DNA of 64,000 nucleotides from IMG/VR virus record IMGVR_UViG_2756170199_000003, positions 64,001 through 128,000 of that record; one strand, given 5' to 3'. The number at the start of each line of letters is the position of its first letter. The stretch's first letter is position 1. A model generated the notes under the pieces. That model searched no databases, had not been told where the DNA came from, and worked only from the letters and a program-made list of their open reading frames with translations. The translations under genes were made by a program, and so were the position numbers. Positions 1 to 64,000 of the stretch are shown one piece after another. Source of the DNA: a virus (lineage: Duplodnaviria > Caudoviricetes).

Positions 1-243
1 TACATCACAGCCGACGTGCCGGCGGGCGTGGGCGACAAGGGCGTGTTTGGCAACCAGCTCAAGACCGTGTTCGGTGAGGTGATGGAGCGCGACATGGTCA
101 CGGAATCGGGCGTGAAGATCGGTGCCGTGTTTGGCGCCAAGTCCGTGGCCGATCGGATCGTTTCCTCGCCCGAGCTCATTGGCACCACGTCCACATTGCT
201 CGAAGTCATCGCAACCGCCGCGGTCAGGCTCTACAAATCGTGA
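1..243 (+). CDS. Virion RNA polymerase beta-subunit C-terminal part (phiKZ gp149-like), 5' truncated by window
   Basis: GVGDKGVFGNQLKTV resembles the beta-subunit GDK...GxK catalytic-lysine motif of phiKZ-type split vRNAP; frame open from the window start. Confidence 0.75.
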   Translation, partial: YITADVPAGVGDKGVFGNQLKTVFGEVMERDMVTESGVKIGAVFGAKSVADRIVSSPELIGTTSTLLEVIATAAVRLYKS

Positions 244-262
244 TGCGCAGGAGGGACCCACC

Positions 263-451
263 ATGAAATCGCGGGAATCGGAAAAAACGCTTGTCACGCT
301 GGCCAACGCCACGACGCTCGTGCGCTGCATCGTGCAGGGTGTGGTGGGCAATGACCTGGCCGACACGTTTGCCGGCGCGCCGCTCACCAACGACGTCATC
401 GACCAGCTGGCCCAGGCGCGGTTCCAGCAGGCGGTGCAGCAATACCTGTAG
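263..451 (+). CDS. Small hypothetical jumbo-phage protein (62 aa)
   Basis: AGGAGG RBS before ATG263; sits between the vRNAP fragment and the next structural gene. Confidence 0.6.
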   Translation: MKSRESEKTLVTLANATTLVRCIVQGVVGNDLADTFAGAPLTNDVIDQLAQARFQQAVQQYL

Positions 452-467
452 CGGGAGGCGTTTTACC

Positions 468-1904
468 ATGCTCAGCGAAAGAACCCTGCTCGCCTCCATT
501 GCGCTCACCGAGCGGCTTGATGCGGCTGGCTTTGCACTCCACCCGGCCGCGGGTACGCCGCTCGACGCAATGTGTGCAGCGACCCACTTCGACACGGGTA
601 TTGCGCAAGTGCCCGATGGCAACTTCGGGACCCTGGCTAACCAGCTTGCCACTCGAACGGCACTGGTCGACCCGCTCATGGACTGCTCCGAGCACGACGC
701 GGTGCTCGATTCGATTGCGGACACGGCGATCGAGGCCGTCAAACGCCACGTTGCATTTGCGCGCTCCGTGGTCGCGCCGACCATCCAGAACCTGTATGAG
801 CGCGTCCACAGTTCCATCGAAGGCCTGAGCGTGTCTTCGCTGCTGGGTCTGGAGGTGGAAGTCTGGCGCGAACCCAAACCGGTGCTGAACACCGCATTGC
901 AGAGCGAACTGCACAAGCTCGAAGATGTCGCGCTTGATGACCCGCCCCTGTGGCTGCGCATGCCTGACATCGGCATTGCCGAGCTCATGGAACTGCTGAA
1001 GACAGGCAATGGCGGACTGGACGCTGACATTGCCGAGTGGGTCGCCGCCGAGGGCGACGCCTTCTTCATGTGCGTCTGGTGCGACTTCTTCCAGCAGCAC
1101 ATGCCCGAAGATGGCGAGCGCAACCGCACTTTCACGGAACGCGTCACCGATCGCATGACCGGCGTGCCTGTCGCACTTGCTGTCTATCTGCTCGCACGAC
1201 GCCTGCTCGACGAGAAGCCGCCAGAGGGTGTGGAAATGCCGCTTGCGAACTACCGGGCGCAGCTCGTGGAGTTTCGCAATCAGGCCGGCGGCGCACTCGT
1301 TCGCGCGCTCGATCGGATCGGCCGGGCCCTGAAAAACGGCCTGCTGGTGCGCGAGATCGCGGGTAGCAAAACCGTCGTCTATGAGCCCGTATATCGTGAG
1401 TATCTGGAAAAGGGTGGCAGCAACGAAATGCTGTTCGCCAACGCGCTCTCGCGGTCTTTCATGATGACGAGCTCCGACCTGCTCGAACAGAAGGAAGCGC
1501 TTGCAAGTCGCTGGGCCACTCACAGCGCGCTGATCGCTACTGCGGAATCCAACCAGCGCTACAACAAGACCATCGAACTGCTGGAGCTGCATTTCCGCGC
1601 GCAGCTTGATGAGGCGACCGAAGGCGAAGACACCACTGCGGCCAACCGCGACACGGTGCTCAGGCTCTTTCGTGATTGTCTCAAACACATCACGCAGAGC
1701 GATCTCAATGACCTGTACGCCGTGTGCCTGAAGCTCGTCTGCCGTGCACGGTTTTACACCACCGACGCCGAGCGCATTCTCACCGGCATGGAGCTCGCGA
1801 GGGCACGCAATCCGTCGCTCTCACCCCGCGAAGCCGCGACAGCCAGCATTGTCGATTACATCGCCTGGTGGGTCGCCTCACAAATGCGGCTGGCAAGCTG
1901 CTAA
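468..1904 (+). CDS. Putative virion structural protein (phiKZ-like)
   Basis: 478-aa ORF with GGAGG RBS, in an operon with the vRNAP subunit; resembles conserved jumbo-phage virion proteins from memory. Confidence 0.55.
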   Translation: MLSERTLLASIALTERLDAAGFALHPAAGTPLDAMCAATHFDTGIAQVPDGNFGTLANQLATRTALVDPLMDCSEHDAVLDSIADTAIEAVKRHVAFARSVVAPTIQNLYERVHSSIEGLSVSSLLGLEVEVWREPKPVLNTALQSELHKLEDVALDDPPLWLRMPDIGIAELMELLKTGNGGLDADIAEWVAAEGDAFFMCVWCDFFQQHMPEDGERNRTFTERVTDRMTGVPVALAVYLLARRLLDEKPPEGVEMPLANYRAQLVEFRNQAGGALVRALDRIGRALKNGLLVREIAGSKTVVYEPVYREYLEKGGSNEMLFANALSRSFMMTSSDLLEQKEALASRWATHSALIATAESNQRYNKTIELLELHFRAQLDEATEGEDTTAANRDTVLRLFRDCLKHITQSDLNDLYAVCLKLVCRARFYTTDAERILTGMELARARNPSLSPREAATASIVDYIAWWVASQMRLASC

Positions 1905-2363
1905 CGCACATCGGGTACTTCAGGCCAGACCTGCAGGCACGGCGGGGCACAAGCAGGCAAGCCAGCGCTACGGATCGCCCTGCGCATTACCGGTTCGCGC
2001 AAACCACGAAATAGCCAATCAGGAACGGCACGAAGAGTAGCGTGCCCACGACAAGTCCCTTGATCTGGGATGCGCGTTCATCATCTCTTTTGCCAACCTC
2101 GTTCGCCACAACAGGCTGGTCTGCCACGTGTGTTTCCGCGGCAGGCGCAAACGAGTACAGCGTGTGAACGCGATCAAGCATGCGGGAGTGATCAAGCAGC
2201 AGCGCAAGCGGACCCATGGCGGTTCTCCAACAGAGGAATATCGAGACAGAGAACAGAATAAATGCAAGGGCTCATCTTTGAGCCTGGACAAATCTGAAAC
2301 ACATTGCTGCGTGACATTCCGTCGCATTGCCGTCTTCAGATCGTGCCACTACCGGGAGATCAC

Positions 2364-3089
2364 ATGGACCCGAAGCATCTGGTGAGAGACCCCAACCGGG
2401 TGAAGGGCGCCCTCGCGGAAACGCCAGATGGCAAACTGGTCGCGAAGGCGCCCGTCAAGATCTATATCCCGACGCGCTTTGCCGAACGAGGTCTCGCCGA
2501 AGTCGGCATCGAGACGTTTATTTATGGCGTTTATGCCATCACTGTTGAAGACAGCTACTACGGCGTCTCTCTCGTGAACGCCATGATTCGCATCCAGCCG
2601 ACCTCGATGATGAAAGTGCTCGCGGGAGAGGACGAGTACTTTGAGTTCGAATTCGAGAAAGGTGCGGTTATCGCGCCATCGTTAAATCTCGTCAAGAATG
2701 ATGCACTCGTCTACCGGATATTCAACGAAATGCTCGCGGGTGCCCATGTGCCGTGGTACATCGGCTATAACGAGATGGCGTGTCTGCTCGACAGCGCCAA
2801 ATATCACGCCGGTGCCAATGTCGGACGGAACCACGACATCACCGAGCTGCTCGTCTCTGTCATTTCGAGAAACGCTGGCGACCGCCACGAGTTCTATCGA
2901 ACCGCGGTAAAGAGCCAGCATGATCTTCTCGCCAGTCCCCCCGTCTTCATTCCCCTTCGTTCCATCGAATTCGCTGCGACAAGCGCCCTGAACAAGATCG
3001 CAGGCAGCTACTTCAGCCGCGGCGTCGTCAGTGCGCTCATCAGCCCGAGCACGCGGGTTGAACGGCTGAACGACATTCTTGCGCGCTAA
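2364..3089 (+). CDS. Putative virion structural protein (phiKZ gp157-like)
   Basis: GGAG RBS; KIYIPxRF N-terminal motif recalled from jumbo-phage virion proteins; synteny. Confidence 0.5.
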   Translation: MDPKHLVRDPNRVKGALAETPDGKLVAKAPVKIYIPTRFAERGLAEVGIETFIYGVYAITVEDSYYGVSLVNAMIRIQPTSMMKVLAGEDEYFEFEFEKGAVIAPSLNLVKNDALVYRIFNEMLAGAHVPWYIGYNEMACLLDSAKYHAGANVGRNHDITELLVSVISRNAGDRHEFYRTAVKSQHDLLASPPVFIPLRSIEFAATSALNKIAGSYFSRGVVSALISPSTRVERLNDILAR

Positions 3090-3339
3090 CCACTCGGGCA
3101 GTTTATGTTTCATTGCGGGGCTGCTTCATTACCTCGTGTTACCTCAATATCCGCCATTCGGCTCGACGCACGTGAATACCTCAAGCAGCGCCGACGATTT
3201 GCACCCTTGCAGCACACATACGCTTTGCCGACGTTTGCTTACACATCGAAAAGGTTTTTCATCTCGTGACGCCTTACGCTTCATTCACGGCCTGAGTGCC
3301 GCGCTGCACGAAACAGAACAACACTTTGCGGGAAACAGA

Positions 3340-4074
3340 ATGAAGAACCTTTTCGCCCTCAACACACGCAACACTCGCCACCCGGTTGTATCGGGACTTG
3401 TATCCAGCGTGACGGCCGGCGCAGCATTGATCGCGGCTTGCCTCGCCGCACCGTTGCCCGCATCCGCACAGGTCATGGTTCTCGCCCCGCCGGCGGCACG
3501 CTATGAAACCGCACCGCCTCCGCGCGCCGGCTACGCATGGCAAGGTGGCTACTGGGGCTGGCAGCAGGGCCGTTACATGTGGACTCAGGGTCAGTGGATC
3601 AGCGCACCCCATGGGCGTCCCCTGCCGCCACCGCCGGCGCCCGTCTCGAATGTCATGAGACTGTCGGCCGATGCCCTGTTCCCGTTTGATCGCGGCAACG
3701 TCACCGATATCCTGCCAGGCGGGCGGGCTCAGATCCGCACGATTGCCGCGAAGCTGCGTGCAATGCCGTTTGGACGCATGGAGGTACGTGGCTATACGGA
3801 TCGCCTCGGCTCGCCCACGTATAACCTTGGGCTGTCCCAGCAGCGCGCCGACGCCGTCAAGATGCTGCTGATCCAGCAGGGTGTACCGGCCGATCGCATC
3901 ATCGCACGTGGAATGGGACCGCAGGATCCGATCACGCAGTGCTCGATCAATCAGCCTCAGGACAGGCTTGTGGCGTGCCTGCAGCCGGATCGCCGCGTCG
4001 AAATCGTCACGTTCGCCCGCACCGCAGAGCGCCCGATGCCGCCGATGGCCGCAAACCCGATGTACCGGCGGTAA
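3340..4074 (+). CDS. OmpA/Pal-family peptidoglycan-binding protein with signal peptide and YXWGXW-like repeat
   Basis: Ala-rich signal peptide; GYAWQGGYWGWQQGRYMW repeat; OmpA_C motifs LSADALFPFD, GYTDRLGSPTYNLGLSQQRADAV, CLQPDRRVEI. Confidence 0.9.
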   Translation: MKNLFALNTRNTRHPVVSGLVSSVTAGAALIAACLAAPLPASAQVMVLAPPAARYETAPPPRAGYAWQGGYWGWQQGRYMWTQGQWISAPHGRPLPPPPAPVSNVMRLSADALFPFDRGNVTDILPGGRAQIRTIAAKLRAMPFGRMEVRGYTDRLGSPTYNLGLSQQRADAVKMLLIQQGVPADRIIARGMGPQDPITQCSINQPQDRLVACLQPDRRVEIVTFARTAERPMPPMAANPMYRR

Positions 4075-4238
4075 TCCCACGCGTTTCGTCAGAAGCGCGT
4101 GCCGACGCCGCAGCCTGCAGCAAACCCGCCGTTACCGCCCGCGCCACTGCATCCGAAGATGCCGCAACCGCCCAGCAGGGCAGACAGGATGGCGACGGCG
4201 ACAAGGGCTCGCAGGAGTGTCATAAGTGATCAGTGAGT

Positions 4239-4332
4239 TGGCGGAAACGGAGGGATTCGAACCCTCGATCCAGGTTTTGGCCCGGATGCTCCCTTAGCAG
4301 GGGAGTGCCTTCGACCTCTCGGCCACATTTCC
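4239..4332 (-). tRNA. tRNA-Ser(GCT)
   Basis: GGAAATG acceptor stem, CT-GCT-AA anticodon loop, long variable arm, GGTTCGAATCC T-arm, encoded CCA. Confidence 0.95.
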
Positions 4333-4334
4333 GG

Positions 4335-4408
4335 TGGAGCGGGTGAAGGCAATCGAACCCTCGTCGTAAGCTTGGAAGGCTTCTGCTCTACCATTGAGCT
4401 ACACCCGC
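4335..4408 (-). tRNA. tRNA-Gly(TCC), with a T-stem G53:G61 mismatch
   Basis: GCGGGTG acceptor stem, CT-TCC-AA anticodon loop, GGTTCGATT T-loop, encoded CCA. Confidence 0.9.
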
Positions 4409-4691
4409 GAGTGATGCTCGCCTTGGCATCTGTATAGGCGGAAATCCGAAAACCCGGCGCCATTGGCATGACCGGGCTTTTCCCCGTGGCGCGACCCGCT
4501 TCAACAGGATCGCAACGCCACGCGGCCCGTCAGCTTATCGGACCGCTCATTCTCCCACAATAGAAAATTGTCAAACCTTGTGCGCGCTTTCGTGCGCGCA
4601 CACGAATTTCAATTGTCGTGCCAGCTTCCCGGTCAACGGCGAAGCCTGCCTCAGGAAATTCTATGTCCCGAACATGGAATGAGGCCCGGTC

Positions 4692-5447
4692 ATGACCAAC
4701 TATGTGCGCTTCGGGCTCACGGCGCTGAACGGCATGAACAAGTCGGGCAGCCTCAAGCCCGACGCCAATGGCTACTACCCTGTGGTGCTGGGCGGGTTGA
4801 ACATGTACAACTCGGTCAACCAGTACTACCCGTACGAACCGGCCCGCGAGATATTCGAAAACTCCAGCCAGTTCATGCGCCGCGTTCAATCCGGCAACCT
4901 GCGTGGCGAATACGGCCATCCTAAACGCCTGCCCGGCCAGAACATCGAGGATTATGCACGGCGGATTCTCGATATCGACGTCAACAATGTCTCGCATCAC
5001 ATTGCCGAGATCCGGCTCGATTTCGAAAACTACAGGGATCCGGACGGCCGCGGCATCATCGCAATTCTTGGGCAGGTCAAACCCTCGGGGCCCCAGGGCG
5101 TGCACCTGAAAAACTCGCTCGACAACCCGCGCGAGAATGTCTGTTTCTCGATCCGCTCGTTCACGCTCGACGTGCCGGTCGGGCGCACTGTGCGGCGCGA
5201 GCTCAAGAACGTCGTGACGTGGGACTACGTCAACGAGCCAGGGCTTTTCATCGCGAGCAAGTTCAATTCGCCAGCACTTGAAGAAATCGACGAAACGATG
5301 TTCTCAAAGCTGCAACTCGACCGTGCCGTGGCGACAACCGGCAATCCCGCCATCGGACTGGAGTCAGCGAGGCTGACCCTCAATGAGCTCTACCAGTCGC
5401 TTGGATGGCTTGCTGAAACGGCCACTCCATCATGGCTTGCGTGGTGA
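4692..5447 (+). CDS. Prohead (head maturation) serine protease, phiKZ gp175-like (peptidase S80)
   Basis: Motifs GEYGHP, NVSHHI, CFSIRS, VTWDYVNEPG; C-terminal ALE and GLE putative autocleavage sites. Confidence 0.9.
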   Translation: MTNYVRFGLTALNGMNKSGSLKPDANGYYPVVLGGLNMYNSVNQYYPYEPAREIFENSSQFMRRVQSGNLRGEYGHPKRLPGQNIEDYARRILDIDVNNVSHHIAEIRLDFENYRDPDGRGIIAILGQVKPSGPQGVHLKNSLDNPRENVCFSIRSFTLDVPVGRTVRRELKNVVTWDYVNEPGLFIASKFNSPALEEIDETMFSKLQLDRAVATTGNPAIGLESARLTLNELYQSLGWLAETATPSWLAW

Positions 5448-5530
5448 CTATACTCAAGAACGATCAGGGCCGGCAGATATCGCTGCCGGCCCCTATGCCG
5501 CCCCGGATTCATTCAAACCAGTTTCGGGCA

Positions 5531-5538
5531 TATATCAC
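5531..5538 (+). promoter_or_regulatory. TATATCAC putative phage early promoter
   Basis: Identical intergenic 8-mer recurs six times upstream of + strand genes; resembles the phiKZ early promoter TATATTAC. Confidence 0.6.
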
Positions 5539-5640
5539 TGCCCTGAACTGGAACGCAGTTGATCGACGGGTTCGCCTGTCAAATTCTTACCGCGTTCCAG
5601 CCTTCTATGCAGTGAAACCCTTCTTCAACTGGAACCGCGT

Positions 5641-6189
5641 ATGGCCAAACTCAACGTAAGCGAACGGGACCGATCCGTACTGATCTTCAGGGCACAGAAG
5701 TATCGGCTCAACATCCTGCAGTCACAGCTGAAACAGGCGCGCATGATTGAGGTGGCGCGCAAAGACATCGTGGTGGGCAATCGCAGTGACAATCCCATCG
5801 ACAACGCCATACAGGTGCGCTTCTCCCGCAACGGCGGCGAAGATGCCAACCAGGAGATCGCGTTTTTCTGCGTCGACGGGAAATACATCGTGCTGCTCGG
5901 CCAGGAAAAGTGCGCGAGCCTCGTAGCCAAAGACGTGCCAGTCATTTACGGACGCCTGATCTCTGCCCATGCCCTCAAGCAGGCGCGCGTCGACGTCGCC
6001 ATGACGGACGAGCCCGCTCGAGAAAGCGTACCCATCGAAGTACCCGCGAATCTATCCCCACGCGCCCCCGCGCGCGAGCGCGAACTGCCGCGTGCCGCAC
6101 GGCGCCCCACTCGCAAGAACCGGGCCCGTCGCGCCAACGCTTTGGCACGCCAGAGCGCCAGCGCACCGCGTCCTTCAACTGGAGGGTAG
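5641..6189 (+). CDS. Hypothetical jumbo-phage protein (possibly gp176-like) with basic disordered tail
   Basis: ORF following the protease; synteny only. Confidence 0.5.
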   Translation: MAKLNVSERDRSVLIFRAQKYRLNILQSQLKQARMIEVARKDIVVGNRSDNPIDNAIQVRFSRNGGEDANQEIAFFCVDGKYIVLLGQEKCASLVAKDVPVIYGRLISAHALKQARVDVAMTDEPARESVPIEVPANLSPRAPARERELPRAARRPTRKNRARRANALARQSASAPRPSTGG

Positions 6190-6283
6190 CCGCACAAAAG
6201 CCACTGCCCTCCACCCGCATTCACGACGCCGAGGACCCATCAGGGTGCCGGCACAACTTCCCGATCTAACAGGATACCGAACG

Positions 6284-6748
6284 ATGAGCACAAGCACCGT
6301 AATCGCTGAAGAGACCCTTTCAGCTGCAGTCCGCAAAGACCTCTCGGTCGACGACAAGGGCAACGTAAAAGGTCCTGACGACCTTTACGAGCGGCATCTT
6401 CCCGAAGGGCTCACGATGGAGATGGTCAACCGCGCAAGCGAGCACCGCAAGCGCTTTGGTGTCGCTGCGTACGAAGCTTTCGCCGAGGTCTCCGAAGACG
6501 CGCTGAAGCAGAACAAGGATCTTGATCGCACCTCGATGCGACTCACCACGAACGGCGACGACCTGCTCAGCGCGCAGTACCAGCGCTCGGTCAAACGAGC
6601 CGTGAAGGGTGAAAAAGGCAAGGTCAGCAGCGAAACCGTCTATGGTGTCCTTTCGCACAAGTACACCGTGCAGGCCGGATTCAGCGAAGACTACGCCTCC
6701 GTCGAGGAGCGCTACGCGAAGCAGGGCAAAAAACTCTTCGCAAGTTGA
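6284..6748 (+). CDS. Hypothetical jumbo-phage protein
   Basis: AGGA RBS; LYERHLPEGLTME motif recalled from phiKZ-like phages; strongly biased codon usage. Confidence 0.6.
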   Translation: MSTSTVIAEETLSAAVRKDLSVDDKGNVKGPDDLYERHLPEGLTMEMVNRASEHRKRFGVAAYEAFAEVSEDALKQNKDLDRTSMRLTTNGDDLLSAQYQRSVKRAVKGEKGKVSSETVYGVLSHKYTVQAGFSEDYASVEERYAKQGKKLFAS

Positions 6749-6826
6749 TCTTTCCTGTCCCGGGCGCGGTGCGGTTTCATACCCAGCAGCGCCCTTTCAC
6801 CCGTTCCAGTCAGGTGTCTCACCATC

Positions 6827-7384
6827 ATGAGCGATGAGCCAGAAGAAACCTCCCTGACCAGCATCTGCCTCGTTCTCCTGCGCGAAGTCCGCATGGAACA
6901 AGGCTACCGTCAGGCCTACCTCGCCAGTTGGGTCGGCAGAACAACGGGTACGTGGACGAAAATCGAAGCTGGCACGAATCCGCTCCAGCTCGATGTCCTC
7001 TTCCACATCTGTACATGCATGCGGATCACACCGTCCCATGTGCTCGCCACAGCAGAACGCTACGCCGTCATTCTCAGTCAACACGGCTGGTCAATCCTGA
7101 CGTCGCATCTGCCTTCGAAAAAGGACAGTCTTCTACGTCTGGCCCAGCAGTACTGGACACTACCTGCGAGGTCGCGCGGATTGGCACCCCGACGTGGGTC
7201 CGTGCTGGACGGTCCGCTGTATGGCGGCAATCCGCACGAAGTCCCTCTGCCTGCCGTTTTCCAGTTCGCTCTTGATCCTGCGTATCGTGCTGCAACTCTT
7301 GACGGCGCCGCTGTTGCGCACCTCGACCCCGCTGGCCACATGCAGTTGCCCGGCAGACCACCGATGCAAGCCAGCGTAGCGTAA
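6827..7384 (+). CDS. XRE-family helix-turn-helix transcriptional regulator
   Basis: LREVRMEQGYRQAYLASWVGRTTGTWTKIEAG is an HTH_XRE signature. Confidence 0.8.
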   Translation: MSDEPEETSLTSICLVLLREVRMEQGYRQAYLASWVGRTTGTWTKIEAGTNPLQLDVLFHICTCMRITPSHVLATAERYAVILSQHGWSILTSHLPSKKDSLLRLAQQYWTLPARSRGLAPRRGSVLDGPLYGGNPHEVPLPAVFQFALDPAYRAATLDGAAVAHLDPAGHMQLPGRPPMQASVA

Positions 7385-7421
7385 CGATCTCCAGTTCGCT
7401 CCTTCCCGTGTTCGCACGGGT

Positions 7422-7456
7422 TGACGGGATGGGCAACCCCCATCCCGTCGTTTTTC
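7422..7456 (+). terminator. Intrinsic terminator
   Basis: GACGGGATGGG/CCCATCCCGTC stem followed by a T-run. Confidence 0.6.
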
Positions 7457-7478
7457 CAGCTTCTCTCTTTTTCCGCTC

Positions 7479-7706
7479 ATGCCCCAGCATACTGTCATCG
7501 TGCTTGTCGCGGTCGCAGTCCTTCTCTGGTGTCTCATCGGCACCGTGCTGTTGAACCGCATCCCCCTGCTTTCGGACCCACGTCTGCACACCAGCATTCA
7601 CCATCGCTCCGCAATCAGCTCGCTTCTGGTTGTGATTGTTCTCATCACGTTCTGGCCGGCAGGGAAATCAATCAGCGCGTGGCTCACGAGCCGGGCCCGC
7701 AATTAG
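7479..7706 (+). CDS. Small two-TM membrane protein
   Basis: Two hydrophobic stretches in 75 aa. Confidence 0.5.
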   Translation: MPQHTVIVLVAVAVLLWCLIGTVLLNRIPLLSDPRLHTSIHHRSAISSLLVVIVLITFWPAGKSISAWLTSRARN

Positions 7707-7763
7707 GCCGCCGGCATCGCGTCAGCCCGCCCTTTCCGTATCAGCTCAGTCAGGAATCACGCC

Positions 7764-8264
7764 ATGTCCCTACCCGACAGAAAAGAGGTGGATCAGCTCT
7801 TCCTCGCGCATAGCACCTTCATTGTCCCGCCGGACGTCAGCGGTTCATACGCAGTCATGTCTGCCGAGCAGTTTCACGCAGCGCTCGCGCAGCTCGACTC
7901 GTCACTACGAGCGCATCGGTCCGTGACGACGGAACCCGCCGGTGTCATGAAACTACCGGACGGCAGCGCCTGCGCAATCGTGAGCCTTCCGCTACCGAAG
8001 GACCACTGGCTGTATGCGCCTCGCACCTACGCCACGAACCGCACTGATTACGAGCCCGATGAGTTGCCCGAGCCCGTGCTCGAACCGCAATACCGCGACG
8101 CGGTTGTGACCGCTGCGCGATATGCCGTGCGCGCCGCAACGATGTGTGGACAGGAGCCCGATTTTGATCCCGACGCGCTCGTGCGCAATGTGGCCTATGC
8201 CCTTTGTGGGCCCTACGCGCCGGTCTCGCCTGCCAACGATGACCGATCGCCCTCATCCAGCTGA
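7764..8264 (+). CDS. Hypothetical protein (phage/plasmid accessory)
   Basis: AGGA RBS; PLPKDHWLY and MDFDPDA-like motif typical of phage accessory proteins. Confidence 0.6.
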   Translation: MSLPDRKEVDQLFLAHSTFIVPPDVSGSYAVMSAEQFHAALAQLDSSLRAHRSVTTEPAGVMKLPDGSACAIVSLPLPKDHWLYAPRTYATNRTDYEPDELPEPVLEPQYRDAVVTAARYAVRAATMCGQEPDFDPDALVRNVAYALCGPYAPVSPANDDRSPSSS

Positions 8265-8318
8265 TCACCACGCACCTCAAAGCACGGTGGCCAGCTATCC
8301 GATCCTTCACAAGGACCT

Positions 8319-8774
8319 ATGCCAACTCACCTCGTCATAATGGCGTGCTCCGCGACCAAGGCGGCAGAAGCTGCGCCCGCAATCGAGCTCTATCGGGGCG
8401 TGATGTATTCGACATTGCGAGCAAACATGCCCGCCCAGCCGCCGGCGATTGTCATCCTGTCGGCGAGATACGGCTTTCTGCTTCCGGCCCAGATCGTCGC
8501 TCCCTACGAACAACTGATGACCAATATGCGCGCCGGCGAAATGCTCGCGAACCTCCCAGCATTCGACACGATCGACTGGCCGTCAGGCCTGCGCTCCATC
8601 TTCCTTGCCGGAGGGAAGGCCTATCGGCGTGTCATGCACGCGGCGGTTGAACGTCGTATTGGCCTCGGCATGATCGCGGTGACCACGACGATCGCAGCAA
8701 CGGCAGGCGGGATTGGCCATCAGCGTGCGCAGCTCGGCGCATACCTGAGGTCCATCGCCACCGGCGAGACGTGA
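8319..8774 (+). CDS. DUF6884-like protein
   Basis: IMACSATK, ELYRG, ILSARYG, PYEQ, GGKAY, GIGHQ motif set. Confidence 0.7.
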   Translation: MPTHLVIMACSATKAAEAAPAIELYRGVMYSTLRANMPAQPPAIVILSARYGFLLPAQIVAPYEQLMTNMRAGEMLANLPAFDTIDWPSGLRSIFLAGGKAYRRVMHAAVERRIGLGMIAVTTTIAATAGGIGHQRAQLGAYLRSIATGET

Positions 8775-8838
8775 CATTCCGCGCCCGCCGCGCGCAAGTA
8801 CGCAACACCATTCAACAAACCTCATTGAAAGACAACGC

Positions 8839-9111
8839 ATGAAAACCATCACGATGCCGGTCATCGCGACCTGCCACATCTCCAAAGAAACCGACCAGAT
8901 TCTGCAGGACAACGGCGACAGAAATCCGTGGACTATTGCCGCGCCGTATGACGAAGGCGTCTTCATTTACATCCAGTCCGAAGACATGGAGGGCCAGCCC
9001 GCGGAGCTCGGCGATATCTTCGCGTGGGCCCGGAGGCACGGGCATGAATGGGTTTGCATTGACGCGGCTGGAGACGTCGTTGATGAGCTTCCATCATACG
9101 ACTGGGACTGA
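8839..9111 (+). CDS. DUF5983-like small acidic protein
   Basis: ATCHIS...WARRHGHEWVCIDAAGDVVDELPSYDW pattern. Confidence 0.6.
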   Translation: MKTITMPVIATCHISKETDQILQDNGDRNPWTIAAPYDEGVFIYIQSEDMEGQPAELGDIFAWARRHGHEWVCIDAAGDVVDELPSYDWD

Positions 9112-9112
9112 C

Positions 9113-9165
9113 GGGATAGACGCCCTCCCCGATGGGAGGGCGTCTATCCCCTTTCTTTTTTCTTT
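9113..9165 (+). terminator. Intrinsic terminator
   Basis: 17-bp perfect stem GGGATAGACGCCCTCCC/GGGAGGGCGTCTATCCC followed by a T-rich tail. Confidence 0.8.
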
Positions 9166-9343
9166 GACCCGGAACAGTACAATCAGGACGTCACCGCACT
9201 GTTCGCCGCCACGGCTGATCCGATCGACCGCCTGCTCATTACTGTTATCCTGATGGCTTTCTGGCCAGTCGGAAAGATACTCAGCCTTGGCTCACGCGAA
9301 ACTGTCATTGACAGCCCAACGCACAGGCGCCGGCAACCCACAC

Positions 9344-9772
9344 ATGACTGCGACCGACCGCTTCTCGCTTGAAACCCATTCCGGCCCGTACGAATCCTGG
9401 CCACTACGAACCCGTCTCCTCATGGATGGTGCGCCAACTCAGCTGACGCTCTCCGGTTTCGTCCTGCTCCACCAGTTCGAAATTCTCGCGGGCTACCTTC
9501 TGGTTACTGACTACGATTGCCCGTTTGAAGAAGCCGTGACCTTTACGCTACTGTCGAAAGACCTGCAGCACATCTTAGGCGAACGCACACTGGGAGCGAT
9601 GTATAGTTCCTTTTTACTCGACGGCATCACGTGGAGCGATGAGCGAAACTTCAGCGCGACATTTGCCGGTATCCACGGAAGATGGGATTTCAGCATTCGG
9701 GACTGGTCCATCCCGGTTATCTTTCCGCGCCTGAAAGTGAGCCACGTCGCAACAGAGGAAGCGCGCGCTTAG
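9344..9772 (+). CDS. Hypothetical protein
   Basis: 142-aa ORF with plausible composition (YLLVTDYDCPFEE). Confidence 0.55.
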   Translation: MTATDRFSLETHSGPYESWPLRTRLLMDGAPTQLTLSGFVLLHQFEILAGYLLVTDYDCPFEEAVTFTLLSKDLQHILGERTLGAMYSSFLLDGITWSDERNFSATFAGIHGRWDFSIRDWSIPVIFPRLKVSHVATEEARA

Positions 9773-9882
9773 GGCCGAGTTCGAGACCGGGACAATGCGG
9801 CCTGACAATGCATTGACGGCATAATGGCCTCCCCTGGCGGGAGGCCACTCATATCCCTCCTTTTTTACCATCAGCACTACGT

Positions 9883-10857
9883 TCACGACGTGACCGCACT
9901 GCTCGGCGGCGTATTCACGGCAGCCAGCGCGGCGGCCGCAAGCGCTGCCGTCACGTCCTGACCTGTCGGCAATACCGAGGTCGGGCTCACCTGGTTCGCG
10001 GCGATCTGCGCGATCTCGTTCTGGTACCCGGTCGTGGTCGCCGCCACGTCTGCATTGATCGCGTTGATAAACGCGTTTTCCGTGTACGGATTGGCGTTCA
10101 CGATGCTGATCGCCGAAAGCACCTGCTGCGCGAACGCATCCACGCCCAGACTCCACTGCGCGATACCTGAGTAGGTGATGTCGACGGTCAGGTTTTCGAG
10201 CGCACTGGCCTGATCGCGCGAGCCCAGGATATCACCCGTACCGGTCGGGTACATGTTGGTCACCAGCCACGACTTCACGACTCTCGTGTGCGTCGGATCC
10301 GGCTCGATAAATAGCATTGTCGCCGAGTACATGTCCGCCAGCATGTCCGGCGGTGGACTCATTCCGGTGATGGCCGAGAGCGTCGCGACATTCGCGAACT
10401 TCGTGTCCGGGTCCATCATCAGGTTGGTGATCCACCCCTGATGGAACATCGACACAGGCATGCCATACTTCTCGTTCCACGAGAACTGCGGCTGCGAACG
10501 CTCTCGCTTCACATCGGTGAAATCCTGCTGCATGTTCCCGCCGCCACCAACCGGGGTCTCCGCCATTTCCACGGTAAGATGGGCGTTCAGCCCCGTGATG
10601 CGCAGCGCGTGCAGTTCCACCAGTGCGCGCAGCGTTCCGATCCACACATCGGGATTGGGCAGATAGCTGAAGCCCAGTGGCGCTTCCACGAGAATGCAGA
10701 TCAGGTTGCGCCGCACGTACTGCTGGTTGCTGACCCACTGCACGTAGTTCGGCACGAACCCCATCTGGCCACCATAGCGGGGGTCGAGCATCGGGTTGTT
10801 ATGCCCTTGGGCGAATCCGAACTGGTTCTGGAGTATGGCGTTTGCAACGCGGCCCAT
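9883..10857 (-). CDS. Tail tube protein (phiKZ gp30-like)
   Basis: GGQMG...WVSNQQYVRRNLICILVEAP, EKYG, MMDPDTK, MLFIEPDP motifs; directly downstream of the sheath gene. Confidence 0.85.
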   Translation of the reverse strand: MGRVANAILQNQFGFAQGHNNPMLDPRYGGQMGFVPNYVQWVSNQQYVRRNLICILVEAPLGFSYLPNPDVWIGTLRALVELHALRITGLNAHLTVEMAETPVGGGGNMQQDFTDVKRERSQPQFSWNEKYGMPVSMFHQGWITNLMMDPDTKFANVATLSAITGMSPPPDMLADMYSATMLFIEPDPTHTRVVKSWLVTNMYPTGTGDILGSRDQASALENLTVDITYSGIAQWSLGVDAFAQQVLSAISIVNANPYTENAFINAINADVAATTTGYQNEIAQIAANQVSPTSVLPTGQDVTAALAAAALAAVNTPPSSAVTS

Positions 10858-10929
10858 GACCGTATCTCCATTTACTTTGCATTGCTAATCGTCAAGGTGA
10901 CTCACTGGAAATCGGGAGACACGCCGTAT

Positions 10930-13035
10930 TCAGGTTGTCGCGCTCGACGTCTGGTCCAGCCGGACGGACTGGATCACGATGGTGGCAACCGTCTTCATGC
11001 CGGCCGCGGCGATCTGCAGGATCGTGGTCCAGCTGTAGCCACGCTGCGCATCGGCACCCGTGATCGTGGTGGTGGGCGTGATCGTGAAGCGGTTATCGAA
11101 GATGTTCGCCACGCGCGTCGTGATGAAGTTGTTCACGTTCTTGATGAGTTGCGCGTTGGTCATTGAAGACACGCCACAGAACTGCCGGCGCGCCAGGTCG
11201 CCGATCTTCTCGAGCGTGCAGATCGCACTCACCGTAAAGAAACTGTTGAGCACCGACGTGTCGTTGTCGTAGATGGTTTTCAGCGCCGGGAAGTACGCCT
11301 GCCGGCGCGCGCACGCCTCCACCCCCACCATGCCGTTGGCCCAGTCCTGGTTGCGTGCGGTTGCGCTCCAGAAGGTCACGTTGATGTTCGAGAACAGGTT
11401 GATCTGCGAGCCCGGCTGCATGTCGAAGGCGTAGCCTGATTTCCACTTGCCATTGCTTGCACCCATGTAGGCGGCCGCCTTCGACGCCAGCTCGATCGTC
11501 AGTGGCAGCGGGCCGGTGTAGAGCGAGCCCGTCAACGTGCCAGAGCCCGGCACCACCATGCCGCGTGCGCAGGGCGTGCCGAAGTAGTCCGACTCCGGGT
11601 ACTGCTGCAGGAACGCCTTGAGTGCCACCGCCATTGACGATTCCTCAGAGGCCGTCAGAGGTGGCGAGAGTGTCGAGAAGGTCGACAGCGTGATGAAGGT
11701 GTCGGGACGTTGCGAAATGAACTGCGCGAGCGCCTTCTTGGTGTCGATGGGGAAGCCCGAATCCCAGAAATGGGAATACGGGTACATCACGAGTTCCTGG
11801 ATCGGATCGGCCGCATCGGCAAAGCGCGCCGCATCCTCCGCCACCAGCGCCGCGAAGCTCGCGTCATCCATCGAGCCATCGCTGCCGCCACTTGCCCACA
11901 GCGTGCTTGCCTGCCCCAGGTAGGCCGCGTCCGGATCCGTCGTATTGAACTGGAAGGTCGAGTATGGCGCGCCTCTGGAGGACACACCGCTCACGAAGTT
12001 GAATAGCCACTGCTCTCCATCCTCGCCGGTGAAATCGGAGAATGGATTGATTGCCGCGTCCTCGGCGGCGTAGAACATGCCAATGAGCGTGGCCAGATTG
12101 TCATCGTAGACGTGCAGGCTGCCAAAGGGGCCGTAGACGTCGGCTGTGCCCGCCGGGTTGTTCAGATCCTGCCACGCATTCAGGAAGATGTCCTGAATCG
12201 ATATCTGCGCGTCGAGCGCCGTGTCGATCGTAGCCGGCTTGAACGTGACATCGAGATACGTCGAGCCGTTGGTCATGCGCGTCACGGTGCCCGTGCTCGA
12301 GGCCGAGGCGCGCGTGACACACGACACCCGGAACGGATAGACCAGGTCGTCCTCGATGAAGTTTGCGTTCGCTGGCGTCGATGAGTTCGCCGTGGGCGCC
12401 CACAGACGCAGTCCGTTGTTATTGCCGTACGCACCAAAACTCGGCACCAGCAGATCGAGCACCGGATAGCGCTGCGAGGTATCCGATCCGGAGGACTGGT
12501 CGCCCGCCAGAATCTGCACCTCACCGTAGTCACTCGTCCCATCGGGGTTGTAGGTCACAGTCGACACCACCCACTTGACGATGTAGCCCGGCAGCGTCGA
12601 GTTTGCGCCCGTCACCGGTACGGGTGCGCCACTCTCGTCGGTTGTGAATGAGCCGTCCGTATTGCGCTCGTACTGCGTGATCGGCGCAGGCATCACGTCG
12701 AGACAAAGGCGCAGTGATGCAGGCGGATTCGCGTCTGCCGGCTGCAGCCGCTTCACCATGATCGCGTTGCCCTGCGCGTTCACCGTATTGGCAAGCACAG
12801 TCGCGTGATTGGCCCAGGCCTTGCGCAGATCGAACGAATCGGCGCCATACATGTTGGTCAGATCGACGCCCGAAACGACCTCTTCCGTGACGGGGCCCAT
12901 CTGGGCGTAGAGATAGATGTAGGGAAGGTGCTGGGGAATCTGCTCCGGGACGGGCGTCACCTGCTGCGTACTGAGGTCATCAGTGCGCTGGAAGATGGTC
13001 ATCGGAGCGCCATTGACAATCATGGCCGTTGTCAT
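10930..13035 (-). CDS. Contractile tail sheath protein (phiKZ gp29-like)
   Basis: 701 aa; VNGAP, PQHLP, FWDSGF, YPESDYFGTPCARG, FPALKTIYDNDTSVLNS motifs. Confidence 0.9.
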   Translation of the reverse strand: MTTAMIVNGAPMTIFQRTDDLSTQQVTPVPEQIPQHLPYIYLYAQMGPVTEEVVSGVDLTNMYGADSFDLRKAWANHATVLANTVNAQGNAIMVKRLQPADANPPASLRLCLDVMPAPITQYERNTDGSFTTDESGAPVPVTGANSTLPGYIVKWVVSTVTYNPDGTSDYGEVQILAGDQSSGSDTSQRYPVLDLLVPSFGAYGNNNGLRLWAPTANSSTPANANFIEDDLVYPFRVSCVTRASASSTGTVTRMTNGSTYLDVTFKPATIDTALDAQISIQDIFLNAWQDLNNPAGTADVYGPFGSLHVYDDNLATLIGMFYAAEDAAINPFSDFTGEDGEQWLFNFVSGVSSRGAPYSTFQFNTTDPDAAYLGQASTLWASGGSDGSMDDASFAALVAEDAARFADAADPIQELVMYPYSHFWDSGFPIDTKKALAQFISQRPDTFITLSTFSTLSPPLTASEESSMAVALKAFLQQYPESDYFGTPCARGMVVPGSGTLTGSLYTGPLPLTIELASKAAAYMGASNGKWKSGYAFDMQPGSQINLFSNINVTFWSATARNQDWANGMVGVEACARRQAYFPALKTIYDNDTSVLNSFFTVSAICTLEKIGDLARRQFCGVSSMTNAQLIKNVNNFITTRVANIFDNRFTITPTTTITGADAQRGYSWTTILQIAAAGMKTVATIVIQSVRLDQTSSATT

Positions 13036-13177
13036 GGTTGCGATCCTGAAAGGAAATGCTATGGCCTGGGGGTAATCTGGAATGGCGATGCGGCGCATCA
13101 TATAAATTCGTCCGCTTCGCAATCCTCAATAACCTTCGACCACGTCATCACGAACTTTCAGGACGAGGCGGCGGAGA

Positions 13178-14122
13178 ATGAAACGCTATGCGACGGCGTA
13201 CGAGACCACGCAATGCAGTGGCTATGTGCTGGACAAACTTGAAACATCGCTGAAAGCGGCATACCTTGCGGGAGCGCTTATGCCTGCCAGTGAGGCGGCG
13301 ACGGTACTCGAGGTACAAGGCGGTCAGCCACTTGCAGATGCGATACCCGAATTTGCCCACCCGTTTCTCGTCGCGCACGCGCACGGCGGCACTCACGACG
13401 AAGGTGGGACCATCGTGTTCGACGCTCGCCCATTCGGCGCCTTTGACCGCCTGCGCGGGCAATTCGTCGTCCGCAACGAGATCGAATATGGCCTGCAGTT
13501 GCGACGCGCCCAGCTCAATGACATCTGGGTCAATGACGATCCGGCGTTGCTGCGGGATGCGTCACCGGTGGCAATGAGTTTCTTCGCGAGCTGGATCAGC
13601 GAGAACGTAGCCCGCCGCTTCGCGCTTGACCCGCGCGAGCAGCTGAATCTGGCGATCCTCAGCGCCATTCACTATCTCTCGCTGTTTGCCGATGAGGACA
13701 GCCTCGATACCCACGCGCGCCTGAAAATCGCAATGCAGGTCTCCCGCGGCCTACGCTGTCCGGCCGAGGATGTAATGACGCTGCTCGAGAAACAGCAGCA
13801 TGCGGGCGCCGGCATTGTCGGTCTATGCGCGGATGCGGCTGACGCGACAGGCAGCGTGAGATTGCGCGAGCTCAGCCCCGGCATTCTCATCAGCATCATC
13901 AAGGGAACGTGGTGGGGCATCAATGCAGCCGAAATGCTCGCTGTCGCGCTTGAACATCCACCGACATGGCTCGCGCTGCTGGCCGCCGCGCACGTCGAGC
14001 GCACCTACCGCAACTCCGGCCTCGCGCGCATGGTAGAGCGCCAGGCGCATAAGGAACCGAACCAGCTCTTCCTGCGCGCGGTACTCAATCTCGCTCACCT
14101 GTCGGATCGTCGCGCTCATTGA
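13178..14122 (+). CDS. Virion structural protein (phiKZ gp28-like)
   Basis: Divergent from the sheath gene; TAYETT, FAHP, VALEHPPTW motifs; synteny. Confidence 0.7.
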   Translation: MKRYATAYETTQCSGYVLDKLETSLKAAYLAGALMPASEAATVLEVQGGQPLADAIPEFAHPFLVAHAHGGTHDEGGTIVFDARPFGAFDRLRGQFVVRNEIEYGLQLRRAQLNDIWVNDDPALLRDASPVAMSFFASWISENVARRFALDPREQLNLAILSAIHYLSLFADEDSLDTHARLKIAMQVSRGLRCPAEDVMTLLEKQQHAGAGIVGLCADAADATGSVRLRELSPGILISIIKGTWWGINAAEMLAVALEHPPTWLALLAAAHVERTYRNSGLARMVERQAHKEPNQLFLRAVLNLAHLSDRRAH

Positions 14123-14177
14123 CCCGCCTGCGCCCGCCTCCCCCTTCACTTCTCCGTCTTTCCACCCGGGTTTGGCC

Positions 14178-16820
14178 ATGTACGACTATCTCGTCGATAA
14201 CGCGCTGCGCAACGTCTGGTGTGCGCCCACGCAGGACCGCCAGGCAATCCTGCAGCCCGCGCGCCTCACCCCGGATGGCGGAGTGACCAATAGCGTGCAG
14301 ATCGACTGGTCTGAATACCAGCTGCCGGCAAGCAACGCACCATTCCACGTCTACCAGATCGGACAGATCAGTCCGTGGCTGCTCGGCCTGCTGGCGTGGG
14401 CCATCACCTGGACACCGTTCTCACTGGCGATGAACCGGTTGAACCTGATCGTCGACCTGTATGTGAACTCCGGCATCCAGCTACCGCGCTTCCAGTCGTA
14501 TTTCATGATCACACGCGACCGCAACATCGTGATCGCGGTGCGGTTCCAGCCCACTATCAGCATCAATCTCGATCGCGAGCCACTGTGTCTGCGGCTCTAC
14601 AGCAACGCCTTCTTCCAGAGCCCACGTGCCACCTCCGGCGACACAAAATACGTGATCCAGACGGGCGGGCTGGTACCAAAGCTCAAGAGCGACATCCTGC
14701 CCGTCCAGAACACCGTCACGGCACTTCAGGCACTTCCGGGCGTCGTGTACTGCTTCGTCAACGGCTTCAAGGTCGACGCCATCAATGTCGTCACAGCGCA
14801 GCCCGGCGATGTGGTCGAGTACGTCTATGACAGTTCCATCTACCGGATCGCCGACTTCACGCTGTCCGGCCTGCCGGTATTCAACAGCACGCTCGACAGC
14901 AAGTACAAGTACCTGCTTCATTACGATGGACGCGCCCGACATACCATCGACTTCGAGGACGACATCGATGTGTGGGTAATCTATACGCTACCCACGAGTC
15001 TCACACAGGGCGTCTTCTACCACCACAACGAAGCGGATGCGATCCGCAACGTTACGCACCGCGACTACGCGTTGCCTACGGCCTACGTGGCGGGCTACCT
15101 CGCGGCGCGCGGAAACTGGGAGTCAGAAGCAAACGTCACGATCCGGCTGCACATCCGTCGGGCCGGACTCGAGCGCCCGCTCGTCTACGAGGCCAACCGC
15201 ATTTTCGAGCTTTACAAGCTCAGCGATGCCCAGATCGTGAGCGCATTGGCGGGCGTGAACGCCACGCTTGAAAACTGGCAGGCGGCCACGCTGGAAGCGT
15301 CGCCCTACACCCGGATCATGGGCGCATACGGTGGTGTCGCGGCGAGTTCAGGTGGTGCCAATACCTTCGACCGCCAGACGGTCGAGGATGCGTACGGCTA
15401 TAACGCCACGGGCCGGCTCGTGGGCATGAGCCCGCTGATCCCCGTGCTGGAATCAGGCCAGTTGCTCGTTAGCCTCCCCTACAACCTCCAGAGCAACGTC
15501 ACGGCGTGGGAATACGACAGCAACGGCACGCTGCTTGGCTACTACGGCCACGCGAGCGGTGGCGTGTATGTCTGCGAGAACAGCAACTGTGTGCTCGTCG
15601 AGGTGATCTATGGCGGCGCCGCCCAGATGCCCGACGATACCTACGGGCAGGCCACCCAGTTGATCGATACGCGTCTGGACTACCGCATGTACACGTGCGA
15701 TATCGCGTCTCTCACCGGCAAGCCGCTCTTCAACTGGCGCGACGTCACCGGCAGCAGCCAGTATGCGATCCAGGACGGCATCCTCACGTGGCTGATCGAC
15801 ACCACCAAAGCCTATACATGTGTGCGAAGCAACCGCACGATGCTCGCCTACACGCTGTACATCCAGCCAAAGGAAGGCATCCTGCCGATTGAGATCCAGC
15901 AGCAGGGCATCCTCAACTACGTGCTGCAGCTCTTCGCGATGCAGATCCCGATGGGCCAGCTCGACGTGTTCGTGAACGGCCGCTCCATGATCCAGGGCCT
16001 GGACTATGTGATGCAGTTTCCCACGATCATGATCAACAACGTCTCGGCGCTGTCGTTTCCGCAGGACAGGCAGCAGCAGATCACGATCCGCTGGACCGGA
16101 TTCTGCAGGAACGATCTGTCGATCCCGTCCCATCGCGATACGGGCTGGGTGCAGTACGGGCTGCTCTCGAACAACAACCGCTACAACATCCGCGACGACG
16201 ACGTTACCCGCATCGCGGTGGGCGGTGGCGTGTTCCCGAAGTCCGCACTAAAATTCGCCGAAGACGACGCCAACATCCTCTCGCCGCTGCCCGTCAACGG
16301 GCTGCCGTATCAGGTGCAGAAGGTGGTGGTGCCGATGCTGGGGGTCACCAACGAGGATACCCAGACCTACTTCGACAAGGCTCTCGCGATCGACCGGGCC
16401 GTCGAAGACTACATGACGCTCTACTATCCGCTGCCGGCTCCCGGTGCAGCAAGCGGCCCGGACGTCATCAACGCGCTCTACCCGCTTTTCAGCCCCTTCT
16501 GCTGCAAGATCATCTACGACCTCGTGCTCGGCATCATCGACGAGACACCCCTGCAATCGTTCTACAACGACGACTTCGTGCGTGGAGTCTGCCAACCCTA
16601 TGAGTATCTGCTGGCGTTCGACCCGACCCAGCCAGCCACCGCGCAGGATCCGCGGTTCGTGAGGATCCAGCCGCACAACCTGACCGTGACCATTGCGCTC
16701 GACATCTATGCGTACAACTTCGTGAACAACGTGATCCGCATCTATCTGAACAACCTGGTGCTGCTCAACAACTACGTATCGATTGCCGATCTGGCGGGTA
16801 GCAGCGCGATCGGCAGTTGA
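14178..16820 (+). CDS. Large virion/baseplate structural protein (phiKZ gp27-like)
   Basis: 880 aa; NVWCAPTQDRQ, HVYQIGQ, THRDY, AYGYNA, SNNNRYNIRDD motifs. Confidence 0.75.
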   Translation: MYDYLVDNALRNVWCAPTQDRQAILQPARLTPDGGVTNSVQIDWSEYQLPASNAPFHVYQIGQISPWLLGLLAWAITWTPFSLAMNRLNLIVDLYVNSGIQLPRFQSYFMITRDRNIVIAVRFQPTISINLDREPLCLRLYSNAFFQSPRATSGDTKYVIQTGGLVPKLKSDILPVQNTVTALQALPGVVYCFVNGFKVDAINVVTAQPGDVVEYVYDSSIYRIADFTLSGLPVFNSTLDSKYKYLLHYDGRARHTIDFEDDIDVWVIYTLPTSLTQGVFYHHNEADAIRNVTHRDYALPTAYVAGYLAARGNWESEANVTIRLHIRRAGLERPLVYEANRIFELYKLSDAQIVSALAGVNATLENWQAATLEASPYTRIMGAYGGVAASSGGANTFDRQTVEDAYGYNATGRLVGMSPLIPVLESGQLLVSLPYNLQSNVTAWEYDSNGTLLGYYGHASGGVYVCENSNCVLVEVIYGGAAQMPDDTYGQATQLIDTRLDYRMYTCDIASLTGKPLFNWRDVTGSSQYAIQDGILTWLIDTTKAYTCVRSNRTMLAYTLYIQPKEGILPIEIQQQGILNYVLQLFAMQIPMGQLDVFVNGRSMIQGLDYVMQFPTIMINNVSALSFPQDRQQQITIRWTGFCRNDLSIPSHRDTGWVQYGLLSNNNRYNIRDDDVTRIAVGGGVFPKSALKFAEDDANILSPLPVNGLPYQVQKVVVPMLGVTNEDTQTYFDKALAIDRAVEDYMTLYYPLPAPGAASGPDVINALYPLFSPFCCKIIYDLVLGIIDETPLQSFYNDDFVRGVCQPYEYLLAFDPTQPATAQDPRFVRIQPHNLTVTIALDIYAYNFVNNVIRIYLNNLVLLNNYVSIADLAGSSAIGS

Positions 16821-16837
16821 TCGATGCCGGAGGTCGC

Positions 16838-18544
16838 ATGTCCGACTTCGGAAGTTCAGTCGAGCTGCCGGTCGGCACCGACGGCGGCGTACCCATCAAG
16901 AGCCCCGACAACAGCCTGTGGGAGATCTGGGCCTACCAGAATCTCTGGCTCGGCGCCGCGGGCACGAACAAGTACATACCGAAGATCAACGACTACGTCT
17001 GCGACTACACGATCAACCAGTGGTGGAGAGTCGCGCTGGTCGATCCCGTCACCTACGTGCCGACGCTCGTGCCGCTCACCACCACACCCAATGCGGCGAT
17101 GACCGAGGGGGACCTGCTTCAGGGCGTGGGGCTTGGCACGCTTGCCGACACGTTTCGCGTCTATCTCGACACCAGCGTCATTCCGTTCATCCTCGCCGTG
17201 GACGGCAGGCTCTGGTATCCGGGGCCCGATGTCGCGTCAGTCAAGCTTTTCACGGGCGCGGATTTCACCACCAACGAGAACTGCATCAGCGGCTACTACG
17301 ACCAGTCGGGCAAACTGGTTTCCCAGGCGATTCCCCTCGCACCCGTGTCGGTCGAGTTCCCCGATGGCTCCATGGGTACGGTCTCAGGCGTGCCGGTCTG
17401 TTACACGAACGTGCGTCTGGCTGACGCCACGCCGGTCACCGCGGTCGCCTACTCCTCGACCGGTGCAGTCGTATCCATCCGGCAGCTCCTGATCCAGAAC
17501 ACCGGTTGCATCCGTCTGGCCGACTCCGGCGTGAAGTATGTCGTGGGGATCGAACTCAGGACACCGTTCCTCTCAAGCTCGGACCCGACGCTCATCCAGT
17601 TCCCGATCAATGTGATTCTCGCGAACCTGAACCTGATGGGCATTGTGCGTTACAGCGACGGTTCGAGCGCCATGCTGCCAGTGGACAACACGAAGTTCCA
17701 GATACTCGGCTTCAATGCCTTTGTCTCGACAATCGTCGGACAGTCCTTCAACGTCGTGCTCAAGTACAACCTCTCGCCCGACGAGGCGGTCTTCAACGCG
17801 AATTCGGTCGAACAGCAGGGGTTCATCACCCGGGCCTACCGGATGACGTCCATCAACTCCGCCGGTGCGTACGCTCTCAAGCTCTTCGCTTTCCCCGTCT
17901 GGCGCGACAGTGTCACGGGCTACCGGCTCGACTGGTTTCTCTACAACCTCGATCGCAGCACCTGGTGGAATGTCACGAGCCTGGTGCAGTTCTCGCCAGC
18001 TTTTCCGGCCTTCCAGCCGCTGCAGTACGGCGTGCAGCAGGACATCAACGCACAGGTGCAGCTGAGCAAGGTCGACCTGAGCTTCACGAACTATCTTTTC
18101 AGTGCCACGCTGGCGATCACGCTGCTTGGACCCGGCATGCAGGACTCGCCCTGGCAGATCCAGTTCGAGCCTGGGCAGATGCCCCCCTACGGTCCCGGCA
18201 ATGTCGCAGCTGTCAACGAGGTCCAGGCCAACCAGTACACGATCAATATCGCCAGCGGCTATAAAAAGCAGGGCGACTGGCTACAGGCGCTCTATTACAA
18301 CACCCTGCCGCTGACCGATCCGGCCACCGAGGCGAAGTTGCCGGTGCCGAGCCACTTCGCGATCCAGATGCCCGATGGCAGCGAGCCGATCGTCTGCCCG
18401 ATCTCGCAGTGGGCGGCGACGTTCAGCACGAGCGTGACGATTCCCGACGACAGCACGCTCTACGTAACGTTCTTCCTGCGCACCACGACCAACGACCTGC
18501 AGCTCTCGATCTGCGGCCTGCCGGTGCGCTATCCGGGTACGTAG
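16838..18544 (+). CDS. Virion/baseplate structural protein (phiKZ gp26-like)
   Basis: GTDG, YIPKINDYV, FLYNLDR motifs; lies between the gp27-like gene and terminase. Confidence 0.7.
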   Translation: MSDFGSSVELPVGTDGGVPIKSPDNSLWEIWAYQNLWLGAAGTNKYIPKINDYVCDYTINQWWRVALVDPVTYVPTLVPLTTTPNAAMTEGDLLQGVGLGTLADTFRVYLDTSVIPFILAVDGRLWYPGPDVASVKLFTGADFTTNENCISGYYDQSGKLVSQAIPLAPVSVEFPDGSMGTVSGVPVCYTNVRLADATPVTAVAYSSTGAVVSIRQLLIQNTGCIRLADSGVKYVVGIELRTPFLSSSDPTLIQFPINVILANLNLMGIVRYSDGSSAMLPVDNTKFQILGFNAFVSTIVGQSFNVVLKYNLSPDEAVFNANSVEQQGFITRAYRMTSINSAGAYALKLFAFPVWRDSVTGYRLDWFLYNLDRSTWWNVTSLVQFSPAFPAFQPLQYGVQQDINAQVQLSKVDLSFTNYLFSATLAITLLGPGMQDSPWQIQFEPGQMPPYGPGNVAAVNEVQANQYTINIASGYKKQGDWLQALYYNTLPLTDPATEAKLPVPSHFAIQMPDGSEPIVCPISQWAATFSTSVTIPDDSTLYVTFFLRTTTNDLQLSICGLPVRYPGT

Positions 18545-18643
18545 CGGGATAACTGCTCGAGGCACCGGGCCAGTATCTGACCAGCGCCGGGACCGCCTGA
18601 GCGATACAGGCGGTCCCGGCGCTTCTGACGGGAGGGCGTCAAC

Positions 18644-20905
18644 GTGATCCTCTTCCTCGATGATTTCAGCCTGTATCCGCGCGCCATCATCGACACCGAA
18701 ACCACCAACGAGAGCTTCGTGAGGCTCGCGGCGATCTACCGCAAGATGGGGATACGTAACCACGCGTTTCTCCTCGCGCTGCTCAATCCTGATCTGCAAG
18801 GCGTGGACCCATTTTCTCCCGATCTCACGCTCGATCAGATGGCGGCGATCGCCGTCGAGTGCAAGACCAATCCCTTCTATTTTTTCCGCGAGGTATGCCG
18901 CATACCCATGAGCGGCAGCACCGAAGCCGTCCCGTTTCAGGCCAGCCGCGGCAACATCGCGCTCATCTGGTGCTTCTTCAATCACCTGATGATCTTCCTC
19001 GTGATGATCCGGCAGACCGGTAAGTCGGTGGCGGCCGATACGCTCATGGTGCTGTTGCTCAACTTCATCTGCGTGAACACCGAAATCAACCTGCTCACGA
19101 AAGATGAAATCCTGCGGCGCACCAACGTGGACCGCATCAAGAAGATCATTGATGAGTTGCCACCCTACCTGCAGCAGCGCACCCGGCAGGACACGCACAA
19201 CGGCGAGGAAATCAGCGTCAATCGCCTTGGCAACAAGTACAAGACGCACGTCCCGCAGGCGTCCGAGAAAGGCGCCTACAAGGTGGGACGAGGCCTCACC
19301 ACGCCGGTCATCCAGATCGACGAAGGACCGTTCCAGCCGAATGTGAGCATTGCCGTACCGTCCGCACTCGCCGCGCGCAATGCAGCAGTCGACGCGGCCC
19401 GCGCGAATGGTTCGCCTTATGGCGTCATTTTCACCAACACCGCGGGCAAGATCGACGACCGCGACGGCGCCTTCATCTATCGCATGCAGGGCAGCGCCGC
19501 ACCGTGGAACGAGAAATTCTTCGACGCTGCAGACGCCCAGGAGCTCGAGCAGCTGGTGCGCAAGTCCTCCCACGGCGAGAAAACCCCCGACGGCAGCCGG
19601 CGCAGTGTCTATCGCGTGAACATCACGTTCGGCCACCGACAGCTCGGCAAGACCGACGAATGGCTACGGGAAAAGATCGAGGAAGCTGCGGTCAGCGGAG
19701 ACGACGCGAATCGGGACTTCTTCAATATGTGGACCTCCGGCACGCAGACGCATCCCCTGCGACGCGAAGTCCTCGAGCGGATTGTGGAATGCCGGCAGGA
19801 TCCAAAGTTCACCGAGATCAGCAAGGAAGGCTATATCACGCGCTGGTATGTGGAAGAGCACGCGATCGAGGCAAGAATGCGTGCCGGGCGCTTCGTCATC
19901 GGACTGGACCCGTCAAACGCCTCCGGTGGTGACGACATCTCGCTCGTCGCGCTCGATATCGACACACTTGAGGTCGTCGCCGCGGGCACCTATAACGAAA
20001 CCAACATCCTGCTTTTCTGCAGCTGGGTAGCGCAGTGGCTGATCCGCTGGGACACCACGACGCTGGTCATTGAGAACCGCAGTCTCGGGCAGGCCCTGAT
20101 CGACTACCTGCTCTACATGCTGCCAGGACACGCCATCGATCCGTTCCGGCGGCTCTTCAACCGGATCGTCCAGGAGTACGACGAGCTGCCGGCCCGCTTT
20201 CACGAGATCCAGGTACCGATGGGACGACGCCCCACCGACATCTACACGCGATACAAGAAGGCGTTTGGCTTCACGACATCGGGCGGTGCTGGTATCTATT
20301 CGAGAAGCGAGCTCTATTCGGCCTCGCTCCAGCTTGCCGCCAAACGCGCGGGTGCGCTCAGCTACGATCCGGTGCTGATCGAACAGATCGCCCATCTGAC
20401 CACACGCAATGGCCGCATCGATCACGAAGAAGGCTTGCATGACGACATGGTGATCGGCTGGCTGCTGGCCCACTGGCTCGTCACTCGCGGCAAGATGCTG
20501 GCGTTCTACGGGATCGACGACCGGCGCATTGGCTCAGCACTGCACGTGGGCTCGCGCGAGAGCGTCATTGATCATGCGATACGCCGCGAGCAGCAGGCGA
20601 TCCAGGAGGAGATCCGGCGCCTGTACGACGAACTCTCCCGCGAACCCAACGAATGGGTAGCCGCGCGCATTGAACATCAGATGCGCCTGCTCGACCGCCG
20701 CGTAGTCCTGCAGGAAGGTGAAATCTTCAGCATGGACACCTTGATCAACCAGGCAAAGGACAGGAAGCGGGAACGAAGACTGCAGCGTCGCACGGCGACG
20801 CCTCCTGCGGACCCAAGCCCCCCACCCCAGGGATTCTTCAGCGACATTCCGCCGGGCGTCACACCGGGCACCCCCGTGCGCACACTCAAACGTGGTGGCT
20901 GGTAA
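18644..20905 (+). CDS. terL: Terminase large subunit (phiKZ gp25-like)
   Basis: NPFYFFREV; Walker A RQTGKS; Walker B IQIDEG; nuclease motifs GLDPS and HDDMV. Confidence 0.93.
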   Translation: MILFLDDFSLYPRAIIDTETTNESFVRLAAIYRKMGIRNHAFLLALLNPDLQGVDPFSPDLTLDQMAAIAVECKTNPFYFFREVCRIPMSGSTEAVPFQASRGNIALIWCFFNHLMIFLVMIRQTGKSVAADTLMVLLLNFICVNTEINLLTKDEILRRTNVDRIKKIIDELPPYLQQRTRQDTHNGEEISVNRLGNKYKTHVPQASEKGAYKVGRGLTTPVIQIDEGPFQPNVSIAVPSALAARNAAVDAARANGSPYGVIFTNTAGKIDDRDGAFIYRMQGSAAPWNEKFFDAADAQELEQLVRKSSHGEKTPDGSRRSVYRVNITFGHRQLGKTDEWLREKIEEAAVSGDDANRDFFNMWTSGTQTHPLRREVLERIVECRQDPKFTEISKEGYITRWYVEEHAIEARMRAGRFVIGLDPSNASGGDDISLVALDIDTLEVVAAGTYNETNILLFCSWVAQWLIRWDTTTLVIENRSLGQALIDYLLYMLPGHAIDPFRRLFNRIVQEYDELPARFHEIQVPMGRRPTDIYTRYKKAFGFTTSGGAGIYSRSELYSASLQLAAKRAGALSYDPVLIEQIAHLTTRNGRIDHEEGLHDDMVIGWLLAHWLVTRGKMLAFYGIDDRRIGSALHVGSRESVIDHAIRREQQAIQEEIRRLYDELSREPNEWVAARIEHQMRLLDRRVVLQEGEIFSMDTLINQAKDRKRERRLQRRTATPPADPSPPPQGFFSDIPPGVTPGTPVRTLKRGGW

Positions 20906-20970
20906 TTCGAGATAGCCGAATCGCATGAAACTGCGCTCACTATTCGCAATACACATTGCGCCCTGACAAT

Positions 20971-21011
20971 TGTTGAAGATTCAAGGGCACCAGGTCGTTG
21001 AATCTTCAACA
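20971..21011. promoter_or_regulatory. 14-bp inverted repeat made of two TTGAA-N2-TTCAA palindromes; operator-like
   Basis: TGTTGAAGATTCAA-N13-TTGAATCTTCAACA about 115 bp upstream of vgrG. Confidence 0.5.
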
Positions 21012-21126
21012 CTCAGCCGCTATAAAGTGAGATGGCCCTTAAAAGGTCGCAATCACGGCTCATCTCAATATAGCAGTCCTCCCCTTCGGGCCGTGCCTTC
21101 CTCAAAATCCAGGGAGCTCTACGCCT

Positions 21127-23634
21127 ATGGCGGACTTGCTGAACGCATTGCAATCGATACCTGGCCGGCAGGCGTACTTTCTCGAAGTGCCCGGTACGGC
21201 AGCTGCCGCGGCGTTGTCCGTGGTGTCGTTCGATGCGACCGAAACGATGGGCTCGCCCATTGAGGTGAGCATCGAACTCACCCATCCCCTGCAGCTCGCA
21301 CGCGCGGACTTCCTGAACCGCGACGCCACATTCTCGATCGTGCCCGACGACGGTGTGCCGAAGAAGTTTTCGGGATACATCGAGCGCTTCTCGACGATCA
21401 AGACCACGAAGGACTTCACCCGGTACCGTCTGGTCCTGAAGTCACATTTCGGGCGCCTGCAGGCGGTTACCAACACGCAGGTTTTCCAGCACCTCACCAC
21501 CCCGCAGATCATCCGGCAGATCCTGAGCTCACACGGTATCAGGGATCACCAGATGTCCTTCCGGCTGCGCGGCAAATACCCCAAGCATCTGTGGCGTTTC
21601 CAGCACCAGATGACAGATTTTTCCTATGTGCACATGCTCATGGAAAAGGCTGGCATTTACTGCTTCGTCGTCGAGACCGAATACGGTGACCAGATTGTTT
21701 TTGGTGACGACATCGACCACTACATCTACGACCCCCGTCTCATCGTCCCCTATCGCGAAGCAGCCGGCCTTGAAGCCGGTGGTAGTGAGGCGATAACGTC
21801 GATCAGAACACATAGCGTGACGGTGCCGCAGTCCATCGTCGTCGCTGACTACAACCCGGATCAGGCGTGGGAGCGTTTTCGAGATGAGGCCAACCTCGCC
21901 CCGCAGGACGAAACCACCTACGGCCAGACCTACATCTACGGCACCAACCACCTCGATCAGGACGGCGCCAAGTGGGAAGCACAGCTGCGACATGAGGCGG
22001 CCCTCGCCCGCCAGGTGATCTACGAGGGTGAGAGCAATGTGCTAGCGCTTCAGTGTGCTCGTGTACTCGAAACAGACATCGCGCTACCCGACGCCCCGAA
22101 GGGCCAGGTGGTCATCGAAGTCAAGCACAGTGGCGCGCGCGACAAGGGCTATTCGAACACGTACAGGGCGATTCCTGCGGACCGGCGCTTCCGGCTCCAG
22201 CTCGAGCCTTCGAATTGGGCAAAAATCCCGGGGACGCTTTCGGCACGAATTTGCAGTCCCGATAAATATTCCTTTGGCTACCTCAATTCCGTTGGCTACT
22301 ACGTCGTCAGACTCGATGCCGATTTTGGTACCTGGTCGAAGGGTGGCGAGAGCGTGCCGTTGCGTCTCGCAAAACCCTTCGCCGGCAAACTGCAGACCGG
22401 CATGCACTTCGTCGCGCTGGATAACGACGAGGCAAAGATCTCCTTCAGGGATGGGGACCCGGACAAGCCAGAAATCAGCGGCTTCCACCACCATAGCCAG
22501 GCCCGCGATCTGGTGACGAATGACCGCCGCTGGCTGTCCCGCAACATGATCCGTACGCAGAAGAACAACAAGCTGCGTATGGAGGACTGGAACGGACAGG
22601 AAGGCATCAAGCTTAGCACGGACCACTCGGGCAAGTCACAGCTCAATCTCGGCTACCTCGTCAATGGCAAGCTTGAATACCGCGGCGAGGGGCATGAGCT
22701 CCGCACATCGGGATGGGGGGTACTGCGCGCCGGCAAGGGCGTGATGGTGACCAGCTATGACCGCCCAGGCGCCACTGGCGCACAGCGCGACATGCAGGAG
22801 ACGATGGCGCAACTGGACAGCGCGCTGGAGCTCGCCAAAGCGCTCGCGGCATCCGCCACCAGCGCCAAGGCGGAACCTGCCGACACCAACGCGCAGCAGC
22901 AGGTGAAGGATGATCTGGATAACCTGAAGAAGCCAGGCTTGCTGATGAGCACGCCAGCCTCCGCTGCATTGGTAGCGGCCGGTGGCATCCAGTTCTCGGC
23001 GGAAGACAACATCACTGGCGTAGCCGGCAGGAATGCTGACTTCAGTGTCATGAAACGCTTTACCGCCGCGGTCGGCGAGAAGATTTCGCTGTTCGCGCAG
23101 AAGTTCGGCATCAAGATCTTCGCAGCCAAAGGCCCCGTTGATTTCCAGGCACAGGGCGGGCCGATGTCGCTTACCGCGGCCAAGGACGTCAACGTCGGCA
23201 GCGTCAATGGCAAGGTCAATCTCGCGGCGGCCAAGGAAATCATCCTCGAATGCGGAGGTGCGTTCGTCCAGATCAAGGACGGCAGCATCACGCTCGGCGG
23301 TCCGGGCGATCTGTTCTTCAAAACGATCACCGTACAGAAGAAAAGCAAAGCGTCGCAAACGCCAGCTTTCCCTGTCCTGCCCGATGGCAATATCTACGAG
23401 CAGGACTTCAAACTCGTCAATCACGCGGACGGCACCTTACTCCGGAACGCAGCATACAAGATCACGTCCGAAAGCGGCACCCAGTTCGCAGGCGTCGCTT
23501 CGGACAACGCAATCACACGTCTTGCTGTGACCAGTCCCGCCGAGAAACTCACGGTCAAACTGAATTCCGAAGATGCCGACACCTATCACCAGCATCTCCG
23601 CGATGCGTGGGGCAACCCCGCATCCAACGATTGA
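21127..23634 (+). CDS. vgrG: Type VI secretion spike protein VgrG with DUF2345 and C-terminal extension
   Basis: gp27-like N-terminus, VPLRLAKPFAG...GMHF, FRDGDPDKPEISG, KSQLNLGYLV, ELRTSGWGVLRAGKG, DUF2345 region ending ILECGGAFVQIKDGSITLGGPG. Confidence 0.95.
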   Translation: MADLLNALQSIPGRQAYFLEVPGTAAAAALSVVSFDATETMGSPIEVSIELTHPLQLARADFLNRDATFSIVPDDGVPKKFSGYIERFSTIKTTKDFTRYRLVLKSHFGRLQAVTNTQVFQHLTTPQIIRQILSSHGIRDHQMSFRLRGKYPKHLWRFQHQMTDFSYVHMLMEKAGIYCFVVETEYGDQIVFGDDIDHYIYDPRLIVPYREAAGLEAGGSEAITSIRTHSVTVPQSIVVADYNPDQAWERFRDEANLAPQDETTYGQTYIYGTNHLDQDGAKWEAQLRHEAALARQVIYEGESNVLALQCARVLETDIALPDAPKGQVVIEVKHSGARDKGYSNTYRAIPADRRFRLQLEPSNWAKIPGTLSARICSPDKYSFGYLNSVGYYVVRLDADFGTWSKGGESVPLRLAKPFAGKLQTGMHFVALDNDEAKISFRDGDPDKPEISGFHHHSQARDLVTNDRRWLSRNMIRTQKNNKLRMEDWNGQEGIKLSTDHSGKSQLNLGYLVNGKLEYRGEGHELRTSGWGVLRAGKGVMVTSYDRPGATGAQRDMQETMAQLDSALELAKALAASATSAKAEPADTNAQQQVKDDLDNLKKPGLLMSTPASAALVAAGGIQFSAEDNITGVAGRNADFSVMKRFTAAVGEKISLFAQKFGIKIFAAKGPVDFQAQGGPMSLTAAKDVNVGSVNGKVNLAAAKEIILECGGAFVQIKDGSITLGGPGDLFFKTITVQKKSKASQTPAFPVLPDGNIYEQDFKLVNHADGTLLRNAAYKITSESGTQFAGVASDNAITRLAVTSPAEKLTVKLNSEDADTYHQHLRDAWGNPASND

Positions 23635-23679
23635 CCGCGTATTTCTGAAAGCATTCCAGTAACCAAAGGTTCCGAGAAT

Positions 23680-24651
23680 ATGGGCAAACGCATTCCACAA
23701 GAAGCAGAAGATCCAGCCTACGAAAGTGACCAAACACGGCCTCAGGCAACCACGCCTGTCGCCAATCTTGCGGAGCCGATCTCCAAGGGATACCTCTGCA
23801 AAAAGTGCTGCGCCGCACTTAACAAACCGCGTCGAAACCGGTTGAACCACCCGATGTACCAGCGCACCGTGACTCGCTCGATCTGGGAAGACAACGTCGA
23901 AAAGCGACAGTATTTTCGCTATAAGGGCGAGGTCGGCTATGACATGACGAAAAAGCCACCGGCTCCGATCATGTCGGCCAAGAAAAAGGAAGAAAACCGC
24001 CCCAGCGAGTTTCCGTTAGCTGGAATCTGGCGCATAAAGCGCGAACTCCAAGCGGTGGTCGAAACTGCTGGAGAGGCCGCGGGAGACCTGATAACACGAA
24101 ACGAGCTCGAAGCGCTTGGCGGTTCGGTATTGCGCATCCCAGACGTCATTGTCCTTCATTGTGATAGTGATCTTCTCAAACAACTCGAATCCCAAACGGC
24201 CGATATCAAACGCTTCATTCCAGAACAGAAGAATATTGAGCGGATCGTTGAGGTTAAGTTCTTCGACGATACCCTCTCGGAATATCAAGGTCGCGCGTAT
24301 AGTCAGATTGCAGGGCCAGCCGAATTCAACCTCCTTGAACCGACGAACCCAGATCCAGATTGCGGTTGCGGATGTCAGAAGGACGAAAAAAAACAGAAGA
24401 CAGAGCAAAAGCAAACCTCTCGATCGTCTGCTTCTCAGCGTCCGCCAATTCCGTTCATTCCGCCTGTTACACCGCCGCGCGGCGGGAAAGATGAGGACCG
24501 TCTTATCGTTGACCCAGTCGCTTCGAGTTCATACGACGGCGAGCAATCATTGAGCGATGTATTACCCCGCACACCAACGAGCAACTTGTCAGGCTCCTCA
24601 GTGATACTGCTCGACGTGCTGCTTATACTCGCTGCGGCCGCAGCCCTTTAA
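23680..24651 (+). CDS. VRR-NUC (PD-(D/E)xK) nuclease T6SS effector, TseV-like
   Basis: YKGEVGYDMT..PPAPIMS, RIPDVIV, IVEVKF, Q..AY..IAG, CGC; directly downstream of vgrG. Confidence 0.85.
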   Translation: MGKRIPQEAEDPAYESDQTRPQATTPVANLAEPISKGYLCKKCCAALNKPRRNRLNHPMYQRTVTRSIWEDNVEKRQYFRYKGEVGYDMTKKPPAPIMSAKKKEENRPSEFPLAGIWRIKRELQAVVETAGEAAGDLITRNELEALGGSVLRIPDVIVLHCDSDLLKQLESQTADIKRFIPEQKNIERIVEVKFFDDTLSEYQGRAYSQIAGPAEFNLLEPTNPDPDCGCGCQKDEKKQKTEQKQTSRSSASQRPPIPFIPPVTPPRGGKDEDRLIVDPVASSSYDGEQSLSDVLPRTPTSNLSGSSVILLDVLLILAAAAAL

Positions 24652-24668
24652 CTGATCCAGACTCCGAA

Positions 24669-25688
24669 ATGACATCTGACGAACTCGACGACTACGTTTA
24701 CGACTGCGACCGCACAGCCCCTGACAGCCCTGAAGGAGCTGACTTCCGATACGTGGTGAAACTCGTACTTCGCGCCACGTTATTTTTTCGCGCAGGACAC
24801 ACGCAGGAAATTCGCCAGGGACTGAAGGCCTGCTTCGACGAGTATTTTCTGGCATTCGGCAAGAATCTGCATTGGGGATGGGAACCCCAACCATCCGGAA
24901 AGCCGACGCCTCGAATCTTCGATCAAAATCTTATCGATGCTACTCGTAGTGCCTTCGACAACACGAAAGAAGGTAGCAACATTGAACTCGCTTTCATGAG
25001 CGGATTTAACCAATACTACGTTGGCGATTATGGAATCAAGTGTCTGACCATGCCAAACTGGGAAGACTCAATGGGTTACGATTCCTATTTCAGCTTCTGG
25101 TTGCCTTGTGATACTTATCATGAAGGCCGATGGGATGGTGGCAATTTCCCTGCCCATGAATTCCTGCTTGCGTGCTGCAAACGTCTTAAAGCTTCACAAG
25201 GCTACGCTGGATTCGCTCTTGCGCTGCCGCACGAATATGCCAAATGGGAACCCTACGAACTGAAGTTGGCCCAAAAATACTACGGACTGGAGATCGACAA
25301 GGCAGCGGCAACATCACTCATGATCGACGAGTGGCGCGGAGTCAAGGACGTCAACTGGTACACCATCCTTGGCGAACCCTATGTTGAAAAATTAGGCGGC
25401 AACCACGCCATCCGCGCAAAGCTTGCAGCCCCCAACTTTCAGCTTTACGACTTTGGCGCAGGGATTACCATCCGGGCAGGCGCTGAACCTGAAATGGCTC
25501 CAGTAAGCAATGGTCTGCCATCTGCATATGTAGCAGTCAATGACGTCATTCGACCAATCAGGACGACACAAATCCGATCGATGGGTCTTGGCTCAAACGC
25601 AGGCGAATTGCGCTTCAATATCCGACTGACTGACCTGTGGATGAGACGGTTTGATGCGCCGGGGATTTGGCCGCCGGCACATCCATAA
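24669..25688 (+). CDS. DUF3396 / TsiV-like T6SS immunity protein
   Basis: GYAGFAL, YYGLEID, KDVNWYTILG, IRAGAEP, WMRRFD; follows the VRR-NUC effector. Confidence 0.85.
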   Translation: MTSDELDDYVYDCDRTAPDSPEGADFRYVVKLVLRATLFFRAGHTQEIRQGLKACFDEYFLAFGKNLHWGWEPQPSGKPTPRIFDQNLIDATRSAFDNTKEGSNIELAFMSGFNQYYVGDYGIKCLTMPNWEDSMGYDSYFSFWLPCDTYHEGRWDGGNFPAHEFLLACCKRLKASQGYAGFALALPHEYAKWEPYELKLAQKYYGLEIDKAAATSLMIDEWRGVKDVNWYTILGEPYVEKLGGNHAIRAKLAAPNFQLYDFGAGITIRAGAEPEMAPVSNGLPSAYVAVNDVIRPIRTTQIRSMGLGSNAGELRFNIRLTDLWMRRFDAPGIWPPAHP

Positions 25689-25786
25689 CACGGCCAATCG
25701 TGTTCGATTAACAGCGGCAGGCCCCCGTCCCGTATATCGCAACGGTTTGCGACGACGGTGGCCTGACCGCATCGAATGAGGTTTGC

Positions 25787-26419
25787 GTGACAAGTAATGA
25801 ACGTACGGCTCACCGCCGTGTACTGCCATTTTTCTGCTCACCGCCGGCATGGGTTCTGATTCGCGTCGATGTGCCGGGACTCTCCATTGTGAGAGAACGC
25901 ACCGAGCATGGTGGAGCGGTGCTGTGCTTCCTGTCGCTACTCGACGCGATGATCGAGGTCGTCCATGCCGCACGCGTTGGCAGGGAGTTGCGTATCCTTC
26001 GCGCATCAGATGTCGATTTCAGTCTGTTCCGGGACCTCGACGGACAAGGACTGCTCGCGAGCCTGCATAGTGCATGGCTCGCATCGGGTCCGAAGATCCT
26101 TGCCCGACCATCTGGCGTCTTGGCTAGGTTCACAACGGACCTACATGAATGGGCCGGCGATCCGGTTTTCTTCGAAGTTCAGTCGGACACGCTTGGCTTG
26201 TTCAACGACACCTATGAACTGGCAGGTCTTTTCGCCTGGCGCGAGACCAATCAAATCGTACAGCGATGGGACGAGGCACGCCTTCGCGACGCCGCGAAAA
26301 GAGCGCTCAATGCGGTTGAGGTGACAGGCGGTCAAGCGGAGGACTGCAACGGCTTGGCCCTGTTCAATCCTGAGTCAATGGAATGGCACTTCGTGCCGCC
26401 CAGAGAGCAGGAATCGTGA
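25787..26419 (+). CDS. Hypothetical protein
   Basis: 210-aa ORF with GTG start and GAGG RBS. Confidence 0.5.
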   Translation: MTSNERTAHRRVLPFFCSPPAWVLIRVDVPGLSIVRERTEHGGAVLCFLSLLDAMIEVVHAARVGRELRILRASDVDFSLFRDLDGQGLLASLHSAWLASGPKILARPSGVLARFTTDLHEWAGDPVFFEVQSDTLGLFNDTYELAGLFAWRETNQIVQRWDEARLRDAAKRALNAVEVTGGQAEDCNGLALFNPESMEWHFVPPREQES

Positions 26420-26557
26420 GCAGCAACACCTTTGTCCAGCCTGGTCGTGGATTCGTCGGCCGGTCCATCAATCGCGTGGTCGCGCTGCACACTGCTTCAG
26501 AACGTGCTCCGGTTGATCTTTGCCCGGCTGCCTATCATGCAGCCGGATAGCGTCGTC

Positions 26558-27787
26558 TCATGTCCCTGAGTAGTGCCGCATGGTCATCGTACGGATTACG
26601 ATGTAGAGAAGGATCGCTGTGCGTACCGATGCAATCACGCTGTCGTTCCGGTTTCCCGTGGCCTTCTTCACGCACCACTCGGCTTTATCCCTGAGCGAAA
26701 AGAGCGCAGGATCGATGCTGCGCGACGAAGTATAGACCCCACGCAGCCTGGCAAGGAGCGTCGGCAGATCCACGTGGTTGCGCACCATGGTGCGCTCTTC
26801 AGCAAGATAGTCGAAGCTGTGAATGAGCGTTTCGTCGAGCAGATCGCCGATGCGCTTCGCAGCTGAGTGCTGGTAGCTGTCCGAAATCCATTCGAGTGTC
26901 TGCCGGAAGAGGCGTGGCGGTGTCGTGTACATCAGCTTGCAGATCAGCTCGAACAGCTCTTCCTTGATGAACGAGTGCCGGTCGGTGACGATCGAGTGCA
27001 GGTACCGCGTGTACGCAATCAGGTTGCGGTTACGATCCTTGAGCACCACGTTACCATCGTAGTCGACGAGCGACGAGCTCGACTGGATGCGCATACCCTG
27101 ATGATGGACCTGCAGGAACACGTCGTAAATGTTCTTGAGCATGTCGCGGATGCGGCTTTGCGTATCGTTGAGCAGGTAGATCACCTCGAGGTCGTTGTCC
27201 ATCCGGGAGATGGTCTTGAAATGCAGGCCCTGGGGGGAGATGAGGTCGCGCGTACGCTGCTCCAGCACGGCGTTCCACGTGCCAAACTGCTTGATCGCGA
27301 ATTTACCGGACAGCAGCGCGTAGGTGGCCTCCGCTGTGGCCCGGTCGGCGGGATAGCGGAAGTGGCGAAAGAGGCGGGAGGTCAGAAACTTGTACTGGAG
27401 CACGAGCGCAACGTCCATCATGGTTGTCTGCTTCGCGGCGTCGTTGAGTTTCGGGCTCACGTAAAGCGCGTGCAGCAGCCATGCGCACGAGAGATTCATC
27501 GTGTCACTGGAGACCTTGAAGGTGGGATTGACGGTAGGTAGCGCGACGAGCTCCTGGGCAAGCACACCCTCTTCGACTTTCAGGATCTCCTCGAACCACC
27601 GGTCACGGTCGTCGTCGGTGAAGCGCACCACCTCCACGCCCGTGAGATTGCCGCCAAAGAACTTGATGTGATCGGGGTTCTTGAAAACAAAGGCGTGACG
27701 GTACTGGCTTACCCTGCGGGCGAATGCTGCATCCATCGCGAGGTCGTGGCAAGCCTCGAGGAACACGCCCTCGATGTTTTTCGCCAT
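26558..27787 (-). CDS. Conserved jumbo-phage protein (phiKZ gp32-like)
   Basis: KNPDHIKFFGGNLTGVEVVRFT, FKVSSD, LRGVYTSSRS motifs. Confidence 0.7.
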   Translation of the reverse strand: MAKNIEGVFLEACHDLAMDAAFARRVSQYRHAFVFKNPDHIKFFGGNLTGVEVVRFTDDDRDRWFEEILKVEEGVLAQELVALPTVNPTFKVSSDTMNLSCAWLLHALYVSPKLNDAAKQTTMMDVALVLQYKFLTSRLFRHFRYPADRATAEATYALLSGKFAIKQFGTWNAVLEQRTRDLISPQGLHFKTISRMDNDLEVIYLLNDTQSRIRDMLKNIYDVFLQVHHQGMRIQSSSSLVDYDGNVVLKDRNRNLIAYTRYLHSIVTDRHSFIKEELFELICKLMYTTPPRLFRQTLEWISDSYQHSAAKRIGDLLDETLIHSFDYLAEERTMVRNHVDLPTLLARLRGVYTSSRSIDPALFSLRDKAEWCVKKATGNRNDSVIASVRTAILLYIVIRTMTMRHYSGT

Positions 27788-27850
27788 GGCCAATTCCTGA
27801 AATCCGATGAAAAGCCGCTGAGGAGCCGCCGGCAGCGTCCGGGTGCGGCT

Positions 27851-28555
27851 CTATGCGCGCCGGCGCGCGACCCAGTCCTTTGCAAATGCCTCAAGCGAGG
27901 GAAACACCCTCGATCCGTAGGCATGCACCAGTGCCTCGAGCGCCTGTGCGAGTTCGACCACGCGCGGCTCGGGATTGCTGCTGTCGCTGCCGTTGACTGA
28001 GGGTTGGGTGGCATCCATGACGACCACGTAGTTATCCGGGCCACTACCATGCTGACCGAGTTCGGCCAGATCCTGACTCACTTCGACAATGTGCTCGGGC
28101 TTGACGTCGGTCGCCGAAACGCCATAGACGGTAGTCGCACCAGCGCCTGGCGTCGTGTCGGCGCTGGCGAGTTCCACGTTGTTGATGAGTTGGGCAAGCG
28201 CGAGGGCGTCATTAGCCTGCGATTCGAGCGCCTGCGATTCGAGCGCCTGCGACTGGCCGCCCGGTCGACCGCCGGAATCGAGCAGGGCTTTTGACGTTTC
28301 CGGTGCGCCATCCTGCGCGCTGCCATGCCCATCCCGGCTGCCCGCGGCAGCGTCAGACTCCGTGGCACCCGGTGAGGCGACCGCAGTTGCCTCATCCGTG
28401 GCTTCGCCCGTCGAAGACTCGGGACGCGCATAGACCTCGTTGAGCGCCTGCGAAAAGACTTCCGAGAGCGGCCCCTTGATCTCAATGAGTTCCTTGCTGT
28501 CATCCCCGGCAGAGTCCAGTTGCCCTTCGAGCGCTGCCCTGAGCAATGAAGCCAT
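27851..28555 (-). CDS. Acidic head protein with prohead-protease-type A/S-L-E sites
   Basis: GGAGG RBS; AALE, ALES x2, ALEA, SLEA motifs in an acidic low-complexity protein. Confidence 0.6.
   Translation of the reverse strand: MASLLRAALEGQLDSAGDDSKELIEIKGPLSEVFSQALNEVYARPESSTGEATDEATAVASPGATESDAAAGSRDGHGSAQDGAPETSKALLDSGGRPGGQSQALESQALESQANDALALAQLINNVELASADTTPGAGATTVYGVSATDVKPEHIVEVSQDLAELGQHGSGPDNYVVVMDATQPSVNGSDSSNPEPRVVELAQALEALVHAYGSRVFPSLEAFAKDWVARRRA
28215..28252. repeat. 15-bp tandem repeat (about 2.5 copies) encoding QALES
   Basis: GCCTGCGATTCGAGC x2 plus a partial copy. Confidence 0.85.
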
Positions 28556-28689
28556 GCTGCCTCCGTGTGTTTTGCCGTCATGGCGTACACAGGATTGGCG
28601 CCGGGACGCCGCGCGCTGTCGTCTTTGCGCATTGCGTTTCCGCGCGCACACGCACGCGTATAAAGCGTATATATCGAGTATTTCTATAA

Positions 28690-28718
28690 AGAGAAGAGAT
28701 ATGAAATATCTCTTCTCT
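28690..28718. repeat. Perfect 13-bp AT-rich hairpin with GAA loop inside an AT-rich intergenic island
   Basis: AGAGAAGAGATAT-GAA-ATATCTCTTCTCT. Confidence 0.9.
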
Positions 28719-29068
28719 ACGCTGTATACGCTCCTTATGTATACGATAAAGCGATTGCGCGGGCGCGCGTGCGGGCGCGCTGATATCCAGCATTGGTAAT
28801 TTTTTACCAGAAAGAAAACGACGAAAATTCCCCGATCCGCTTATCGCCCCTGAAACGGGGCTAAGCCGATAGCGAGAATACTGCCAGAATCAACGACAAC
28901 GGGCCCACAAGCGGCTCTCGCGGCCTACGCAATACCGATACAGCCACGACTCCTCCCAGCGGCACACAGGGCGTCCCCTGATCATGGCGGCAAGCGGGCA
29001 AGGTCGAGGGGAAAATACCCGCGCCGGCACTCCTGTGCGCATGCCCGTACCCAACTCAACCTGCGCCC

Positions 29069-29872
29069 CTAGCGCGGTCCACCGATCTGCATGCGCAGCG
29101 CCCTCAACCATCGCTCGCCGTCGTTCATGATCGCGATCTTCGCCCACTTCTCCTTCAGGTAATCCTCGTAGTTCTGTTCCGCATCGGCGTAGCTGTCGAT
29201 GATCTCCTTGATCTTGCCCAGATTCTGGCCCCCCCTCAGTTCACCGATGTCGAGCTGCACCGTGTAGGTGTTGTAGATGTAGGACTTGACCGCGTACTCG
29301 ACGAGCTTGCAGAACGCGTGATAGCTGCGCAGCTGGATGTTGTTCAGGTTCTCGTCGTTGGCCACGATGCAGCGCAGGTATGAGTTCGAGGGCACCGTCA
29401 GCACGTCGCGCACGAGCACGACGTTTTCGCCAATGAGTTCGATTCGCGCGGTTGAGGTGATCGGCACCATGCCCATCGCATCCACCACGGCATTGCCGAC
29501 CTGCAGCATCGTGTTGGCCTGGTTAAGCGCCGCGATGCCCACCGACGAAATACGCGTTGGATCGGCGAACGACACATTCAGCACCGTCAGAATGCTCCGA
29601 CCATTGGTTCGTTTCTTCGGAATGCGAAACACGGTGTCAAAGGGCGTCTCCCCGCGCTGGCCACACCCGTCGAGCAGGATCCAGACCTCCGTACCGCCCA
29701 GCAGGTTGCAGTCGATCAGCACACGCGGGCGAACCACCAGACTGATGATCTGGTCTTCGATACCTGCGGTCGTGTCCCGCCAGTATTCCTCCCGCCTGAA
29801 AAACACCACGTGCAGCACCTCTGGTGGAATCCGGTAACGCACGTCGAACACACTTTTTGCGATGGCGTTCAT
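29069..29872 (-). CDS. Conserved jumbo-phage protein (phiKZ gp42-like)
   Basis: MNAI...YRIPPEVL, RPRVLIDCNLLGG, AVKSYIYN, YADAEQNY motifs. Confidence 0.7.
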   Translation of the reverse strand: MNAIAKSVFDVRYRIPPEVLHVVFFRREEYWRDTTAGIEDQIISLVVRPRVLIDCNLLGGTEVWILLDGCGQRGETPFDTVFRIPKKRTNGRSILTVLNVSFADPTRISSVGIAALNQANTMLQVGNAVVDAMGMVPITSTARIELIGENVVLVRDVLTVPSNSYLRCIVANDENLNNIQLRSYHAFCKLVEYAVKSYIYNTYTVQLDIGELRGGQNLGKIKEIIDSYADAEQNYEDYLKEKWAKIAIMNDGERWLRALRMQIGGPR

Positions 29873-29948
29873 AAAGGGGCCTCTTTGCCCCTGCCGCGTC
29901 CTGTGCGGATGGGCAGCGGCCCGAATCAACTTAAAGAAAAGACGGCGA

Positions 29949-29956
29949 TATATCAC
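29949..29956 (+). promoter_or_regulatory. TATATCAC putative phage early promoter
   Basis: Recurrent motif about 50 bp upstream of ATG30009. Confidence 0.6.
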
Positions 29957-30008
29957 CGATGCGGAGTCGATCAGATCTCCACAACATTTCTTTACGGAGG
30001 ACCACGAC

Positions 30009-30350
30009 ATGAACCATGCGATTCAGGAAATGTTTTCCAGTTGTGTGAAGTATTTCGACGCGCTCAGCTATCTGGCCGAACGCAATGCCTCGGTGAGTTT
30101 TGCACGGGTCAATCTGGGCGAGTACTCGGTCGTCCACCTGCGCTGCGGAAACGCCACCGTGATTTCGAGCGAGATCATTCGCGTCTTCGACCGGGAGGGT
30201 AACCCGGTGGATAAGGTCACGCTGCCCTACACGCAGCAACGTGCCTGGTACAAGCGACTCGTCGTCGAGGAAGGCTTTCCCGCTGCGAACCTGATTGAAC
30301 TTCTCGATGAACGCAGTCGCGATTATTTCTGGCGGGAGCGGCTGCAGTAG
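30009..30350 (+). CDS. Hypothetical early protein
   Basis: GGAGG RBS; follows the promoter motif. Confidence 0.6.
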   Translation: MNHAIQEMFSSCVKYFDALSYLAERNASVSFARVNLGEYSVVHLRCGNATVISSEIIRVFDREGNPVDKVTLPYTQQRAWYKRLVVEEGFPAANLIELLDERSRDYFWRERLQ

Positions 30351-30373
30351 GTCAGGGAGTCGTCACACACAAC

Positions 30374-30432
30374 AGCTACGGGATCATGGATGCTGGTTGG
30401 GCAGCATCCATGATCCCGTAGCTATTTTTCTT
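30374..30432 (+). terminator. Long-stem intrinsic terminator
   Basis: 22-bp perfect inverted repeat (30374-30395/30402-30423) followed by ATTTTTCTT. Confidence 0.75.
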
Positions 30433-30467
30433 CGCAATCCGAACTCATACACAAGGACCAATACGCT

Positions 30468-30824
30468 ATGTTTGCCAAGATGCTGATGGGCGCTGCCAAG
30501 GAAAACCGCCACGTTGGAGTTCCCCGTTCCATAGTCGAGGGTGAACACATCGAATTCTCGTACGACCTTCATGGACGGCCTTTCATGAAGGTCTGGCGTT
30601 TCGGGAGCTGCGAGGAGCTCCCCGTGTTCGGCGACGTCTACCTCATGTCCGGAACCGGCGAGACCATCGATCGTTTCAGCCCGCCGCTGAATTTTGTTGG
30701 TCGCGGCGCCGACGGCTGGAAAGACCGCCCCGGCGATTCAAAATCGCCTCCCGACCACACACCGCCGCCGGCGAACCTCCCATCCGTTCCACGGTTGCTT
30801 ACAGGACTAACCCGTCATGTGTGA
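30468..30824 (+). CDS. Hypothetical protein
   Basis: AAGGA RBS; VYLMSGTGETID motif common in small phage proteins. Confidence 0.55.
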   Translation: MFAKMLMGAAKENRHVGVPRSIVEGEHIEFSYDLHGRPFMKVWRFGSCEELPVFGDVYLMSGTGETIDRFSPPLNFVGRGADGWKDRPGDSKSPPDHTPPPANLPSVPRLLTGLTRHV

Positions 30825-31311
30825 CTACCCGCGCAAGATCATCGTGCTGCGGCACGCCGAACCTACCATCGAGCCATGGAGCCAGCGTCTGTCATCGATC
30901 GGCCGCGAGCGTGCCGCATCGCTCGCCACGTATATTCCCCGAAATTTTGGCAAGCCAGACGTTATCTTCGCACTCGCCCCTACAACCGGCCTGCACCCGC
31001 TGCTCACGGTCCTACCATTGTGGCAGGACCTTGATGACGTTCCGCTGGACGTCTCCTGCGACAGCGACGAGATCCGTGTGCTGGCGCGCTATATCGTCAG
31101 GCAGGGCGAGCCGATTCCCGGCAGCCGCTTCGCCGGTCGCAATGTACTGATCTGCTGGGATCCGAAGGGGCTGCCGGCGCTCATGATGGCGCTCGGTGCA
31201 TCGACACAAACTTTCCGCGATCCGTGGCCTGAGAGCGATTTCAACAGCATTTACGTCCTCACTCGCGACAACGAGCGCGTGATCAACACGCGTTACGAAA
31301 TGATATTCTGA
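30817..31311 (+). CDS. Histidine phosphatase superfamily (phosphoglycerate mutase-like) protein
   Basis: IIVLRHAEP motif, LSSIGRERA, VLICW..., WPESDFNSI. Confidence 0.75.
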   Translation: MCDYPRKIIVLRHAEPTIEPWSQRLSSIGRERAASLATYIPRNFGKPDVIFALAPTTGLHPLLTVLPLWQDLDDVPLDVSCDSDEIRVLARYIVRQGEPIPGSRFAGRNVLICWDPKGLPALMMALGASTQTFRDPWPESDFNSIYVLTRDNERVINTRYEMIF

Positions 31312-31378
31312 GAAGTCCGTTCCTGCGAGTGGTGTCAACCACGGAAACGGTATAACCCTGTTTCGGATGGAGTAAATA

Positions 31379-31678
31379 ATGACAGACAACGAAGAATTTT
31401 ACGATGCGGAGATAGGGCCTGCCATTCTCGAGATCATGAACAAGTGCAAGGCGCGGGGAATGTCTTTTGTCGCTCTTGTCGAATACGCTCCCGGCAAGCG
31501 AGAACGCTCGACTTTTCTACCGTCCGATGCGGGAATCGAGATGATTATGGCTGAGCTGTGCGCGAGAAACGGGCCGTATCTCGACGCCTACGTTGCGGAC
31601 GTCAATGCCTATGCGAAGAAGAACCATATTGACACGACTGACAGCTTCATTCTGCAGCGCATGCGTGGCCTCACCTAG
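31379..31678 (+). CDS. Hypothetical protein
   Basis: GGAG RBS; EEFYDAEIGPAIL motif. Confidence 0.6.
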   Translation: MTDNEEFYDAEIGPAILEIMNKCKARGMSFVALVEYAPGKRERSTFLPSDAGIEMIMAELCARNGPYLDAYVADVNAYAKKNHIDTTDSFILQRMRGLT

Positions 31679-31846
31679 CAGTGGGGTAGCGATGATACTC
31701 GCAGTTGCGGCGAGATAGCATGTTTTCTACGATACCGGCGTTGCCTCTCGTCGCCCGTTACCTGCTTAAGTTCCGCCTCCAGCACGTGATCGTGCCGCCG
31801 TAGGGCGGCACGCCATTCCGACCTTCTTTTGTTCGAGGACCGCTCA

Positions 31847-32305
31847 ATGTTTAGGCAGGCCACGCTCATTCAGGACGTGACCCTCTACCGCGCGAGTCTG
31901 GCGCCCACGCTCACCGGACTCGTGATCCAGTATGCCCAGGCGGGCTGCGTCGAAGAGGAGGCTCTGGAATGGATCGTCGCCCATCAGATCGAAGAGTGCT
32001 ACTGCATGGTGATCGCCAATCACCACCGCAACTATCGCACCTATTCCGAGCTGCACGACAGGCTCAGGCACGCACTGCCCTTCCCGCTCGAGCGTCTCAC
32101 GCGACACCTCATCAAGGTACCCGACATCTATGGAGACCAGACGCTCACGATGCGGCTCACGCGGCGCGACCTGTTCCTTTACTACCACCTGGAAACCCGA
32201 CCGGTTCTTCCCGATCATGACCCAACGTATCGAATATCCGGTCATCAGGTCGCTGGTGATCGATCCCATCCCGACCGCCCTGATTATCGAAAGAGTCCTT
32301 GGTGA
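31847..32305 (+). CDS. Small jumbo-phage protein, member of tandem array
   Basis: GAGG RBS; first gene of a translationally coupled run upstream of the gp49/gp50-like genes. Confidence 0.6.
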   Translation: MFRQATLIQDVTLYRASLAPTLTGLVIQYAQAGCVEEEALEWIVAHQIEECYCMVIANHHRNYRTYSELHDRLRHALPFPLERLTRHLIKVPDIYGDQTLTMRLTRRDLFLYYHLETRPVLPDHDPTYRISGHQVAGDRSHPDRPDYRKSPW

Positions 32306-32864
32306 CTACCTGATCCCGGCGCCGGCGGGAATCTACACGCTTGGCGGCATTACGCCGGTGATGCTGCCCGAACGAACGTATTACCAGGAAGGTCCGGGCC
32401 AGCGCCGGCAGGTTCAGTGCATCGAGGACATCGTGCCAGGCCTGCCCGTCTTCGACGACGACGGCGATATTGCGGTCGCCGTCTCGCAGATTCCCTTCCT
32501 CTCCCACGTCTCGCCATGGCCCGTGCGTGCGATCGAGGCCGTGGAGCGCACCTTGCGTAACGTGCTCAATCACTACGGCGACCCGGATGAACGCCGTCAC
32601 AACACCGATCCCTGCGCCCTTTACCTTGATCTCGTGCAACCCGAGTTCCGCAAAAACCTCGACATCGTCGACCAGATCCTGCTGCTGGTAAGCAGCTTGC
32701 GCAGTCAGGTAAAAGATTTCGCAGGCAACGACCGGTGGATTATTCATTTTCTCAGGCGCCAGCGTACTACGATGATTATTGAACAATCCATAGACTGGCG
32801 TATCGTCCAGTACTACAGGCTCTGTGATCAGCTCAGTGATCGCAGCAGGGAGCGGAAGCGATGA
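32217..32864 (+). CDS. Hypothetical jumbo-phage protein
   Basis: 215-aa ORF in a coupled operon; ends DWRIVQY. Confidence 0.6.
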   Translation: MTQRIEYPVIRSLVIDPIPTALIIERVLGDYLIPAPAGIYTLGGITPVMLPERTYYQEGPGQRRQVQCIEDIVPGLPVFDDDGDIAVAVSQIPFLSHVSPWPVRAIEAVERTLRNVLNHYGDPDERRHNTDPCALYLDLVQPEFRKNLDIVDQILLLVSSLRSQVKDFAGNDRWIIHFLRRQRTTMIIEQSIDWRIVQYYRLCDQLSDRSRERKR

Positions 32865-33340
32865 GCGAGGCAATCGCGCGATATCATCAAGCCCCGACCA
32901 CGAGCGCGACGACACTCATCTCGCTGGCCGAAGCAGTCACTTTGCTGCGCCACCGTATCCGCGAGCTTCTTGAGCGCGACGAATCGGGCTGGGCGTTTGA
33001 AAACCTGCGATATCTTCCCGATGGACAGATCGACGTGTCGAACTACCTGGCCGTTCTGCTTTCGGAGATTCTCACAGGTGGCCGCAGTTATATGAGGCAT
33101 GCCAGTCCCGCAAGCGAGAGTCAGTCGATCCTGTGCCACATGGGGATCGATGAGGAATGCGCGCGCGAGCTCAATCAGGAAATGTTCGCCGCAGCGCTTG
33201 AGCGCATCGTCAAGCACCTGCCGCAGGCCGCGTTCAACGATCGTGGCGAGTACGACTTCCTGCTCACCCGGTTTGACCTCATCGCAATCCGGACGCTGAA
33301 CCGGCCGAAACCACCTACCCAAGCAAAGCGAGTGCCATGA
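32861..33340 (+). CDS. Small jumbo-phage protein, member of tandem array
   Basis: ATGA overlap with the upstream gene. Confidence 0.6.
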   Translation: MSEAIARYHQAPTTSATTLISLAEAVTLLRHRIRELLERDESGWAFENLRYLPDGQIDVSNYLAVLLSEILTGGRSYMRHASPASESQSILCHMGIDEECARELNQEMFAAALERIVKHLPQAAFNDRGEYDFLLTRFDLIAIRTLNRPKPPTQAKRVP

Positions 33341-33780
33341 AAGCAATCGTGCTCGGCACGCGCGCCCTTGTCGAGGAGTACGAGCCCTACGAGCCATTCT
33401 TCGGGTTCTACGAGCACGGTATCCGTGATCTCGTGAAAGAGGCCGTGCTCATCCACTCGACGACGAGCCCGTTTGCAAGGAGCTATCACCCCAAAGGTCT
33501 GGTCGAGAAGGTCATATCGGATTTCGGCTATGCGTTTGACTGCTATCGCGACTCGTGCGATGAGGTGGACGCCGTACCGCTGTATGACGAGCAGTTCCTG
33601 ACACGCAATCTCGATGTTATCCGCTATGCCGCGCACTGCGTGGAGGATGCGGTCGCGAGTCTCTTCCGGCCCCACCTGCCGACACGCTATTTCGAGGTGG
33701 TGGACGACCATCAGGGCGAGGCGCTACGCCCGCGCTGGATCGGCTCCGATCTGCTCGTGCATGTGCGTCTGCTCAGTTAG
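33337..33780 (+). CDS. Small jumbo-phage protein, member of tandem array
   Basis: ATGA overlap; AIVLGT start and WIGSDLLV end. Confidence 0.6.
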   Translation: MKAIVLGTRALVEEYEPYEPFFGFYEHGIRDLVKEAVLIHSTTSPFARSYHPKGLVEKVISDFGYAFDCYRDSCDEVDAVPLYDEQFLTRNLDVIRYAAHCVEDAVASLFRPHLPTRYFEVVDDHQGEALRPRWIGSDLLVHVRLLS

Positions 33781-33794
33781 CCGGGGAGGACCGC

Positions 33795-34202
33795 ATGGAT
33801 TACGCAACGAGTCCGTCTGGCAATGTGTTGCCATGCATGGTGATGGACGCACCGTCCGAATTGCGCAGGCTCAGGGCGTGGATCGAGGACGTTTCGAGAC
33901 CCACAGTCGATATTGATGCGTTCTACAGCCAGATTTTCCACTGCCTCACGCTTGCCGGCCAGGATGCGCTCTCCGATCTCCATCAGTTCGCCAATGACGT
34001 TGGCTACGGCGATGCGCTCTACGGCCAGCATGCACTGCTGCGTCACGAACAGCACGCGGTCGCGATGCTCGTGGTCGCAGCGGGCGAAGCGCTCTACGCC
34101 GAACTGAACGCCCGGTGCCTCTATCAGGACGATGGCGTCTTTCCCTACTACTTCATAACCTGTCACGGCAATGGGCTACTCATTTTCGAAAACTTCGACT
34201 GA
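33795..34202 (+). CDS. Small jumbo-phage protein, member of tandem array
   Basis: GGAGG RBS; LYQDDGVFPYYF..HGNGLLI end. Confidence 0.6.
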   Translation: MDYATSPSGNVLPCMVMDAPSELRRLRAWIEDVSRPTVDIDAFYSQIFHCLTLAGQDALSDLHQFANDVGYGDALYGQHALLRHEQHAVAMLVVAAGEALYAELNARCLYQDDGVFPYYFITCHGNGLLIFENFD

Positions 34203-34695
34203 TCCGGACAGCGTGATTCTCGAGACGCGTCCGCTTCTTCACGATCTCTTTACCCGCTACCCCGATCTTGAAGAAAGCTATGAGGACTTCATTGGCCGCA
34301 TTATCGATTGTCTGGCCTACGAGAAGCGCGCACCCGATCGCCTTGCAGATATGTGCACGCAGATGGTGCAGGACGCGTTGCGCTTTGTCCCCCAGCAGGA
34401 CGACGCGGCAGGCCTCTCCAGAGCCGATGAGGACCGTGAGGGCAGGCGTCGCATTGACGCGGTCATCCGCATGTCCAACGAGATGTACCGCGTTGGCATG
34501 CAGTTCTACGAACTCATCGTGCATCTCGGACTCTACCGGGACGGTTACCTTCACTATGAGTTCAGTGACCTCGTGGGCCACGCCGTTATCCTGCAACGCC
34601 TGATGGTGCCACTGCTCGTGCTGCGCGGGCCGGTCGACTATCTGACCGACGAGGAACTCTGGGCCTGGAGCGACACCATCCGGCGCCACCACTGA
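34171..34695 (+). CDS. Small jumbo-phage protein, member of tandem array
   Basis: VILETRPL start; GLYRDGYLHYEFSDLVGHAVIL. Confidence 0.6.
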   Translation: MGYSFSKTSTDPDSVILETRPLLHDLFTRYPDLEESYEDFIGRIIDCLAYEKRAPDRLADMCTQMVQDALRFVPQQDDAAGLSRADEDREGRRRIDAVIRMSNEMYRVGMQFYELIVHLGLYRDGYLHYEFSDLVGHAVILQRLMVPLLVLRGPVDYLTDEELWAWSDTIRRHH

Positions 34696-34705
34696 AGGTG
34701 TTGCC

Positions 34706-35131
34706 ATGTCCGGCCGTGAATCCGACGCGCACTATCCTGCACACGTGGTGTTGCCCACCGCGGATCTCGTCAAGACATTTCGCCGGCAGTTGCAGGGAGT
34801 AAAGCTCTCGCGGGAGGGCTTCGAGGAAATCGTCAGGCAGGTGCTGGATGTGTTCATGCAGTGGGAGGCAGAGCACGACCTGCATAACTTCGAGCACCGT
34901 CTGGCCGCCCTGCCCGACATTCATCGTCTGACACTACCCGAGCTTGAAGAGGATCCGACCCACACGATCCACATCCGGCTCATCAACGCCACGCAGTCTT
35001 TCGCGCACCAATTCTTTGAGCGCCTGAAGACGCGTGGCCTCTTCCCTGCTAACGCCCCCATGGCGGACCTGGATTACGCCTTCGACTGTTTTCTTGGCGA
35101 CGACATCGTGCTGTTTCATTGCCCGTTCTGA
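34706..35131 (+). CDS. Small jumbo-phage protein, member of tandem array
   Basis: VVLPTADL start; YAFDCFLGDDIVL end. Confidence 0.6.
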   Translation: MSGRESDAHYPAHVVLPTADLVKTFRRQLQGVKLSREGFEEIVRQVLDVFMQWEAEHDLHNFEHRLAALPDIHRLTLPELEEDPTHTIHIRLINATQSFAHQFFERLKTRGLFPANAPMADLDYAFDCFLGDDIVLFHCPF

Positions 35132-35145
35132 AAACGCGAGGCGTC

Positions 35146-35553
35146 ATGTCGTATGACTACCAGATTGGACAGGTCCTCACCTTCGACGTATATCCAGCTC
35201 CGGTACTCGGCAACAACTTCCAGAATGTCACTGTGCAGGGCATTCTCGATCAGGAAAGCGCCAACCAGGTCATCGACACGGTCGGCCTGCACATCAAGGT
35301 CTGGCCGTGGCTCGAACCGCAGGGCACGCCCAACGATCCGTCCCAGTACAACTACATCAAGGTCAAGACACAATCCGGATCCGTGACGGCACTTGGCATG
35401 CCATGGATCAACGAAAGCACCATTCAGGCCACCACGAGCCAAACGATAACGGCGCTGATCAGCAACGTGACGGCGAACGACATTCAGGGCGTGCAGAACG
35501 CACTGATCAGTAACGGCTACACGGCCATTCACGTTTCCATTTCCGTTACCTGA
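35146..35553 (+). CDS. Conserved jumbo-phage protein (phiKZ gp49-like)
   Basis: GTPNDPSQYNYIKVK and GMPWINESTI motifs; normally adjacent to the gp50 polymerase. Confidence 0.7.
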   Translation: MSYDYQIGQVLTFDVYPAPVLGNNFQNVTVQGILDQESANQVIDTVGLHIKVWPWLEPQGTPNDPSQYNYIKVKTQSGSVTALGMPWINESTIQATTSQTITALISNVTANDIQGVQNALISNGYTAIHVSISVT

Positions 35554-35875
35554 TGCGGCGGACGACAAGCCGCCACATCACGCTCTGGACATTTTTTACG
35601 CGCAACCTGCATGATCTGCAGGGCGCGTCACTTCGTGCGCAACGTCAGGATGCTGGTGATTTTGGGTGGAAGAAGGGCATGGGCAATGTCCGGGTTGCCT
35701 GCTGGTCGACGCGATGTCACCGCGGGAACTTCAATGGGGATTGGAGAGATGCCACTGGAGACGGCGCGCTCTCGCGCCGGCTTCATTCGAGCGCGATCTT
35801 ATCCTTGGGGTCGCCAGATGGAACCGGGCGTGATGGTGCCCGGCCGGCGGATGATCCGTCGTCTCCTGTCGCTCG

Positions 35876-35907
35876 AGGTGGGCCTCGCGGCCCACCTCTT
35901 TTTTTTG
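35876..35907 (+). terminator. Intrinsic terminator
   Basis: AGGTGGGCC/GGCCCACCT stem followed by a long T-run. Confidence 0.7.
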
Positions 35908-36423
35908 CTACCTGCGCGCACCTTGGGATGGACTGGTTTCTTTACGTGAGGGACGCGACGCTTCGCCTGAAGCCAGCATCGTGCCGCGGCAGCCTAGCGC
36001 ACCGCACCGGCAGGCATACTGCGCGCGCGTGGCACGGGACGTCCGTACCGGCAGCTCCAGCGCGTAGTCGATAAAGAGCTCTTCGCCTGCGGCAATGCTG
36101 CGCGTCGCCTCGATATAGACGCGCCCGTTGTCCTCTACCGCCTCGCAGTTCGCGCTGCAGGCGTGATTGAGCCATCGCACCGTGTTACCACCGCGGCCGC
36201 CATCGATCACCCGCCCGTCGGCAAGTCCAAAGAGAAACGTGTGGGCTTCGTGCTCGCGTTTCGAGTGAAAGCGCATCGCCTCGGTCCAGCTTGTCACAAA
36301 CCCCTTGTATTGCGCGATGCGGTCACCTGCGGCCAGTGCCCGCTGTGCAAACACCCCCCTGCCGTGAACTGGCGAGTGTCGCACCACGAACCGCCTTACG
36401 TTGGACGTCAGTTCCCGTTTCAT
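35908..36423 (-). CDS. SET-domain protein-lysine methyltransferase with post-SET cysteines
   Basis: HGRGVFA, RWLNHACSANC, GEELFIDY, CRCG..GCRG. Confidence 0.92.
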   Translation of the reverse strand: MKRELTSNVRRFVVRHSPVHGRGVFAQRALAAGDRIAQYKGFVTSWTEAMRFHSKREHEAHTFLFGLADGRVIDGGRGGNTVRWLNHACSANCEAVEDNGRVYIEATRSIAAGEELFIDYALELPVRTSRATRAQYACRCGALGCRGTMLASGEASRPSRKETSPSQGARR

Positions 36424-36470
36424 TTTTACCTGCCGTGCTCATGCTGTGTCAGCCTGGATGGAGAGCAGAC

Positions 36471-38669
36471 ATGGGTCGCGCAACCGATAACCCCTTTGTC
36501 CTGCCAGCGCGCCAGTATAAGAGAGATATCGACGTCCTGGAGCACTACGTTCGACAGAGTGTTCACTATCTCGCGACGATGACCGGCGCGCCACTTGCCG
36601 AGTGTCTGAGGTTCGTCCAGTCGGGACTCTCTCCCGGTGGCAGGTTCGCTTTTCAGGATCCCGGTGTCACGTATCTTCAGCGCCTTGAGAACGGCGATCG
36701 TGAGCTCAGGAACAGTACGCTTCAGGCCTTTCTGTCCTCATCCATCGGACAGCACGAACTCATCGCGCCGACGTTCACGACGTACGTGCATCCGCAGGTC
36801 AGGGAGTCCCTGCTTACCGGCTTTATCGGCGCCAACAAGGTGCAACGCGGAATTGCCAAGCGCGCGATGTTCCAGGCCCGCAGCGACGGCAATACGCTGC
36901 TCGAGATCCTGAAGGACAACGAGCAGACGAACATGAAGCTCGCGAGCAACGCCTGCTCCGGGGCACATGTTTCGGCCTCGACGCCGCTCTTCAATCTCTC
37001 CGCTCACTCTACCCTCACCTCGAACTGCCGCGTGACGGCGTGCTACGGCTCCGCGAACAACGAGAAGCTCCTTGCAGGCAACCGGCACTACTGGTCGCCC
37101 GACGTGGTGAAGAACAACATCACATCGATCCGTCTCGCCACCGACTACGAAGCACTCGAGGCCGCCATGCAGCGTTACGGGATCCGTCATCCGGAAGTCG
37201 GCGAGACGATGGACTGCATCCTGCGCTCGACCCGCTTCTATTTCCGCGATCCGGCTCATCACCAGCTGATCGGGGAGTACGTCAGCAAACTCACGCCCAT
37301 CGAACGCAGCGCGTTTGTCTATACAGGCGATCTCTATCACCTGAGGCTCCATAACGACGCCGTTATCCGCACCTTTATCGGGAAGCTCGCGACGCGTGTC
37401 GGCGTCGTGCATCCCACCCCCGATGCCATTCTTGCCGCGGCATTGCCAGAGGTCACGGCACTCGCCGTTCAGCTATGCGCGCAGGAGATGCGCGGCAGGA
37501 AGCTCGATGGCGTTGCCGGTACGCCCGCTCAGGGTATCGTTGCCTCCACCGTCGTCAATATCCAGGCAACGCTTGCCGAATACCGCGATTTCATCCGAGC
37601 GTTCTTCGTCACAAAAAGCGTGCCGGCGTCGGTCGCAGCCTTTCCCGAAAGCATCCGGCGCGTGGCGCTCATGGGTGACACGGACTCAACACTTTTCACC
37701 GTGCAGGACTGGGTGATCTGGTACAACCACGGGCGTCTTGGCTTCGACGCGGCCTCGCAGGCCGTGGCGGCCGCACTCGTCTTTCTCGCGTCGATGAGCG
37801 TGGCTCATCTGCTCGCCAGGATGTCGGCAAACTTCGGCGTCGAGGAAAAACGCCTCTTCGACACCGTGATGAAGAACGAATACCGGTTCGTGATGTTCAC
37901 GCCTACACCGGTTGCGAAACACTACTATGCCCTGATCGACTGCCGCGAGGGCCATCTCTACGTCGAACCTGAAGCGGAGATCAAGGGCGTGCATCTGAAG
38001 TCATCGAGCGCACCACCTGGCATTACCGCACGCGCCAAGACACTCATGATCGACATCATGAAAGCGGTTGCACGCGAGGAGAAGCTCTCGCTCACCCGTA
38101 TCCTCGGCGAGATTTCGGCAATCGAACACGACATCATCGCGTCGGTCATGGAGCGCTCAAGCTGCGAGTATTTCCGCATCGGCCAGATCAAGCCCGCAGA
38201 AGCCTATACGCTGGCTCCCGAACGCTCCATCTACGCTCACTACCTGTTCTGGAACGCAACCTTCGGGCCACGTGACGGTATCGCAGGCATACCGCCGTAC
38301 ACTGCCGTCAAGATTCCCGTGGACATGGGCTCGCCCACGCGCCTGCAGACGTGGCTTACCACGATGCAGGACCGGACACTTGCGGCTCGTCTCGCTGCCT
38401 GGCTTGCCGCGCACGGCCGACGCTCACTCACGACGCTTTACGTGCCACTCGAGATAATCGAGGCGCACGGCATTCCGCCCGAAATCCTTCAGCGTGTAGC
38501 AATCAGGAAGCTCGTCAAGGACACCATGAAGACCTTCTATCTTGTGCTCGAGAGTCTGGGTGTGGGAATGGAGAACCGTCAGATCACGCACCTTGTGAGC
38601 GATGACTATCCACCTGCTGCCCCGAAATCAGCGACGACATCCGAAGGGACAGCCCCAGTGACGTCATAA
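36471..38669 (+). CDS. Family-B DNA polymerase, polymerase-domain half (phiKZ gp50-like)
   Basis: KLASNACSG (KxxxN motif), HSTLTS, MGDTDSTLF, MKNE, KHYYA, EIKGVHLK. Confidence 0.88.
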   Translation: MGRATDNPFVLPARQYKRDIDVLEHYVRQSVHYLATMTGAPLAECLRFVQSGLSPGGRFAFQDPGVTYLQRLENGDRELRNSTLQAFLSSSIGQHELIAPTFTTYVHPQVRESLLTGFIGANKVQRGIAKRAMFQARSDGNTLLEILKDNEQTNMKLASNACSGAHVSASTPLFNLSAHSTLTSNCRVTACYGSANNEKLLAGNRHYWSPDVVKNNITSIRLATDYEALEAAMQRYGIRHPEVGETMDCILRSTRFYFRDPAHHQLIGEYVSKLTPIERSAFVYTGDLYHLRLHNDAVIRTFIGKLATRVGVVHPTPDAILAAALPEVTALAVQLCAQEMRGRKLDGVAGTPAQGIVASTVVNIQATLAEYRDFIRAFFVTKSVPASVAAFPESIRRVALMGDTDSTLFTVQDWVIWYNHGRLGFDAASQAVAAALVFLASMSVAHLLARMSANFGVEEKRLFDTVMKNEYRFVMFTPTPVAKHYYALIDCREGHLYVEPEAEIKGVHLKSSSAPPGITARAKTLMIDIMKAVAREEKLSLTRILGEISAIEHDIIASVMERSSCEYFRIGQIKPAEAYTLAPERSIYAHYLFWNATFGPRDGIAGIPPYTAVKIPVDMGSPTRLQTWLTTMQDRTLAARLAAWLAAHGRRSLTTLYVPLEIIEAHGIPPEILQRVAIRKLVKDTMKTFYLVLESLGVGMENRQITHLVSDDYPPAAPKSATTSEGTAPVTS

Positions 38670-38701
38670 GGGGCCGCTGTCGCGGCCCCATGGAGTAGTC
38701 A

Positions 38702-39025
38702 ATGAAAACGCCATTTGCGTTGCGCCGACGCGAGGACTGGGAGAACACGCCGATTGAAACGGAAGACCTTCCCGATGGCTGGACCGACGTGCTGATCCAG
38801 CTCATCGAAACCGGGCCCGTGGACGACGGTGACATCGTCAGCAAGAACGCCCGCGATGCGCTGATCGAGCGTGGCTTCGCCGACAAGGTCATCATCGACC
38901 AGTTCGAAGCGGGTACCTGCGCAACCTACTACGGACGCGAGCTGTACTGTCAGCTCGTCGACGAATGGGGACTGGCCGAAGCTATCGCGAAACGTCATGC
39001 CCAGTCCATTCTCAAACGTTACTGA
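38702..39025 (+). CDS. Hypothetical protein
   Basis: GGAG RBS; GPVDDGDIVSKNARDALIERG winged-helix-like segment. Confidence 0.6.
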   Translation: MKTPFALRRREDWENTPIETEDLPDGWTDVLIQLIETGPVDDGDIVSKNARDALIERGFADKVIIDQFEAGTCATYYGRELYCQLVDEWGLAEAIAKRHAQSILKRY

Positions 39026-39037
39026 ACGCATACGTAC

Positions 39038-40159
39038 TCATGCATTTACCGTGCGCACGGCCACGCGTGTCACGTTTGCCTTGCGCTCAATCGTGTCGAG
39101 CTCATCGAGCACGGACTGGCGCGTGAGCGCGTCCATCACACCGTCAAACAGACGCTCCTGTCTCCAGCCGAGAAATGTACGCTCAACCAGATTGATTTCG
39201 GACTGGTTGCGTGTTCGCGGTGAACCCGCCGTCGCGCTCAATACAAAATCAAGCATCGGCAGGCGCGCGATCGCGAGTGCCCACATAACCTGTCTTGTCG
39301 GCGCCATGTCAGGAAGATGCATGGCCTCTTCAAGGTTGCGGCGCGCTGCCACCGGCACGCTTTGTAACACCCCCACGAAATTCTTGCCTTGCCTCTCCAG
39401 GTTCACTACGATTTCCTCATAACAGCGATCGAGTCGTGTCGCTACGTCGACCAGGGCAAATGGATGCTGCCGGGTCGACCACCCTGCAGGTACACGCGCC
39501 TGCACACAGCGAATCCGGTTGAGGAGAGTCTGATCGAGTTGACTGAACAGCATGTTGGGTAGCACGAACCCGTGAACGAACATCGTGAGGGATTTTTCAT
39601 CCACGCCACCCGTCTTTCTTTTTTCCTCTTCACGAAAGGCGCGATACTGAACCATCAACATGGGCAAATTGATAGCGATCACCGCCATTCCTGTTTCCGA
39701 CCCTGCAAACCGGCCATCCGGGAGATTCATTCCCAGATCGCTGCCCGAATGTCTCAGCACGCGTAGAGGTGTGGCATTGCGCCAGTCGCGATGGGCAAGC
39801 ATGAGATCAAAATACTCTGTATGAACAACGAGAATCTCATCGTGGCCCGCGCCGTAGAACACGCCATTCCAGATTTTCCCACGGGATATTGAGGACGTCA
39901 TCTTCATTGCCGTCGACAGATTGAGCGCCATCGCGTCGACATTGGCATGGTAACGCTCGAGCGTGAGCGCGAGCGGCACATCGACGCTCTGCACCAGCCT
40001 GACCACAGGGTGATCGCTTCTGACTGCCCCCGCAGCATGCCGGTAGTAGCGGATGACCTGCCCGAGATTGCGGCGCAGGCCCGCGCGCACGGCTTGCCAC
40101 GCCCCTGGCACCTGAATGCCCTGGAGCGAGCGTGGTACCAGGTTGAATAACTTGTGCAT
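39038..40159 (-). CDS. Conserved jumbo-phage protein (phiKZ gp52-like)
   Basis: Antisense gene between the polymerase and chmA, as recalled for phiKZ; VLRH, INLPMLMVQYR, VLPNML motifs. Confidence 0.65.
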   Translation of the reverse strand: MHKLFNLVPRSLQGIQVPGAWQAVRAGLRRNLGQVIRYYRHAAGAVRSDHPVVRLVQSVDVPLALTLERYHANVDAMALNLSTAMKMTSSISRGKIWNGVFYGAGHDEILVVHTEYFDLMLAHRDWRNATPLRVLRHSGSDLGMNLPDGRFAGSETGMAVIAINLPMLMVQYRAFREEEKRKTGGVDEKSLTMFVHGFVLPNMLFSQLDQTLLNRIRCVQARVPAGWSTRQHPFALVDVATRLDRCYEEIVVNLERQGKNFVGVLQSVPVAARRNLEEAMHLPDMAPTRQVMWALAIARLPMLDFVLSATAGSPRTRNQSEINLVERTFLGWRQERLFDGVMDALTRQSVLDELDTIERKANVTRVAVRTVNA

Positions 40160-40480
40160 GGTTCGATATATCGAGTGAAAGAGATTCGCCCATAAAATTT
40201 GAGCGCCCCGGTGCCGCCAGGCGTGGCTGGCACGCGTGTACGGGTTGCTGCCCGCTCTACCGGAGAAGGCAAGTGCCGGAATTCTTCATCGCGTAAGAAT
40301 TTACTGCGGCCGCCCATATCCTGTGGAGAGGACGTTCGCATTCCCCTCCATCTGGCTGGCTGAATGAGCCCGGCCAGGGAATGCCGTGCCATGTCTCTTC
40401 ATGTTGACGTGATTTTTCGTTCCAGCAGTGCACCTTGTGCGCGTCGCCGGATGTGGATCTATTCAACGGAATTTCACTGA

Positions 40481-40488
40481 TATATCAC
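40481..40488 (+). promoter_or_regulatory. TATATCAC putative early promoter of chmA
   Basis: Recurrent motif about 70 bp upstream of the chmA ATG. Confidence 0.65.
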
Positions 40489-40555
40489 CCACTTGTCATT
40501 AGCTAGGAATGCTAACGACCGTATACGTTATTCAACCTTGACGAAAGGAATTGCC

Positions 40556-42565
40556 ATGGCAGTGAAACTCCCTTCAAACCACGCCGGTGACGAGCCGGGT
40601 GCAGACTCGAGCATGGCCCAGGCGTTCAGCCAGGCCCAGCAGACGGAGAGCGAGCGGTTCTCGTCGCAATCCGGAGCCGCAGAGGCACGCGAACGTCCAG
40701 CAGGCACGGGTGGCCACTTTGCATTTTCGAGTTCGACCCATTTCCTCGAGACCGTGCTCCCGGCCAATTCGGAGAGCGAGGTTCTCACGAAGATCCACGA
40801 CATGCTCAAGGCGCGGTTCGTATCCTCAAGCCCCGAGCACGAACTCACACTCGTGCCGGTCAATCGCGATGACACCACGCAGCTCGAATTTTCGGTCATG
40901 GTGATCGCGTTGCGCCACAAGTCATGGCCCGAACTTGGTGTCGCCTACTACACCATGATCCTCGAGGGTTCGGCACCTGAACTCCCGCCGATCCTGCGCT
41001 CCGAAGGCGGCGAAACATTCGATGATCCGCGCTTTCCCAGCGACATGAACACGGCGGCGCTTGACGCCGAGGTCCGCGAGCGGCTGATGCGCGTCTTTCC
41101 GCAGCATCCGCTGTGGAGCGCTGGCGTGGGTGTAGTGCGGCGCGACTTCAACCCGGAAAACAGGGAGCTGGCCCACAGGCTGGCCAAGCGCGTGAGCGAC
41201 GCGTGTGTGCTGGAGCTCAAGCGACACCAACCAGGCGGATTCCACGATCTGAACCTGGTCGAAGCCGTCGGCAGCGATACGCTGGTCATCCGTCCGACCT
41301 TCGGCAACGGGCAGATTTACGACGTCATGGGTCATCCGGTCCGCGGTGATATCGAGATCCTCAGTACGATTCCGGGCAAACAGGTTCCTGGTCAGCCGGA
41401 GCTGACGATGCGCGACACGGTCGTGTCGGTGGTCCACGGTTTCGTGGATCTCGTCTGGTCGCCTGAAGAACCGCAGATCCTGCCGTACATGCAAACGCCC
41501 GCGGCCGCCGGCGTCAACTCCGCGCTTCGCCGGAAGTACTACCCGCGCTTTGTGATCACAAACTGCGGCGCCGCCCAGGTGCCGACGCTGGGCGGCCAGT
41601 TGCTCTCGATCATGATAGCGACCGCGTGTCTGTCCCCGGGTCTGTGGGTGGAAGCTTTCCGTCCCCCACAAGGTCATGCGAGCGGCAATGAGGTCAACTG
41701 GAGAAATATCGGCGCCCTGAACATCGAGGCGAACCTCGAGAACGACCCGAGCGGCTACGGCACACCGCTGAACAGCATGCTCGACTCGTTCATCCGCGAG
41801 ACGGGCCCGAACGGCAGCCCGTTCCGCACGCTCATCGCCAACACCATCCGTGAAAAGCTGGTGGTCTCGATGGACATTGTCGAATGCGGTATCGAGTCGT
41901 ATCTGAGCGAAGTGCTCTATCTCGCCGCCGAGGGCAATTCAAGCAACAGCCGGCCGGCCAACATGCAGATCATCCAGTCGATGGAAGATCTGACAGACGG
42001 CCACTTCCTGCCGATTTACAACCGCCTCTGGCAGCAGGCCAACCCTAAGCTCAGCCTGCGGCCCGAGGACCGGCGTCTGGTCACCGACGAGTGCAACCGG
42101 ATTCTCAAGGGAACCCTCGTCTACGGTGGCGAACTGATGTCGACGGACTATGTGGACTACCTCGCGAACCTGAACGTCGCGGGTCCGAACAATCACGAGG
42201 ATGTCCTCACATGGTCCGATACCTTCTCGAACGTCGGCATCAAGCTCAACCAGCGCGTGGCCAAGCGCTCGAAGATCACCAAGGCGATCGCTGGCCCGGC
42301 GACCAAGTTCACCGCGGCAGCCCGCCGCGTCACACTTGCGAGCGACGTACTCGCCGCAGGGTTGATGGCGCTCGGCGAGCTCAAGCTGAACATGGTGTTT
42401 CAGTCAGCGGGGCTCGGACGGCCGCAGTACCAGCGTGCGGTCAATCCGTTCCTCGACGCCGCTGCGCTCGATCCGAATGTCAACGCCGGCTTCTTCGGCA
42501 GCGGCTTCGGGACTCCGTCGGCGCAATACGGCAACCGTGCGGGCTTTAACCGCTTCATGTCCTGA
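40556..42565 (+). CDS. chmA: Chimallin, phage nuclear shell protein (phiKZ gp54-like)
   Basis: 669 aa directly upstream of the nvRNAP beta' gene; recalled motifs GFVDLVW, YYPRFVIT, QLLS, NIGALNIEAN, DYLA, ARRVT; flexible N-terminus and aromatic/Gly-rich C-terminal tail. Confidence 0.85.
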   Translation: MAVKLPSNHAGDEPGADSSMAQAFSQAQQTESERFSSQSGAAEARERPAGTGGHFAFSSSTHFLETVLPANSESEVLTKIHDMLKARFVSSSPEHELTLVPVNRDDTTQLEFSVMVIALRHKSWPELGVAYYTMILEGSAPELPPILRSEGGETFDDPRFPSDMNTAALDAEVRERLMRVFPQHPLWSAGVGVVRRDFNPENRELAHRLAKRVSDACVLELKRHQPGGFHDLNLVEAVGSDTLVIRPTFGNGQIYDVMGHPVRGDIEILSTIPGKQVPGQPELTMRDTVVSVVHGFVDLVWSPEEPQILPYMQTPAAAGVNSALRRKYYPRFVITNCGAAQVPTLGGQLLSIMIATACLSPGLWVEAFRPPQGHASGNEVNWRNIGALNIEANLENDPSGYGTPLNSMLDSFIRETGPNGSPFRTLIANTIREKLVVSMDIVECGIESYLSEVLYLAAEGNSSNSRPANMQIIQSMEDLTDGHFLPIYNRLWQQANPKLSLRPEDRRLVTDECNRILKGTLVYGGELMSTDYVDYLANLNVAGPNNHEDVLTWSDTFSNVGIKLNQRVAKRSKITKAIAGPATKFTAAARRVTLASDVLAAGLMALGELKLNMVFQSAGLGRPQYQRAVNPFLDAAALDPNVNAGFFGSGFGTPSAQYGNRAGFNRFMS

Positions 42566-42577
42566 TGTTCTTCAGGC

Positions 42578-42611
42578 CCGGCAGGGGAAGTTTCCCTGCC
42601 GGCTTTTTTTT
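42578..42611 (+). terminator. Intrinsic terminator after chmA
   Basis: CCGGCAGGG/CCCTGCCGG stem followed by T8. Confidence 0.85.
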
Positions 42612-42717
42612 CCGCGCAGGTATTTGAGCCTGTACGGCCTGTGCATAGGTTTTTATTGAACCGGGTAATCCAGTGCAGGTACCCCCTTCATGCGCACCAC
42701 CCGCACGGAGAAAGAAA

Positions 42718-44223
42718 ATGGGAATCAGCCTTCGCCCGATCGACCACGACCAGGTCTTCCATTACCGCACGTCCCGGGAACCCATCATCGTCAACGATCT
42801 TCCCGACACCACAACCGAAGAAAAGAAATATGTCGATAACCTCATCTTCACGCGCTACGATCTCATCCACTCCGACCTGCTGTCGAACATCCCCTCGTGT
42901 GCCTGCGGCAATACGCTCGGGGTAGACAAGCTCGGCAACGGTCACGACATTCGCGCGGTCGTCTGCCCGGACTGCCACACCGAAGTCACCGCGCCGTATC
43001 AGGGCGATCTCGAACCGCTCATCTGGATGCGCGCGCCCAAAGGTGTGAAGGCGCTCATCAAGCCGCGCATGCTGACGATGCTCAGCGAGCATTTCCAGAA
43101 AAACAGCTTCGACGTGATCCGCTGGATCTGCGATCGGACGTACAAGGCGCCCGTAAAGGAGCCGCCGGTCATGGAGGCGGTCCGCGCCTCAGGCCTGCCC
43201 CGCGGTTACAACCATTTCGTCGAGAACTTCGACGCCATCATGGCGTTCCTGTTCAACCTGAAGCTCTATCCAAAGAAGGAACTTGCGCCGCTCAGGGAAT
43301 TCATCACGCGGTACCGAAACGTCATCTTCTCCCAGTATCTGCCGCTACCGAACCGGTCGCTGCTGGTGCTTGAGGAAACGAACCACGCGGCTTACACCGA
43401 TTGCACCGCGCCGATTGCAATCGACGCGATCCGCATGATGGTCGGGATCGATTCGCCGGCGGCGGTGTATTCCGACATCGTGCGTGAAAACCGCACGATC
43501 CGCATGCTCTTCCAGACGGCCGGCTATTACGACATCACATTGCGGGAGTTTCTCGCGTCCAAGTCGGGCGTGTTCCGCAAGAACGTGTTCGGCACGCGCT
43601 GCCACTTCGCTTTCCGTGCGGTCATCAGTTCGAACACAGGCCCTCACGACTACTCCGAGGTGCATATTCCGTGGAGTGTCGGGGTCGTGGTGTTCGAGTT
43701 GCATCTGAAGAACTTCCTGATGCGCGAAGGCATGACGCCGTGGGAAGCGGAAACGTACCTGAACGCACACGTCAACCAGTACAGCGAGAAGCTCGATGCG
43801 TATTTCAAACGCCTGATCGAAGAGTCGCCCTGGCCTGGGATACCGGTGACCGTGCAGCGAAATCCGAGCCTGCATCGTGCCAGTATCCAGCTGCTGTTCA
43901 TCACGCGCGTCACCCGCGACGTCGCGCAGCCGACAGTCGTATTCAGCATTCTCGACGTCACCGGGCCCAACGCGGACTACGACGGCGACATGATGAATCT
44001 CGTGCTCCCCATCGATCACGTCCTAACCCGCGAGCTTTATCCCCTCATGCCGCACCAGAGCGCATTCAGCATGAACGAGCCGCGTGCACTTTCGAAGAAT
44101 CTCTCGATGCCAAAGACCGTCGTGCTGACGATCAGCAACTGGATGCACTGGCCAGAGTCGGAGCTGGACGCACCCGACCCCGCAGTATTGCAACGCATGG
44201 CGCTCATCCCCGAGGCGGCATGA
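42718..44223 (+). CDS. Non-virion RNA polymerase beta' N-terminal subunit (phiKZ gp55-like)
   Basis: Zn finger CACG...CPDC; KSGVFRKNVFGTR, RAVI, QRNPSL, catalytic NADYDGD. Confidence 0.92.
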   Translation: MGISLRPIDHDQVFHYRTSREPIIVNDLPDTTTEEKKYVDNLIFTRYDLIHSDLLSNIPSCACGNTLGVDKLGNGHDIRAVVCPDCHTEVTAPYQGDLEPLIWMRAPKGVKALIKPRMLTMLSEHFQKNSFDVIRWICDRTYKAPVKEPPVMEAVRASGLPRGYNHFVENFDAIMAFLFNLKLYPKKELAPLREFITRYRNVIFSQYLPLPNRSLLVLEETNHAAYTDCTAPIAIDAIRMMVGIDSPAAVYSDIVRENRTIRMLFQTAGYYDITLREFLASKSGVFRKNVFGTRCHFAFRAVISSNTGPHDYSEVHIPWSVGVVVFELHLKNFLMREGMTPWEAETYLNAHVNQYSEKLDAYFKRLIEESPWPGIPVTVQRNPSLHRASIQLLFITRVTRDVAQPTVVFSILDVTGPNADYDGDMMNLVLPIDHVLTRELYPLMPHQSAFSMNEPRALSKNLSMPKTVVLTISNWMHWPESELDAPDPAVLQRMALIPEAA

Positions 44224-44282
44224 GCATAACTGAATCAACCAGGATGAATGAACATGTCTGAACGTAATGTGAGGAGGCGGCC

Positions 44283-44906
44283 ATGATGCTAACCGCAAGC
44301 GGCGACAACGAATTCGACGCGCTCGTTTATGGCGCCCGCAAACATCCGGGCACGATCGCCTACCTGCAGAAGCAGCTGGAACCCTTTCGGAGTGCAGGCG
44401 GATTGACCGAGTTCGGAAGGCAGTTCGCCGATACCGCTCGCAGTCTCTACGAATCGTTCAACGGATCCGAAGCCATGCGCCTCGCACGTGCTGCTGTACG
44501 TCGCGCAGGTGCGCTCTACATGAGCGACACGATCCAGTCGATCTGGGAACTCGGCCGTCTGCAGAACGCCCCCGTGGCGATGCAGCGCTGGATCATGGCG
44601 GAGCCTGAAACCCGCAGGCTCTATCAAGAGCAACGCTGTGATGGCTTTTCCGACACTTATATCGACGTCGAGCCTGGTGCGATCGGCGAAGAGCATTACG
44701 ACTGGCGCCGCATCCACGACGGCATGGCACAGAAAACTGCCGACGGCAAGCTCGTCTTCGAACAGTACTGGGAGCCCCTGAAGGAGGGCGATCGCCATCT
44801 CGAACTCGACGAGCAGAGCGACATCATCGCTACGCACTCGTTTGCCAACGCGCATGCGCTTGCTGGCAGGGAAGATCACACCAGCAATGAGGGCGGCATG
44901 CTATAG
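44283..44906 (+). CDS. Conserved jumbo-phage protein (phiKZ gp59-like; possible import factor)
   Basis: LQNAPVAMQRWIMAEP, GFSDTY, HYDWRR motifs; synteny. Confidence 0.65.
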   Translation: MMLTASGDNEFDALVYGARKHPGTIAYLQKQLEPFRSAGGLTEFGRQFADTARSLYESFNGSEAMRLARAAVRRAGALYMSDTIQSIWELGRLQNAPVAMQRWIMAEPETRRLYQEQRCDGFSDTYIDVEPGAIGEEHYDWRRIHDGMAQKTADGKLVFEQYWEPLKEGDRHLELDEQSDIIATHSFANAHALAGREDHTSNEGGML

Positions 44907-45008
44907 CCGCATTTTCATTATCCGGAAGGGCGTGCCTGTCCTTCCGGATCCGCACGTTCTTCCTTTTTTTCTCGCGCGCCCTATTCCGACTCATGCGCAA
45001 GACAGACC

Positions 45009-45016
45009 TATATCAC
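45009..45016 (+). promoter_or_regulatory. TATATCAC putative phage early promoter
   Basis: AGACCTATATCACC is identical to the copy at 55921-55934. Confidence 0.6.
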
Positions 45017-45075
45017 CTCTGTGGAAGCCGGAAAAGCCTCCGGCAACTCCATCATATCGGAGCGACAGACGCAAG

Positions 45076-45267
45076 ATGGCCCCATTCGCAAACGACGATA
45101 CAACGCTGACCGTTGCGGTCAGGACGACGTCGAGTGTTTTACACGTACTGCGCGCAAGTGATACAGAAACCTTCGTGCTTCCGGCTTTCATCCGTGACGA
45201 TGAAGCCGTCGCCATTTTCCACACCATCGAAGATCACGCCCCATTCTGCGAAATCGCGTTCAGGTAG
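45076..45267 (+). CDS. Small hypothetical protein
   Basis: ATG downstream of the promoter motif. Confidence 0.35.
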   Translation: MAPFANDDTTLTVAVRTTSSVLHVLRASDTETFVLPAFIRDDEAVAIFHTIEDHAPFCEIAFR

Positions 45268-45310
45268 CGCGTTATGCCCGTGCGGGCATTACACCGTCAC
45301 CGGAGAAAAT

Positions 45311-45634
45311 TTGAAATTCACTGAAATCCAAACGTTTGACGATCTTGCACACTGGTCCGTCCGGTGGGCAAACGATGAAGCAGCAATGCACAAGTTCGAG
45401 AAGTGTATGGCCCATCTGTGCCGACAACTCGAATCCTGTGGTGGTCTGGAGCGCGTGGTGTTCAGCGCGACTATCGGTGAGCTGTTTGCCGACACCGGTG
45501 AATCGATACACGCGTACTTCTTCGAATTTAACGACCTGATCTACAGCTTCCCTTACCACCTGCAGACCGGGAGATTTTACGACGCGCGTTATATCTCGCC
45601 CGACGTTCCGGGCATGAACAGACTGATCCAGTAA
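45311..45634 (+). CDS. Hypothetical protein
   Basis: TTG start with GGAG RBS; protein-like composition. Confidence 0.4.
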   Translation: MKFTEIQTFDDLAHWSVRWANDEAAMHKFEKCMAHLCRQLESCGGLERVVFSATIGELFADTGESIHAYFFEFNDLIYSFPYHLQTGRFYDARYISPDVPGMNRLIQ

Positions 45635-45685
45635 GCCGGCTCGCCCGGATTTGTTCGATTGGTCCGGTTATGAGGGGCGTCCATC

Positions 45686-46144
45686 ATGACCACACCCGCT
45701 CCGACACTCTCAACCGCCGGCTGGATCGTCTCGGCCCAGCAGAAGGCGGACCGACTGATGGCCTGGCTTTACGCGACTCAGGCCAACCAGTCCTACATCT
45801 TCAATGGCAATGTGACGAGCCTGCAGTATCTGATCGCGCAGAACACGGGCAATATCCCGGCGACCTGCTCAGCCTTGCAGAACGCGCTGACCCAATTTTT
45901 TTCCCGCTACTACGACCTTGCCCGCGTGCAGGTCGCAAGCGACGACGTGCTCAATGGGAACCAGAGCAGCCTCATCACGCTGTATGTGTACGCAGAGCTC
46001 ACCGAGGATGGCGTCGTCTACCCCCTGACCGGCCTCATTGAGCTCTCCAGCTCGAAACTGCTGCGCGTGATCGCGCTGAACAACAGCGGCGCATCTGGCA
46101 CGCAGGTGGCCGTGCAGCACGTCCTTCAGGACATCACTTCATGA
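45686..46144 (+). CDS. Conserved jumbo-phage protein (phiKZ gp61-like)
   Basis: PTLSTAGW...KADRL...QANQS...SLQYLI motif; synteny. Confidence 0.6.
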   Translation: MTTPAPTLSTAGWIVSAQQKADRLMAWLYATQANQSYIFNGNVTSLQYLIAQNTGNIPATCSALQNALTQFFSRYYDLARVQVASDDVLNGNQSSLITLYVYAELTEDGVVYPLTGLIELSSSKLLRVIALNNSGASGTQVAVQHVLQDITS

Positions 46145-46857
46145 ATACCGAGAACACCGAACCGGCTGACGGACCTCCGAGCTATGGCGACCCACATCGC
46201 GTGATTGGCGCAGACGGCTGCGACGCGCAGCTGCGTGCCGAGGCGCCCATACCCGGTTGGGTCGAAAGTTTCGGGCGGCACATCGAGCGCGCAATTTTTG
46301 GCGGGCTGATGCAACAGCAGCACGAATATCTGGAGCATCGGCGCTTGCCTCACACCGTGCGCACCTGGGAAATCAGGACCACGCCCTGGCTGCTCGAGGA
46401 CGGCTACATTCTCGTATTGACCGAGTTCCCGATCGCGACCGAAACGTGCTGCGTGGTGGCGTTCACACCGGTCTACGCCGACGGGCGTACGGCAATGGAA
46501 CGCAGCACGGCTGACGATGCCATTGAACTGAATGTCATTGACTTCGAGGTTTTCGTCTATCAGGAACGGGGACGCACCGCATTCGAAAATGCCCGCATGA
46601 TCCTGCACCCGCATTACATCGCGGAGCTGAAGCGTCAGGCGTTCGCCCTAAGACTTCAGTACATCCAGTTCTTCTACTTCACCCAGCTCGTACCGAAAGT
46701 GCGCGAAGCCTTCGAGGATCCGCATGGTCATCTGGAATCATTTCTCAACCGCATGCGGCAGACAGTTTCCCAACAACACGCCACTTCACCGCCGTCAACC
46801 GCGAACCATGATGACTCAACAGGTGGCCCGACTTTCATCGATCAGGATTCCACGTGA
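46141..46857 (+). CDS. Hypothetical jumbo-phage protein
   Basis: Translationally coupled ORF. Confidence 0.55.
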   Translation: MNTENTEPADGPPSYGDPHRVIGADGCDAQLRAEAPIPGWVESFGRHIERAIFGGLMQQQHEYLEHRRLPHTVRTWEIRTTPWLLEDGYILVLTEFPIATETCCVVAFTPVYADGRTAMERSTADDAIELNVIDFEVFVYQERGRTAFENARMILHPHYIAELKRQAFALRLQYIQFFYFTQLVPKVREAFEDPHGHLESFLNRMRQTVSQQHATSPPSTANHDDSTGGPTFIDQDST

Positions 46858-47492
46858 AACCAACTTCAGAAGTTCCTTCAACTGAAGCGCGCGTTGCACC
46901 AGCTGCTACGCATCCGGGCAATTTCATCTGCAGCGTGGCGCAGTCCCTGTGTGAAATTTCCGCCGAGGATGTCGCAAAACTTCCCGAAGACCAGTTCGTC
47001 AACGTTTTCCTGCCGCTGCTCGCAGGCGATACCGAACTACCTTATCCCGCGACGATCGCCGACTGGATATCGATCGCTGGCAGCCCTTACAAGTGCGTCG
47101 ATGTATTTGATAATTCAACGGGTGAAATCCTGTTTCGCGTGCCGCCCTTTTTCGATTATCACGGCGTAAATCCTGTCAGGGACATTAGCAAACGCGGCGG
47201 CGTAGACAGACCCGCCCAGCCCGCTTTTACCGACATCATCGCAACCGCCGCGAATCTCGCCGGTCTTCACGCCAATCAGGCGCGGGCCTTCGTCGAGCAG
47301 TCGTTGCGCTCGCGCGCGCATCTCATGAACAGCAACGTCCTGCTCGCGCGCCATGTCCTGCAGTTCAACGCCATCCTCAAACGCTACGGGCGCAAACCGC
47401 TGTTTGCCGAATCGGAACAGGCGGCCATTGCTGCACGGGACGCGACAGCGCGCGATTGCCACGCAGCACCCGACGTATATGAGGACTTCTGA
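46854..47492 (+). CDS. Conserved jumbo-phage protein
   Basis: LPEDQFVNVFLP, WISIAGSPY..VDV, LFRVPP, ILKRYG motifs. Confidence 0.6.
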   Translation: MKPTSEVPSTEARVAPAATHPGNFICSVAQSLCEISAEDVAKLPEDQFVNVFLPLLAGDTELPYPATIADWISIAGSPYKCVDVFDNSTGEILFRVPPFFDYHGVNPVRDISKRGGVDRPAQPAFTDIIATAANLAGLHANQARAFVEQSLRSRAHLMNSNVLLARHVLQFNAILKRYGRKPLFAESEQAAIAARDATARDCHAAPDVYEDF

Positions 47493-48594
47493 TATCCACG
47501 TCGCTGTTCTCAGCGATATCCATCTCGGCAACCGACGCACACCTACCCGAGACATCATCCGCAATCTCGACGCCGCCTTCCCTGATAACGGGGAAACCGC
47601 CCAGCTTGATCTGATCTGTCTGGCAGGCGATGTCTTCCATACGCTCTTCACGCTCAACGATCACGACGTTCTGGAAATCGACTTCTGGATCTGCCGGCTC
47701 CTCACCCTTTGCAAGAAACACGACATCATCCTTTACGTGGTTGAGGGAACCCGCAGTCACGACTGGGAACAACTCGCGCGTTTCGACGCGATTAACCAGT
47801 TCGCTGGCATTGGCGCGAAGCTCCGGTACGTGAACCAGATCAGCCTCGAGTACGAACCTTCGCTCGACATCTGGGTGGGCTGCGTGCCGGACGAGAGCGC
47901 ACCGACCACTGATCAGGCGCTGGAACGCTTCATGCAGCTCATGAAGGCAAAGGGAATTGTTCAGGTCGACCTGATGTTCATGCACGGCAGCTTCGATTTT
48001 CAGGTTCCGGCTGTCTCACGCACACAGAAGCACGACTCGAAAGCATGGCTGGCCATTACGCGGTATCTGGTGTTTGTGGGCCATGAACATATCCATTCAA
48101 GCTTCGAGCGCATCTACGCCCAAGGGTCGTTCGACCGGATTGCCCACGGCGAGGAAGGACCGAAAGGGCATCTTCGTGCCATCCTGCATCACAACGGCGA
48201 ATACGAAATCACTTTCGTCGAGAACACCGGTGCGCGACGGTACATCACGATCGCCTGCACTGATCTCGGTGTGGAAGACGCGTTGCGAACAATCGATGCC
48301 CGTCTGCGCGAGCTGCCCGAGCATTCCGCCGTGCGTATCGAGGCGAATCACGACCATCCGCTGCTCGCCGACATGGATGCACTCGTGCGCCTCTACCCGT
48401 TTTTCAGCTGGAGCAAAAATCCGCTGCATGCGGAGAACGAAGCGCTCACGACATACGACGAGGACGATGTTTTCGAACCCATCACGATTCACGCCGGCAA
48501 TATCCTGCAGCTCGTAAGCGAACGCATGATCGCCGCGGGCGTCTCCCCCACTGTGCTCTCACTCGCACAGCAAAAAATCCAGGAATGCATGTGA
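47479..48594 (+). CDS. SbcD/Mre11-like metallophosphoesterase nuclease (phiKZ gp65-like)
   Basis: SDIHLG, AGDVF, EGTRSHD, MHG, GHEH, GSFDRIAHGEE. Confidence 0.88.
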   Translation: MRTSDIHVAVLSDIHLGNRRTPTRDIIRNLDAAFPDNGETAQLDLICLAGDVFHTLFTLNDHDVLEIDFWICRLLTLCKKHDIILYVVEGTRSHDWEQLARFDAINQFAGIGAKLRYVNQISLEYEPSLDIWVGCVPDESAPTTDQALERFMQLMKAKGIVQVDLMFMHGSFDFQVPAVSRTQKHDSKAWLAITRYLVFVGHEHIHSSFERIYAQGSFDRIAHGEEGPKGHLRAILHHNGEYEITFVENTGARRYITIACTDLGVEDALRTIDARLRELPEHSAVRIEANHDHPLLADMDALVRLYPFFSWSKNPLHAENEALTTYDEDDVFEPITIHAGNILQLVSERMIAAGVSPTVLSLAQQKIQECM

Positions 48595-49592
48595 TGGCTA
48601 CCTCCCCTGGGCTCGCTGCACGAGCCGTGGGTGCCTTTCCGCTTTCGATCGGCACCTCGCTTGCGCTCGAAGGCGCGCTGGGCATCTATCCCGAGCGCGC
48701 CGAATCCCCCGCACCCATTCTTCGCTACGACGAACTCTGGTGCAATCTGAAGACGCTTTTTCGAAACTGCATCGGCGCACTCGACCGCACGAGCGCCGCG
48801 ACCGTGCTTCCGAACGAGGTGGCATGGACACTGCAGGAGGAAGCGAGCCAGATCGTGAATCTTGTCACCGAGACTACGCGTAGCCGCGTGCAGACCGTGT
48901 TTTACGTGAGCAACTATTCGGGACTCGCAGCACGATACCCACACGCGACATTGCGCGCGGACACAACCACCCGGCAGAAGCAGTATGCGGCCATCCAGAA
49001 AGCCACGATTGAACACCTGCTCAAATCGCGCCGAAAGCCTGCGCACAAACACGATGGCGACAGCCAGGATGCGCCTGACGACCTGCGCGGCCCACCGCAG
49101 GAATCCGCCGATCGCTTTGCGGTTTTTGATCTGAAGCTCTCGCCTGTCACCACAACAAACAGCCAGACAGACAACCCTTCGAGCAACGCCCAAGGCATAT
49201 CCTCCCGCAAGCTCCCCGACCGACCTCCCCCGCGTGTACTGCTACTCACCCACTATCCGTACGACCTCTTTTCATCAAGGCGCTTCAGGAGCATGACGCT
49301 GCTGGAGTCGCATACCGGGCGCCTGAAGGAGAAAGCGCTCTGGCACACGAAGTATCACGAAGGCCGCTCACTCGCGATGATCCCGTTTCGCGAGGACCTC
49401 ATCCAGGTATTCGGTGACAGCGAGCTGTTTGCACCCATGCGCATTGATCTGCGACGCGAACTCATCGAGGTCGCACAGAAAATGCAGTGGAACCCCACGA
49501 CGACCTACGAGCGCATTGCGCTCGGCGTGGACTTCATCAGGAACCCGTACGCACGGGAGGTCCTGAAGAAAATCATCTCAAGCCGCTATTAG
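48594..49592 (+). CDS. Conserved jumbo-phage protein (phiKZ gp66-like)
   Basis: FPLSIGTSLALE, NLKTLFRN, LTHYPYDL, LLESHTG, QVFGD motifs. Confidence 0.65.
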   Translation: MATSPGLAARAVGAFPLSIGTSLALEGALGIYPERAESPAPILRYDELWCNLKTLFRNCIGALDRTSAATVLPNEVAWTLQEEASQIVNLVTETTRSRVQTVFYVSNYSGLAARYPHATLRADTTTRQKQYAAIQKATIEHLLKSRRKPAHKHDGDSQDAPDDLRGPPQESADRFAVFDLKLSPVTTTNSQTDNPSSNAQGISSRKLPDRPPPRVLLLTHYPYDLFSSRRFRSMTLLESHTGRLKEKALWHTKYHEGRSLAMIPFREDLIQVFGDSELFAPMRIDLRRELIEVAQKMQWNPTTTYERIALGVDFIRNPYAREVLKKIISSRY

Positions 49593-49705
49593 CCGCTCTG
49601 GCACGCACGAGCCAGGAGGCACCTGTTGTACCAATCCAGTTTTTATTGGCCACGGCCATGTTGTGTCGCGAGTGGCGTGGCTATTCAACCGTAAAGGAAC
49701 CAACG

Positions 49706-50386
49706 ATGTCAGAGTCCCGCAAGGAACGCAGCAAGACCATACTCGACTCCCGCCGCATGATGCTATCTGCACCGCTTGATAAAGGAAAAGGTGGTGCGGG
49801 CGGGAAAAAGATCTGGTCGACGCTGCGCGTAGATGTGTTCTCCAATATGCCATGGATCACCGTCTACACCAATGATCCCGACGATCAGAAAAATGACGAC
49901 GGGCGCATCAAGGCACGAATTTCGCCACTGGAGTTTGCAGCGATGCTTCTCGATCTGGAGAACATGATCGGGGAGTCCGCTGGCGAGGACAAGGAACGTG
50001 CGCTTGTCAATTTCGATCCCGATTCTCCACGAGGTGAGGAGCGCCAGAAACAGTCCGCATTCCGTTATGGAAAGAACAAGAACGGCATCGTCTGGGTAGG
50101 GCTGTACATGCCCAAACGACCGTTCATCCGTTTCGAATTCCGGTTCAGCCAGTTTCACGCACTCCAGCACAAAGGCGGCGAGCAGTTCAGCGAAGCCGAA
50201 GCCTCGCAGCTTTTCGCACGGGGCTGGGTGCAGCTCGTCAGGCAATACGTTGTCGATCTGATGAGAACGGGATATGAACACTGGCAACCCGATAACGATT
50301 CGGGTGCAAAGAAAAACAGGGGCGGGAGTTCATCTTCGTCGCGCAACAGCTATCCTGAAATGGAGGATGACGACATTCCCATGTGA
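49706..50386 (+). CDS. chmC: ChmC-like nucleus-associated nucleic-acid-binding protein (phiKZ gp67-like)
   Basis: Position directly upstream of the gp68-like nvRNAP subunit; beta-rich core, disordered Gly/Ser linker and acidic DDDIPM tail. Confidence 0.6.
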   Translation: MSESRKERSKTILDSRRMMLSAPLDKGKGGAGGKKIWSTLRVDVFSNMPWITVYTNDPDDQKNDDGRIKARISPLEFAAMLLDLENMIGESAGEDKERALVNFDPDSPRGEERQKQSAFRYGKNKNGIVWVGLYMPKRPFIRFEFRFSQFHALQHKGGEQFSEAEASQLFARGWVQLVRQYVVDLMRTGYEHWQPDNDSGAKKNRGGSSSSSRNSYPEMEDDDIPM

Positions 50387-50524
50387 GCGCTCCAGCTCAC
50401 TGTTCGTGATTCCGTTTCGACCCGGAGACATTTCCTTACGAACTGTACGCGAGGCAGCCAGACCTGGCTGCCCGCTTTCTTTCCCCAATGAAACGACACC
50501 AGGAATCCAAAGGAGATTGAGCGA

Positions 50525-50532
50525 TATATCAC
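50525..50532 (+). promoter_or_regulatory. TATATCAC putative phage early promoter
   Basis: GCGATATATCAC is identical to the copy at 29945-29956. Confidence 0.6.
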
Positions 50533-50569
50533 TGTCCTGCTGAATTGCCAGGCGCTTTTCTGGAGGGAC

Positions 50570-52150
50570 ATGGTGAAACTAAGAATCAGCAAGATAGGAC
50601 TCGCCGAAAACACCCGCACCGAAGTTGAACTCGAGCATCAGGGCAAGACGATCGAGTGGAATGTTTCGGAATTCAGGAATCTCATCAAAAACCTCGACTA
50701 CGACGTTTTCGAGCAGATCAACCAGTACTGGGCACGAATGCCGCCCGCAAGGCTTGACGAGGCATTCACGGTCTATAGCGAGATCCGGGACGTCTTCCGG
50801 GAGTGTTACGAAACACATGCATTGATGCGAAGGCTCCAGGAGCCCGTAGCGAAGCTTTGCGAGCTTCATACGCTCGAGGATATCCGCCACTGGATCGACT
50901 TCCACGGCAGCCTGCGATGGCCTGACGATGTGAGGGATGAGTTCGTGATGTACGAGATGCCCGGTACACGCGAAGGTACGTATTTGCGCGAGGAATACGG
51001 CTGGCTGGTCGCTATTGCCATCGCGCTGCGCGTGATCTTTCCCGTGTGGGGCGAATTCATTGCGCGCATCCGCGCCGAGGTACCAACGGGCTGGAAGGAA
51101 TTCTACGCGTTGCAGCTTCTGGCACGCACCTCGCTTGGCCAGAGCCCCCACATGACGCGGCTTCGTACCTATGTTGAGCTCAACGCCGGGATCGAAGCGA
51201 TGCGGGGCGATGTCGGCTCGAGCGCACATGTCTTCAAGGGCATCAGCACGGAAGACTACCCGACGCTGCTCGCCGCGATCGTGCTCGTACGCAAGCTGAG
51301 TATCGCTGACGTGCGGGGACTCGACGCCTCGTCGAATCTCGTCTCCTGCGTTTTCATGTCGATCAGGCACAAGATCCGCCCCGGCTCTGAAGGAGGATTC
51401 AACGGCATCATCAAGGAAAAGAAGGAACCCGAAACATACGGTCAGGACGACGCCAACCAGCAGTCGCGACTTGAGGGGTGCAAGGAGAAGATGCCGGTTG
51501 CCGACGGCAAGATCGCGCCCTTCGTCGACTATGCACGCGACATGCGTCACATCGCGAGACGGATCGCACCGGACATGCCGCCCGATTATCTGGAAATGTC
51601 GCTGGAATCGGTCAGGGCGCTCGAGCAGGTGCGAGAGCGGCGCGTGCAGAAGATCCTGACCATGTATGTCCTGAACTACCGCAACCAGTTGCGCTCGCGC
51701 TCGCTTTTCCACCTACTCCCCTCACAGATGCTGGAGGCGATCGCCGTGGCCCAGGCCGTGTTCTGGCACAAGGGCTATCGCGAACTGGCCGCGCTGGTGA
51801 GCGCGCTTGCGGTCTCCGACACCGACGTCATGTACCTCGGCAGCATGGAAGCGCGCGCAAAAATCCCGCAGGCCACGATTGAGGAACTCGAGCGCTGGTA
51901 CCCGTATCCGCGTATGCCCGGCGGAAAGCAGTCCGGCAAGCAGAAAGCCGCCCGCGTGCCCACCAGTGCCGAGGTCGCCATCGATCTCGTGCTCAAACAG
52001 CTCGATGAAACCGGCTGGCGTCTCACGCTTCCAGCGCCATGGGTCGAAGAACTCACGCGCAATCCACGCGAGCGGCACTACCCCGTCCCCGGAAACATCC
52101 GCGTCAAACTCGCGCAACTTGCCGTTGCGCTCGCATCAAGGAGCTTCTAA
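50570..52150 (+). CDS. Non-virion RNAP promoter-specificity subunit (phiKZ gp68-like)
   Basis: 526 aa; FEQINQYW, TYLREEY..L, PVWGEFI, KEFYA motifs; synteny. Confidence 0.75.
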   Translation: MVKLRISKIGLAENTRTEVELEHQGKTIEWNVSEFRNLIKNLDYDVFEQINQYWARMPPARLDEAFTVYSEIRDVFRECYETHALMRRLQEPVAKLCELHTLEDIRHWIDFHGSLRWPDDVRDEFVMYEMPGTREGTYLREEYGWLVAIAIALRVIFPVWGEFIARIRAEVPTGWKEFYALQLLARTSLGQSPHMTRLRTYVELNAGIEAMRGDVGSSAHVFKGISTEDYPTLLAAIVLVRKLSIADVRGLDASSNLVSCVFMSIRHKIRPGSEGGFNGIIKEKKEPETYGQDDANQQSRLEGCKEKMPVADGKIAPFVDYARDMRHIARRIAPDMPPDYLEMSLESVRALEQVRERRVQKILTMYVLNYRNQLRSRSLFHLLPSQMLEAIAVAQAVFWHKGYRELAALVSALAVSDTDVMYLGSMEARAKIPQATIEELERWYPYPRMPGGKQSGKQKAARVPTSAEVAIDLVLKQLDETGWRLTLPAPWVEELTRNPRERHYPVPGNIRVKLAQLAVALASRSF

Positions 52151-52153
52151 ACC

Positions 52154-53632
52154 ATGAATATCCCCACCCGCATCGCCATCAAACGCCTGATCATCTTCGA
52201 GACGGGTACGTACAACACCCAGTACATGCGCCCCTATGACAATGAACTCCAGGGGACCGGACTCAATATGGTCTGCGAGGCACTCCAGGGCGAAAGCCGC
52301 TTCACCCCGGCGCGCCTTGCCGGCATCGCAAACCAGATTGTGACCCCGCGGGCAACACCCGAGAAAGCCATCGGTATCGTGAACGGCTGGGACACGCCGC
52401 GATGCCGGTTCGTGATGGAAGTGGAAACCCAGAACATGGGTGGCGCGACCAGTTCGTCGGTGATTCTTGGCTGGACCAGCCACATGGGCATCATCGATGA
52501 AAGCGGACGCCGTATCGATCCGAACATGCAGTTCTTCGTGAACTCCGTGATGCAGGTGCGCACTCATATCGAAGCCACGCCGGCTGGCAACCAGGTCTAC
52601 ACCAACGTTACCGAGAACGCCCAGGTGCTGGTCGATCCGACGTACTTCGATGCGTATGTGAAGGACAAGACGACGAGCATGCGCCCGGAGGACATGTACG
52701 CGACGATGGGTCTGAGCCATCTGCGCAACCTTCGCGATACGCTCGATACGCGCACGACCCTCACGCGCACGCCCGTAGCCTCGAACCGGACCAACTCCAT
52801 CGCCGCCTTCTACGCGGCCAACGTGCTCGACAACTACCGGAAGGCGGCCGACAGCAACAACTTCGGTCTGCAGCCCGAAACCGAAGTGCTCGATTCCGCA
52901 CGGGGCTACGCGCAGGAGAGCCTGCTCGCTCTCAATCCGTTCTTCCGGGTGATGCAGGAGTACCAGGACGGCATGCTCACCAACTTCTTCACGTGGTCCG
53001 ACCTGTGCAGGCTGGACCCGGAGGTTGTGAACAAGGTCCAGCCGCGGCGGCTCAGACCGGACGTACTCGTCCATCGTGTCAGCAGTGGCATGTCGGCAGA
53101 CTGGGAAGCATCCAACCGGATCACCCAGGTTGCCGCCCTCCTCGCCCAGTCCGTGCCAGCGCTGATGTCCGTGCTCAAGCTGAGCAAGCTCGTGTTCACC
53201 GCGACCAACGGTCAGGTCTTCTCACCAGGCTCGGCCAGCATCATCAACGGGCAGTCGTCCATCACGTTCACGGTTATCGATGCCAACAGCTTCTCCGCGG
53301 AAGATCTTTCGCCGTACCTCAACCAGTTCAGGATCAATCTGGAGCACATGATCCTCAACGATGTGTCGCACCACAACCAGTTCGACTTCGCGCTGAGGAT
53401 GGAGGTCGACCTGCTGGGCGAGACCTGGATCCACCTCTCGCTCGACAGGGGACCCGTTATCACCTATGCGACACCGAGTTTCGCGGATGCGCTCAATCCA
53501 CCTGTCCTCACGAGCCAGACCGACCTGAGCCGCCGTCTGGCGGGCGACTTCCACGAGATCTGCACGAGCATCACGAACTACGACGGCACAAGTGAGATGG
53601 CGCCACGCAGAACGCAGTTCGGGCTCGTTTGA
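52154..53632 (+). CDS. picA: PicA/Imp1 phage-nucleus protein import factor (phiKZ gp69-like)
   Basis: 492 aa directly after the gp68-like gene; ETGTYN..Y.RPY, IVNGW...R.RF, MRPED, PSFADAL motifs. Confidence 0.7.
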   Translation: MNIPTRIAIKRLIIFETGTYNTQYMRPYDNELQGTGLNMVCEALQGESRFTPARLAGIANQIVTPRATPEKAIGIVNGWDTPRCRFVMEVETQNMGGATSSSVILGWTSHMGIIDESGRRIDPNMQFFVNSVMQVRTHIEATPAGNQVYTNVTENAQVLVDPTYFDAYVKDKTTSMRPEDMYATMGLSHLRNLRDTLDTRTTLTRTPVASNRTNSIAAFYAANVLDNYRKAADSNNFGLQPETEVLDSARGYAQESLLALNPFFRVMQEYQDGMLTNFFTWSDLCRLDPEVVNKVQPRRLRPDVLVHRVSSGMSADWEASNRITQVAALLAQSVPALMSVLKLSKLVFTATNGQVFSPGSASIINGQSSITFTVIDANSFSAEDLSPYLNQFRINLEHMILNDVSHHNQFDFALRMEVDLLGETWIHLSLDRGPVITYATPSFADALNPPVLTSQTDLSRRLAGDFHEICTSITNYDGTSEMAPRRTQFGLV

Positions 53633-53758
53633 CACGTTCACCAGGGACCCAACCACAGGCTCCATTTCCGGCTCGCACTACAAACCCGGGCACGGAGCCT
53701 GATTTACTGATATCCAGACTGAAGGAGCGGGACCACGCAAGCGGGCCCGATTCACTAC

Positions 53759-55042
53759 ATGACACCAACGCTCATTGACGTCTACAGGCAGTTACTGAAG
53801 ACAGCGAATCTGTCCGTCACGGCCGACAACATGATTTCCGGCACCCTCCTGGGTGAGACCGAGCCCGTGCTGGTCGAAGGCAAGCGGCTCGTACTGCCAA
53901 CGAATGAATTTCAGACCGCGGACAAGTCGGAGATCGTGCTGTTTCATCCGCTCGCAGAGCAGGTCACGCGAGGCAGCTCTCCCGTACTCGATAAATATCG
54001 TGCGCTGCTGGTTCATCACCTGGACATGATCGCAAGCCTTCAGATGAAGCATCTGTTGCGTATTGCCAGCTCACCCGAGCTGCACAAGGATCTGAGCCCC
54101 GACCAGTCCGAGTTCCTCTCGTTCGTCAAGGAAGCCGACGAAAAGACCATGGAGCTCCTCGAGAAAGTGCTGGACGTGATGGAAATGGGCCAGACCGCGC
54201 GCCAACCCGTTTCGATTTTCCTGAAGAAGACCGGAACGCTCGCCGGCAAGCGCCACAAGCGCGTGGGTGTCGTGAGCTTTCCGCTATGGCAGGAGTTGCA
54301 GAAACCCGAACAGGATATCTGGGGCGTCGCGTGCCGCAAGAAGGACAAGGAAACGCTCACCGCGCTGCTGGAGTTCATGTTCCCGCAAATCGGTGAACCC
54401 GAGGCATACAACCGCGGATCGGACTCGGGAATCGCGACGAATCTCCACGCGCTGATGCAGGCAGCACTTGCCGTCGTTGAGGCACTGAACGACATCACCC
54501 AGACGTTCGACATGCCCGAGAAGTTCCTGATCGACACCGACTGGCAGGAAACCTTCATGAACCTGAATCTGCTGCAGGCGGAAATCTGGCGTGTCCCGCC
54601 ACAGGCGGGCAACGAGGGGGTACCCTGGGACGAACCGCAGCCGGCGGCCAGTGCGACGTCGACGGCTGTGACCCGGATGGAGACACATCTGGAAAGCACG
54701 CGGCGCCCGTTCAACGACACGAAGGCGCGAGTGGCATCGCAACCTGCTGTGAATAGTGGCGTCAGCGGGCAATCGCGCCCGGAGGCTGGACTCGAGTACA
54801 CGAAGGACGGGCTCGATTTCAGCTCGGTAATACGCGCGAATCCGGCGCTCGCCAGCACGGGGGCTCCCCAGGTTCAGCCGGCTGCCCCACCGCAGACCTC
54901 GCAGTGGGCCCAACGCGCAATGGAGGCGCGCTCGCGCCCGCCGATGTTCCAGCGCGGCAACGAGAGCTGGTCAGGAGGCGGTAGCACCAGCGGCAGCATT
55001 TTCCCGGGCACGTCCGGCGGTGGGCGCCGGGGCCTGGTCTGA
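53759..55042 (+). CDS. Conserved jumbo-phage protein (phiKZ gp70-like) with disordered C-terminus
   Basis: GKRLVLPT, FHPLAE..RGSSPV, PPQAGNEG motifs; synteny. Confidence 0.65.
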   Translation: MTPTLIDVYRQLLKTANLSVTADNMISGTLLGETEPVLVEGKRLVLPTNEFQTADKSEIVLFHPLAEQVTRGSSPVLDKYRALLVHHLDMIASLQMKHLLRIASSPELHKDLSPDQSEFLSFVKEADEKTMELLEKVLDVMEMGQTARQPVSIFLKKTGTLAGKRHKRVGVVSFPLWQELQKPEQDIWGVACRKKDKETLTALLEFMFPQIGEPEAYNRGSDSGIATNLHALMQAALAVVEALNDITQTFDMPEKFLIDTDWQETFMNLNLLQAEIWRVPPQAGNEGVPWDEPQPAASATSTAVTRMETHLESTRRPFNDTKARVASQPAVNSGVSGQSRPEAGLEYTKDGLDFSSVIRANPALASTGAPQVQPAAPPQTSQWAQRAMEARSRPPMFQRGNESWSGGGSTSGSIFPGTSGGGRRGLV

Positions 55043-55119
55043 GTCATTGATGCCACGGGAGAAGCGTTTGCGCTTCTCCCGTCTTTTCCCCAATTTGCAG
55101 TCAATCAACAGGAGAACGG

Positions 55120-55368
55120 ATGGCTGGTTTGCTGAATCAGGCTCAGGCTGAAGCTGCGCTTGCGGCGATGGTCGCACTGAACAACGTCTACGGTATCGTT
55201 CATCTCCGTATCGAACGCAAGGATGACGGCTGGCTGCACGTCGCCGAGCACAAGGACGGACGCGTACATGTGTATATCCGTGGCTCGACCAGCAGGTACC
55301 GCGTGGGTACGTCCGAGTGCTTCAAGGACCAGCACGCTTTTGCCAGCGCTTACGGACTGGATAGCTGA
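55120..55368 (+). CDS. Small hypothetical protein
   Basis: AGGAG RBS; followed by a GC-rich hairpin at 55373-55396. Confidence 0.55.
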   Translation: MAGLLNQAQAEAALAAMVALNNVYGIVHLRIERKDDGWLHVAEHKDGRVHVYIRGSTSRYRVGTSECFKDQHAFASAYGLDS

Positions 55369-55503
55369 ACATAGCGCCCGCCCGAAGGCGGGCGCTGCGA
55401 AGAGAAGTTACCGGAACAGATGGTCGGCACCATCGGGCACACGCCCTCATGCAGACACGACGGATCAGGTGCCCTTCTTTTTTTGCTTTCACCCAGGCGC
55501 CGC

Positions 55504-55893
55504 TCACGTCGTCATGACGCTGCTGGTCATATACGCCGAGCGCAGCTGCTCGATCACATTCTGGGGAGGCAGCAGAAGCAGTGAAGTGCGCGCGCCAAAT
55601 TCAGTTGGGGCCGTGTAGTTGTTCATGCGCATCGCAACCCAGTGAAACTGGGGCGCAACGCCAAGATTCTGGAGGAATCCGAACAGATCATTTTCATATG
55701 CCCAGTCCGAGTCCTGAGCCGTCACCGCGACCAGTTGCGTCGCCGGGTGTGTCCTGAGAAATCCCATGTGATCTTCCAGAACCCGACGAAATCCATCGGT
55801 GTAGTAGACGGCGGGACCGGGATTGATCATCAGACTGCCTATCGGGGCAACGGCGGGCGCAACCGCGGATGCAACGACAGCGGTACTGGCCAT
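55504..55893 (-). CDS. Conserved small jumbo-phage protein (possibly LysM/T4 gp53-like wedge fold)
   Basis: FRRVLEDHM..LR, DLFGFL, HWVAMRMN motifs. Confidence 0.55.
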   Translation of the reverse strand: MASTAVVASAVAPAVAPIGSLMINPGPAVYYTDGFRRVLEDHMGFLRTHPATQLVAVTAQDSDWAYENDLFGFLQNLGVAPQFHWVAMRMNNYTAPTEFGARTSLLLLPPQNVIEQLRSAYMTSSVMTT

Positions 55894-55925
55894 GGTGCAC
55901 ATCCTCACGAAAAACGGTTGAGACC

Positions 55926-55933
55926 TATATCAC
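55926..55933 (+). promoter_or_regulatory. TATATCAC putative phage early promoter
   Basis: Recurrent motif upstream of the nvRNAP beta gene. Confidence 0.6.
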
Positions 55934-56022
55934 CCCTGTAGCACCCGAACGGGCACCGCACAGAAGCTTTTTTGTGCTGTGTTCCAGCGGGAGCGGTGGA
56001 GACGTTTTTTCAGGAAGACCCC

Positions 56023-58323
56023 ATGAACGATCTGAGTGAATCACATGCGATATCGGCAGCAGCAGATTTTGCGACCGGCGTATTGCGTGAAGAACCCAAC
56101 GAGCTCCACATGGAGCTGCTCAACATCCTGAGTCTGAATCCCTGGGACGGTAACGACAGTGCCGTGCGAAAGCAGATGTTTGCTTCTCACCTCGGCCAGA
56201 TGCTGACTTTCAAAGGTGCGACGGAGCGGTACTGCCAGACCGGCGCCGAACGCGAATTCGCGAAATACACGTTCTCAACGCGAGTTCCGGTTGACTGCCA
56301 GGTGATCCGGATCATCGATCGTTACCGGGTGACGCCCGGCGAAGATAGCGTGATCCGCAGTCGCCAGGACAATCCTCACACGCTGATCATCTACGAGGAC
56401 GTCAACACCAGTGAGATCGGCTGCATCAACATCCAGACCCATACCTCGTATCACAGTCACTTTGGATTCCGCAACGCAATCCGGCCCGTGCTCTCACATA
56501 TCCGGCCGGGCGACTATCTGGCAGCGGGCACGATCCTGACCGACTCGCCTTCGGTCACGGAAACCGGAGGATATAAATACGGGCGCGAATGCAATGTAGC
56601 GTTCATGACGATGCCACCGACGTCAGAGGACGGGCATCTGATCTGCTCGGATGTACTCAAAGAATTCACGTTCAACAGGTTCGAAAGTCGCGTAGTGGAA
56701 TTCGGCCACCGATATTTCCCGCTCAATACTTACGGCGATATCACCTGCTTCCAGGGCTTCCCCAACATCGGTGATTTCGTACGGCCCGACGGCCTGCTTA
56801 TGGCCTTGCGCTCTTACGACCGCGATCCGCAGAGCTACGATCGCGAGCTCGCCATCGTTGAACAGGGCGTTCATGACCTGATGGAGGTCGACCATGTCTT
56901 CGACCGGCTGATCTATGCGGGCGCGGGTGGCGGACGGGTCATCGACATCCGGGTGCATCACGACCGCCAGGCGAGTGTGTTCCCGACGCCTCGGGGCATG
57001 GAGCAGCAGGCGTCGCGCTATGACGACGCGCTTCACGAGTTCTACAGCGATATCGTCGGGGAATATAAACGCCTCGAGCGTGAGCGAGGCGCGGAATATC
57101 TGCGACTGACACCCGAGTTTCGCCGGCTGGTGCGCGAGGCGCTCGACGCCACGATGCAACCGAAAGAGCGCGTCTTCAAGCTCTATCGTAATGCGCCGAT
57201 TGACGACTGGCGAATCGAGTTCGTAATCGAGTACGAGGTCACGCCCACCATCGGATTCAAGATCACCGACACACATGGCGGCAAGGGCGTGATCTGCAAG
57301 ATCGCCCCTCCCGAAGCGATGCCCGTGGACCAGGACGGCAATCGCGCAGACATCGTGTTCGCACCGAATTCGATCGTCTCACGCGAGAATCCTGGCCGCG
57401 CCTACGAGCTCTTCATCAATGCGTATTCACGCGACGTCGTGAAGCAGATCTGCCAGTGGTTCGGACTGGAACCTCGCGAGCGGAACCCACTGCCCAGAAT
57501 CCGCGAGATCGAATCGACGAATCCCGCCCTCTTCCAGCAGGCACTGGACCATCTCGTCGGCTACTACGCCATCGTGGTACCGAACATGGCGAAATGGTTC
57601 GCACCCGATCCAACCCTTGCGGCCGACAAGCGGTACACGAGACCGATGGCCGAACATCTGGCCAGCATCATCGCGGCCGGCATGCTCACGCTGCATTACC
57701 CGCCCGATAATCCGCGACCAGCCGCAGACATCGTGAGACTTCTGCGGAAGAACTATCACTCGACCTATGGACCTGTCAGCTACATCGGGCACAACGGCGA
57801 GCGACGGGTAACGAAGGCGCCGGTGCGCATTGGAAGCATGAACATCATCCTGCTTGAGAAGACTGCGGACGACTGGACAGCCGTCTCCTCCGGCAAGACA
57901 CAACATTTCGGAGTCCTGTCACCGGTTACCAACGTCGACAAATACGCCCTGCCGTGGCGACCCCAATCGATCCGTGCGTTTGGCGAGGCGGAGATGCGAC
58001 TCGTCGCGGCGTATTGCGGTCAGCGAGCGGTCGCCGAGATAGTCGATCGCAACAACAGCCGCGAGACGCACCGGGAAATTCTCGATGCGATCCTGCGTGC
58101 GGAGAAGCCTTCCGATATCGAGTGCGCGGTTGACCGCTCGCGCGTGCCCTACGGCAACAACCGGCCGTTACAGCTGGTGAAGCATCTGCTTGCATGCATG
58201 GGCATGGAGTTCGAGTACACGCCCTACGAGCCCGACTGGTCGAGCCCCGGATCGCAGCAACCCGATCCCGGCGGGCAGAAAGTCGGCCCTCCCCCAACTG
58301 CCGAACTGGAGGTTGCACCATGA
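56023..58323 (+). CDS. Non-virion RNA polymerase beta C-terminal subunit (phiKZ gp71/73-like, uninterrupted)
   Basis: RKQMFASH..Q, SEDG, GFKITDTHGGKGVI, ADIV..PNS..SRENPG, RAFGEAEMR. Confidence 0.92.
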   Translation: MNDLSESHAISAAADFATGVLREEPNELHMELLNILSLNPWDGNDSAVRKQMFASHLGQMLTFKGATERYCQTGAEREFAKYTFSTRVPVDCQVIRIIDRYRVTPGEDSVIRSRQDNPHTLIIYEDVNTSEIGCINIQTHTSYHSHFGFRNAIRPVLSHIRPGDYLAAGTILTDSPSVTETGGYKYGRECNVAFMTMPPTSEDGHLICSDVLKEFTFNRFESRVVEFGHRYFPLNTYGDITCFQGFPNIGDFVRPDGLLMALRSYDRDPQSYDRELAIVEQGVHDLMEVDHVFDRLIYAGAGGGRVIDIRVHHDRQASVFPTPRGMEQQASRYDDALHEFYSDIVGEYKRLERERGAEYLRLTPEFRRLVREALDATMQPKERVFKLYRNAPIDDWRIEFVIEYEVTPTIGFKITDTHGGKGVICKIAPPEAMPVDQDGNRADIVFAPNSIVSRENPGRAYELFINAYSRDVVKQICQWFGLEPRERNPLPRIREIESTNPALFQQALDHLVGYYAIVVPNMAKWFAPDPTLAADKRYTRPMAEHLASIIAAGMLTLHYPPDNPRPAADIVRLLRKNYHSTYGPVSYIGHNGERRVTKAPVRIGSMNIILLEKTADDWTAVSSGKTQHFGVLSPVTNVDKYALPWRPQSIRAFGEAEMRLVAAYCGQRAVAEIVDRNNSRETHREILDAILRAEKPSDIECAVDRSRVPYGNNRPLQLVKHLLACMGMEFEYTPYEPDWSSPGSQQPDPGGQKVGPPPTAELEVAP

Positions 58324-60317
58324 GACGCTTCGCTGCCAGGACGCTGCTGGGCCACAGCACTGAGGCGCTGTGGGGCATGCTTTACGGGCCCTTCCGGCTG
58401 GTCTTTGACGACGGTGAGCTTGAGGTGGATCACCGCTCGACGCTGTACAGCAGCTATGGCTGGGATCTCCTCAGGGAATATCCCGCGGCACCCATGCTCA
58501 TGCGGCATCACGTGACGCATGTCCTGAATGGTCGACGCCTGAACACCGACACACACCTGAAGCTGCTGGCCAACGTCGACTGGGACGTGCTCGACGCTTA
58601 CGGAGAGCACGGTCAGCGCGATCCCTCCGTGACGATCGACCGGATCGGCCGCCGGACCTGTGAGATCGTCAACGCGATGTACAACGATCTGTCCGTACGC
58701 CTGGAGGAGTACGTCGTCTCGTTCGATATCACGGACTTTGTTGATGTGGTCGATCATCCACCGATCGTCAAGGCAAAGAGGGCTATCTACGCGGTGCCGC
58801 TCGACAAGGTCACAGACCGCATGCTCGACGAAGCGTATGCGGATGTGGGCAGGATCATCCGCGAAGATCCTGCGCTCGATCGCAATCCCATTGTGATCGG
58901 GGCGCGCTCGAACACGGTGCGCTTCGAGCAGTTGCTCGAGTGCGTGGCGTTTCGCGGCAAGATCACGGACATCGATTCGAACCAGTTCGAGTTGCCGATC
59001 CTGCCGAGCTACACCGAAGGCATCCGCGGTTTTCGTGATTCGCTCATCGAATCGCGCTCGGCGGCCAAGGCACTCTTCTTTGCGTCCGCGCCGCTGCAGG
59101 ATGCCGAGTACTTCTCCAGACGCCAACAGCTCATGGCGATGAATATCCAGCGTCTTCATCATGGTGACTGCGGCACTACGGAGTTCACGCACTGGATGGT
59201 GCGCAAGGAGGACCTGCGGCTGCTCGCCGGGATGAACCGGCTCGATGAAGAGTCAGGCGAACTGCTGTGCATCAGCAAGCAGGACACGCATCTGGTCGGC
59301 AAAACGATCCGGTTGCGTACCGTACTGCATTGTGCGCATCCCGATCCGGCGGGAGTGTGTTCAACCTGTGTGGGTGAGCTTGCCCGATCGGTTCCCGATG
59401 GTACGAATATCGGGCACCAGTTCTGCATGGTGCTGTTTGGCCAGTCCACGCAGCTGGTGATCTCCATCAAGCACCTGGACAAGTCCGCATCTATCGAACC
59501 TGCCGTGCTCCTTGAAGCCGACAGGCTGTTCCTCAAACTTGGATCCGACGCCAATTCGTATCTGCTCGCCGATCGTCTGAAGGGAAAGAACATCAGACTC
59601 ATCATTCCAGCGGAGGCCATACCGAACATCAACGACATTTTCGAAATCGACGATGTCGAGAACCTGAACATCGCACGCTTCTCCAGCATCGGGCGCATCA
59701 GCATCCTCGTGGGTACCTCGGACGAGGCGACCGGGCCTGACATTCCGACCCGTGCCGGTCAGCGCATCGCGTCCATGACCCATGAACTGATGCGGCACAT
59801 CAGGAAGGTGGGCTGGACGAATGACGGGAAAGGCAATCACGTCATCGACATGCATGGCTGGAATGCGTCGCATCCCATTCTTGCCTTGCCCTTCAAGCAC
59901 TTCAACATGTCCGATCATTCGAAAGACATTGCGAAACTGCTTGAGTCAAGCGTTGGCATGATGCAGGCACGGGACAAGGATACGCGGCCGGACGACGCGC
60001 TCGTCGAACTCTTCGACCTCGTCAACAGCAAGCTCGATGTGAGCCTGGCCATCCTTGCCATTGTGCTCAAGCAGGCCATGATTGTCTCGGCGGAGAACCG
60101 CGACTACAGCTTGCCCAAGCCAGGGATGACCGCCGGGCTGGGTGTGATGTCGCAGTCGATGAAACACCGCTCTCTTTCTGCTGCGATGGCGTTTGAACAC
60201 CACCGCGAAGTGCTGACGGACCCGGTCAGCTTCCTGCACAAGCGGCGTATGGATCACCCGTTCGACGTGTTCCTCATGCCACGCGAAATCCTCCAGCCCG
60301 AGACGTTGTCCACCTGA
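58320..60317 (+). CDS. Non-virion RNA polymerase beta' C-terminal subunit (phiKZ gp74-like)
   Basis: ESRSAAKAL, EYFSRR, HGDCGT, Zn cysteines C...GVCSTCVG, QLVISIKH, RSLSAAMAFE, HPFD. Confidence 0.9.
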   Translation: MRRFAARTLLGHSTEALWGMLYGPFRLVFDDGELEVDHRSTLYSSYGWDLLREYPAAPMLMRHHVTHVLNGRRLNTDTHLKLLANVDWDVLDAYGEHGQRDPSVTIDRIGRRTCEIVNAMYNDLSVRLEEYVVSFDITDFVDVVDHPPIVKAKRAIYAVPLDKVTDRMLDEAYADVGRIIREDPALDRNPIVIGARSNTVRFEQLLECVAFRGKITDIDSNQFELPILPSYTEGIRGFRDSLIESRSAAKALFFASAPLQDAEYFSRRQQLMAMNIQRLHHGDCGTTEFTHWMVRKEDLRLLAGMNRLDEESGELLCISKQDTHLVGKTIRLRTVLHCAHPDPAGVCSTCVGELARSVPDGTNIGHQFCMVLFGQSTQLVISIKHLDKSASIEPAVLLEADRLFLKLGSDANSYLLADRLKGKNIRLIIPAEAIPNINDIFEIDDVENLNIARFSSIGRISILVGTSDEATGPDIPTRAGQRIASMTHELMRHIRKVGWTNDGKGNHVIDMHGWNASHPILALPFKHFNMSDHSKDIAKLLESSVGMMQARDKDTRPDDALVELFDLVNSKLDVSLAILAIVLKQAMIVSAENRDYSLPKPGMTAGLGVMSQSMKHRSLSAAMAFEHHREVLTDPVSFLHKRRMDHPFDVFLMPREILQPETLST

Positions 60318-60410
60318 GCGCCAGTGGCAAGGAGCGGCAACCAGAAAATACCTCCCCAGGGCATCTGTTGGCAGACAGATGCCCTCCTTTTCTTCATCGA
60401 GATTTTTGTC

Positions 60411-61958
60411 ATGGCGGAGTTACGCATATCGACACGATCGCATCATTTCGTGGTCGACCAGATGTCGCCCCAGGGCAGGCAGGCCACGGAGAGATTCGCA
60501 AGGCAGTTCATCCACTATGGTCGCCGGCAACGCGCCCAACGCTATAACAGGTACAGCGCCCGCAACGCCCGCTCCGTCAGCGAGTACTCTGCGTGGCGCG
60601 AGGACCGCCGCGAGTGTCGCTTCCATATCAACGTGCTCGAGCGCTTCGAGCAACACCTCAAGGACTACGGACTCGATCATGAATCTCTGGTGGAGCGGGT
60701 CGCAGAAGTTCCACCTCCTGCATGCAGGATCGCGCTCCTGATTCGCGAAGGCTGGTCGCTGCGTGACTACCAGGAGCCGGCTGTCAATTACGTCACTGCG
60801 GATGCGGGCTCACGATCACGGTTTCTGGGTCTGCAGACTGGCAAGGGCAAGGGGATCACTGCGCTTTTCGCAATCAGGGATCTCGCAGTGAGGACGCTCG
60901 CCTTCCTGCAACCGAAGTACATCGAAAAATGGGTGATGGACATCCGCGAGATCTGTCAGGTCGAACTCGAAGACGTGATGGTCGTGCGCGGCGTTCAGCA
61001 TCTCAAGGCACTCCTCACGATGGCCGGTTCTGGCAGTCTGCACAGCCCGATCGTGATCATCAGCAGCAAGACCATGCAGCGCTGGATCAACGTCTACGAG
61101 CAATATGGCGAGGAGACGCTCAAGATGGGCTACGCCTGCCTGCCTGATCAACTGATGGGTTGGCTTGGGGTGGGCTTGCGGCTGATCGATGAAGTGCACC
61201 AGCATTTTGCGATGCAGTTCCGTCTGGATCTCTATACGCACTGCGAACGTTCGTTGTCGCTTTCTGCAACGCTGCTGCACACCGACGGCTTCCTGAACCG
61301 CATGTACGAAGTCGCGTATCCGGACGCGACGCGTTACAACGGGCCGGCCTATGACCGGTATGTTCGCGCCACTGCCCTCTTCTACCGGTTCAGGCACCCA
61401 CGACATATCCGCTTTCTCGATCCCCTGAGCCACAGCTATTCGCATTATCGCTTCGAAATGAGCGTAATGAAGGATCCGGCCGTGCTGGACAGCTATCTGG
61501 ATCTGATCGACAGCATTGTGAAGTCGAAGTATGAGCTCACTTATCGGCCCGGAGAAAAGCTCGTGATCTTCTTCGGCTCTGTAGCGATGTGTACGCGCGC
61601 GACAGCGTTCTTTCGCGCGCGCTATCCGGGCCGGGATGTACGGCGTTATGTTGAGGAGGATCCGTTCGCGAATGCGATGGAGCCCGACATGGTCATTACG
61701 ACCTTACAGTCGTACGGCGCCGCATTTCATCCGAAGGAGCTATCCACCGTCATTCTGACGGTCGCTGTGAACAGCCTCCAGGCCAATCTGCAGGTCCTCG
61801 GACGGCTGCTTCCACTTTCGGCTGGGAAGACTCCGGAATTCATCTATCTGGTCTGCATGGATATCGCACAGCACCGGATCTATCACGAGAGCAAGGTCGA
61901 GCTCTTCCGGCAGCGCGCATTGCACTGCGAAACGCAGTACGTGCATGCGCCGATATGA
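60411..61958 (+). CDS. SF2 DExH helicase (phiKZ gp75-like)
   Basis: LRDYQ, LQTGKGKG, IDEVH, LSATL, QVLGRL. Confidence 0.9.
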   Translation: MAELRISTRSHHFVVDQMSPQGRQATERFARQFIHYGRRQRAQRYNRYSARNARSVSEYSAWREDRRECRFHINVLERFEQHLKDYGLDHESLVERVAEVPPPACRIALLIREGWSLRDYQEPAVNYVTADAGSRSRFLGLQTGKGKGITALFAIRDLAVRTLAFLQPKYIEKWVMDIREICQVELEDVMVVRGVQHLKALLTMAGSGSLHSPIVIISSKTMQRWINVYEQYGEETLKMGYACLPDQLMGWLGVGLRLIDEVHQHFAMQFRLDLYTHCERSLSLSATLLHTDGFLNRMYEVAYPDATRYNGPAYDRYVRATALFYRFRHPRHIRFLDPLSHSYSHYRFEMSVMKDPAVLDSYLDLIDSIVKSKYELTYRPGEKLVIFFGSVAMCTRATAFFRARYPGRDVRRYVEEDPFANAMEPDMVITTLQSYGAAFHPKELSTVILTVAVNSLQANLQVLGRLLPLSAGKTPEFIYLVCMDIAQHRIYHESKVELFRQRALHCETQYVHAPI

Positions 61959-62100
61959 ACGGCATGCCCCCGTATGTGTGAAGGCATCCGTTTTAATTAG
62001 TAATCCGAACTTAATTGAAACTGGATGTGAACACATATCACGACACCGGAGCACGCCGTGGGGCCGTGCCTTCACTTATTTACCCAGGAGGGAGATGATC

Positions 62101-62661
62101 ATGCTTACGCTCGTACGCGATGCTGTGCTGGAGCGTCCGGCTGAAAAGCCGGAGTTCGGCAAAAGTGTAGCCGTGCTGGAGCAGTTTGGCTTTTACGACT
62201 ACGCAACGATCGGGGTAGCAGACGCCCGTCTGCACTTCACCGTCGGAATGACCGAGGTGAACCTGCCGGAATTTTTCGTAACCGGGAACGTGTCAGATGG
62301 ATATGCCGGGGATCTGTTTGCGGCCGTCAGCAAGGAATTCCTGACGACGAAGGGACGTACCGCGCTTGGGATCCGCGGTGACCTGATGCCCTTCCCTGTC
62401 GAGTTGCGCCTGATTGCAACGCCTCTGGAGCGGCGGCTGCCGGCCGAAGGGGGCAGCTATGCGGATATGATGAGGTGGCTCGATTGGCACTGGCCAGGGC
62501 GGGTCTGCATGGTGCAGATCATCTGGCCCGACGACAGCGGCCGGTTGCCAGACGAAACAGGGTTTGATGCCACCTGCTGTCGCCAGACCGTTCATCCACG
62601 ACTGCCGTTTATCGGTGGCACGGTCTCCGATGCGTGCGCACTCCAGGGAGGCAATGCATGA
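62101..62661 (+). CDS. DUF4262-like protein
   Basis: HFTVGMTEVNLPEFFVTG and VQIIWPDDSGRLP motifs. Confidence 0.7.
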   Translation: MLTLVRDAVLERPAEKPEFGKSVAVLEQFGFYDYATIGVADARLHFTVGMTEVNLPEFFVTGNVSDGYAGDLFAAVSKEFLTTKGRTALGIRGDLMPFPVELRLIATPLERRLPAEGGSYADMMRWLDWHWPGRVCMVQIIWPDDSGRLPDETGFDATCCRQTVHPRLPFIGGTVSDACALQGGNA

Positions 62662-63260
62662 GTGCACTCGATACGCTGTACCGCAATCGCGACCGGAATC
62701 AGGTGGAGTTTGACCGCTTCGAAGGCCAACTGTTGGAGCTTATCAGGAGGTCCCGTGAGAGCGGCCCATTGCCCGCGGCCATTCGTGAGTTGCGCGATGT
62801 TGCCTCATTGAAAGCTGGCGATGACGAGGCCCGTTGCGTCGCGGTACATCAATGCCAGAGGCTGCTGTGGTGGCTTGCCAAACCAGCCTGGCAAGTCGAC
62901 GAGGCGTGTGGACTGGTCTACGGGGTCGATCCCGCTGCGGAGAGAGATGGTGCCGCACAGGCTGGCTGTTATGCACTTGACGGACGGCTGCTGACCGCCG
63001 ATTCGTCAGAGGCGTATCACGCGTGGCTTCTGCTCGAGTCGCTCTATCTCCACATGGAAAACCGGATCGAGCAAGCCATCACCGTTTCCGATCTTTCCTG
63101 CGAAATCAGTCCGGCTGATTTCATCAACTGGTGCCACGATGAGGGCGTCGACACAAGCTACCTCCGGTTGATCCGCACACTTGTTGGTCTTGGCGAAAAC
63201 CGGCTTGTGGGACGGCTACCACTTGCTGACGTGCAGATCTTCGTCTCAGGCAGGCAATGA
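62658..63260 (+). CDS. Hypothetical protein
   Basis: GGAGG RBS and ATGA overlap; W..KPAW...EACGL..GVDP and PADFINWC motifs typical of mobile-element proteins. Confidence 0.6.
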   Translation: MSALDTLYRNRDRNQVEFDRFEGQLLELIRRSRESGPLPAAIRELRDVASLKAGDDEARCVAVHQCQRLLWWLAKPAWQVDEACGLVYGVDPAAERDGAAQAGCYALDGRLLTADSSEAYHAWLLLESLYLHMENRIEQAITVSDLSCEISPADFINWCHDEGVDTSYLRLIRTLVGLGENRLVGRLPLADVQIFVSGRQ

Positions 63261-64000
63261 CGAAGCCTGCCGCAGGGTCGGCCCTTGCACGCGATGGGAC
63301 TGGGGCACTCCCGGTCCCATCTCTTCCTTCTCATTTTTTTTGTCTTTCCGGCCAGGCTTGACCAGATCCAGGATCCCCTCGACGTAGGCACGGGTAGTCG
63401 CCGTCACGGGCCTTTTGGCTTCGGTTTTCGTGATCGGGGCGACCGAAGCCGCGGGCGTAACTTCACGCAGGCGGCCAGAGGCCAGCGCTGCGGCAAACCC
63501 CACCTGCCAGTTCGGCACCTGACGCGCAACTGCTTCCTCGGCGTTGTAGACGGACAGGCATTCGCCCGACGTATCCACGGTGTGAGTATTCCCGTCCGTA
63601 TCCTCGAACGATTTCCCGGCGTTCTGCCTTGCGATAGCGCGTGCCTGTACGACGCGTTGCTTGCGTGCCTGGTCTTCGGCGCGAGTTTCGTTGCGCTGGC
63701 GCAGCTGATGCGAGAAATCGACCGGGTTGTTCAGCAGGGAGCCGAGATAGCAGATCGGACGCTTGGCGAGCTTCAGGTGTTGCCACGTGACTTCGACGAC
63801 ATCGGAGAGACGCTTACCGGCCTCACGTGCCTGACGCATGAGTTTAAAGATCAGGAAATCAGAAAAACCCAGGGTGCGAAGGCGCTGAAGATCCGACGGC
63901 ACCTCGCCCGGTTGTCTCTTTTGAAAAGAAGCAGGGGAAAGATCCTTATATATACCACCGTGTGCCACCGTGGCAGACGGTGTATTTGCTTCTTCTGGGG
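63246..64000 (-). CDS. Plasmid replication protein ('replication protein O'-like of Burkholderiales plasmids), 5' part outside window
   Basis: Frame open to the window edge; SATVAHGGIYKDL.PASFQKRQPG..P.DLQRL..LGF..FLIFKLMR.AR..GKRLSDVVE...P..YL..LL..PVDF is recognised from memory as this family. Confidence 0.65.
   Translation of the reverse strand, partial: PEEANTPSATVAHGGIYKDLSPASFQKRQPGEVPSDLQRLRTLGFSDFLIFKLMRQAREAGKRLSDVVEVTWQHLKLAKRPICYLGSLLNNPVDFSHQLRQRNETRAEDQARKQRVVQARAIARQNAGKSFEDTDGNTHTVDTSGECLSVYNAEEAVARQVPNWQVGFAAALASGRLREVTPAASVAPITKTEAKRPVTATTRAYVEGILDLVKPGRKDKKNEKEEMGPGVPQSHRVQGPTLRQASSLPA
63293..63342 (+). terminator. Intrinsic terminator (+ strand)
   Basis: GATGGGAC...GTCCCATC stem followed by a pyrimidine/T tract. 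Confidence 0.55.

Follow-up and report, generated by a model that had tools for sequence, protein, structure and literature searches.

Can a nucleus-forming jumbo phage, of a kind studied as strictly lytic, also live in its host as a plasmid? The question is raised by the 64,000-nt window analysed here, in which a chimallivirus replication block runs into a plasmid-type replication gene. The window belongs to an IMG/VR record, a 138,880-bp "provirus" piece with completeness rated at 52%; all coordinates below are those of the window, and genes were called by Pfam profiles and tblastn to phiKZ. The window is best explained as the central part of a ~275–285-kb (~280 kb) genome of the Chimalliviridae (phiKZ-like, nucleus-forming) from a Paraburkholderia-type host, the label "jumbo" resting on relatives at 275–286 kb and not on the 139-kb record itself. 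We consider it probable that this genome belongs to a clade of phage-plasmid chimalliviruses. Its bacterial weaponry and its full set of plasmid-type partition and replication genes suggest, short of proof, that nucleus-forming phages supposed to be strictly lytic can also exist in cells in plasmid form.

An earlier note, made from the letters alone, had described an intact phage-nucleus block, and Pfam and tblastn to phiKZ confirm it, with homologues of DNA polymerase, ChmA, nvRNAP, ChmC, Imp1/PicA and the gp75 helicase. On the plus strand, SH3DP (gp49, 35119–35553, Pfam) precedes the divergent family B DNA polymerase, divDNApol (gp50, 36291–38669, Pfam, 744 bits). The minus strand carries a gene whose SET domain is seen on its relatives' orthologues (35908–36423) and a gp52 homologue found by tblastn (39038–40159). 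The remaining genes of the block all lie on the plus strand. Chimallin ChmA (40493–42565) is identified by PF25677 (36.9 bits, cut-off 27), by 24% identity to gp54 and by the synteny gp52-gp54-gp55; all 29 ChmA homologues carry PF25677, and the start probably lies ~21 codons further downstream. The nvRNAP beta-prime N-terminal subunit follows (gp55, 42673–44223, RNA_pol_Rpb1_2, tblastn E 4e-72). Homologues of gp65, gp66, gp67, gp68, gp69 and gp70, all by tblastn, span 47353–55042, among them ChmC/Imp6 (gp67, 49487–50386), an nvRNAP subunit (gp68, 50570–52150) and Imp1/PicA (gp69, 52154–53632); the phiKZ gene names of ChmC/Imp6 and Imp1/PicA were confirmed from published papers. The nvRNAP beta (gp71-73, 55972–58323, Rpb2_6 and tblastn) and beta-prime C-terminal subunits (gp74, 58194–60317, tblastn) are followed by a gp75-like helicase (60324–61958, tblastn E 1.5e-56, with a weak ResIII match). 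A DUF4262 protein and a 208-aa protein (61945–63260) complete the stretch, and most of the relatives examined have homologues of the two in the interval from helicase to Rep.

The virion genes reported earlier are likewise borne out by Pfam and tblastn to phiKZ. The "vRNAP fragment", on the other hand, is a vRNAP gene but not a fragmentary one: the window edge cuts a full-length, 1499-aa homologue of phiKZ gp178, which starts 4.3 kb before the window and leaves its last 243 nt inside (1–243, plus strand, tblastn 41% identity, E=0). Downstream on the plus strand are a phiKZ gp176-like head protein (2304–3089, tblastn 38% identity, E 7e-55), an OmpA-domain (peptidoglycan-binding) protein (3079–4074, PF00691 62 bits, NCBIfam OmpA-type matches under cut-offs) and the prohead protease (phiKZ gp175, 4692–5447, Peptidase_S80 250 bits and tblastn); ARAGORN places tRNA-Ser(GCT) and tRNA-Gly(TCC) on the minus strand at 4239–4408. 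Tail tube (gp30, 9883–10857, Phage_TTP_14 368 bits) and sheath (gp29, 10930–13122, PF20961 149 bits) are encoded on the minus strand, and the gp28 vertex protein homologue (13178–14122), gp27 homologue (DUF7193, 14172–16820) and gp26 homologue (16817–18544), each by Pfam and tblastn, on the plus strand together with the large terminase TerL (gp25 homologue, 18644–20905, 40% identity to phiKZ gp25). Homologues of gp32 and gp42 (DUF7484), with one further gene in between, occupy 26558–30010 on the minus strand (Pfam, tblastn). Among isolated phages the closest are Burkholderia phage FLC9 and Ralstonia phages RP12, RP31 and FLC1-1B; TerL is 56% identical to the annotated terminase large subunit of FLC9 and 52% to those of RP12/RP31.

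The plasmid-type Rep occupies the end of the window, where the C-terminal 251 codons of its 415-aa ORF lie at 63246–64000 (minus strand), and runs 493 nt beyond it; ParB and then ParA follow just outside, with candidate cis sites. The match on which the earlier note built is genuine, since Rep is 50–58% identical by tblastn to proteins in 117 Burkholderiaceae plasmid, megaplasmid or chromid records, in some of which the gene lies at record position 1. It had no match among 50,697 phage records and no Pfam, NCBIfam or PDB relative; its N-terminal winged helix alone is recognisable, and we infer its role in replication from the plasmid setting in which it occurs. ParA shares 67% identity with the ParA encoded at position ~1 of Caballeronia/Burkholderia chromids, and its best phage matches, at ~30% identity, include the N15-like phage-plasmids PY54 and phiKO2. 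The parAB pair that the earlier note proposed to look for thus completes a maintenance unit of host-family plasmid type: type Ia ParA, ParB and wHTH Rep, with rep preceded by short direct repeats and a palindrome of 15 bp; iterons and parS are candidates only. At this fixed locus we find at least three Rep lineages and at least three ParAB types, and the parAB segment is 90.7% identical in nucleotides to that of P. adhaesiva, whereas identity in the flanking core is 74%. Rep and ParAB alleles are swapped at a fixed locus, a plasmid-like modular turnover. The ParA 90% cluster holds only large ChmA-carrying contigs and one unplaced 3.4-kb contig, and one metagenomic relative carries a ParE/PaaA2 addiction pair.

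Phage core and plasmid module share one real molecule. Collinearity between the 139-kb contig and P. adhaesiva contig C5 (284,264 bp) extends through the junction and past it, and C5 and four further contigs all have the order nvRNAP, helicase, Rep, ParB, ParA; the join is therefore no assembly artefact. Three of the five come from Paraburkholderia isolate genomes (C5, sp. HC6.4b at 282,688 bp and sp. BCC1886 at 286,074 bp) and two from JGI samples (275,198 and 278,988 bp), so that with the record the parA-parB-rep position is kept in six assemblies. At least two of them, the JGI 275-kb contig and C5, have the same gene order in circularly permuted form, the 139-kb contig reads continuously across the ends of the former, and when C5 is circularised, gp124 to gp128/129 regain their phiKZ order around the cargo. 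Near-equal lengths, and the circular permutation of these two, make the five look like whole replicons. As to the source replicon, which the earlier note wished to see identified, at least six named isolate assemblies of Paraburkholderia or Caballeronia contain relatives, but the record itself is a "provirus" fragment from a virus collection and not a named plasmid.

Bacterial cargo, also claimed earlier, is present in the window as a T6SS islet after TerL (21127–25688, plus strand, Pfam), consisting of VgrG (21127–23634), a VRR-NUC-like effector with a weak match (23680–24651) and TsiV immunity (24669–25688, 152 bits). The islet is a lineage-specific insertion where GC falls to 0.53, and P. 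adhaesiva lacks it at this site. In two relatives T6SS cluster genes adjoin the portal: TssA, TssC, TssF, TssG, TssK, TssM, VgrG, ClpV and an OmpA-domain protein in C5, and ClpV, Hcp, DotU, an OmpA-domain protein, TssB and TssC in the JGI 275-kb contig. C5 further carries catabolic genes and operons, porins, and IclR, LysR and DeoR regulators. Such T6SS and catabolic cargo makes sense only while the genome resides in a cell. Purifying selection acts on virion, nucleus and par/rep genes alike, with dN/dS of 0.015–0.13 for virion genes (tube 0.015, sheath 0.058), 0.155 for ChmA, 0.03 for ParA, 0.09 for ParB and 0.26 for Rep.

Occurrence in an isolate assembly proves nothing by itself, because isolate cultures are known to harbour persisting virulent chimalliviruses, and these appear in isolate assemblies as well (Dougherty et al., bioRxiv 10.1101/2024.12.31.630880). 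An obligately lytic chimallivirus in a carrier or persistent state, whose par/rep genes serve the lytic or persistent cycle (e.g. genome positioning or extra replication) and not true plasmid lysogeny, is the strongest of the alternatives, though we find it unlikely. Headful, circularly permuted phage DNA would assemble as a circle too, and no repressor or integrase-based switch was identified. The "XRE regulator" of the earlier note does exist as an HTH-like gene (6827–7384, plus strand), but the call is borderline and sub-threshold (HTH_31 26.1 bits, cut-off 27; HTH_3 just 12.6 bits); it is a lineage-specific accessory in a variable stretch with no counterpart in the P. adhaesiva relative. 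The present clade shares with the Goslar-like and Seoul-like persistent phages the occurrence of chimallin-encoding genomes as separate contigs in isolate assemblies, yet those phages, when screened, were without cognate ParA and replication proteins (10.1101/2024.12.31.630880). Here the full module is conserved, under purifying selection and of host-family plasmid type, with allele swapping typical of incompatibility escape. A search of FLC9 and RP12, the closest lytic phages, found the helicase and no ParA. Moreover, 68 kb of regulated catabolic and T6SS cargo would be useless in a short lytic cycle.

Less likely again is capture of a chimallivirus by a megaplasmid that is now domesticating it, so that infectious virions are no longer made and phage genes are repurposed or decaying. 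The amount of cargo is considerable, relatives contain inserted IS elements and a recombinase trio, the helicase is apparently truncated in one metagenomic relative, and the record shows just half the gene set: tblastn with phiKZ queries found no major capsid, gp123 or gp80 homologue on it. A full chimallivirus gene set is, however, present on C5, the sole contig inventoried: capsid, portal and all vRNAP subunits, which the earlier note asked after, together with tail, terminase, all nvRNAP subunits, ChmA, Imp1 and ChmC. All of the ~50 phiKZ homologues on the 139-kb contig are full-length, the low dN/dS of virion genes argues against decay, and total sizes are confined to 275–286 kb, as a headful limit predicts. 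Finally, a prophage integrated in the chromosome or a larger replicon, or an assembly chimera of phage and plasmid, is very improbable: IMG/VR classes the record as a provirus and a tyrosine recombinase does lie 8 kb past the window, but this recombinase and a 743-aa gene form a 4.4-kb insertion missing from P. adhaesiva, phage genes flank the plasmid-like DNA on both sides, the junction is common to six independent assemblies, the relatives are stand-alone, circularly permuted contigs, and the T6SS and cargo block is the simplest explanation of the "host" flanks behind the provirus call.

The earlier note left open a phage-plasmid or a plasmid-integrated prophage. Plasmid-like DNA is interleaved with phage genes at two separate places, and therefore the former is favoured over a prophage inserted in a plasmid. 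ChmA, split nvRNAP plus vRNAP, Imp1/ChmC, the divergent family B DNA polymerase and a gp25-30 virion block in phiKZ order are as in other Chimalliviridae (phiKZ, PhiPA3, 201phi2-1, Goslar), while parA-parB-rep, T6SS genes, catabolic cargo and stand-alone contigs in isolate genomes set the present clade apart; 2025 and 2026 reviews mention no temperate or plasmid-like member of the family. Like phage-plasmids (the P1, N15/PY54/phiKO2 and SSU5 groups), it combines virion genes, a replication initiator and ParAB on one replicon, with plasmid modules swapped around a conserved phage backbone. Unlike them, it has a genome ~3x larger, has no identified C1/CB-type repressor, has partition and replication genes of Burkholderiaceae chromid/megaplasmid type and T6SS cluster genes in its relatives, and, judging by its genes, would use its own RNAPs and a protein nucleus in its lytic cycle. 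Burkholderiaceae secondary replicons (chromids, megaplasmids) share the parA-parB-rep order and typically carry T6SS and catabolic cargo, but here an intact jumbo-phage genome makes up three quarters of the replicon.

As a phage-plasmid, the genome would after entry be kept as a low-copy episome, replicated by the host replisome from a Rep-dependent origin and segregated by ParABS, with cargo such as the T6SS paying for carriage. The lytic programme may remain silent chiefly because the RNAP that reads chimallivirus early promoters comes packaged in the virion, and a resident plasmid copy would be without this enzyme; some trigger would then let host RNAP express vRNAP or nvRNAP and so start the nucleus-forming cycle. 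The motif TATATCAC, an AT-rich 8-mer upstream of early genes, presumably resembles the phiKZ early promoter. It occurs seven times, all on the plus strand, against 0.33 expected, and the copies that precede chmA and two genes for nvRNAP subunits (the homologues of gp68 and gp71-73) fit early promoters read by the vRNAP.

The 138,880-bp contig, of which the window spans bases 64001-128000, has a GC content of 59.7% and no terminal overlap. The record is listed in IMG/VR as a 'provirus' that CheckV rates 52% complete, and it is therefore a piece cut from a larger contig. Phage genes were called using Pfam scans and a local tblastn search of every ORF on the contig against phiKZ, giving about 50 phiKZ homologues in a phiKZ-like order. 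The nucleus and replication block described in the earlier note is present in the window, with gp49, gp50 (DNA polymerase), gp52, gp54 (ChmA) and gp55, and is closed by gp67, gp68, gp69, gp70, gp71-73, gp74 and gp75 (helicase). In phiKZ, gp67 is ChmC/Imp6 and gp69 is Imp1, the counterpart of PicA. The virion genes listed there are also confirmed, namely the gp175 protease, gp30 (tube), gp29 (sheath) and gp25 (TerL), and the window holds further homologues of gp176, gp28, gp27, gp26, gp32, gp42, gp59, gp62, gp65 and gp66. What had been read as a vRNAP fragment is indeed a vRNAP gene but not a fragment, the window opening on the last 243 nt of a gp178 homologue that is full-length. Before the window come the portal (gp129), gp128, gp131, gp164/165, gp149, gp152, gp155, gp180 and gp181. 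Three adjacent gp133-135-like fibre paralogues of 634, 469 and 504 aa are also located there (L002, the locus running from the record start, 12770-17680). On the opposite strand to the DNA polymerase ORF, a 171-aa gene (window 35908-36423, minus strand) overlaps its annotated 5' end, and orthologues of this gene bear a SET methyltransferase domain in two relatives.

ChmA scores 36.9 bits against PF25677 (cut-off 27), matches phiKZ gp54 by tblastn with an E of 1.5e-10 and occupies the syntenic position; the same family is carried by 29 of 29 ChmA homologues. Four of the five nvRNAP subunits (gp55, gp68, gp71-73, gp74, gp123) are encoded on the contig, as are three of the vRNAP set (gp178, gp149, gp180, gp80). 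Major capsid gp120, gp123, gp80, the gp77-99 head proteins and PhuZ were not found on the contig by tblastn against phiKZ. The core-gene inventory proposed earlier is thus filled only in part by the record itself: the portal, gp178, gp149 and gp180 are in place, but gp120 (258.7-260.5 kb), gp123 and gp80 were found only in the syntenic contig of P. adhaesiva C5, which also supplies gp77, gp82-91, gp118, gp203 and PhuZ.

The ORF left open at the right edge of the window encodes a 415-aa Rep. By tblastn it has homologues, up to 58% identical, in 117 plasmid or chromid records of Burkholderiaceae, which supports the call of a plasmid-type replication gene. The matching genes are often annotated 'Replication protein O', and in one case the gene stands at position 1 of its record. 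The parAB genes, which the earlier note had proposed to look for, were found directly behind Rep, ParB first and then ParA. ParA, at 400-413 aa, has an N-terminal extension and matches AAA_31 with 133 bits and the NCBIfam partition_RepA model with 214 bits, the latter under the equivalog cut-off, so that it resembles plasmid partition RepA. It is 67% identical to the ParA at about position 1 of Caballeronia and Burkholderia chromids, and its best phage matches include the N15-like phage-plasmids PY54 and phiKO2. ParB has weak matches to ParB_N and an HTH domain. The parA-parB-rep order is that of Burkholderiaceae plasmids and chromids, e.g., AP014579. Rep is absent from all 50,697 phage records searched and has no sequence match in Pfam, NCBIfam or PDB. 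Its AF2 model (pLDDT 68.6) comprises an N-terminal winged helix and a confident second domain without recognised kin; the model matches only a MarR-like winged helix, with an E of about 0.04, and does not point to a particular initiator family. We infer its role because homologous plasmid Rep genes adjoin parAB at the start of plasmid records. By eye, the 250-bp parB-rep spacer contains a conserved 15-bp palindrome, single in the contig, and two copies of a 13-mer 65 bp apart as well as two copies of a 10-mer. The palindrome is a candidate parS, and the 13-mers and 10-mers are candidate iterons or operators; a repeat search returned no clear iteron array. An SRAP/YedK-type SOS-response peptidase gene (154 bits) lies beside the par region at the contig end (L001, the locus to the right of the window, 17972-18880), with 86% nucleotide identity to P. 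adhaesiva.

Phage structural and packaging genes share one replicon with what, by homology, is a plasmid replication initiator. Single-protein scans for related loci in genome and viral contigs gave no match. The long relatives were reached through ChmA homologues, and the P. adhaesiva contig was analysed whole. They comprise a JGI contig (275,198 bp, ChmA 92% identical), P. adhaesiva JAJEJQ010000005.1 (284,264 bp, 55%), a contig of Paraburkholderia sp. HC6.4b (282,688 bp, 49%) and one of Caballeronia arationis (143,740 bp, 36%). Our contig is collinear with P. adhaesiva positions 49.7-188.6 kb, through the helicase, DUF4262, a 208-aa gene, Rep, ParB, ParA, three small genes and the terminal SRAP gene. 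Rep homologues also occur on the JGI 275-kb (85%) and HC6.4b (76%) contigs about 20 genes from ChmA, and ParA-ParB-Rep stands beside helicase and nvRNAP genes in Paraburkholderia sp. BCC1886 (286,074 bp) and in a second JGI contig (278,988 bp). The junction is therefore common to six independent assemblies, among them the isolate genomes of P. adhaesiva (GCA_021390575.1), HC6.4b (GCA_014200875.1) and BCC1886 (GCA_900996245.1). The Caballeronia arationis phage contig stops just before the expected Rep, and a separate small rep-parB-parA contig is a candidate continuation only. Assemblies of Paraburkholderia sp. GAS448 and P. aspalathi also contain portal homologues of at least 90% identity. The JGI 275-kb relative encodes its portal at 94.6-97.7 kb (plus strand) and ChmA at 260.1-262.1 kb (minus strand); the phiKZ-like order seen in our contig and P. 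adhaesiva is reached only across the ends of that record, and the alignment of our contig runs unbroken over its end point. TerL places Burkholderia phage FLC9 (56%) closest among isolated phages, followed by Ralstonia RP12, RP31 and FLC1-1B (52%). FLC9 and RP12 have the helicase but not ParA, whereas this clade has both.

Relative to P. adhaesiva, dN/dS is low in phage genes (tube 0.015, portal 0.045, sheath 0.058, TerL 0.07, vRNAP subunits 0.04-0.10) and in plasmid genes (ParA 0.03, ParB 0.09, Rep 0.26), and that of ChmA is 0.155 against the JGI relative; both functions are therefore maintained. The parB-parA segment (L001:8459-11144, genome 128459-131144) is 90.7% identical in nucleotides to P. 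adhaesiva, whereas the phage core reaches 74% and rep 68%, and ParA has a dS of 0.26 versus about 0.9-1.0 for core genes. This mosaic indicates that divergent phages recently swapped or homogenised the partition cassette. A deep-branching relative with a helicase only 47% identical keeps ParA at 90.5%, and the ParAB of BCC1886 differs (46% and 45% identity). Within the 90% ParA cluster, three of four members are on ChmA-bearing contigs of 275-284 kb and the fourth is on an unplaced 3.4-kb JGI contig. The Rep tree scatters the Reps of these contigs among those of ordinary plasmids, at three or more positions. Swapping of maintenance alleles at a fixed locus is a behaviour of plasmids and phage-plasmids under incompatibility pressure, and it is hard to explain by an idle module.

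We conclude with high confidence that the genome is built as a phage-plasmid. As to lifestyle, we consider it probable, though well short of certain, that the element is carried stably as a low-copy episome and can be induced into a nucleus-forming cycle. The main rival holds that these are virulent phages caught in persistent infection and not plasmid lysogeny. Goslar-like and Seoul-like chimalliviruses are known from isolate assemblies to persist in this way, yet those phages are without cognate ParA and Rep (bioRxiv 10.1101/2024.12.31.630880). In isolate assemblies the relatives of 275-286 kb stand alone as separate contigs, and at least two of the 275-286-kb contigs are circular permutations of one map, which indirectly suggests an extrachromosomal state. 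These features, and plasmid-like DNA flanked on both sides by phage genes, led us to reject a simple integrated prophage. An assembly chimera of phage and plasmid is rejected by the recurrence of the junction in all six assemblies and the collinearity with P. adhaesiva across it.

The cargo claimed for the window is present: after TerL stand a VgrG (Phage_GPD 183, T6SS_Vgr 109 and DUF2345 142 bits), a VRR-NUC protein whose match is weak (22.7 bits, slightly short of the 23.8 cut-off) and a TsiV immunity protein with a strong match (152 bits), in a stretch where GC falls to 0.53. The order of VgrG, VRR-NUC effector and TsiV fits a TseV/TsiV-type T6SS islet. Both ends of the P. adhaesiva contig are bacterial-type DNA. 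Positions 1-50 kb carry transporters, an aldehyde dehydrogenase and an enolase-like and GMC oxidoreductase operon with porin and IclR, together with T6SS genes at 20-48 kb (loci L015/L016), namely TssG, TssF, TssA, TssM, VgrG, TssC, TssK, an OmpA-domain protein and ClpV; positions 269-284 kb carry DeoR, PdxA, KdgT, LysR, an amidohydrolase, an MFS transporter, a porin and a methyltransferase. Closed as a circle, this genome has 68 kb of cargo between gp124 and gp129/128, a place taken in phiKZ by three small genes. The JGI 275-kb relative has ClpV, Hcp, DotU, an OmpA-domain protein, TssB and TssC around its portal (its locus L045, 14853-23102). Because T6SS cluster genes directly adjoin the portal gene in these two relatives, the islet in the window may feed an element-encoded T6SS and not be an orphan. 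The host-like block probably explains why the record was trimmed as 'provirus' right at the portal. The start of the record coincides exactly with the ATG of a secreted protein of 191 aa (L002:1-576) with Cys and His motifs that look like those of an NlpC/P60-type cell-wall hydrolase; the JGI 275-kb relative lacks this stretch.

Of the XRE regulator reported earlier, an HTH-like 185-aa ORF exists, but it scores just under the HTH_31 cut-off and lies in a variable region. The contig has no XRE gene above the HTH_3 threshold and no H-NS gene, and a search for a lysis-lysogeny repressor returned only this sub-threshold, non-conserved protein. Chimallivirus early genes need the injected virion RNAP. 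The 8-mer TATATCAC occurs seven times in the window against 0.33 expected, at positions 5531, 19832, 29949, 40481, 45009, 50525 and 55926, all on the plus strand, with copies that immediately precede chmA and the gp68 and gp71-73 homologues. It presumably resembles the AT-rich early promoter element of phiKZ and, judged from sequence, is a candidate early (vRNAP) promoter element. Since a resident genome copy would lack injected virion RNAP, its early genes would stay silent, a simple model of latency without a repressor. On a broader and more tentative reading, one we put slightly below an even chance, the Paraburkholderia/Caballeronia clade would consist of nucleus-forming jumbo phages living as low-copy plasmids of about 280 kb, with chromid-type Rep/ParABS and an element T6SS that arms the host, latent for want of virion RNAP.

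Chimalliviruses are treated as strictly lytic, and this partly accounts for their appeal in phage therapy and cell-biology work. Full-text literature searches turned up no temperate or plasmid-like chimallivirus, and 2025 and 2026 reviews make no mention of temperate, lysogenic or phage-plasmid chimalliviruses. If true, these would be the first temperate Chimalliviridae, with a latency mechanism that dispenses with a classical repressor. A lineage with plasmid maintenance genes would raise the question of how a genome reliant on injected RNAP and a protein nucleus is silenced and then woken, whether resident phage DNA outside the nucleus is exposed to host defences, and whether jumbo phages are vehicles of large adaptive cargo, such as a complete T6SS. 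Public collections hold the strains, making the idea directly testable.

As for an integrase, also named in the earlier note as something to look for, a tyrosine recombinase of 459 aa lies near the contig end, but this gene sits in a 4.4-kb insertion (L001:13200-17640, genome 133.2-137.6 kb) that is absent from P. adhaesiva. The insertion also encodes a 743-aa protein without a family match. P. adhaesiva instead has a tyrosine recombinase trio inserted at 57.7-60.1 kb, and these genomes appear to carry small mobile elements as passengers. In a further relative, an ENA metagenome contig of 150,849 bp, IS66, IS240 and a recombinase trio separate a helicase remnant from the DUF4262-Rep-ParB-ParA block, and a ParE/PaaA2 toxin-antitoxin pair lies nearby; this contig may be a decaying member.

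Follow-up and report, generated by a model that had tools for sequence, protein, structure and literature searches.

The window, meaning the whole 64,000-nt stretch of viral DNA that was analysed, carries at 40556 to 42565 a gene for chimallin (ChmA), the major nuclear shell protein with which giant phages of the phiKZ kind enclose their DNA, bracketed by its own expression signals and by genes with counterparts in phage phiKZ. The features of the locus are as follows:

36291 to 38669, forward strand: gp50-like DNA polymerase gene, the upstream syntenic anchor (PHROG 2927, E 1.4e-230)
39038 to 40159, reverse strand: gp52-like virion protein gene, divergent from chmA (PHROG 3938, E 6e-78)
40461 to 40489, forward strand: putative early-type promoter block ATTCAACGGAATTTCACTGA-TATATCAC-C (motif enrichment; comparison with sister locus L003 and phiKZ)
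40499 to 40515, forward strand: small hairpin in the 5′-UTR, TTAGC, loop TAGGAAT, GCTAA (read directly from the sequence)
40544 to 40549, forward strand: ribosome-binding site (RBS) AAAGGA, 6 nt 5′ of the ATG
40556 to 42565, forward strand: chmA, encoding chimallin (P0001, 669 aa; Pfam, PHROG, AF2/Foldseek)
42578 to 42611, forward strand: predicted intrinsic terminator, an 11-bp G+C-rich stem with a 3-nt loop, followed by C and T8 (folding; comparison with L003)
42673 to 44223, forward strand: gene for a gp55-like non-virion RNA polymerase beta-type subunit (PHROG 2987, E 2.7e-137)

The chmA reading frame runs uninterrupted from an ATG at 40556 to a TGA at 42565, with no frameshifts or stops. 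The longer call made by the ORF finder begins at an alternative TTG start at 40493, which lies 5 nt past the promoter motif and is not preceded by an RBS; the start at 40556 is matched by relatives, whose N-termini (MAV or MAI) fall at the equivalent position. P0001 matches Pfam family PF25677 across residues 184-605 with 37 bits against a cut-off of 27, a modest score beside the 69 bits of a sister chimallin, and PHROG 4795 (nuclear shell protein) across residues 99-599 with an E-value of 1.5e-49. A sequence search of the PDB returned the Goslar chimallin 7sqt (E 1.6e-6). The AF2 model of P0001 has a pLDDT of 84.5 and a pTM of 0.82, and in a Foldseek comparison with the PDB its best nine matches are chimallins without exception (E about 1e-31, target TM 0.79-0.84), among them 7sqv, 7sqs, 8fne and 8igg, the first non-chimallin match appearing at E 2e-3 and TM 0.09. 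Sequence family, fold and synteny all identify the gene as a chimallin, and its product is predicted to assemble into a shell. The initial annotation, which had described an intact 669-aa chimallin gene and proposed that profile and predicted-structure comparisons with ChmA be made, is borne out on both counts.

Chimallins possess flexible N- and C-terminal tails that dock on adjacent protomers and join them into a lattice. The corresponding segments of the P0001 model (residues 1-51 and 623-669) are of low confidence or predicted to be disordered, and the C-tail retains the family-conserved R627 and R666 as well as the terminal GFNRF motif. The chimallin family has 681 representatives at E<=0.001. 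Of 73 family columns that are at least 80% conserved, P0001 retains 55, whereas other members retain a mean of 64.8 (sd 3.7, minimum 54), which places P0001 2.6 sd lower though still within the range. Two near-invariant residues, D529 (99% conserved) and R531 (98%), are replaced by S and D, respectively, in P0001 and P0002 only.

The surroundings of chmA are those of a phiKZ-like phage. The gp50-like polymerase is 37% identical to phiKZ gp50, the gp52-like product is 27% identical over 367 aa (E 3e-32) to phiKZ gp52, which is annotated as a structural head protein, and the gp55-like product is 33% identical over 427 aa (E 4e-73) to phiKZ gp55, in agreement with the placement of chmA between gp52-like and gp55-like genes that had been recognized at the outset. 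Gene order at the locus follows that of phiKZ gp50-gp70. The phage genes found include a DNA polymerase, pieces of the non-virion RNA polymerase, gp68-like and gp69/PicA-like genes and SbcCD, and likewise sheath, terminase, virion and fibre genes, such that the core gene set and synteny of the Chimalliviridae are present on a record that is about 52% complete and appears to be roughly half of a phiKZ-like phage of about 275 kb. The window originates from a soil metagenome and not from an isolate; in soil-metagenome run X1 the stretch is present as short identical contigs at a depth of 3-5, and runs X2 and X3 yielded just short, dissimilar pieces. The presence of the remaining phage apparatus points naturally to a phage that builds a nucleus. 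The earlier suggestion that the element probably still builds a nucleus therefore stands as far as the apparatus and the chimallin fold are concerned, with shell assembly itself a prediction.

The core of the putative promoter, TATATCAC, occupies 40481-40488, 75 nt 5′ of the ATG, and is accompanied by an upstream ATTTCAC element. It occurs seven times in the window, always on the forward strand, where 0.33 occurrences would be expected and each of 100 shuffles gave fewer than seven; in the whole 138,880-bp record there are eight forward and no reverse occurrences, and reversed-pattern controls gave 0 and 1. The promoter block is identical to that of sister locus L003 at 29 of 29 nt despite coding sequences that are 49% identical. 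The phiKZ counterpart, AATTTGAGATT-TATATTAC, is situated 80 nt 5′ of gp54, and the motif also precedes gp68, at 41 nt in phiKZ and at 45 nt here. The pattern TATATNAY is found 68-99 nt upstream in 9 of 41 other chimallin loci, where about 0.3 would be expected. TATATTAC is listed as a predicted phiKZ promoter in Table 2 of PMC7058600, and the discussion of the same paper describes the related OBP promoter as early. These comparisons support the view that the chmA promoter corresponds in position to the early promoter of phiKZ, with a sequence shifted towards GC, and they agree with the initial proposal that chmA is a standalone transcription unit with a motif of its own. In phiKZ, promoters of this type are read by an RNA polymerase carried in the virion. 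A search for sigma-70-like promoters across 39000-45200 found none.

Between promoter and start codon, the stem of the small 5′-UTR hairpin is conserved in L003 with a different loop (AGGACT), and phiKZ has a palindrome, CTAAG-TA-CTTAG, at a similar distance; an Rfam scan of 40100-42750 at E<=1 gave no match. The AAAGGA RBS noted previously is confirmed, and its AAGGA core is conserved in L003. Downstream of the stop codon, the terminator stem (42578-42602) comprises 11 pairs, eight of them G-C, with T8 at 42604-42611 and a minimum free energy of -27.6 kcal/mol (z -2.9); chmA of L003 likewise has a 3′ hairpin and T-run, which agrees with the T8 terminator already described. The gp55-like gene starts 108 nt past the chmA stop, beyond the terminator, and the gp52-like gene upstream is oppositely oriented, so chmA requires a promoter of its own and is predicted to be a single-gene transcription unit. 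The further claim that it is set up for high early expression would fit the phiKZ early-type promoter and the strong RBS; the timing would follow from the promoter type. A conserved block, TTTTTATTGAACCGGG-AATCCAGTGCAG, also lies 5′ of the gp55-like gene in both elements. The conserved block 5′ of this RNA polymerase gene, TTATTGAAC, was considered as a repeated motif and rejected, as its count in the window is seven against five expected.

The chmA coding sequence itself is considerably more divergent than its surroundings, a feature that went unremarked in the first reading of this DNA. Compared with the sister element, chmA is 48.5% identical and neighbouring genes are 71-83% identical. Pairwise estimates by NG86 against the same element gave a dN of 0.41 and a dS of 0.87 for chmA, and a dN of 0.10-0.22 and a dS of 0.68-1.41 for the neighbours (the short orf107 gave no dS). 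The resulting dN/dS of about 0.47 for chmA against 0.10-0.17 for the neighbours is approximate, because dS values near 1 approach saturation; the higher ratio of chmA follows from equal synonymous divergence combined with lower protein identity. The ratio is clearly below 1, and the earlier inference that the shell protein is maintained by selection is upheld by it and by the pattern of recent change: P0001 differs from a relative at 92% identity in 51 places, which steer clear of columns conserved in the family (permutation p about 1e-4), and just one of them falls within the 58-residue C-tail. These data support the conclusion that chmA is under purifying selection, yet its protein appears to change three to four times faster than those of its neighbours.

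For a gene of the structural core, a dN/dS of 0.47 is on the high side, so P0001 may conceivably have lost or changed some of its function. Also to be weighed is relaxed selection: the element might now live chiefly as a plasmid, with a drifting shell gene that is intact by chance and either decaying or gaining a new role. The three- to fourfold excess over the neighbours, a retention of family-conserved positions that is next to the lowest, the loss of D529 and R531, and the plasmid cassette described below would all be compatible with such drift, as would the phylogenetic tree, in which the stem branch of the clade is long (1.01 changes per site) and a further 0.49 leads to P0001/P0002. Drift is nevertheless unlikely, given that four diverged chmA copies are free of stops and frameshifts, that dN/dS is well below 1 with recent substitutions sparing the conserved columns and the C-tail, and that the predicted fold is of high confidence. 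Promoter, RBS and terminator are moreover better conserved between the P0001 locus and L003 than the coding sequence, and the adjacent lytic genes are strongly constrained.

Near-identical flanks around a coding part that is 49% identical, next to neighbours at 79-83%, could also arise if chmA were a swappable cassette that had been exchanged for a distant allele through recombination in the conserved promoter and terminator flanks. This is rejected because chmA and its neighbours are equally diverged at synonymous sites, a point echoed by the fraction of identical codons at conserved residues (0.53 in chmA, 0.36-0.61 in neighbours). Identity to the sister changes gradually along the gene, from 0.27 to 0.67, with no sharp block, and the four clade members cluster together apart from all other chimallins, which makes a replaced allele extremely improbable.

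The element carries, in addition to its phage genes, a rep-parB-parA cassette of Burkholderiaceae type. The ParA is RepA/SopA-like (E 2e-63) with ParB alongside, and it is 98% identical in sister elements from Paraburkholderia assemblies. Among the 15 ParA matches listed from the phage collection there is no phiKZ-like jumbo phage, and the identifiable ones are known or suspected plasmid prophages, for example PY54. In 117 plasmids, almost all of them from Burkholderiaceae, ‘Replication protein O’ shares 50-58% identity with the Rep candidate; the candidate has no Pfam or NCBIfam match and is identified solely via its similarity to these annotated plasmid genes. The presence of the cassette means that the element may persist as a plasmid, and suggests that a carried copy would be maintained plasmid-like in the cytoplasm. 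Two points about this phage are unusual, namely its fast-changing chmA and its plasmid replication and partition cassette.

It had been suggested that a bacterially carried ChmA could shield a plasmid, that is, that ChmA made in the carrier cell would enclose the resident replicon and keep CRISPR and restriction away from it. The cassette, the relatives in isolate assemblies of Paraburkholderia, whose contigs are 275-284 kb long, and the statement in PMC11797060 that chimallin shells exclude DNA-targeting defences would fit this scenario, which is nonetheless very unlikely. The promoter is of the virion-RNA-polymerase early type with no host-type promoter found in 39000-45200, and a plasmid initiator and a ParABS system would presumably rely on cytoplasmic host machinery, from which a sealed shell would separate the replicon. 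A tblastn search of ChmA against 72,556 plasmid records gave no match. The suggestion is thus left without support, and in the plasmid state chmA would most likely be silent rather than shielding the plasmid.

The locus is very probably a functional chmA, belonging to a jumbo phage that is GC-rich, phiKZ-like (Chimalliviridae-type) and associated with Paraburkholderia-type hosts. The gene would be expressed as a single-gene unit from an early-type promoter, is kept by purifying selection while changing fast, and would most likely be silent if the phage persists as a plasmid. In the proposed sequence of events, the chmA promoter would fire early once phage DNA and virion RNA polymerase enter the cell, or when the lytic programme begins; ChmA would then be produced in quantity, and its folded core, together with the flexible tails at both ends, would assemble into a lattice enclosing the replicating phage DNA.

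The chmA locus is textbook-like and extends the chimallin family to GC-rich soil Burkholderiaceae, and the early promoter and its place 5′ of chmA are conserved between phiKZ and a phage whose chimallin is 24% identical. The three- to fourfold faster evolution of a shell protein than of the core genes beside it, with synonymous divergence being equal, is a signature that can be measured and that might stem from incompatibility between phages or from a host sensing the shell. Avs5 was considered as the shell sensor driving chmA divergence and was rejected, as published work shows that Avs5 senses JADA and not ChmA. If rep-parAB makes the element a plasmid prophage, it would offer a way to study the switch from carriage to lytic growth when early genes need a packaged polymerase. 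The main text of a 2025 Annual Review of nucleus-forming phages holds no temperate example. We tentatively raise the possibility that the gene belongs to a Paraburkholderia lineage of nucleus-forming jumbo phages that is the first to be temperate-like and maintained as a plasmid. Its shell gene would be the fastest-evolving core gene, driven either by selection for shells that do not mix with those of co-resident or superinfecting relatives or by escape from a host sensor, and would be off when carried, since no polymerase but that of the virion would read its promoter.

Among known systems, the closest parallel in organization is phiKZ. Its gp54 (ChmA/PhuN) shares the fold family and the MAV... 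N-terminus, the gp50-gp55 region has the same order of polymerase, opposite-strand gp52-like gene, shell gene and RNA polymerase beta subunit, and the early-promoter motif lies 80 nt from the start in phiKZ and 75 nt here, with a similar ATTT-A element upstream. The two differ in that P0001 is just 24% identical to gp54 over 462 residues, the promoter core is TATATCAC here and TATATTAC in phiKZ, there is no gp53-like ORF between the gp52-like and shell genes, the gp55-like gene is unsplit, and G+C content is 60% in this genome against 37% in the phiKZ locus. The predicted P0001 core superimposes on the solved chimallins of 201phi2-1 (gp105; 7sqq-7sqs, 8igg), Goslar (7sqt-7sqv) and phiPA3 (PhuN; 8fne), and both termini are predicted to be disordered; P0001 is 18-20% identical to these, has a longer N-terminal tail and has D529 and R531 replaced, and its formation of a lattice is a prediction.

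The closest isolated phage, Burkholderia phage FLC9, is very distant, with 30% identity over 95% of P0001 (the best among 50,697 phage records), and megablast of 36000-48000 against phages gave no match. A search for related loci with the single protein P0001 returned none from genome, viral or metagenome collections; with an alignment, two genome loci and 41 viral loci were recovered. Locus, promoter and terminator are shared with the sister elements WP_233875062.1 (P. adhaesiva), WP_184061217.1 (Paraburkholderia sp. HC6.4b and others) and IMGVR_UViG_2852743531_000003; in the Paraburkholderia sister elements ChmA is 49-55% identical though neighbouring genes are at 71-83%. Jumbo phage genomes with chimallin have likewise been described inside Escherichia isolate assemblies (bioRxiv 10.1101/2024.12.31.630880), where the persistent virulent phages, when checked for genes of plasmid replication and partition, showed no ParA and no cognate pairs. 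The present element differs from those phages in carrying rep, parB and parA together.

The window forms bases 64001-128000 of a single 138,880 bp record, which IMG/VR classes as a provirus with a CheckV completeness estimate of 52%; its source is a metagenome, and its sequence is present in a soil-metagenome run at a depth of 3-5x. G+C is 58-62% all along the window. The genes around chmA, which encodes the major nuclear shell protein ChmA (chimallin), match the gp50-gp70 order of phiKZ, and the record also carries tail sheath, terminase and virion protein genes and a set of fibre genes. This gene content is that of a full phiKZ-like phage rather than of an isolated relic.

Features of the chmA locus (window coordinates)
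DNA polymerase gene, first in the phiKZ-matching order
Small ORF, next after the DNA polymerase gene
gp52-like virion gene, between the small ORF and chmA, on the strand opposite to chmA
40481-40488, + strand, promoter motif TATATCAC, 75 nt before the chmA ATG
40544-40549, + strand, ribosome-binding site (RBS) AAAGGA, 6 nt before the ATG
40556-42565, + strand, chmA, ATG to TGA, 669 codons
42578-42602, terminator stem after the stop codon (11 bp, 8 G-C pairs, 3-nt loop), followed by C and T8 (42604-42611)
42673-44223, gp55-like RNAP beta subunit gene, directly after chmA
SbcD gene, after the gp55-like gene
gp66-, gp68-, gp69- and gp70-like genes, after the SbcD gene

The gp55-like protein is encoded by a single ORF of 516 aa, and phiKZ gp56.1 aligns with its last 59 residues. 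In phiKZ the HNH endonuclease gp56 separates gp55 from gp56.1, and the gene is thus split in phiKZ and unsplit here.

The chmA frame holds no stops or frameshifts, and the ORF, motif, RBS and T8 terminator of the initial annotation were each re-found in place. A TTG start at 40493, which the ORF finder lists and which would give a longer ORF, lies 5 nt past the promoter motif and lacks a ribosome-binding site, and the N-terminus of all relatives (MAV or MAI) aligns to position 40556. The window's ChmA (P0001) matches Pfam PF25677 (Phikzvirus chimallin) at 37 bits (cut-off 27), and PHROG 4795 "nuclear shell protein" over residues 99-599 (E 1.5e-49), and a PDB sequence search returned the Goslar chimallin (7sqt) and phiPA3 PhuN. 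An exhaustive HMMER search yielded 681 family representatives, and an alignment of 144 of these was the input for an AlphaFold2 model (mean pLDDT 84.5, pTM 0.82) in which low confidence is limited to residues 1-21, 27-51, 623-630 and 642-669. The nine highest-ranking Foldseek matches from the PDB are chimallins without exception (those of Goslar, 201phi2-1 and phiPA3; E ~1e-31, target TM 0.79-0.84), the tenth being noise. Profile and structure comparison therefore bear out the proposed identity, placing P0001 in the chimallin family by sequence and predicted fold, as a new, divergent member.

This divergence was assessed against one relative, the sister element's chmA locus L003 (IMGVR_UViG_2852743531_000003), with dN and dS estimated by NG86.

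Comparison of chmA and its flanking genes with L003 (measure; chmA; flanking genes)
Protein identity; 48.5%; 65-83% (genes with a match)
dN; 0.41; 0.10-0.22
dS; 0.87; 0.68-1.41 (orf107: no value)
dN/dS; ~0.47; ~0.10-0.17
Identical codons, at residues conserved in both with four-fold or larger codon families; 0.53; 0.36-0.61

Identity reaches 82% for DNA polymerase, 83% for the gp52-like protein and 79% for RNAP beta, and the ChmA protein sequence evolves ~3.6x faster than its neighbours. A swapped-in chmA could account for such a gap, yet it is rejected, since synonymous divergence and codon identity both fall in the neighbours' range; chmA is therefore as old as they are. The gene is under purifying selection but evolves at an unusually high rate, and its dN/dS, well short of 1, agrees with the earlier claim that the shell protein is maintained by selection.

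The ratio of chmA identity to polymerase-RNAP identity is 0.60 for the window-L003 pair, against a mean of 0.76 over 378 chimallin-locus pairs, 0.82-0.87 in the five other close pairs of moderate divergence (polymerase identity 72-88%) and ~1.0 in three near-identical pairs. In a quick tree, the stem of the four-member ChmA clade measures 1.01 changes/site, and the branch to P0001 and its 92% identical relative P0002 adds another 0.49. P0001 keeps 55 of 73 family-conserved columns (family mean 64.8, sd 3.7, minimum 54), D529 and R531 being replaced. Recent ChmA evolution is constrained: the 51 differences between P0001 and P0002 fall on variable columns (p ~1e-4), with 2 of 74 conserved columns and 1 of 58 C-tail residues hit. 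In pairs with the IMG/VR loci L021 or L026, chimallin also lies far below polymerase/RNAP identity (ratio 0.54-0.62), so bursts of shell-protein evolution may recur in the family.

The window contains 7 copies of the motif TATATCAC, on the + strand only, against 0.33 expected; the whole record has 8 forward and 0 reverse copies, the sister record 6 and 1, and reversed-pattern controls 0-1. Six of the record's 8 copies are intergenic. Two lie within ORFs, at 19832-19839 (terminase-like ORF, 18644-20905) and at 29949-29956 (a minus-strand gene, 29069-30010, at its 5' end); they could be chance matches, promoters internal to a gene or signs of wrongly called gene boundaries. The predicted phiKZ promoter is TATATTAC (PMC7058600, Table 2), the related OBP promoter being called early in that paper's discussion. 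In phiKZ it stands upstream of gp54 (80 nt from the ATG) and of gp68 (41 nt); here TATATCAC stands upstream of chmA (75 nt) and of the gp68-like gene (45 nt), and the sequence just upstream is similar (AATTTGAGATT in phiKZ, AATTTCACTGA in the window). L003 shares an identical 29-nt stretch surrounding the motif, although the ChmA proteins are 49% identical, and it also keeps the RBS core and terminator hairpin. Among 41 other chimallin loci, TATATNAY occurs within 200 nt upstream in 12 (~1.9 expected) and at 68-99 nt in 9 (~0.3 expected). A search of 39000-45200 gave no sigma-70-like promoter. With a divergently oriented gene upstream and a terminator ahead of the following gene, chmA is best interpreted as a monocistronic unit; by analogy with phiKZ, it would be transcribed early by the virion RNA polymerase. 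The phage is unusual, but its chimallin gene is genuine and intact, and the transcription unit looks ordinary.

The non-coding spacer between the gp52-like gene and the chmA promoter (40160-40460) is ~85% identical to L003, above the conservation of synonymous sites, with long identical blocks (e.g. 40369-40400), single-base indels and no Rfam match. Upstream of the RNAP beta gene, a conserved block, TTTTTATTGAACCGGG(T/C)AATCCAGTGCAG (window 42640-42670, L003 12150-12190), recurs nowhere else in the window; it may be a promoter or operator specific to this gene.

Close ChmA relatives sit on 275-284 kb contigs in Paraburkholderia isolate assemblies, and plasmid-type genes occur at the window's end (L049 denotes the stretch of the record running past it).

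Plasmid-type and recombinase-like genes
Record 127246-130977 (window 63246-64000 and beyond; L049 246-3977), minus strand, rep-parB-parA cassette: Rep (415 aa), ParB (339 aa) and RepA/SopA-type ParA (413 aa)
Record 133908-137499 (L049 6908-10499), minus strand, two adjacent large ORFs just beyond the window

Rep shares 50-58% identity with the "Replication protein O" annotated on 117 plasmids, almost all from Burkholderiaceae. The ParA proteins of the two elements (G000:C1:129739-130977 vs G001:C1:138252-139487) are 98% identical, against 71-83% for phage core genes and 49% for ChmA, reflecting either recent exchange of the plasmid cassette or much tighter constraint. Among 15 ParA matches listed from the phage collection none is a phiKZ-like jumbo phage, and the identifiable ones are plasmid prophages such as PY54. 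One of the large ORFs encodes a tyrosine recombinase of 459 aa (PF00589, 34 bits); the product of the other, 743 aa long, has only a weak recombinase-like match (E 0.0015). GC3-based gene calling picked neither as a whole, and the pair could be a mobile unit that was inserted here or could serve in dimer resolution. Also beyond the window, a gene for an SRAP peptidase extends off the record end.

The relatives in isolate assemblies together with the cassette make a plasmid-prophage lifestyle plausible and, on balance, somewhat more likely than not. The further suggestion that a bacterially carried ChmA could shield a plasmid finds no support: with a promoter of this type, no host promoter in the region searched and a partition system that works in the cytoplasm, chmA is probably off in the carried state. 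Jumbo phages reported to persist in Escherichia isolates also encode chimallin, but without ParA (preprint, bioRxiv 10.1101/2024.12.31.630880). The points worth pursuing are the fast evolution of the ChmA protein and the plasmid context.

Follow-up and report, generated by a model that had tools for sequence, protein, structure and literature searches.

Why does a replication gene of plasmid type stand next to the core genes of a nucleus-forming jumbo phage? The question arises at the end of a 64,000-base stretch of DNA (the window), which spans bases 64001-128000 of a 138,880-base source record. Jumbo phages able to build a nucleus are treated as obligately lytic, and two recent reviews, together with a survey of chimallin-encoding phage genomes, contain no discussion of lysogeny, temperate behavior, or plasmid carriage. 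The locus and its relatives suggest another way of life: the element is probably a plasmid-prophage chimallivirus, in which a replication and partition cassette is built into a phiKZ-like phage of ~280 kb, and the phiKZ-like family, for which only lytic members have been described so far, seems to contain phages that their host carries as a plasmid. No description of a plasmid-prophage chimallivirus was found in the literature searched.

The phage side of the locus, which the earlier note had called a jumbo-phage core, is real. Full-length PHROGs matches in the window include the tail sheath (3e-206), the large terminase, the DNA polymerase (1e-230), the nuclear shell protein (phrog_4795, 2e-49), and RNA polymerase beta (phrog_2987, 3e-137), and virion proteins are also encoded there. 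The element carries both a chimallin gene and split multisubunit RNA polymerase genes, the combination by which a Chimalliviridae-type phage is recognized. The nvRNAP beta-type subunit matches 306 phage records, the best being Burkholderia phage FLC9 (50% identity over 93%), and is 81%, 79%, and 63% identical to its counterparts in three relatives, G001, G007, and G186, respectively. The element is a phiKZ-like, nucleus-forming jumbo phage of Paraburkholderia. Nothing matched nvRNAP beta at E ≤1e-40 in 399 sampled Burkholderiaceae genomes, a helicase-based search of viral contigs gave no additional relatives, and the sequencing-run matches listed include no RNA run, the best DNA run being a soil metagenome with 0.44 of words. 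IMG/VR labels the 138,880-base piece and G001 as proviruses; the limits that it assigns fall on cargo islands.

At the junction, the last conserved core gene is a phage helicase (Table 1), which is 69-70% identical in G001 and G007. Exactly two ORFs lie in the gap of 1,288 bases between it and rep, as the earlier note had read the region. One is the DUF4262 gene, with 39-45% identity in G001 and G007 and a dN/dS of 0.25-0.29; the other encodes a 208-aa protein that has no family in Pfam or NCBIfam and is conserved in the same relatives at 56-57% identity (dN/dS 0.16). The stop of this second gene overlaps that of rep by 15 bases in convergent orientation. The rep ORF, likewise described beforehand as convergent and open to the window edge, is on the minus strand, with its stop at 63246 and 250 codons that remain open at the 5′ side; the complete gene runs past the edge and has 415 codons (C1 127,246-128,493, equal to L002 1247-2494). 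The terminator-like hairpin, a candidate for ending the convergent phage transcripts, sits within a lineage-specific 3′ tail of rep.

Table 1. Features of the junction and of the cassette (positions in the window)
Feature	Position	Strand	Basis or remark
nvRNAP beta-type subunit	56023..58323	+	Pfam RNA_pol_Rpb2_6; marker of the phage backbone
Phage helicase, last conserved core gene before the junction	60324..61958	+	phrog_16 DNA helicase, 4e-28; weak ResIII match
DUF4262 accessory gene	62098..62661	+	Pfam PF14081, E 1.2e-8
208-aa accessory gene, last on the phage side	62634..63260	+	ORF
rep, 3′ part (codons 166-415 of 415)	63246..64000	-	ORF; plasmid-type initiator gene (putative)
Terminator-like hairpin, 13 pairs, then T-rich tail	63293..63321	+	consensus scan, L002 1294-1322
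Intragenic cis element inside rep, 66 bases	63915..63980	-	palindrome and AT-rich element
Second small inverted repeat	63915-63929	-	consensus
AT-rich core, 17 bases	63938-63954	-	consensus
Palindrome, 10+10 bases, 3-base spacer	63958-63980	-	consensus
Cassette (C1 about 127,200-131,500): parA promoter with flanking inverted half-sites; parA; parB; palindrome; ~190-nt structured leader; rep		-	

The identity of rep is well defined at the level of the family. With the full protein, tblastn finds homologs in 117 plasmid records of PLSDB, 91 of which cover at least 80%, with identity up to 57.7%, which bears out the recognition of the ORF as the C-terminal part of a Burkholderiales plasmid 'replication protein O'. 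The hosts of these plasmids are Burkholderia, Cupriavidus, Caballeronia, Paraburkholderia, Mycetohabitans, and Pandoraea, and many of the proteins are annotated as 'Replication protein O', to which Rep is 50-58% identical; no homolog occurs in 50,697 phage records. A protein collection holds 485 homologs; the 120 listed have E values down to 1e-228 and are 52-85% identical across 83-100% of the query, the exact Rep sequence being absent. Rep has both conserved domains and all 80 of the 80 family-invariant residues, its gene is under purifying selection (dN/dS 0.17 and 0.27 versus the two closest elements), and the family is found in 34 of 213 Paraburkholderia species genomes. By sequence, then, Rep belongs to the Burkholderiaceae 'Replication protein O' family of plasmid initiators, which counts among the single-copy core genes in plasmids of Mycetohabitans (PMC12696581). 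Its role as an initiator is suggested by the genomic context, by records that start at rep, and by this core-gene status; the literature search returned no family member whose initiator function had been demonstrated.

'Replication protein O' is only a label, because neither Pfam Phage_rep_O, which was not matched by Rep at E ≤0.1 or by 41 family members at E ≤0.05, nor Rep_3 is matched; the TrfA profile gave no match to Rep either, and none of the curated Rep families did. Profile searches with Rep yielded only sub-threshold winged-helix matches (HTH_36, 0.016; phrog_270, 6e-4). The helix-turn-helix expected at the N-terminus was found by fold search as a winged helix, 75 residues of which align to MarR-type chains (Z 6.5, rmsd 2.6). 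Fold searches with the whole protein returned generic winged-helix matches, with no RepE- or pi-type chain among the matches listed; a search with the C-terminal domain on its own (pLDDT 83.5) peaked at Z 5.4 and yielded no persuasive structural relative, and a family-profile sequence search of the PDB gave nothing meaningful. Two candidate identities were rejected: a DnaD-domain relation of the C-terminal domain reaches Z 4.6-4.7, tied with unrelated folds, and RepC (PF03428) scores 12.4 bits for Rep and up to 18.7 for its relatives against a cut-off of 24.4, a non-specific signal given that unrelated winged helices score as well in 11 of 14 control genomes.

A possible start site of replication is suggested by the gene itself. 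A scan of synonymous constraint and AT content across 28 non-redundant family members singles out rep codons 167-196, in which synonymous-codon identity is 0.84-0.92 versus 0.35-0.50 elsewhere in the gene and AT content is 0.52-0.60 versus 0.35-0.40. Each of the 32 rep genes compared has the palindrome of this segment, once per element, with a symmetric compensating change in G001. The 66-base element is, on this sequence evidence, a candidate origin of replication. Iterons, which the earlier note had expected nearby, did not turn up: within 600 bases of rep, here and in three relatives, no repeat family has more than two copies, so that neither mark of an iteron-type initiator (at least three direct repeats by rep; a Rep_3/TrfA match) is present. 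Three DnaA-box-like octamers at C1 133,506-133,565 were considered as an origin and discarded, since they sit within a strain-specific insertion and are missing from G001, G007, and G186.

The rest of the cassette lies directly beyond the window, where parB and parA follow rep, as had been anticipated, giving the order parA-parB-rep. ParA matches phrog_164 (6e-56), AAA_31 (2e-38), and TIGR03453 (2e-63), ParB matches ParB families, and both genes are under purifying selection (dN/dS 0.03-0.05 for parA and 0.09-0.12 for parB). The palindrome that follows parB is specific to the ParB type and is a candidate centromere. Between parB and rep, the leader can be aligned in 31 of 32 family members, including this one. 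Its hairpins have 96.7% of cells paired versus 20-48% when the partners are slid and show compensatory changes in nine pairs, the observed values being reached by 0 of 500 shuffles. The hexamers of an antisense promoter, with a fixed 16-base spacer, fall on the two most invariant motifs of the leader, and a terminator-like hairpin lies on the strand of this promoter. The leader may thus be predicted to encode a ctRNA-like antisense RNA of ~120 nt with two hairpins, with its start expected near L002 2566, about 7 nt past the antisense -10, and its end near 2690; Rfam gave no match at E ≤1, including none to a ctRNA family, over L002 1-8000. Two long-range stems (GCTTG/CAAGC type) were also tried and rejected, as they show almost no compensatory change and their invariant 3′ halves are the antisense promoter hexamers; the invariance of these stems may come from the promoter rather than from pairing.

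Four independent assemblies show the phage core joined to the cassette in colinear fashion: this record, G001, G007:C5, and G186:C11, the latter three being contigs of 282,688, 284,264, and 286,074 bases. A fifth close Rep, 85% identical, is on a 275,198-base contig. This colinearity speaks against a phage/plasmid assembly chimera at the junction, which, together with a prophage integrated in the chromosome, is very improbable. Integration would agree with the IMG/VR 'provirus' class of this record and of G001, and with a pair of recombinase genes. The earlier statement that no integrase is visible at the junction holds, as there is no such gene at that point; a pair of tyrosine-recombinase genes is found farther on, at 5.4 kb past parA. 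However, this pair is a strain-specific 4.5-kb insertion missing from G007, which has a different recombinase trio inserted elsewhere, and no integrase is conserved among the relatives. G186:C11 is circular, as shown by a 125-base terminal overlap, and has no integrase-family match at 286 kb; moreover, the complete relative contigs include no chromosomal flank, and the 'provirus' boundaries are those of cargo islands.

A phage-plasmid, as the earlier note had proposed, is supported by the presence on one molecule of a phage gene set and of rep, parA, and parB, conserved in the four assemblies. The same combination might arise if megaplasmids had captured a jumbo phage genome that is now defective or domesticated, the replicon being that of the plasmid and the phage genes cargo or remnants. 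Variable cargo unshared between G007 and G186 makes up 40-50% of each 284-286-kb contig, CheckV and IMG/VR recognize only 52-53% of a phage in this record and in G001, and decay to a plasmid does happen, as seen in an ordinary Paraburkholderia contig of 406 kb where an nvRNAP-beta fragment adjoins a homologous rep. This explanation is nevertheless quite unlikely. The hallmark phage genes are full length, with end-to-end profile coverage, and conserved in four diverged elements; nvRNAP beta and the helicase are under purifying selection (dN/dS about 0.1); and the size is in line with that of free relatives (FLC9, 322 kb; RP12, 280 kb). In two complete relatives, phiKZ-type genes resume past the cassette, among them those for a DnaB-like helicase, a DNA polymerase, a polymerase, and internal head proteins, and in G007 the cassette has a phage arc on either side. 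These far-side genes argue that the sequence beyond is not an ordinary plasmid with a captured fragment, the outcome that had been named as contrary to a phage-plasmid.

The cassette has a history of its own. The dS of parAB is 0.25-0.55 versus 1.2-1.6 for phage genes, and monophyly of Rep is rejected; judged by these divergences, the Rep/Par module has been swapped with that of resident plasmids belonging to the same family, and such exchange may change incompatibility or partition specificity. Mosaicism of this kind would also suit virulent jumbo phages in persistent or carrier-state infection, for which the cassette is a recent plasmid-derived passenger or an aid to the lytic cycle (genome positioning, initiation). 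A DnaB-like helicase and DNA polymerases are encoded by the element itself, and jumbo phages that encode chimallin are over-represented among the virulent phages of Escherichia isolate assemblies, where they too appear as separate contigs (bioRxiv 10.1101/2024.12.31.630880). Taken by itself, a separate contig is thus weak evidence, because persistent chimallin phages occur in isolate assemblies without being plasmids. In contrast to the lineage described here, with its complete and selected cassette, the persistent Escherichia phages that were screened are reported to be without plasmid replication genes and ParA (bioRxiv 10.1101/2024.12.31.630880). The cassette keeps its locus across backbones whose nvRNAP beta is down to 63% identical, is under purifying selection, and retains all cis elements of the Rep family. 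FLC9, RP12, and RP31, which are lytic, and all other phage records lack Rep, and lytic growth in the clade thus does not need it. Carrier-state infection is accordingly an unlikely account of the cassette, and carriage as a plasmid, with replication dependent on the host, is what the evidence suggests.

How a plasmid prophage of this kind might be maintained can be sketched from the predicted parts, whose functions in origin firing and antisense RNA control are presumed from sequence. A Rep dimer would use the N-terminal winged helix to bind the palindrome within rep, open the adjacent AT-rich core, and recruit a replisome. The antisense RNA of ~120 nt, running from the conserved leader promoter to the conserved hairpin with its U-tail, would pair with the rep leader and limit the synthesis of Rep, and hence copy number, while ParA and ParB would segregate the copies. 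The phage genome would thereby be inherited as a low-copy circular plasmid, and the lytic cycle would be served by the DNA polymerase, helicases, and RNA polymerases that the phage encodes, together with its nuclear shell. That the lineage is truly temperate without integration, as a low-copy, ParAB-partitioned plasmid with an intragenic origin, antisense copy control, and a cassette swapped to escape incompatibility, is a somewhat favored proposition. If true, a chimallivirus genome could remain 'naked' in the cytoplasm, with its transcription quiet, over generations, the protective nucleus being built only on induction. A lineage with a complete and selected maintenance cassette would make it possible to study genetically how a genome of this kind is kept silent when unprotected by the shell, and would provide a natural system for engineering nucleus-forming phages as replicons. 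It would also matter for the use of these phages against Burkholderia and Ralstonia in biocontrol, given that cargo can move between strains with a temperate relative.

Among known systems, the closest backbones are those of FLC9 and the Ralstonia phages RP12, RP31, and FLC1-1B, isolated as lytic phiKZ-like jumbo phages with genomes of 277-322 kb; nvRNAP beta is 50% identical to that of FLC9 and 40-41% to those of the Ralstonia phages. None of the four has a Rep homolog, and none is among the ParA matches listed. Phage-plasmids of jumbo size have a precedent in pBtic235 of Bacillus thuringiensis serovar israelensis, a tailed phage kept outside the chromosome as a circular 235-kb element at low copy; it combines phage with plasmid modules, and its lytic growth does not require the repA region (PMC9700832). 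It differs from the present element in its Gram-positive host, in an unrelated phage, and in an unrelated replicon, and neither chimallin nor multisubunit RNA polymerases have been reported from it. The classical phage-plasmids (the P1, N15/PY54/phiKO2, and SSU5 groups) likewise combine a phage genome with a replication and ParAB module, and they provide the best phage matches of the ParA found here, at about 30-35% identity. However, they are temperate phages of 40-110 kb with known repressors, and none of them is a nucleus-forming jumbo phage or has this Rep.

With respect to the cassette, repABC replicons of Alphaproteobacteria consist of repA/parA, repB/parB, a ctRNA, and repC, with oriV inside repC. 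The control scheme proposed here would resemble that of repABC and other countertranscript-controlled replicons. Shared features are the order of partition ATPase, ParB, and initiator and a ParA whose best NCBIfam match is partition_RepA (TIGR03453); the putative antisense-RNA gene between parB and rep and the AT-rich candidate origin within rep would be further parallels. In contrast, Rep is not of the RepC family (PF03428/PF11800), with PF03428 at 12-19 bits against a cut-off of 24.4, and the putative antisense RNA, with its length of about 120 nt and two hairpins, has no counterpart among the Rfam ctRNAs.

A close likeness is to plasmids and megaplasmids of Burkholderiaceae, such as p3 of Caballeronia grimmiae (NZ_CP084276.1) and those of Burkholderia sp. 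RPE67 and Mycetohabitans, which have the same parA-parB-rep order, found also in a complete circular plasmid. Their Rep proteins are 50-58% identical over about 90% of the length, with the same two domains, and they share with the present cassette the hairpins of the leader, the motifs of the antisense promoter, and, inside rep, the palindrome with its AT-rich element. Separately from the question of the phage, the architecture of a widespread and uncharacterized Burkholderiaceae replicon is thus described, in which a leader of antisense-RNA type is combined with a candidate origin inside the initiator gene. These plasmids carry ordinary cargo, whereas the cassette here stands between two phiKZ-like arcs, and, unlike theirs, the Rep of this element has the lineage-specific 3′ tail that overlaps the phage-side terminator.

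The convergent ORF that the earlier note had seen running off the window edge is complete within the record, where it encodes a plasmid-type initiator (Rep) of 415 codons and adjoins a genuine jumbo-phage core. End-to-end PHROGs matches in the window cover the phage hallmark genes tail sheath, virion structural protein, large terminase, DNA polymerase, nuclear shell protein (chimallin), and RNA polymerase beta subunit. The gene of the non-virion RNA polymerase (nvRNAP) beta type, a phage-backbone marker, matches 306 phage records, led by Burkholderia phage FLC9 (50%), with Ralstonia phages RP12 and RP31 at 41%. Only two accessory genes separate the helicase gene from rep, both small and on the plus strand, encoding a DUF4262 protein and a 208-aa protein without known family; the phage genes converge on rep, and the stop of the 208-aa gene overlaps that of rep by 15 bases. 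Identity in these accessory genes is 39-57%, lowest at the junction, against 69-81% in their neighbours, and both are under purifying selection (dN/dS 0.16-0.29). Judged from sequence, the element is probably the plasmid-prophage form of a phiKZ-like phage.

Coordinates of the features discussed (unprefixed positions, window; C1, whole record; L002, locus in the same record; G007:C5 and G002:C4, contigs of Paraburkholderia genomes)
Feature	Position	Strand	Remarks
nvRNAP beta-type gene	56023-58323		
Phage helicase gene	end at 61958	+	
Accessory genes	62098-63260	+	helicase-rep gap
rep, 3′ part	stop 63246 to window edge	-	ORF
Candidate cis element in rep	63915-63980		consensus: palindrome, 17-base AT-rich core, second small inverted repeat
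rep, complete	C1 127,246-128,493 = L002 1247-2494	-	415 codons
15-base perfect palindrome	L002 2704-2718 = C1 128,703-128,717		directly past parB stop; common to G000, G001, G007
parB	L002 2745-3764	as rep	ParB_N, HTH_ParB, phrog_4715 (3e-16)
parA	L002 3737-4978	as rep	AAA_31 2e-38, phrog_164 6e-56, partition_RepA TIGR03453 2e-63
4.5-kb insertion	L002 7171-11661 = C1 133,170-137,660		outside window; adjacent tyrosine recombinases (743, 459 aa), 168-aa ORF
Arc homologous to G000	G007:C5 49.7-179 kb		one flank of cassette
Tyrosine recombinase trio	G007:C5 56,828-60,539		3.7-kb insertion relative to G000 (C1 7,941-8,327)
parA-parB-rep cassette	G007:C5 179.4-183.1 kb		
Far-flank arcs	G007:C5 194.8-230.6 and 251-265.7 kb		common to G186; jumbo-phage PHROG families
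rep of HD33-4	G002:C4 41,823-42,998		
nvRNAP-beta fragment of HD33-4	L006, G002:C4 43,951-44,220		90 residues
221-aa hypothetical protein	NZ_CP017750.1, L082 7992-8657		
nvRNAP-beta-like protein	NZ_CP134650.1 114,596-116,464		

Rep matches 117 PLSDB plasmids by tblastn (identity up to 57.7%), from Burkholderiaceae throughout except for one Comamonas record, and the name given to it earlier agrees with the many homologues annotated 'Replication protein O'. This name is a label only; Phage_rep_O, Rep_3, and TrfA profiles do not match Rep, which gives winged-helix hits only, all sub-threshold. Assignment to RepC (PF03428) was rejected, its signal being under the cut-off and no better than that of generic winged helices of control genomes. 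Homologues number 485 in a large protein collection, occur in 34 of 213 Paraburkholderia species genomes, and are absent from 50,697 phage records. In Caballeronia grimmiae p3, a complete circular plasmid, the homologue follows parA and parB in the order found here; in some plasmid records the gene lies at or near base 1, and Mycetohabitans plasmids have it among four single-copy core genes (PMC12696581). In the family alignment, conservation is concentrated in two domains (about residues 20-145 and 172-265), and both the linker and the C-terminal part vary. The anticipated helix-turn-helix N-terminus takes the form of a winged helix in the AlphaFold model (pLDDT 73.6), with MarR-type chains as best matches (Z 6.5, rmsd 2.6, 75 residues aligned). 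Modelled alone (pLDDT 83.5), the C-terminal domain comprises four short helices, one long helix, and a small beta sheet; a fold search returned no convincing relative (top Z 5.4), DnaD-domain chains (Z 4.6-4.7) scoring level with unrelated folds.

The same arrangement recurs in relatives. Another IMG/VR record, G001, runs colinear with the record under study (G000) from its own first base to 1.3 kb beyond parA, and Paraburkholderia sp. HC6.4b encodes the same Rep as G001 on a contig of 282,688 bases. Two of the 213 Paraburkholderia species genomes, G007 and G186, contain nvRNAP beta (79% and 63% identity), in both cases with a Rep homologue at a distance of 5-6 kb and convergent in the same way, on contigs of 284,264 (G007:C5) and 286,074 (G186:C11) bases; a fifth Rep, 85% identical, is on a 275,198-base contig. 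G186:C11 has an exact terminal overlap of 125 bases, the signature of a circular assembly, and no Phage_integrase at E up to 1e-6. On G007:C5, phage genes resume past the cassette, as had been foreseen, with jumbo-phage families including phrog_3248 (1e-302), a DnaB-like helicase, a DNA polymerase, a polymerase, and internal head proteins; the remainder is variable cargo. A megaplasmid with a domesticated phage is another way to read contigs of this kind, and it shares the smaller remaining probability with the other alternatives. Integration or artefact also belongs to that remainder. IMG/VR labels the 138,880-base record, of which the window is bases 64001-128000, as 'provirus', and CheckV puts its completeness at 52%; the G000 and G001 'provirus' records begin at the same homologous base, span about half of ~280-kb contigs, and have their limits at variable cargo islands. 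These limits and the completeness thus point to a record cut at cargo islands rather than to integration, and the class and the 52-53% completeness of both records are artefacts of record delimitation.

Two tyrosine recombinase genes lie 5.4 kb from parA, inside a 4.5-kb insertion that has no counterpart in G007. The insertion, with three DnaA-box-like octamers within 60 bases at one end and a fourth near the other, resembles a mobile element made up of recombinases only, and is not the phage integrase. G007 has a different recombinase trio at another place, so that the phage lineage contains two independent recombinase elements.

Beyond the window, parA and parB were both found upstream of rep, as the earlier note had envisaged. 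All relatives have a -35/-10 pair resembling a promoter upstream of parA, together with two half-sites like those of chromosomal parS, which are inverted and ~80 bases apart. G000, G001, and G007 share one ParB type and the same post-parB palindrome, and other ParB types are accompanied by different palindromes at this place. Given that the palindrome covaries with ParB type, it fits a candidate centromere (parS).

The 250-base parB-rep spacer, alignable in 31 of 32 family members, contains three hairpins with compensatory changes: a long, GC-rich one followed by a T-run, a short one with the same loop, and one abutting the rep start codon. In a five-helix structure of this leader, 96.7% of cells are paired, compared with 20-48% after sliding of the partners, two-sided changes occur in nine pairs, and none of 500 shuffles matches the observed values. 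The opposite strand of the two most invariant motifs reads TTGACT and TACACT, with a 16-base spacer constant in 26 of 26 aligned sequences. A transcript from these hexamers would be ~120 nt long, passing through the short hairpin and ending at the U-tailed long hairpin, and the leader probably encodes an antisense RNA. By analogy, the layout is that of countertranscript-controlled replicons: in repABC plasmids a ctRNA lies between repB and repC, whereas here the putative antisense RNA lies in the parB-rep spacer. Rfam gave no match for the leader or the putative antisense RNA. Two long-range stems were dropped and are not claimed, because overlap with the promoter hexamers may alone explain their invariance.

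Iterons, also suggested earlier, did not materialize near rep in G000 or relatives. A synonymous-codon and AT scan of rep in 28 non-redundant family members singled out codons 167-196, where synonymous-codon identity is 0.84-0.92 against 0.35-0.50 over most of the gene and AT content 0.52-0.60 against 0.35-0.40 in the rest; the AT-richest 60 bases occupy the same place in nearly every member. Such constraint on silent sites indicates a nucleic-acid function. The palindrome has the consensus CCGTCTGCCA-N3-TGGCAGACGG; all 32 rep genes contain it, one copy per element, and in G001 the same change in both arms keeps the symmetry. It may be a Rep binding site. The element is proposed as a candidate origin of replication because of the repC analogy, the adjacent AT-rich core, and the invariance of the palindrome while ParB types vary. 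The repC gene of repABC plasmids contains oriV; similarly, the candidate origin here lies inside rep.

Phage-plasmids are well known. Among them, pBtic235 of Bacillus is a 235-kb inducible jumbo phage-plasmid whose repA region is dispensable for lytic growth (PMC9700832). Chimallin phages have been described as persistent infections in Escherichia assemblies, reportedly without plasmid replication genes or ParA (bioRxiv 10.1101/2024.12.31.630880), whereas parA-parB-rep is present here. Temperate or plasmid-borne members are not discussed in two reviews on jumbo and nucleus-forming phages or in a survey of genomes that encode chimallin, and full-text literature searches on phage-plasmids among Chimalliviridae or jumbo phages returned no report of such members.

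A carrier-state phage with a passenger cassette, another of the less probable readings, has to be weighed against the selection on the cassette. The dN/dS is 0.17-0.27 for rep, 0.09-0.12 for parB, and 0.03-0.05 for parA, with 0.10-0.15 for nvRNAP beta and the helicase; the cassette is therefore maintained by selection in the phage context. Among G000, G001, and G007, ParA is 97-98% and ParB 91-93% identical, and dS against G001 and G007 is 0.25-0.55 for parAB, 0.9-1.4 for rep, and 1.2-1.6 for phage genes; parAB and the leader were exchanged among these elements more recently than their backbones diverged. Rep of G000 is 75% identical to that of G001 and 51% to that of G007, G186 has ParAB of a different type (45-46% identical), and the nearest relative of its Rep is a Caballeronia Rep (76%). 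An AU test rejected monophyly of the five Reps linked to phage (delta lnL 164, p 9e-62), with P0003, P0004, and P0078 entered as Reps without assigned context. The cassette is thus mosaic and has been replaced or recombined with same-family plasmids at a fixed locus.

The reverse process is visible in Paraburkholderia sp. HD33-4, where an ordinary contig of 406 kb has the same parA-parB-rep cassette. In this contig, a 201-aa ORF lies 1 kb downstream of rep, convergent with it as in the phage, and contains a fragment 54% identical to nvRNAP beta residues 61-150, which is probably a relic of a decayed or recombined phage-plasmid. In the 545-kb plasmid NZ_CP017750.1 of Cupriavidus sp. USMAA2-4, a 221-aa protein shares 44% identity with residues 326-488 of nvRNAP beta, and its gene takes the antitoxin position, lying immediately upstream of a RelE/ParE toxin gene with which it overlaps. 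Another protein resembling nvRNAP beta (21% identity across 78% of the query) is encoded by NZ_CP134650.1 of Enterobacter ludwigii (222,441 bases, a 'plasmid' in PLSDB), which may be a jumbo phage genome deposited as a plasmid.
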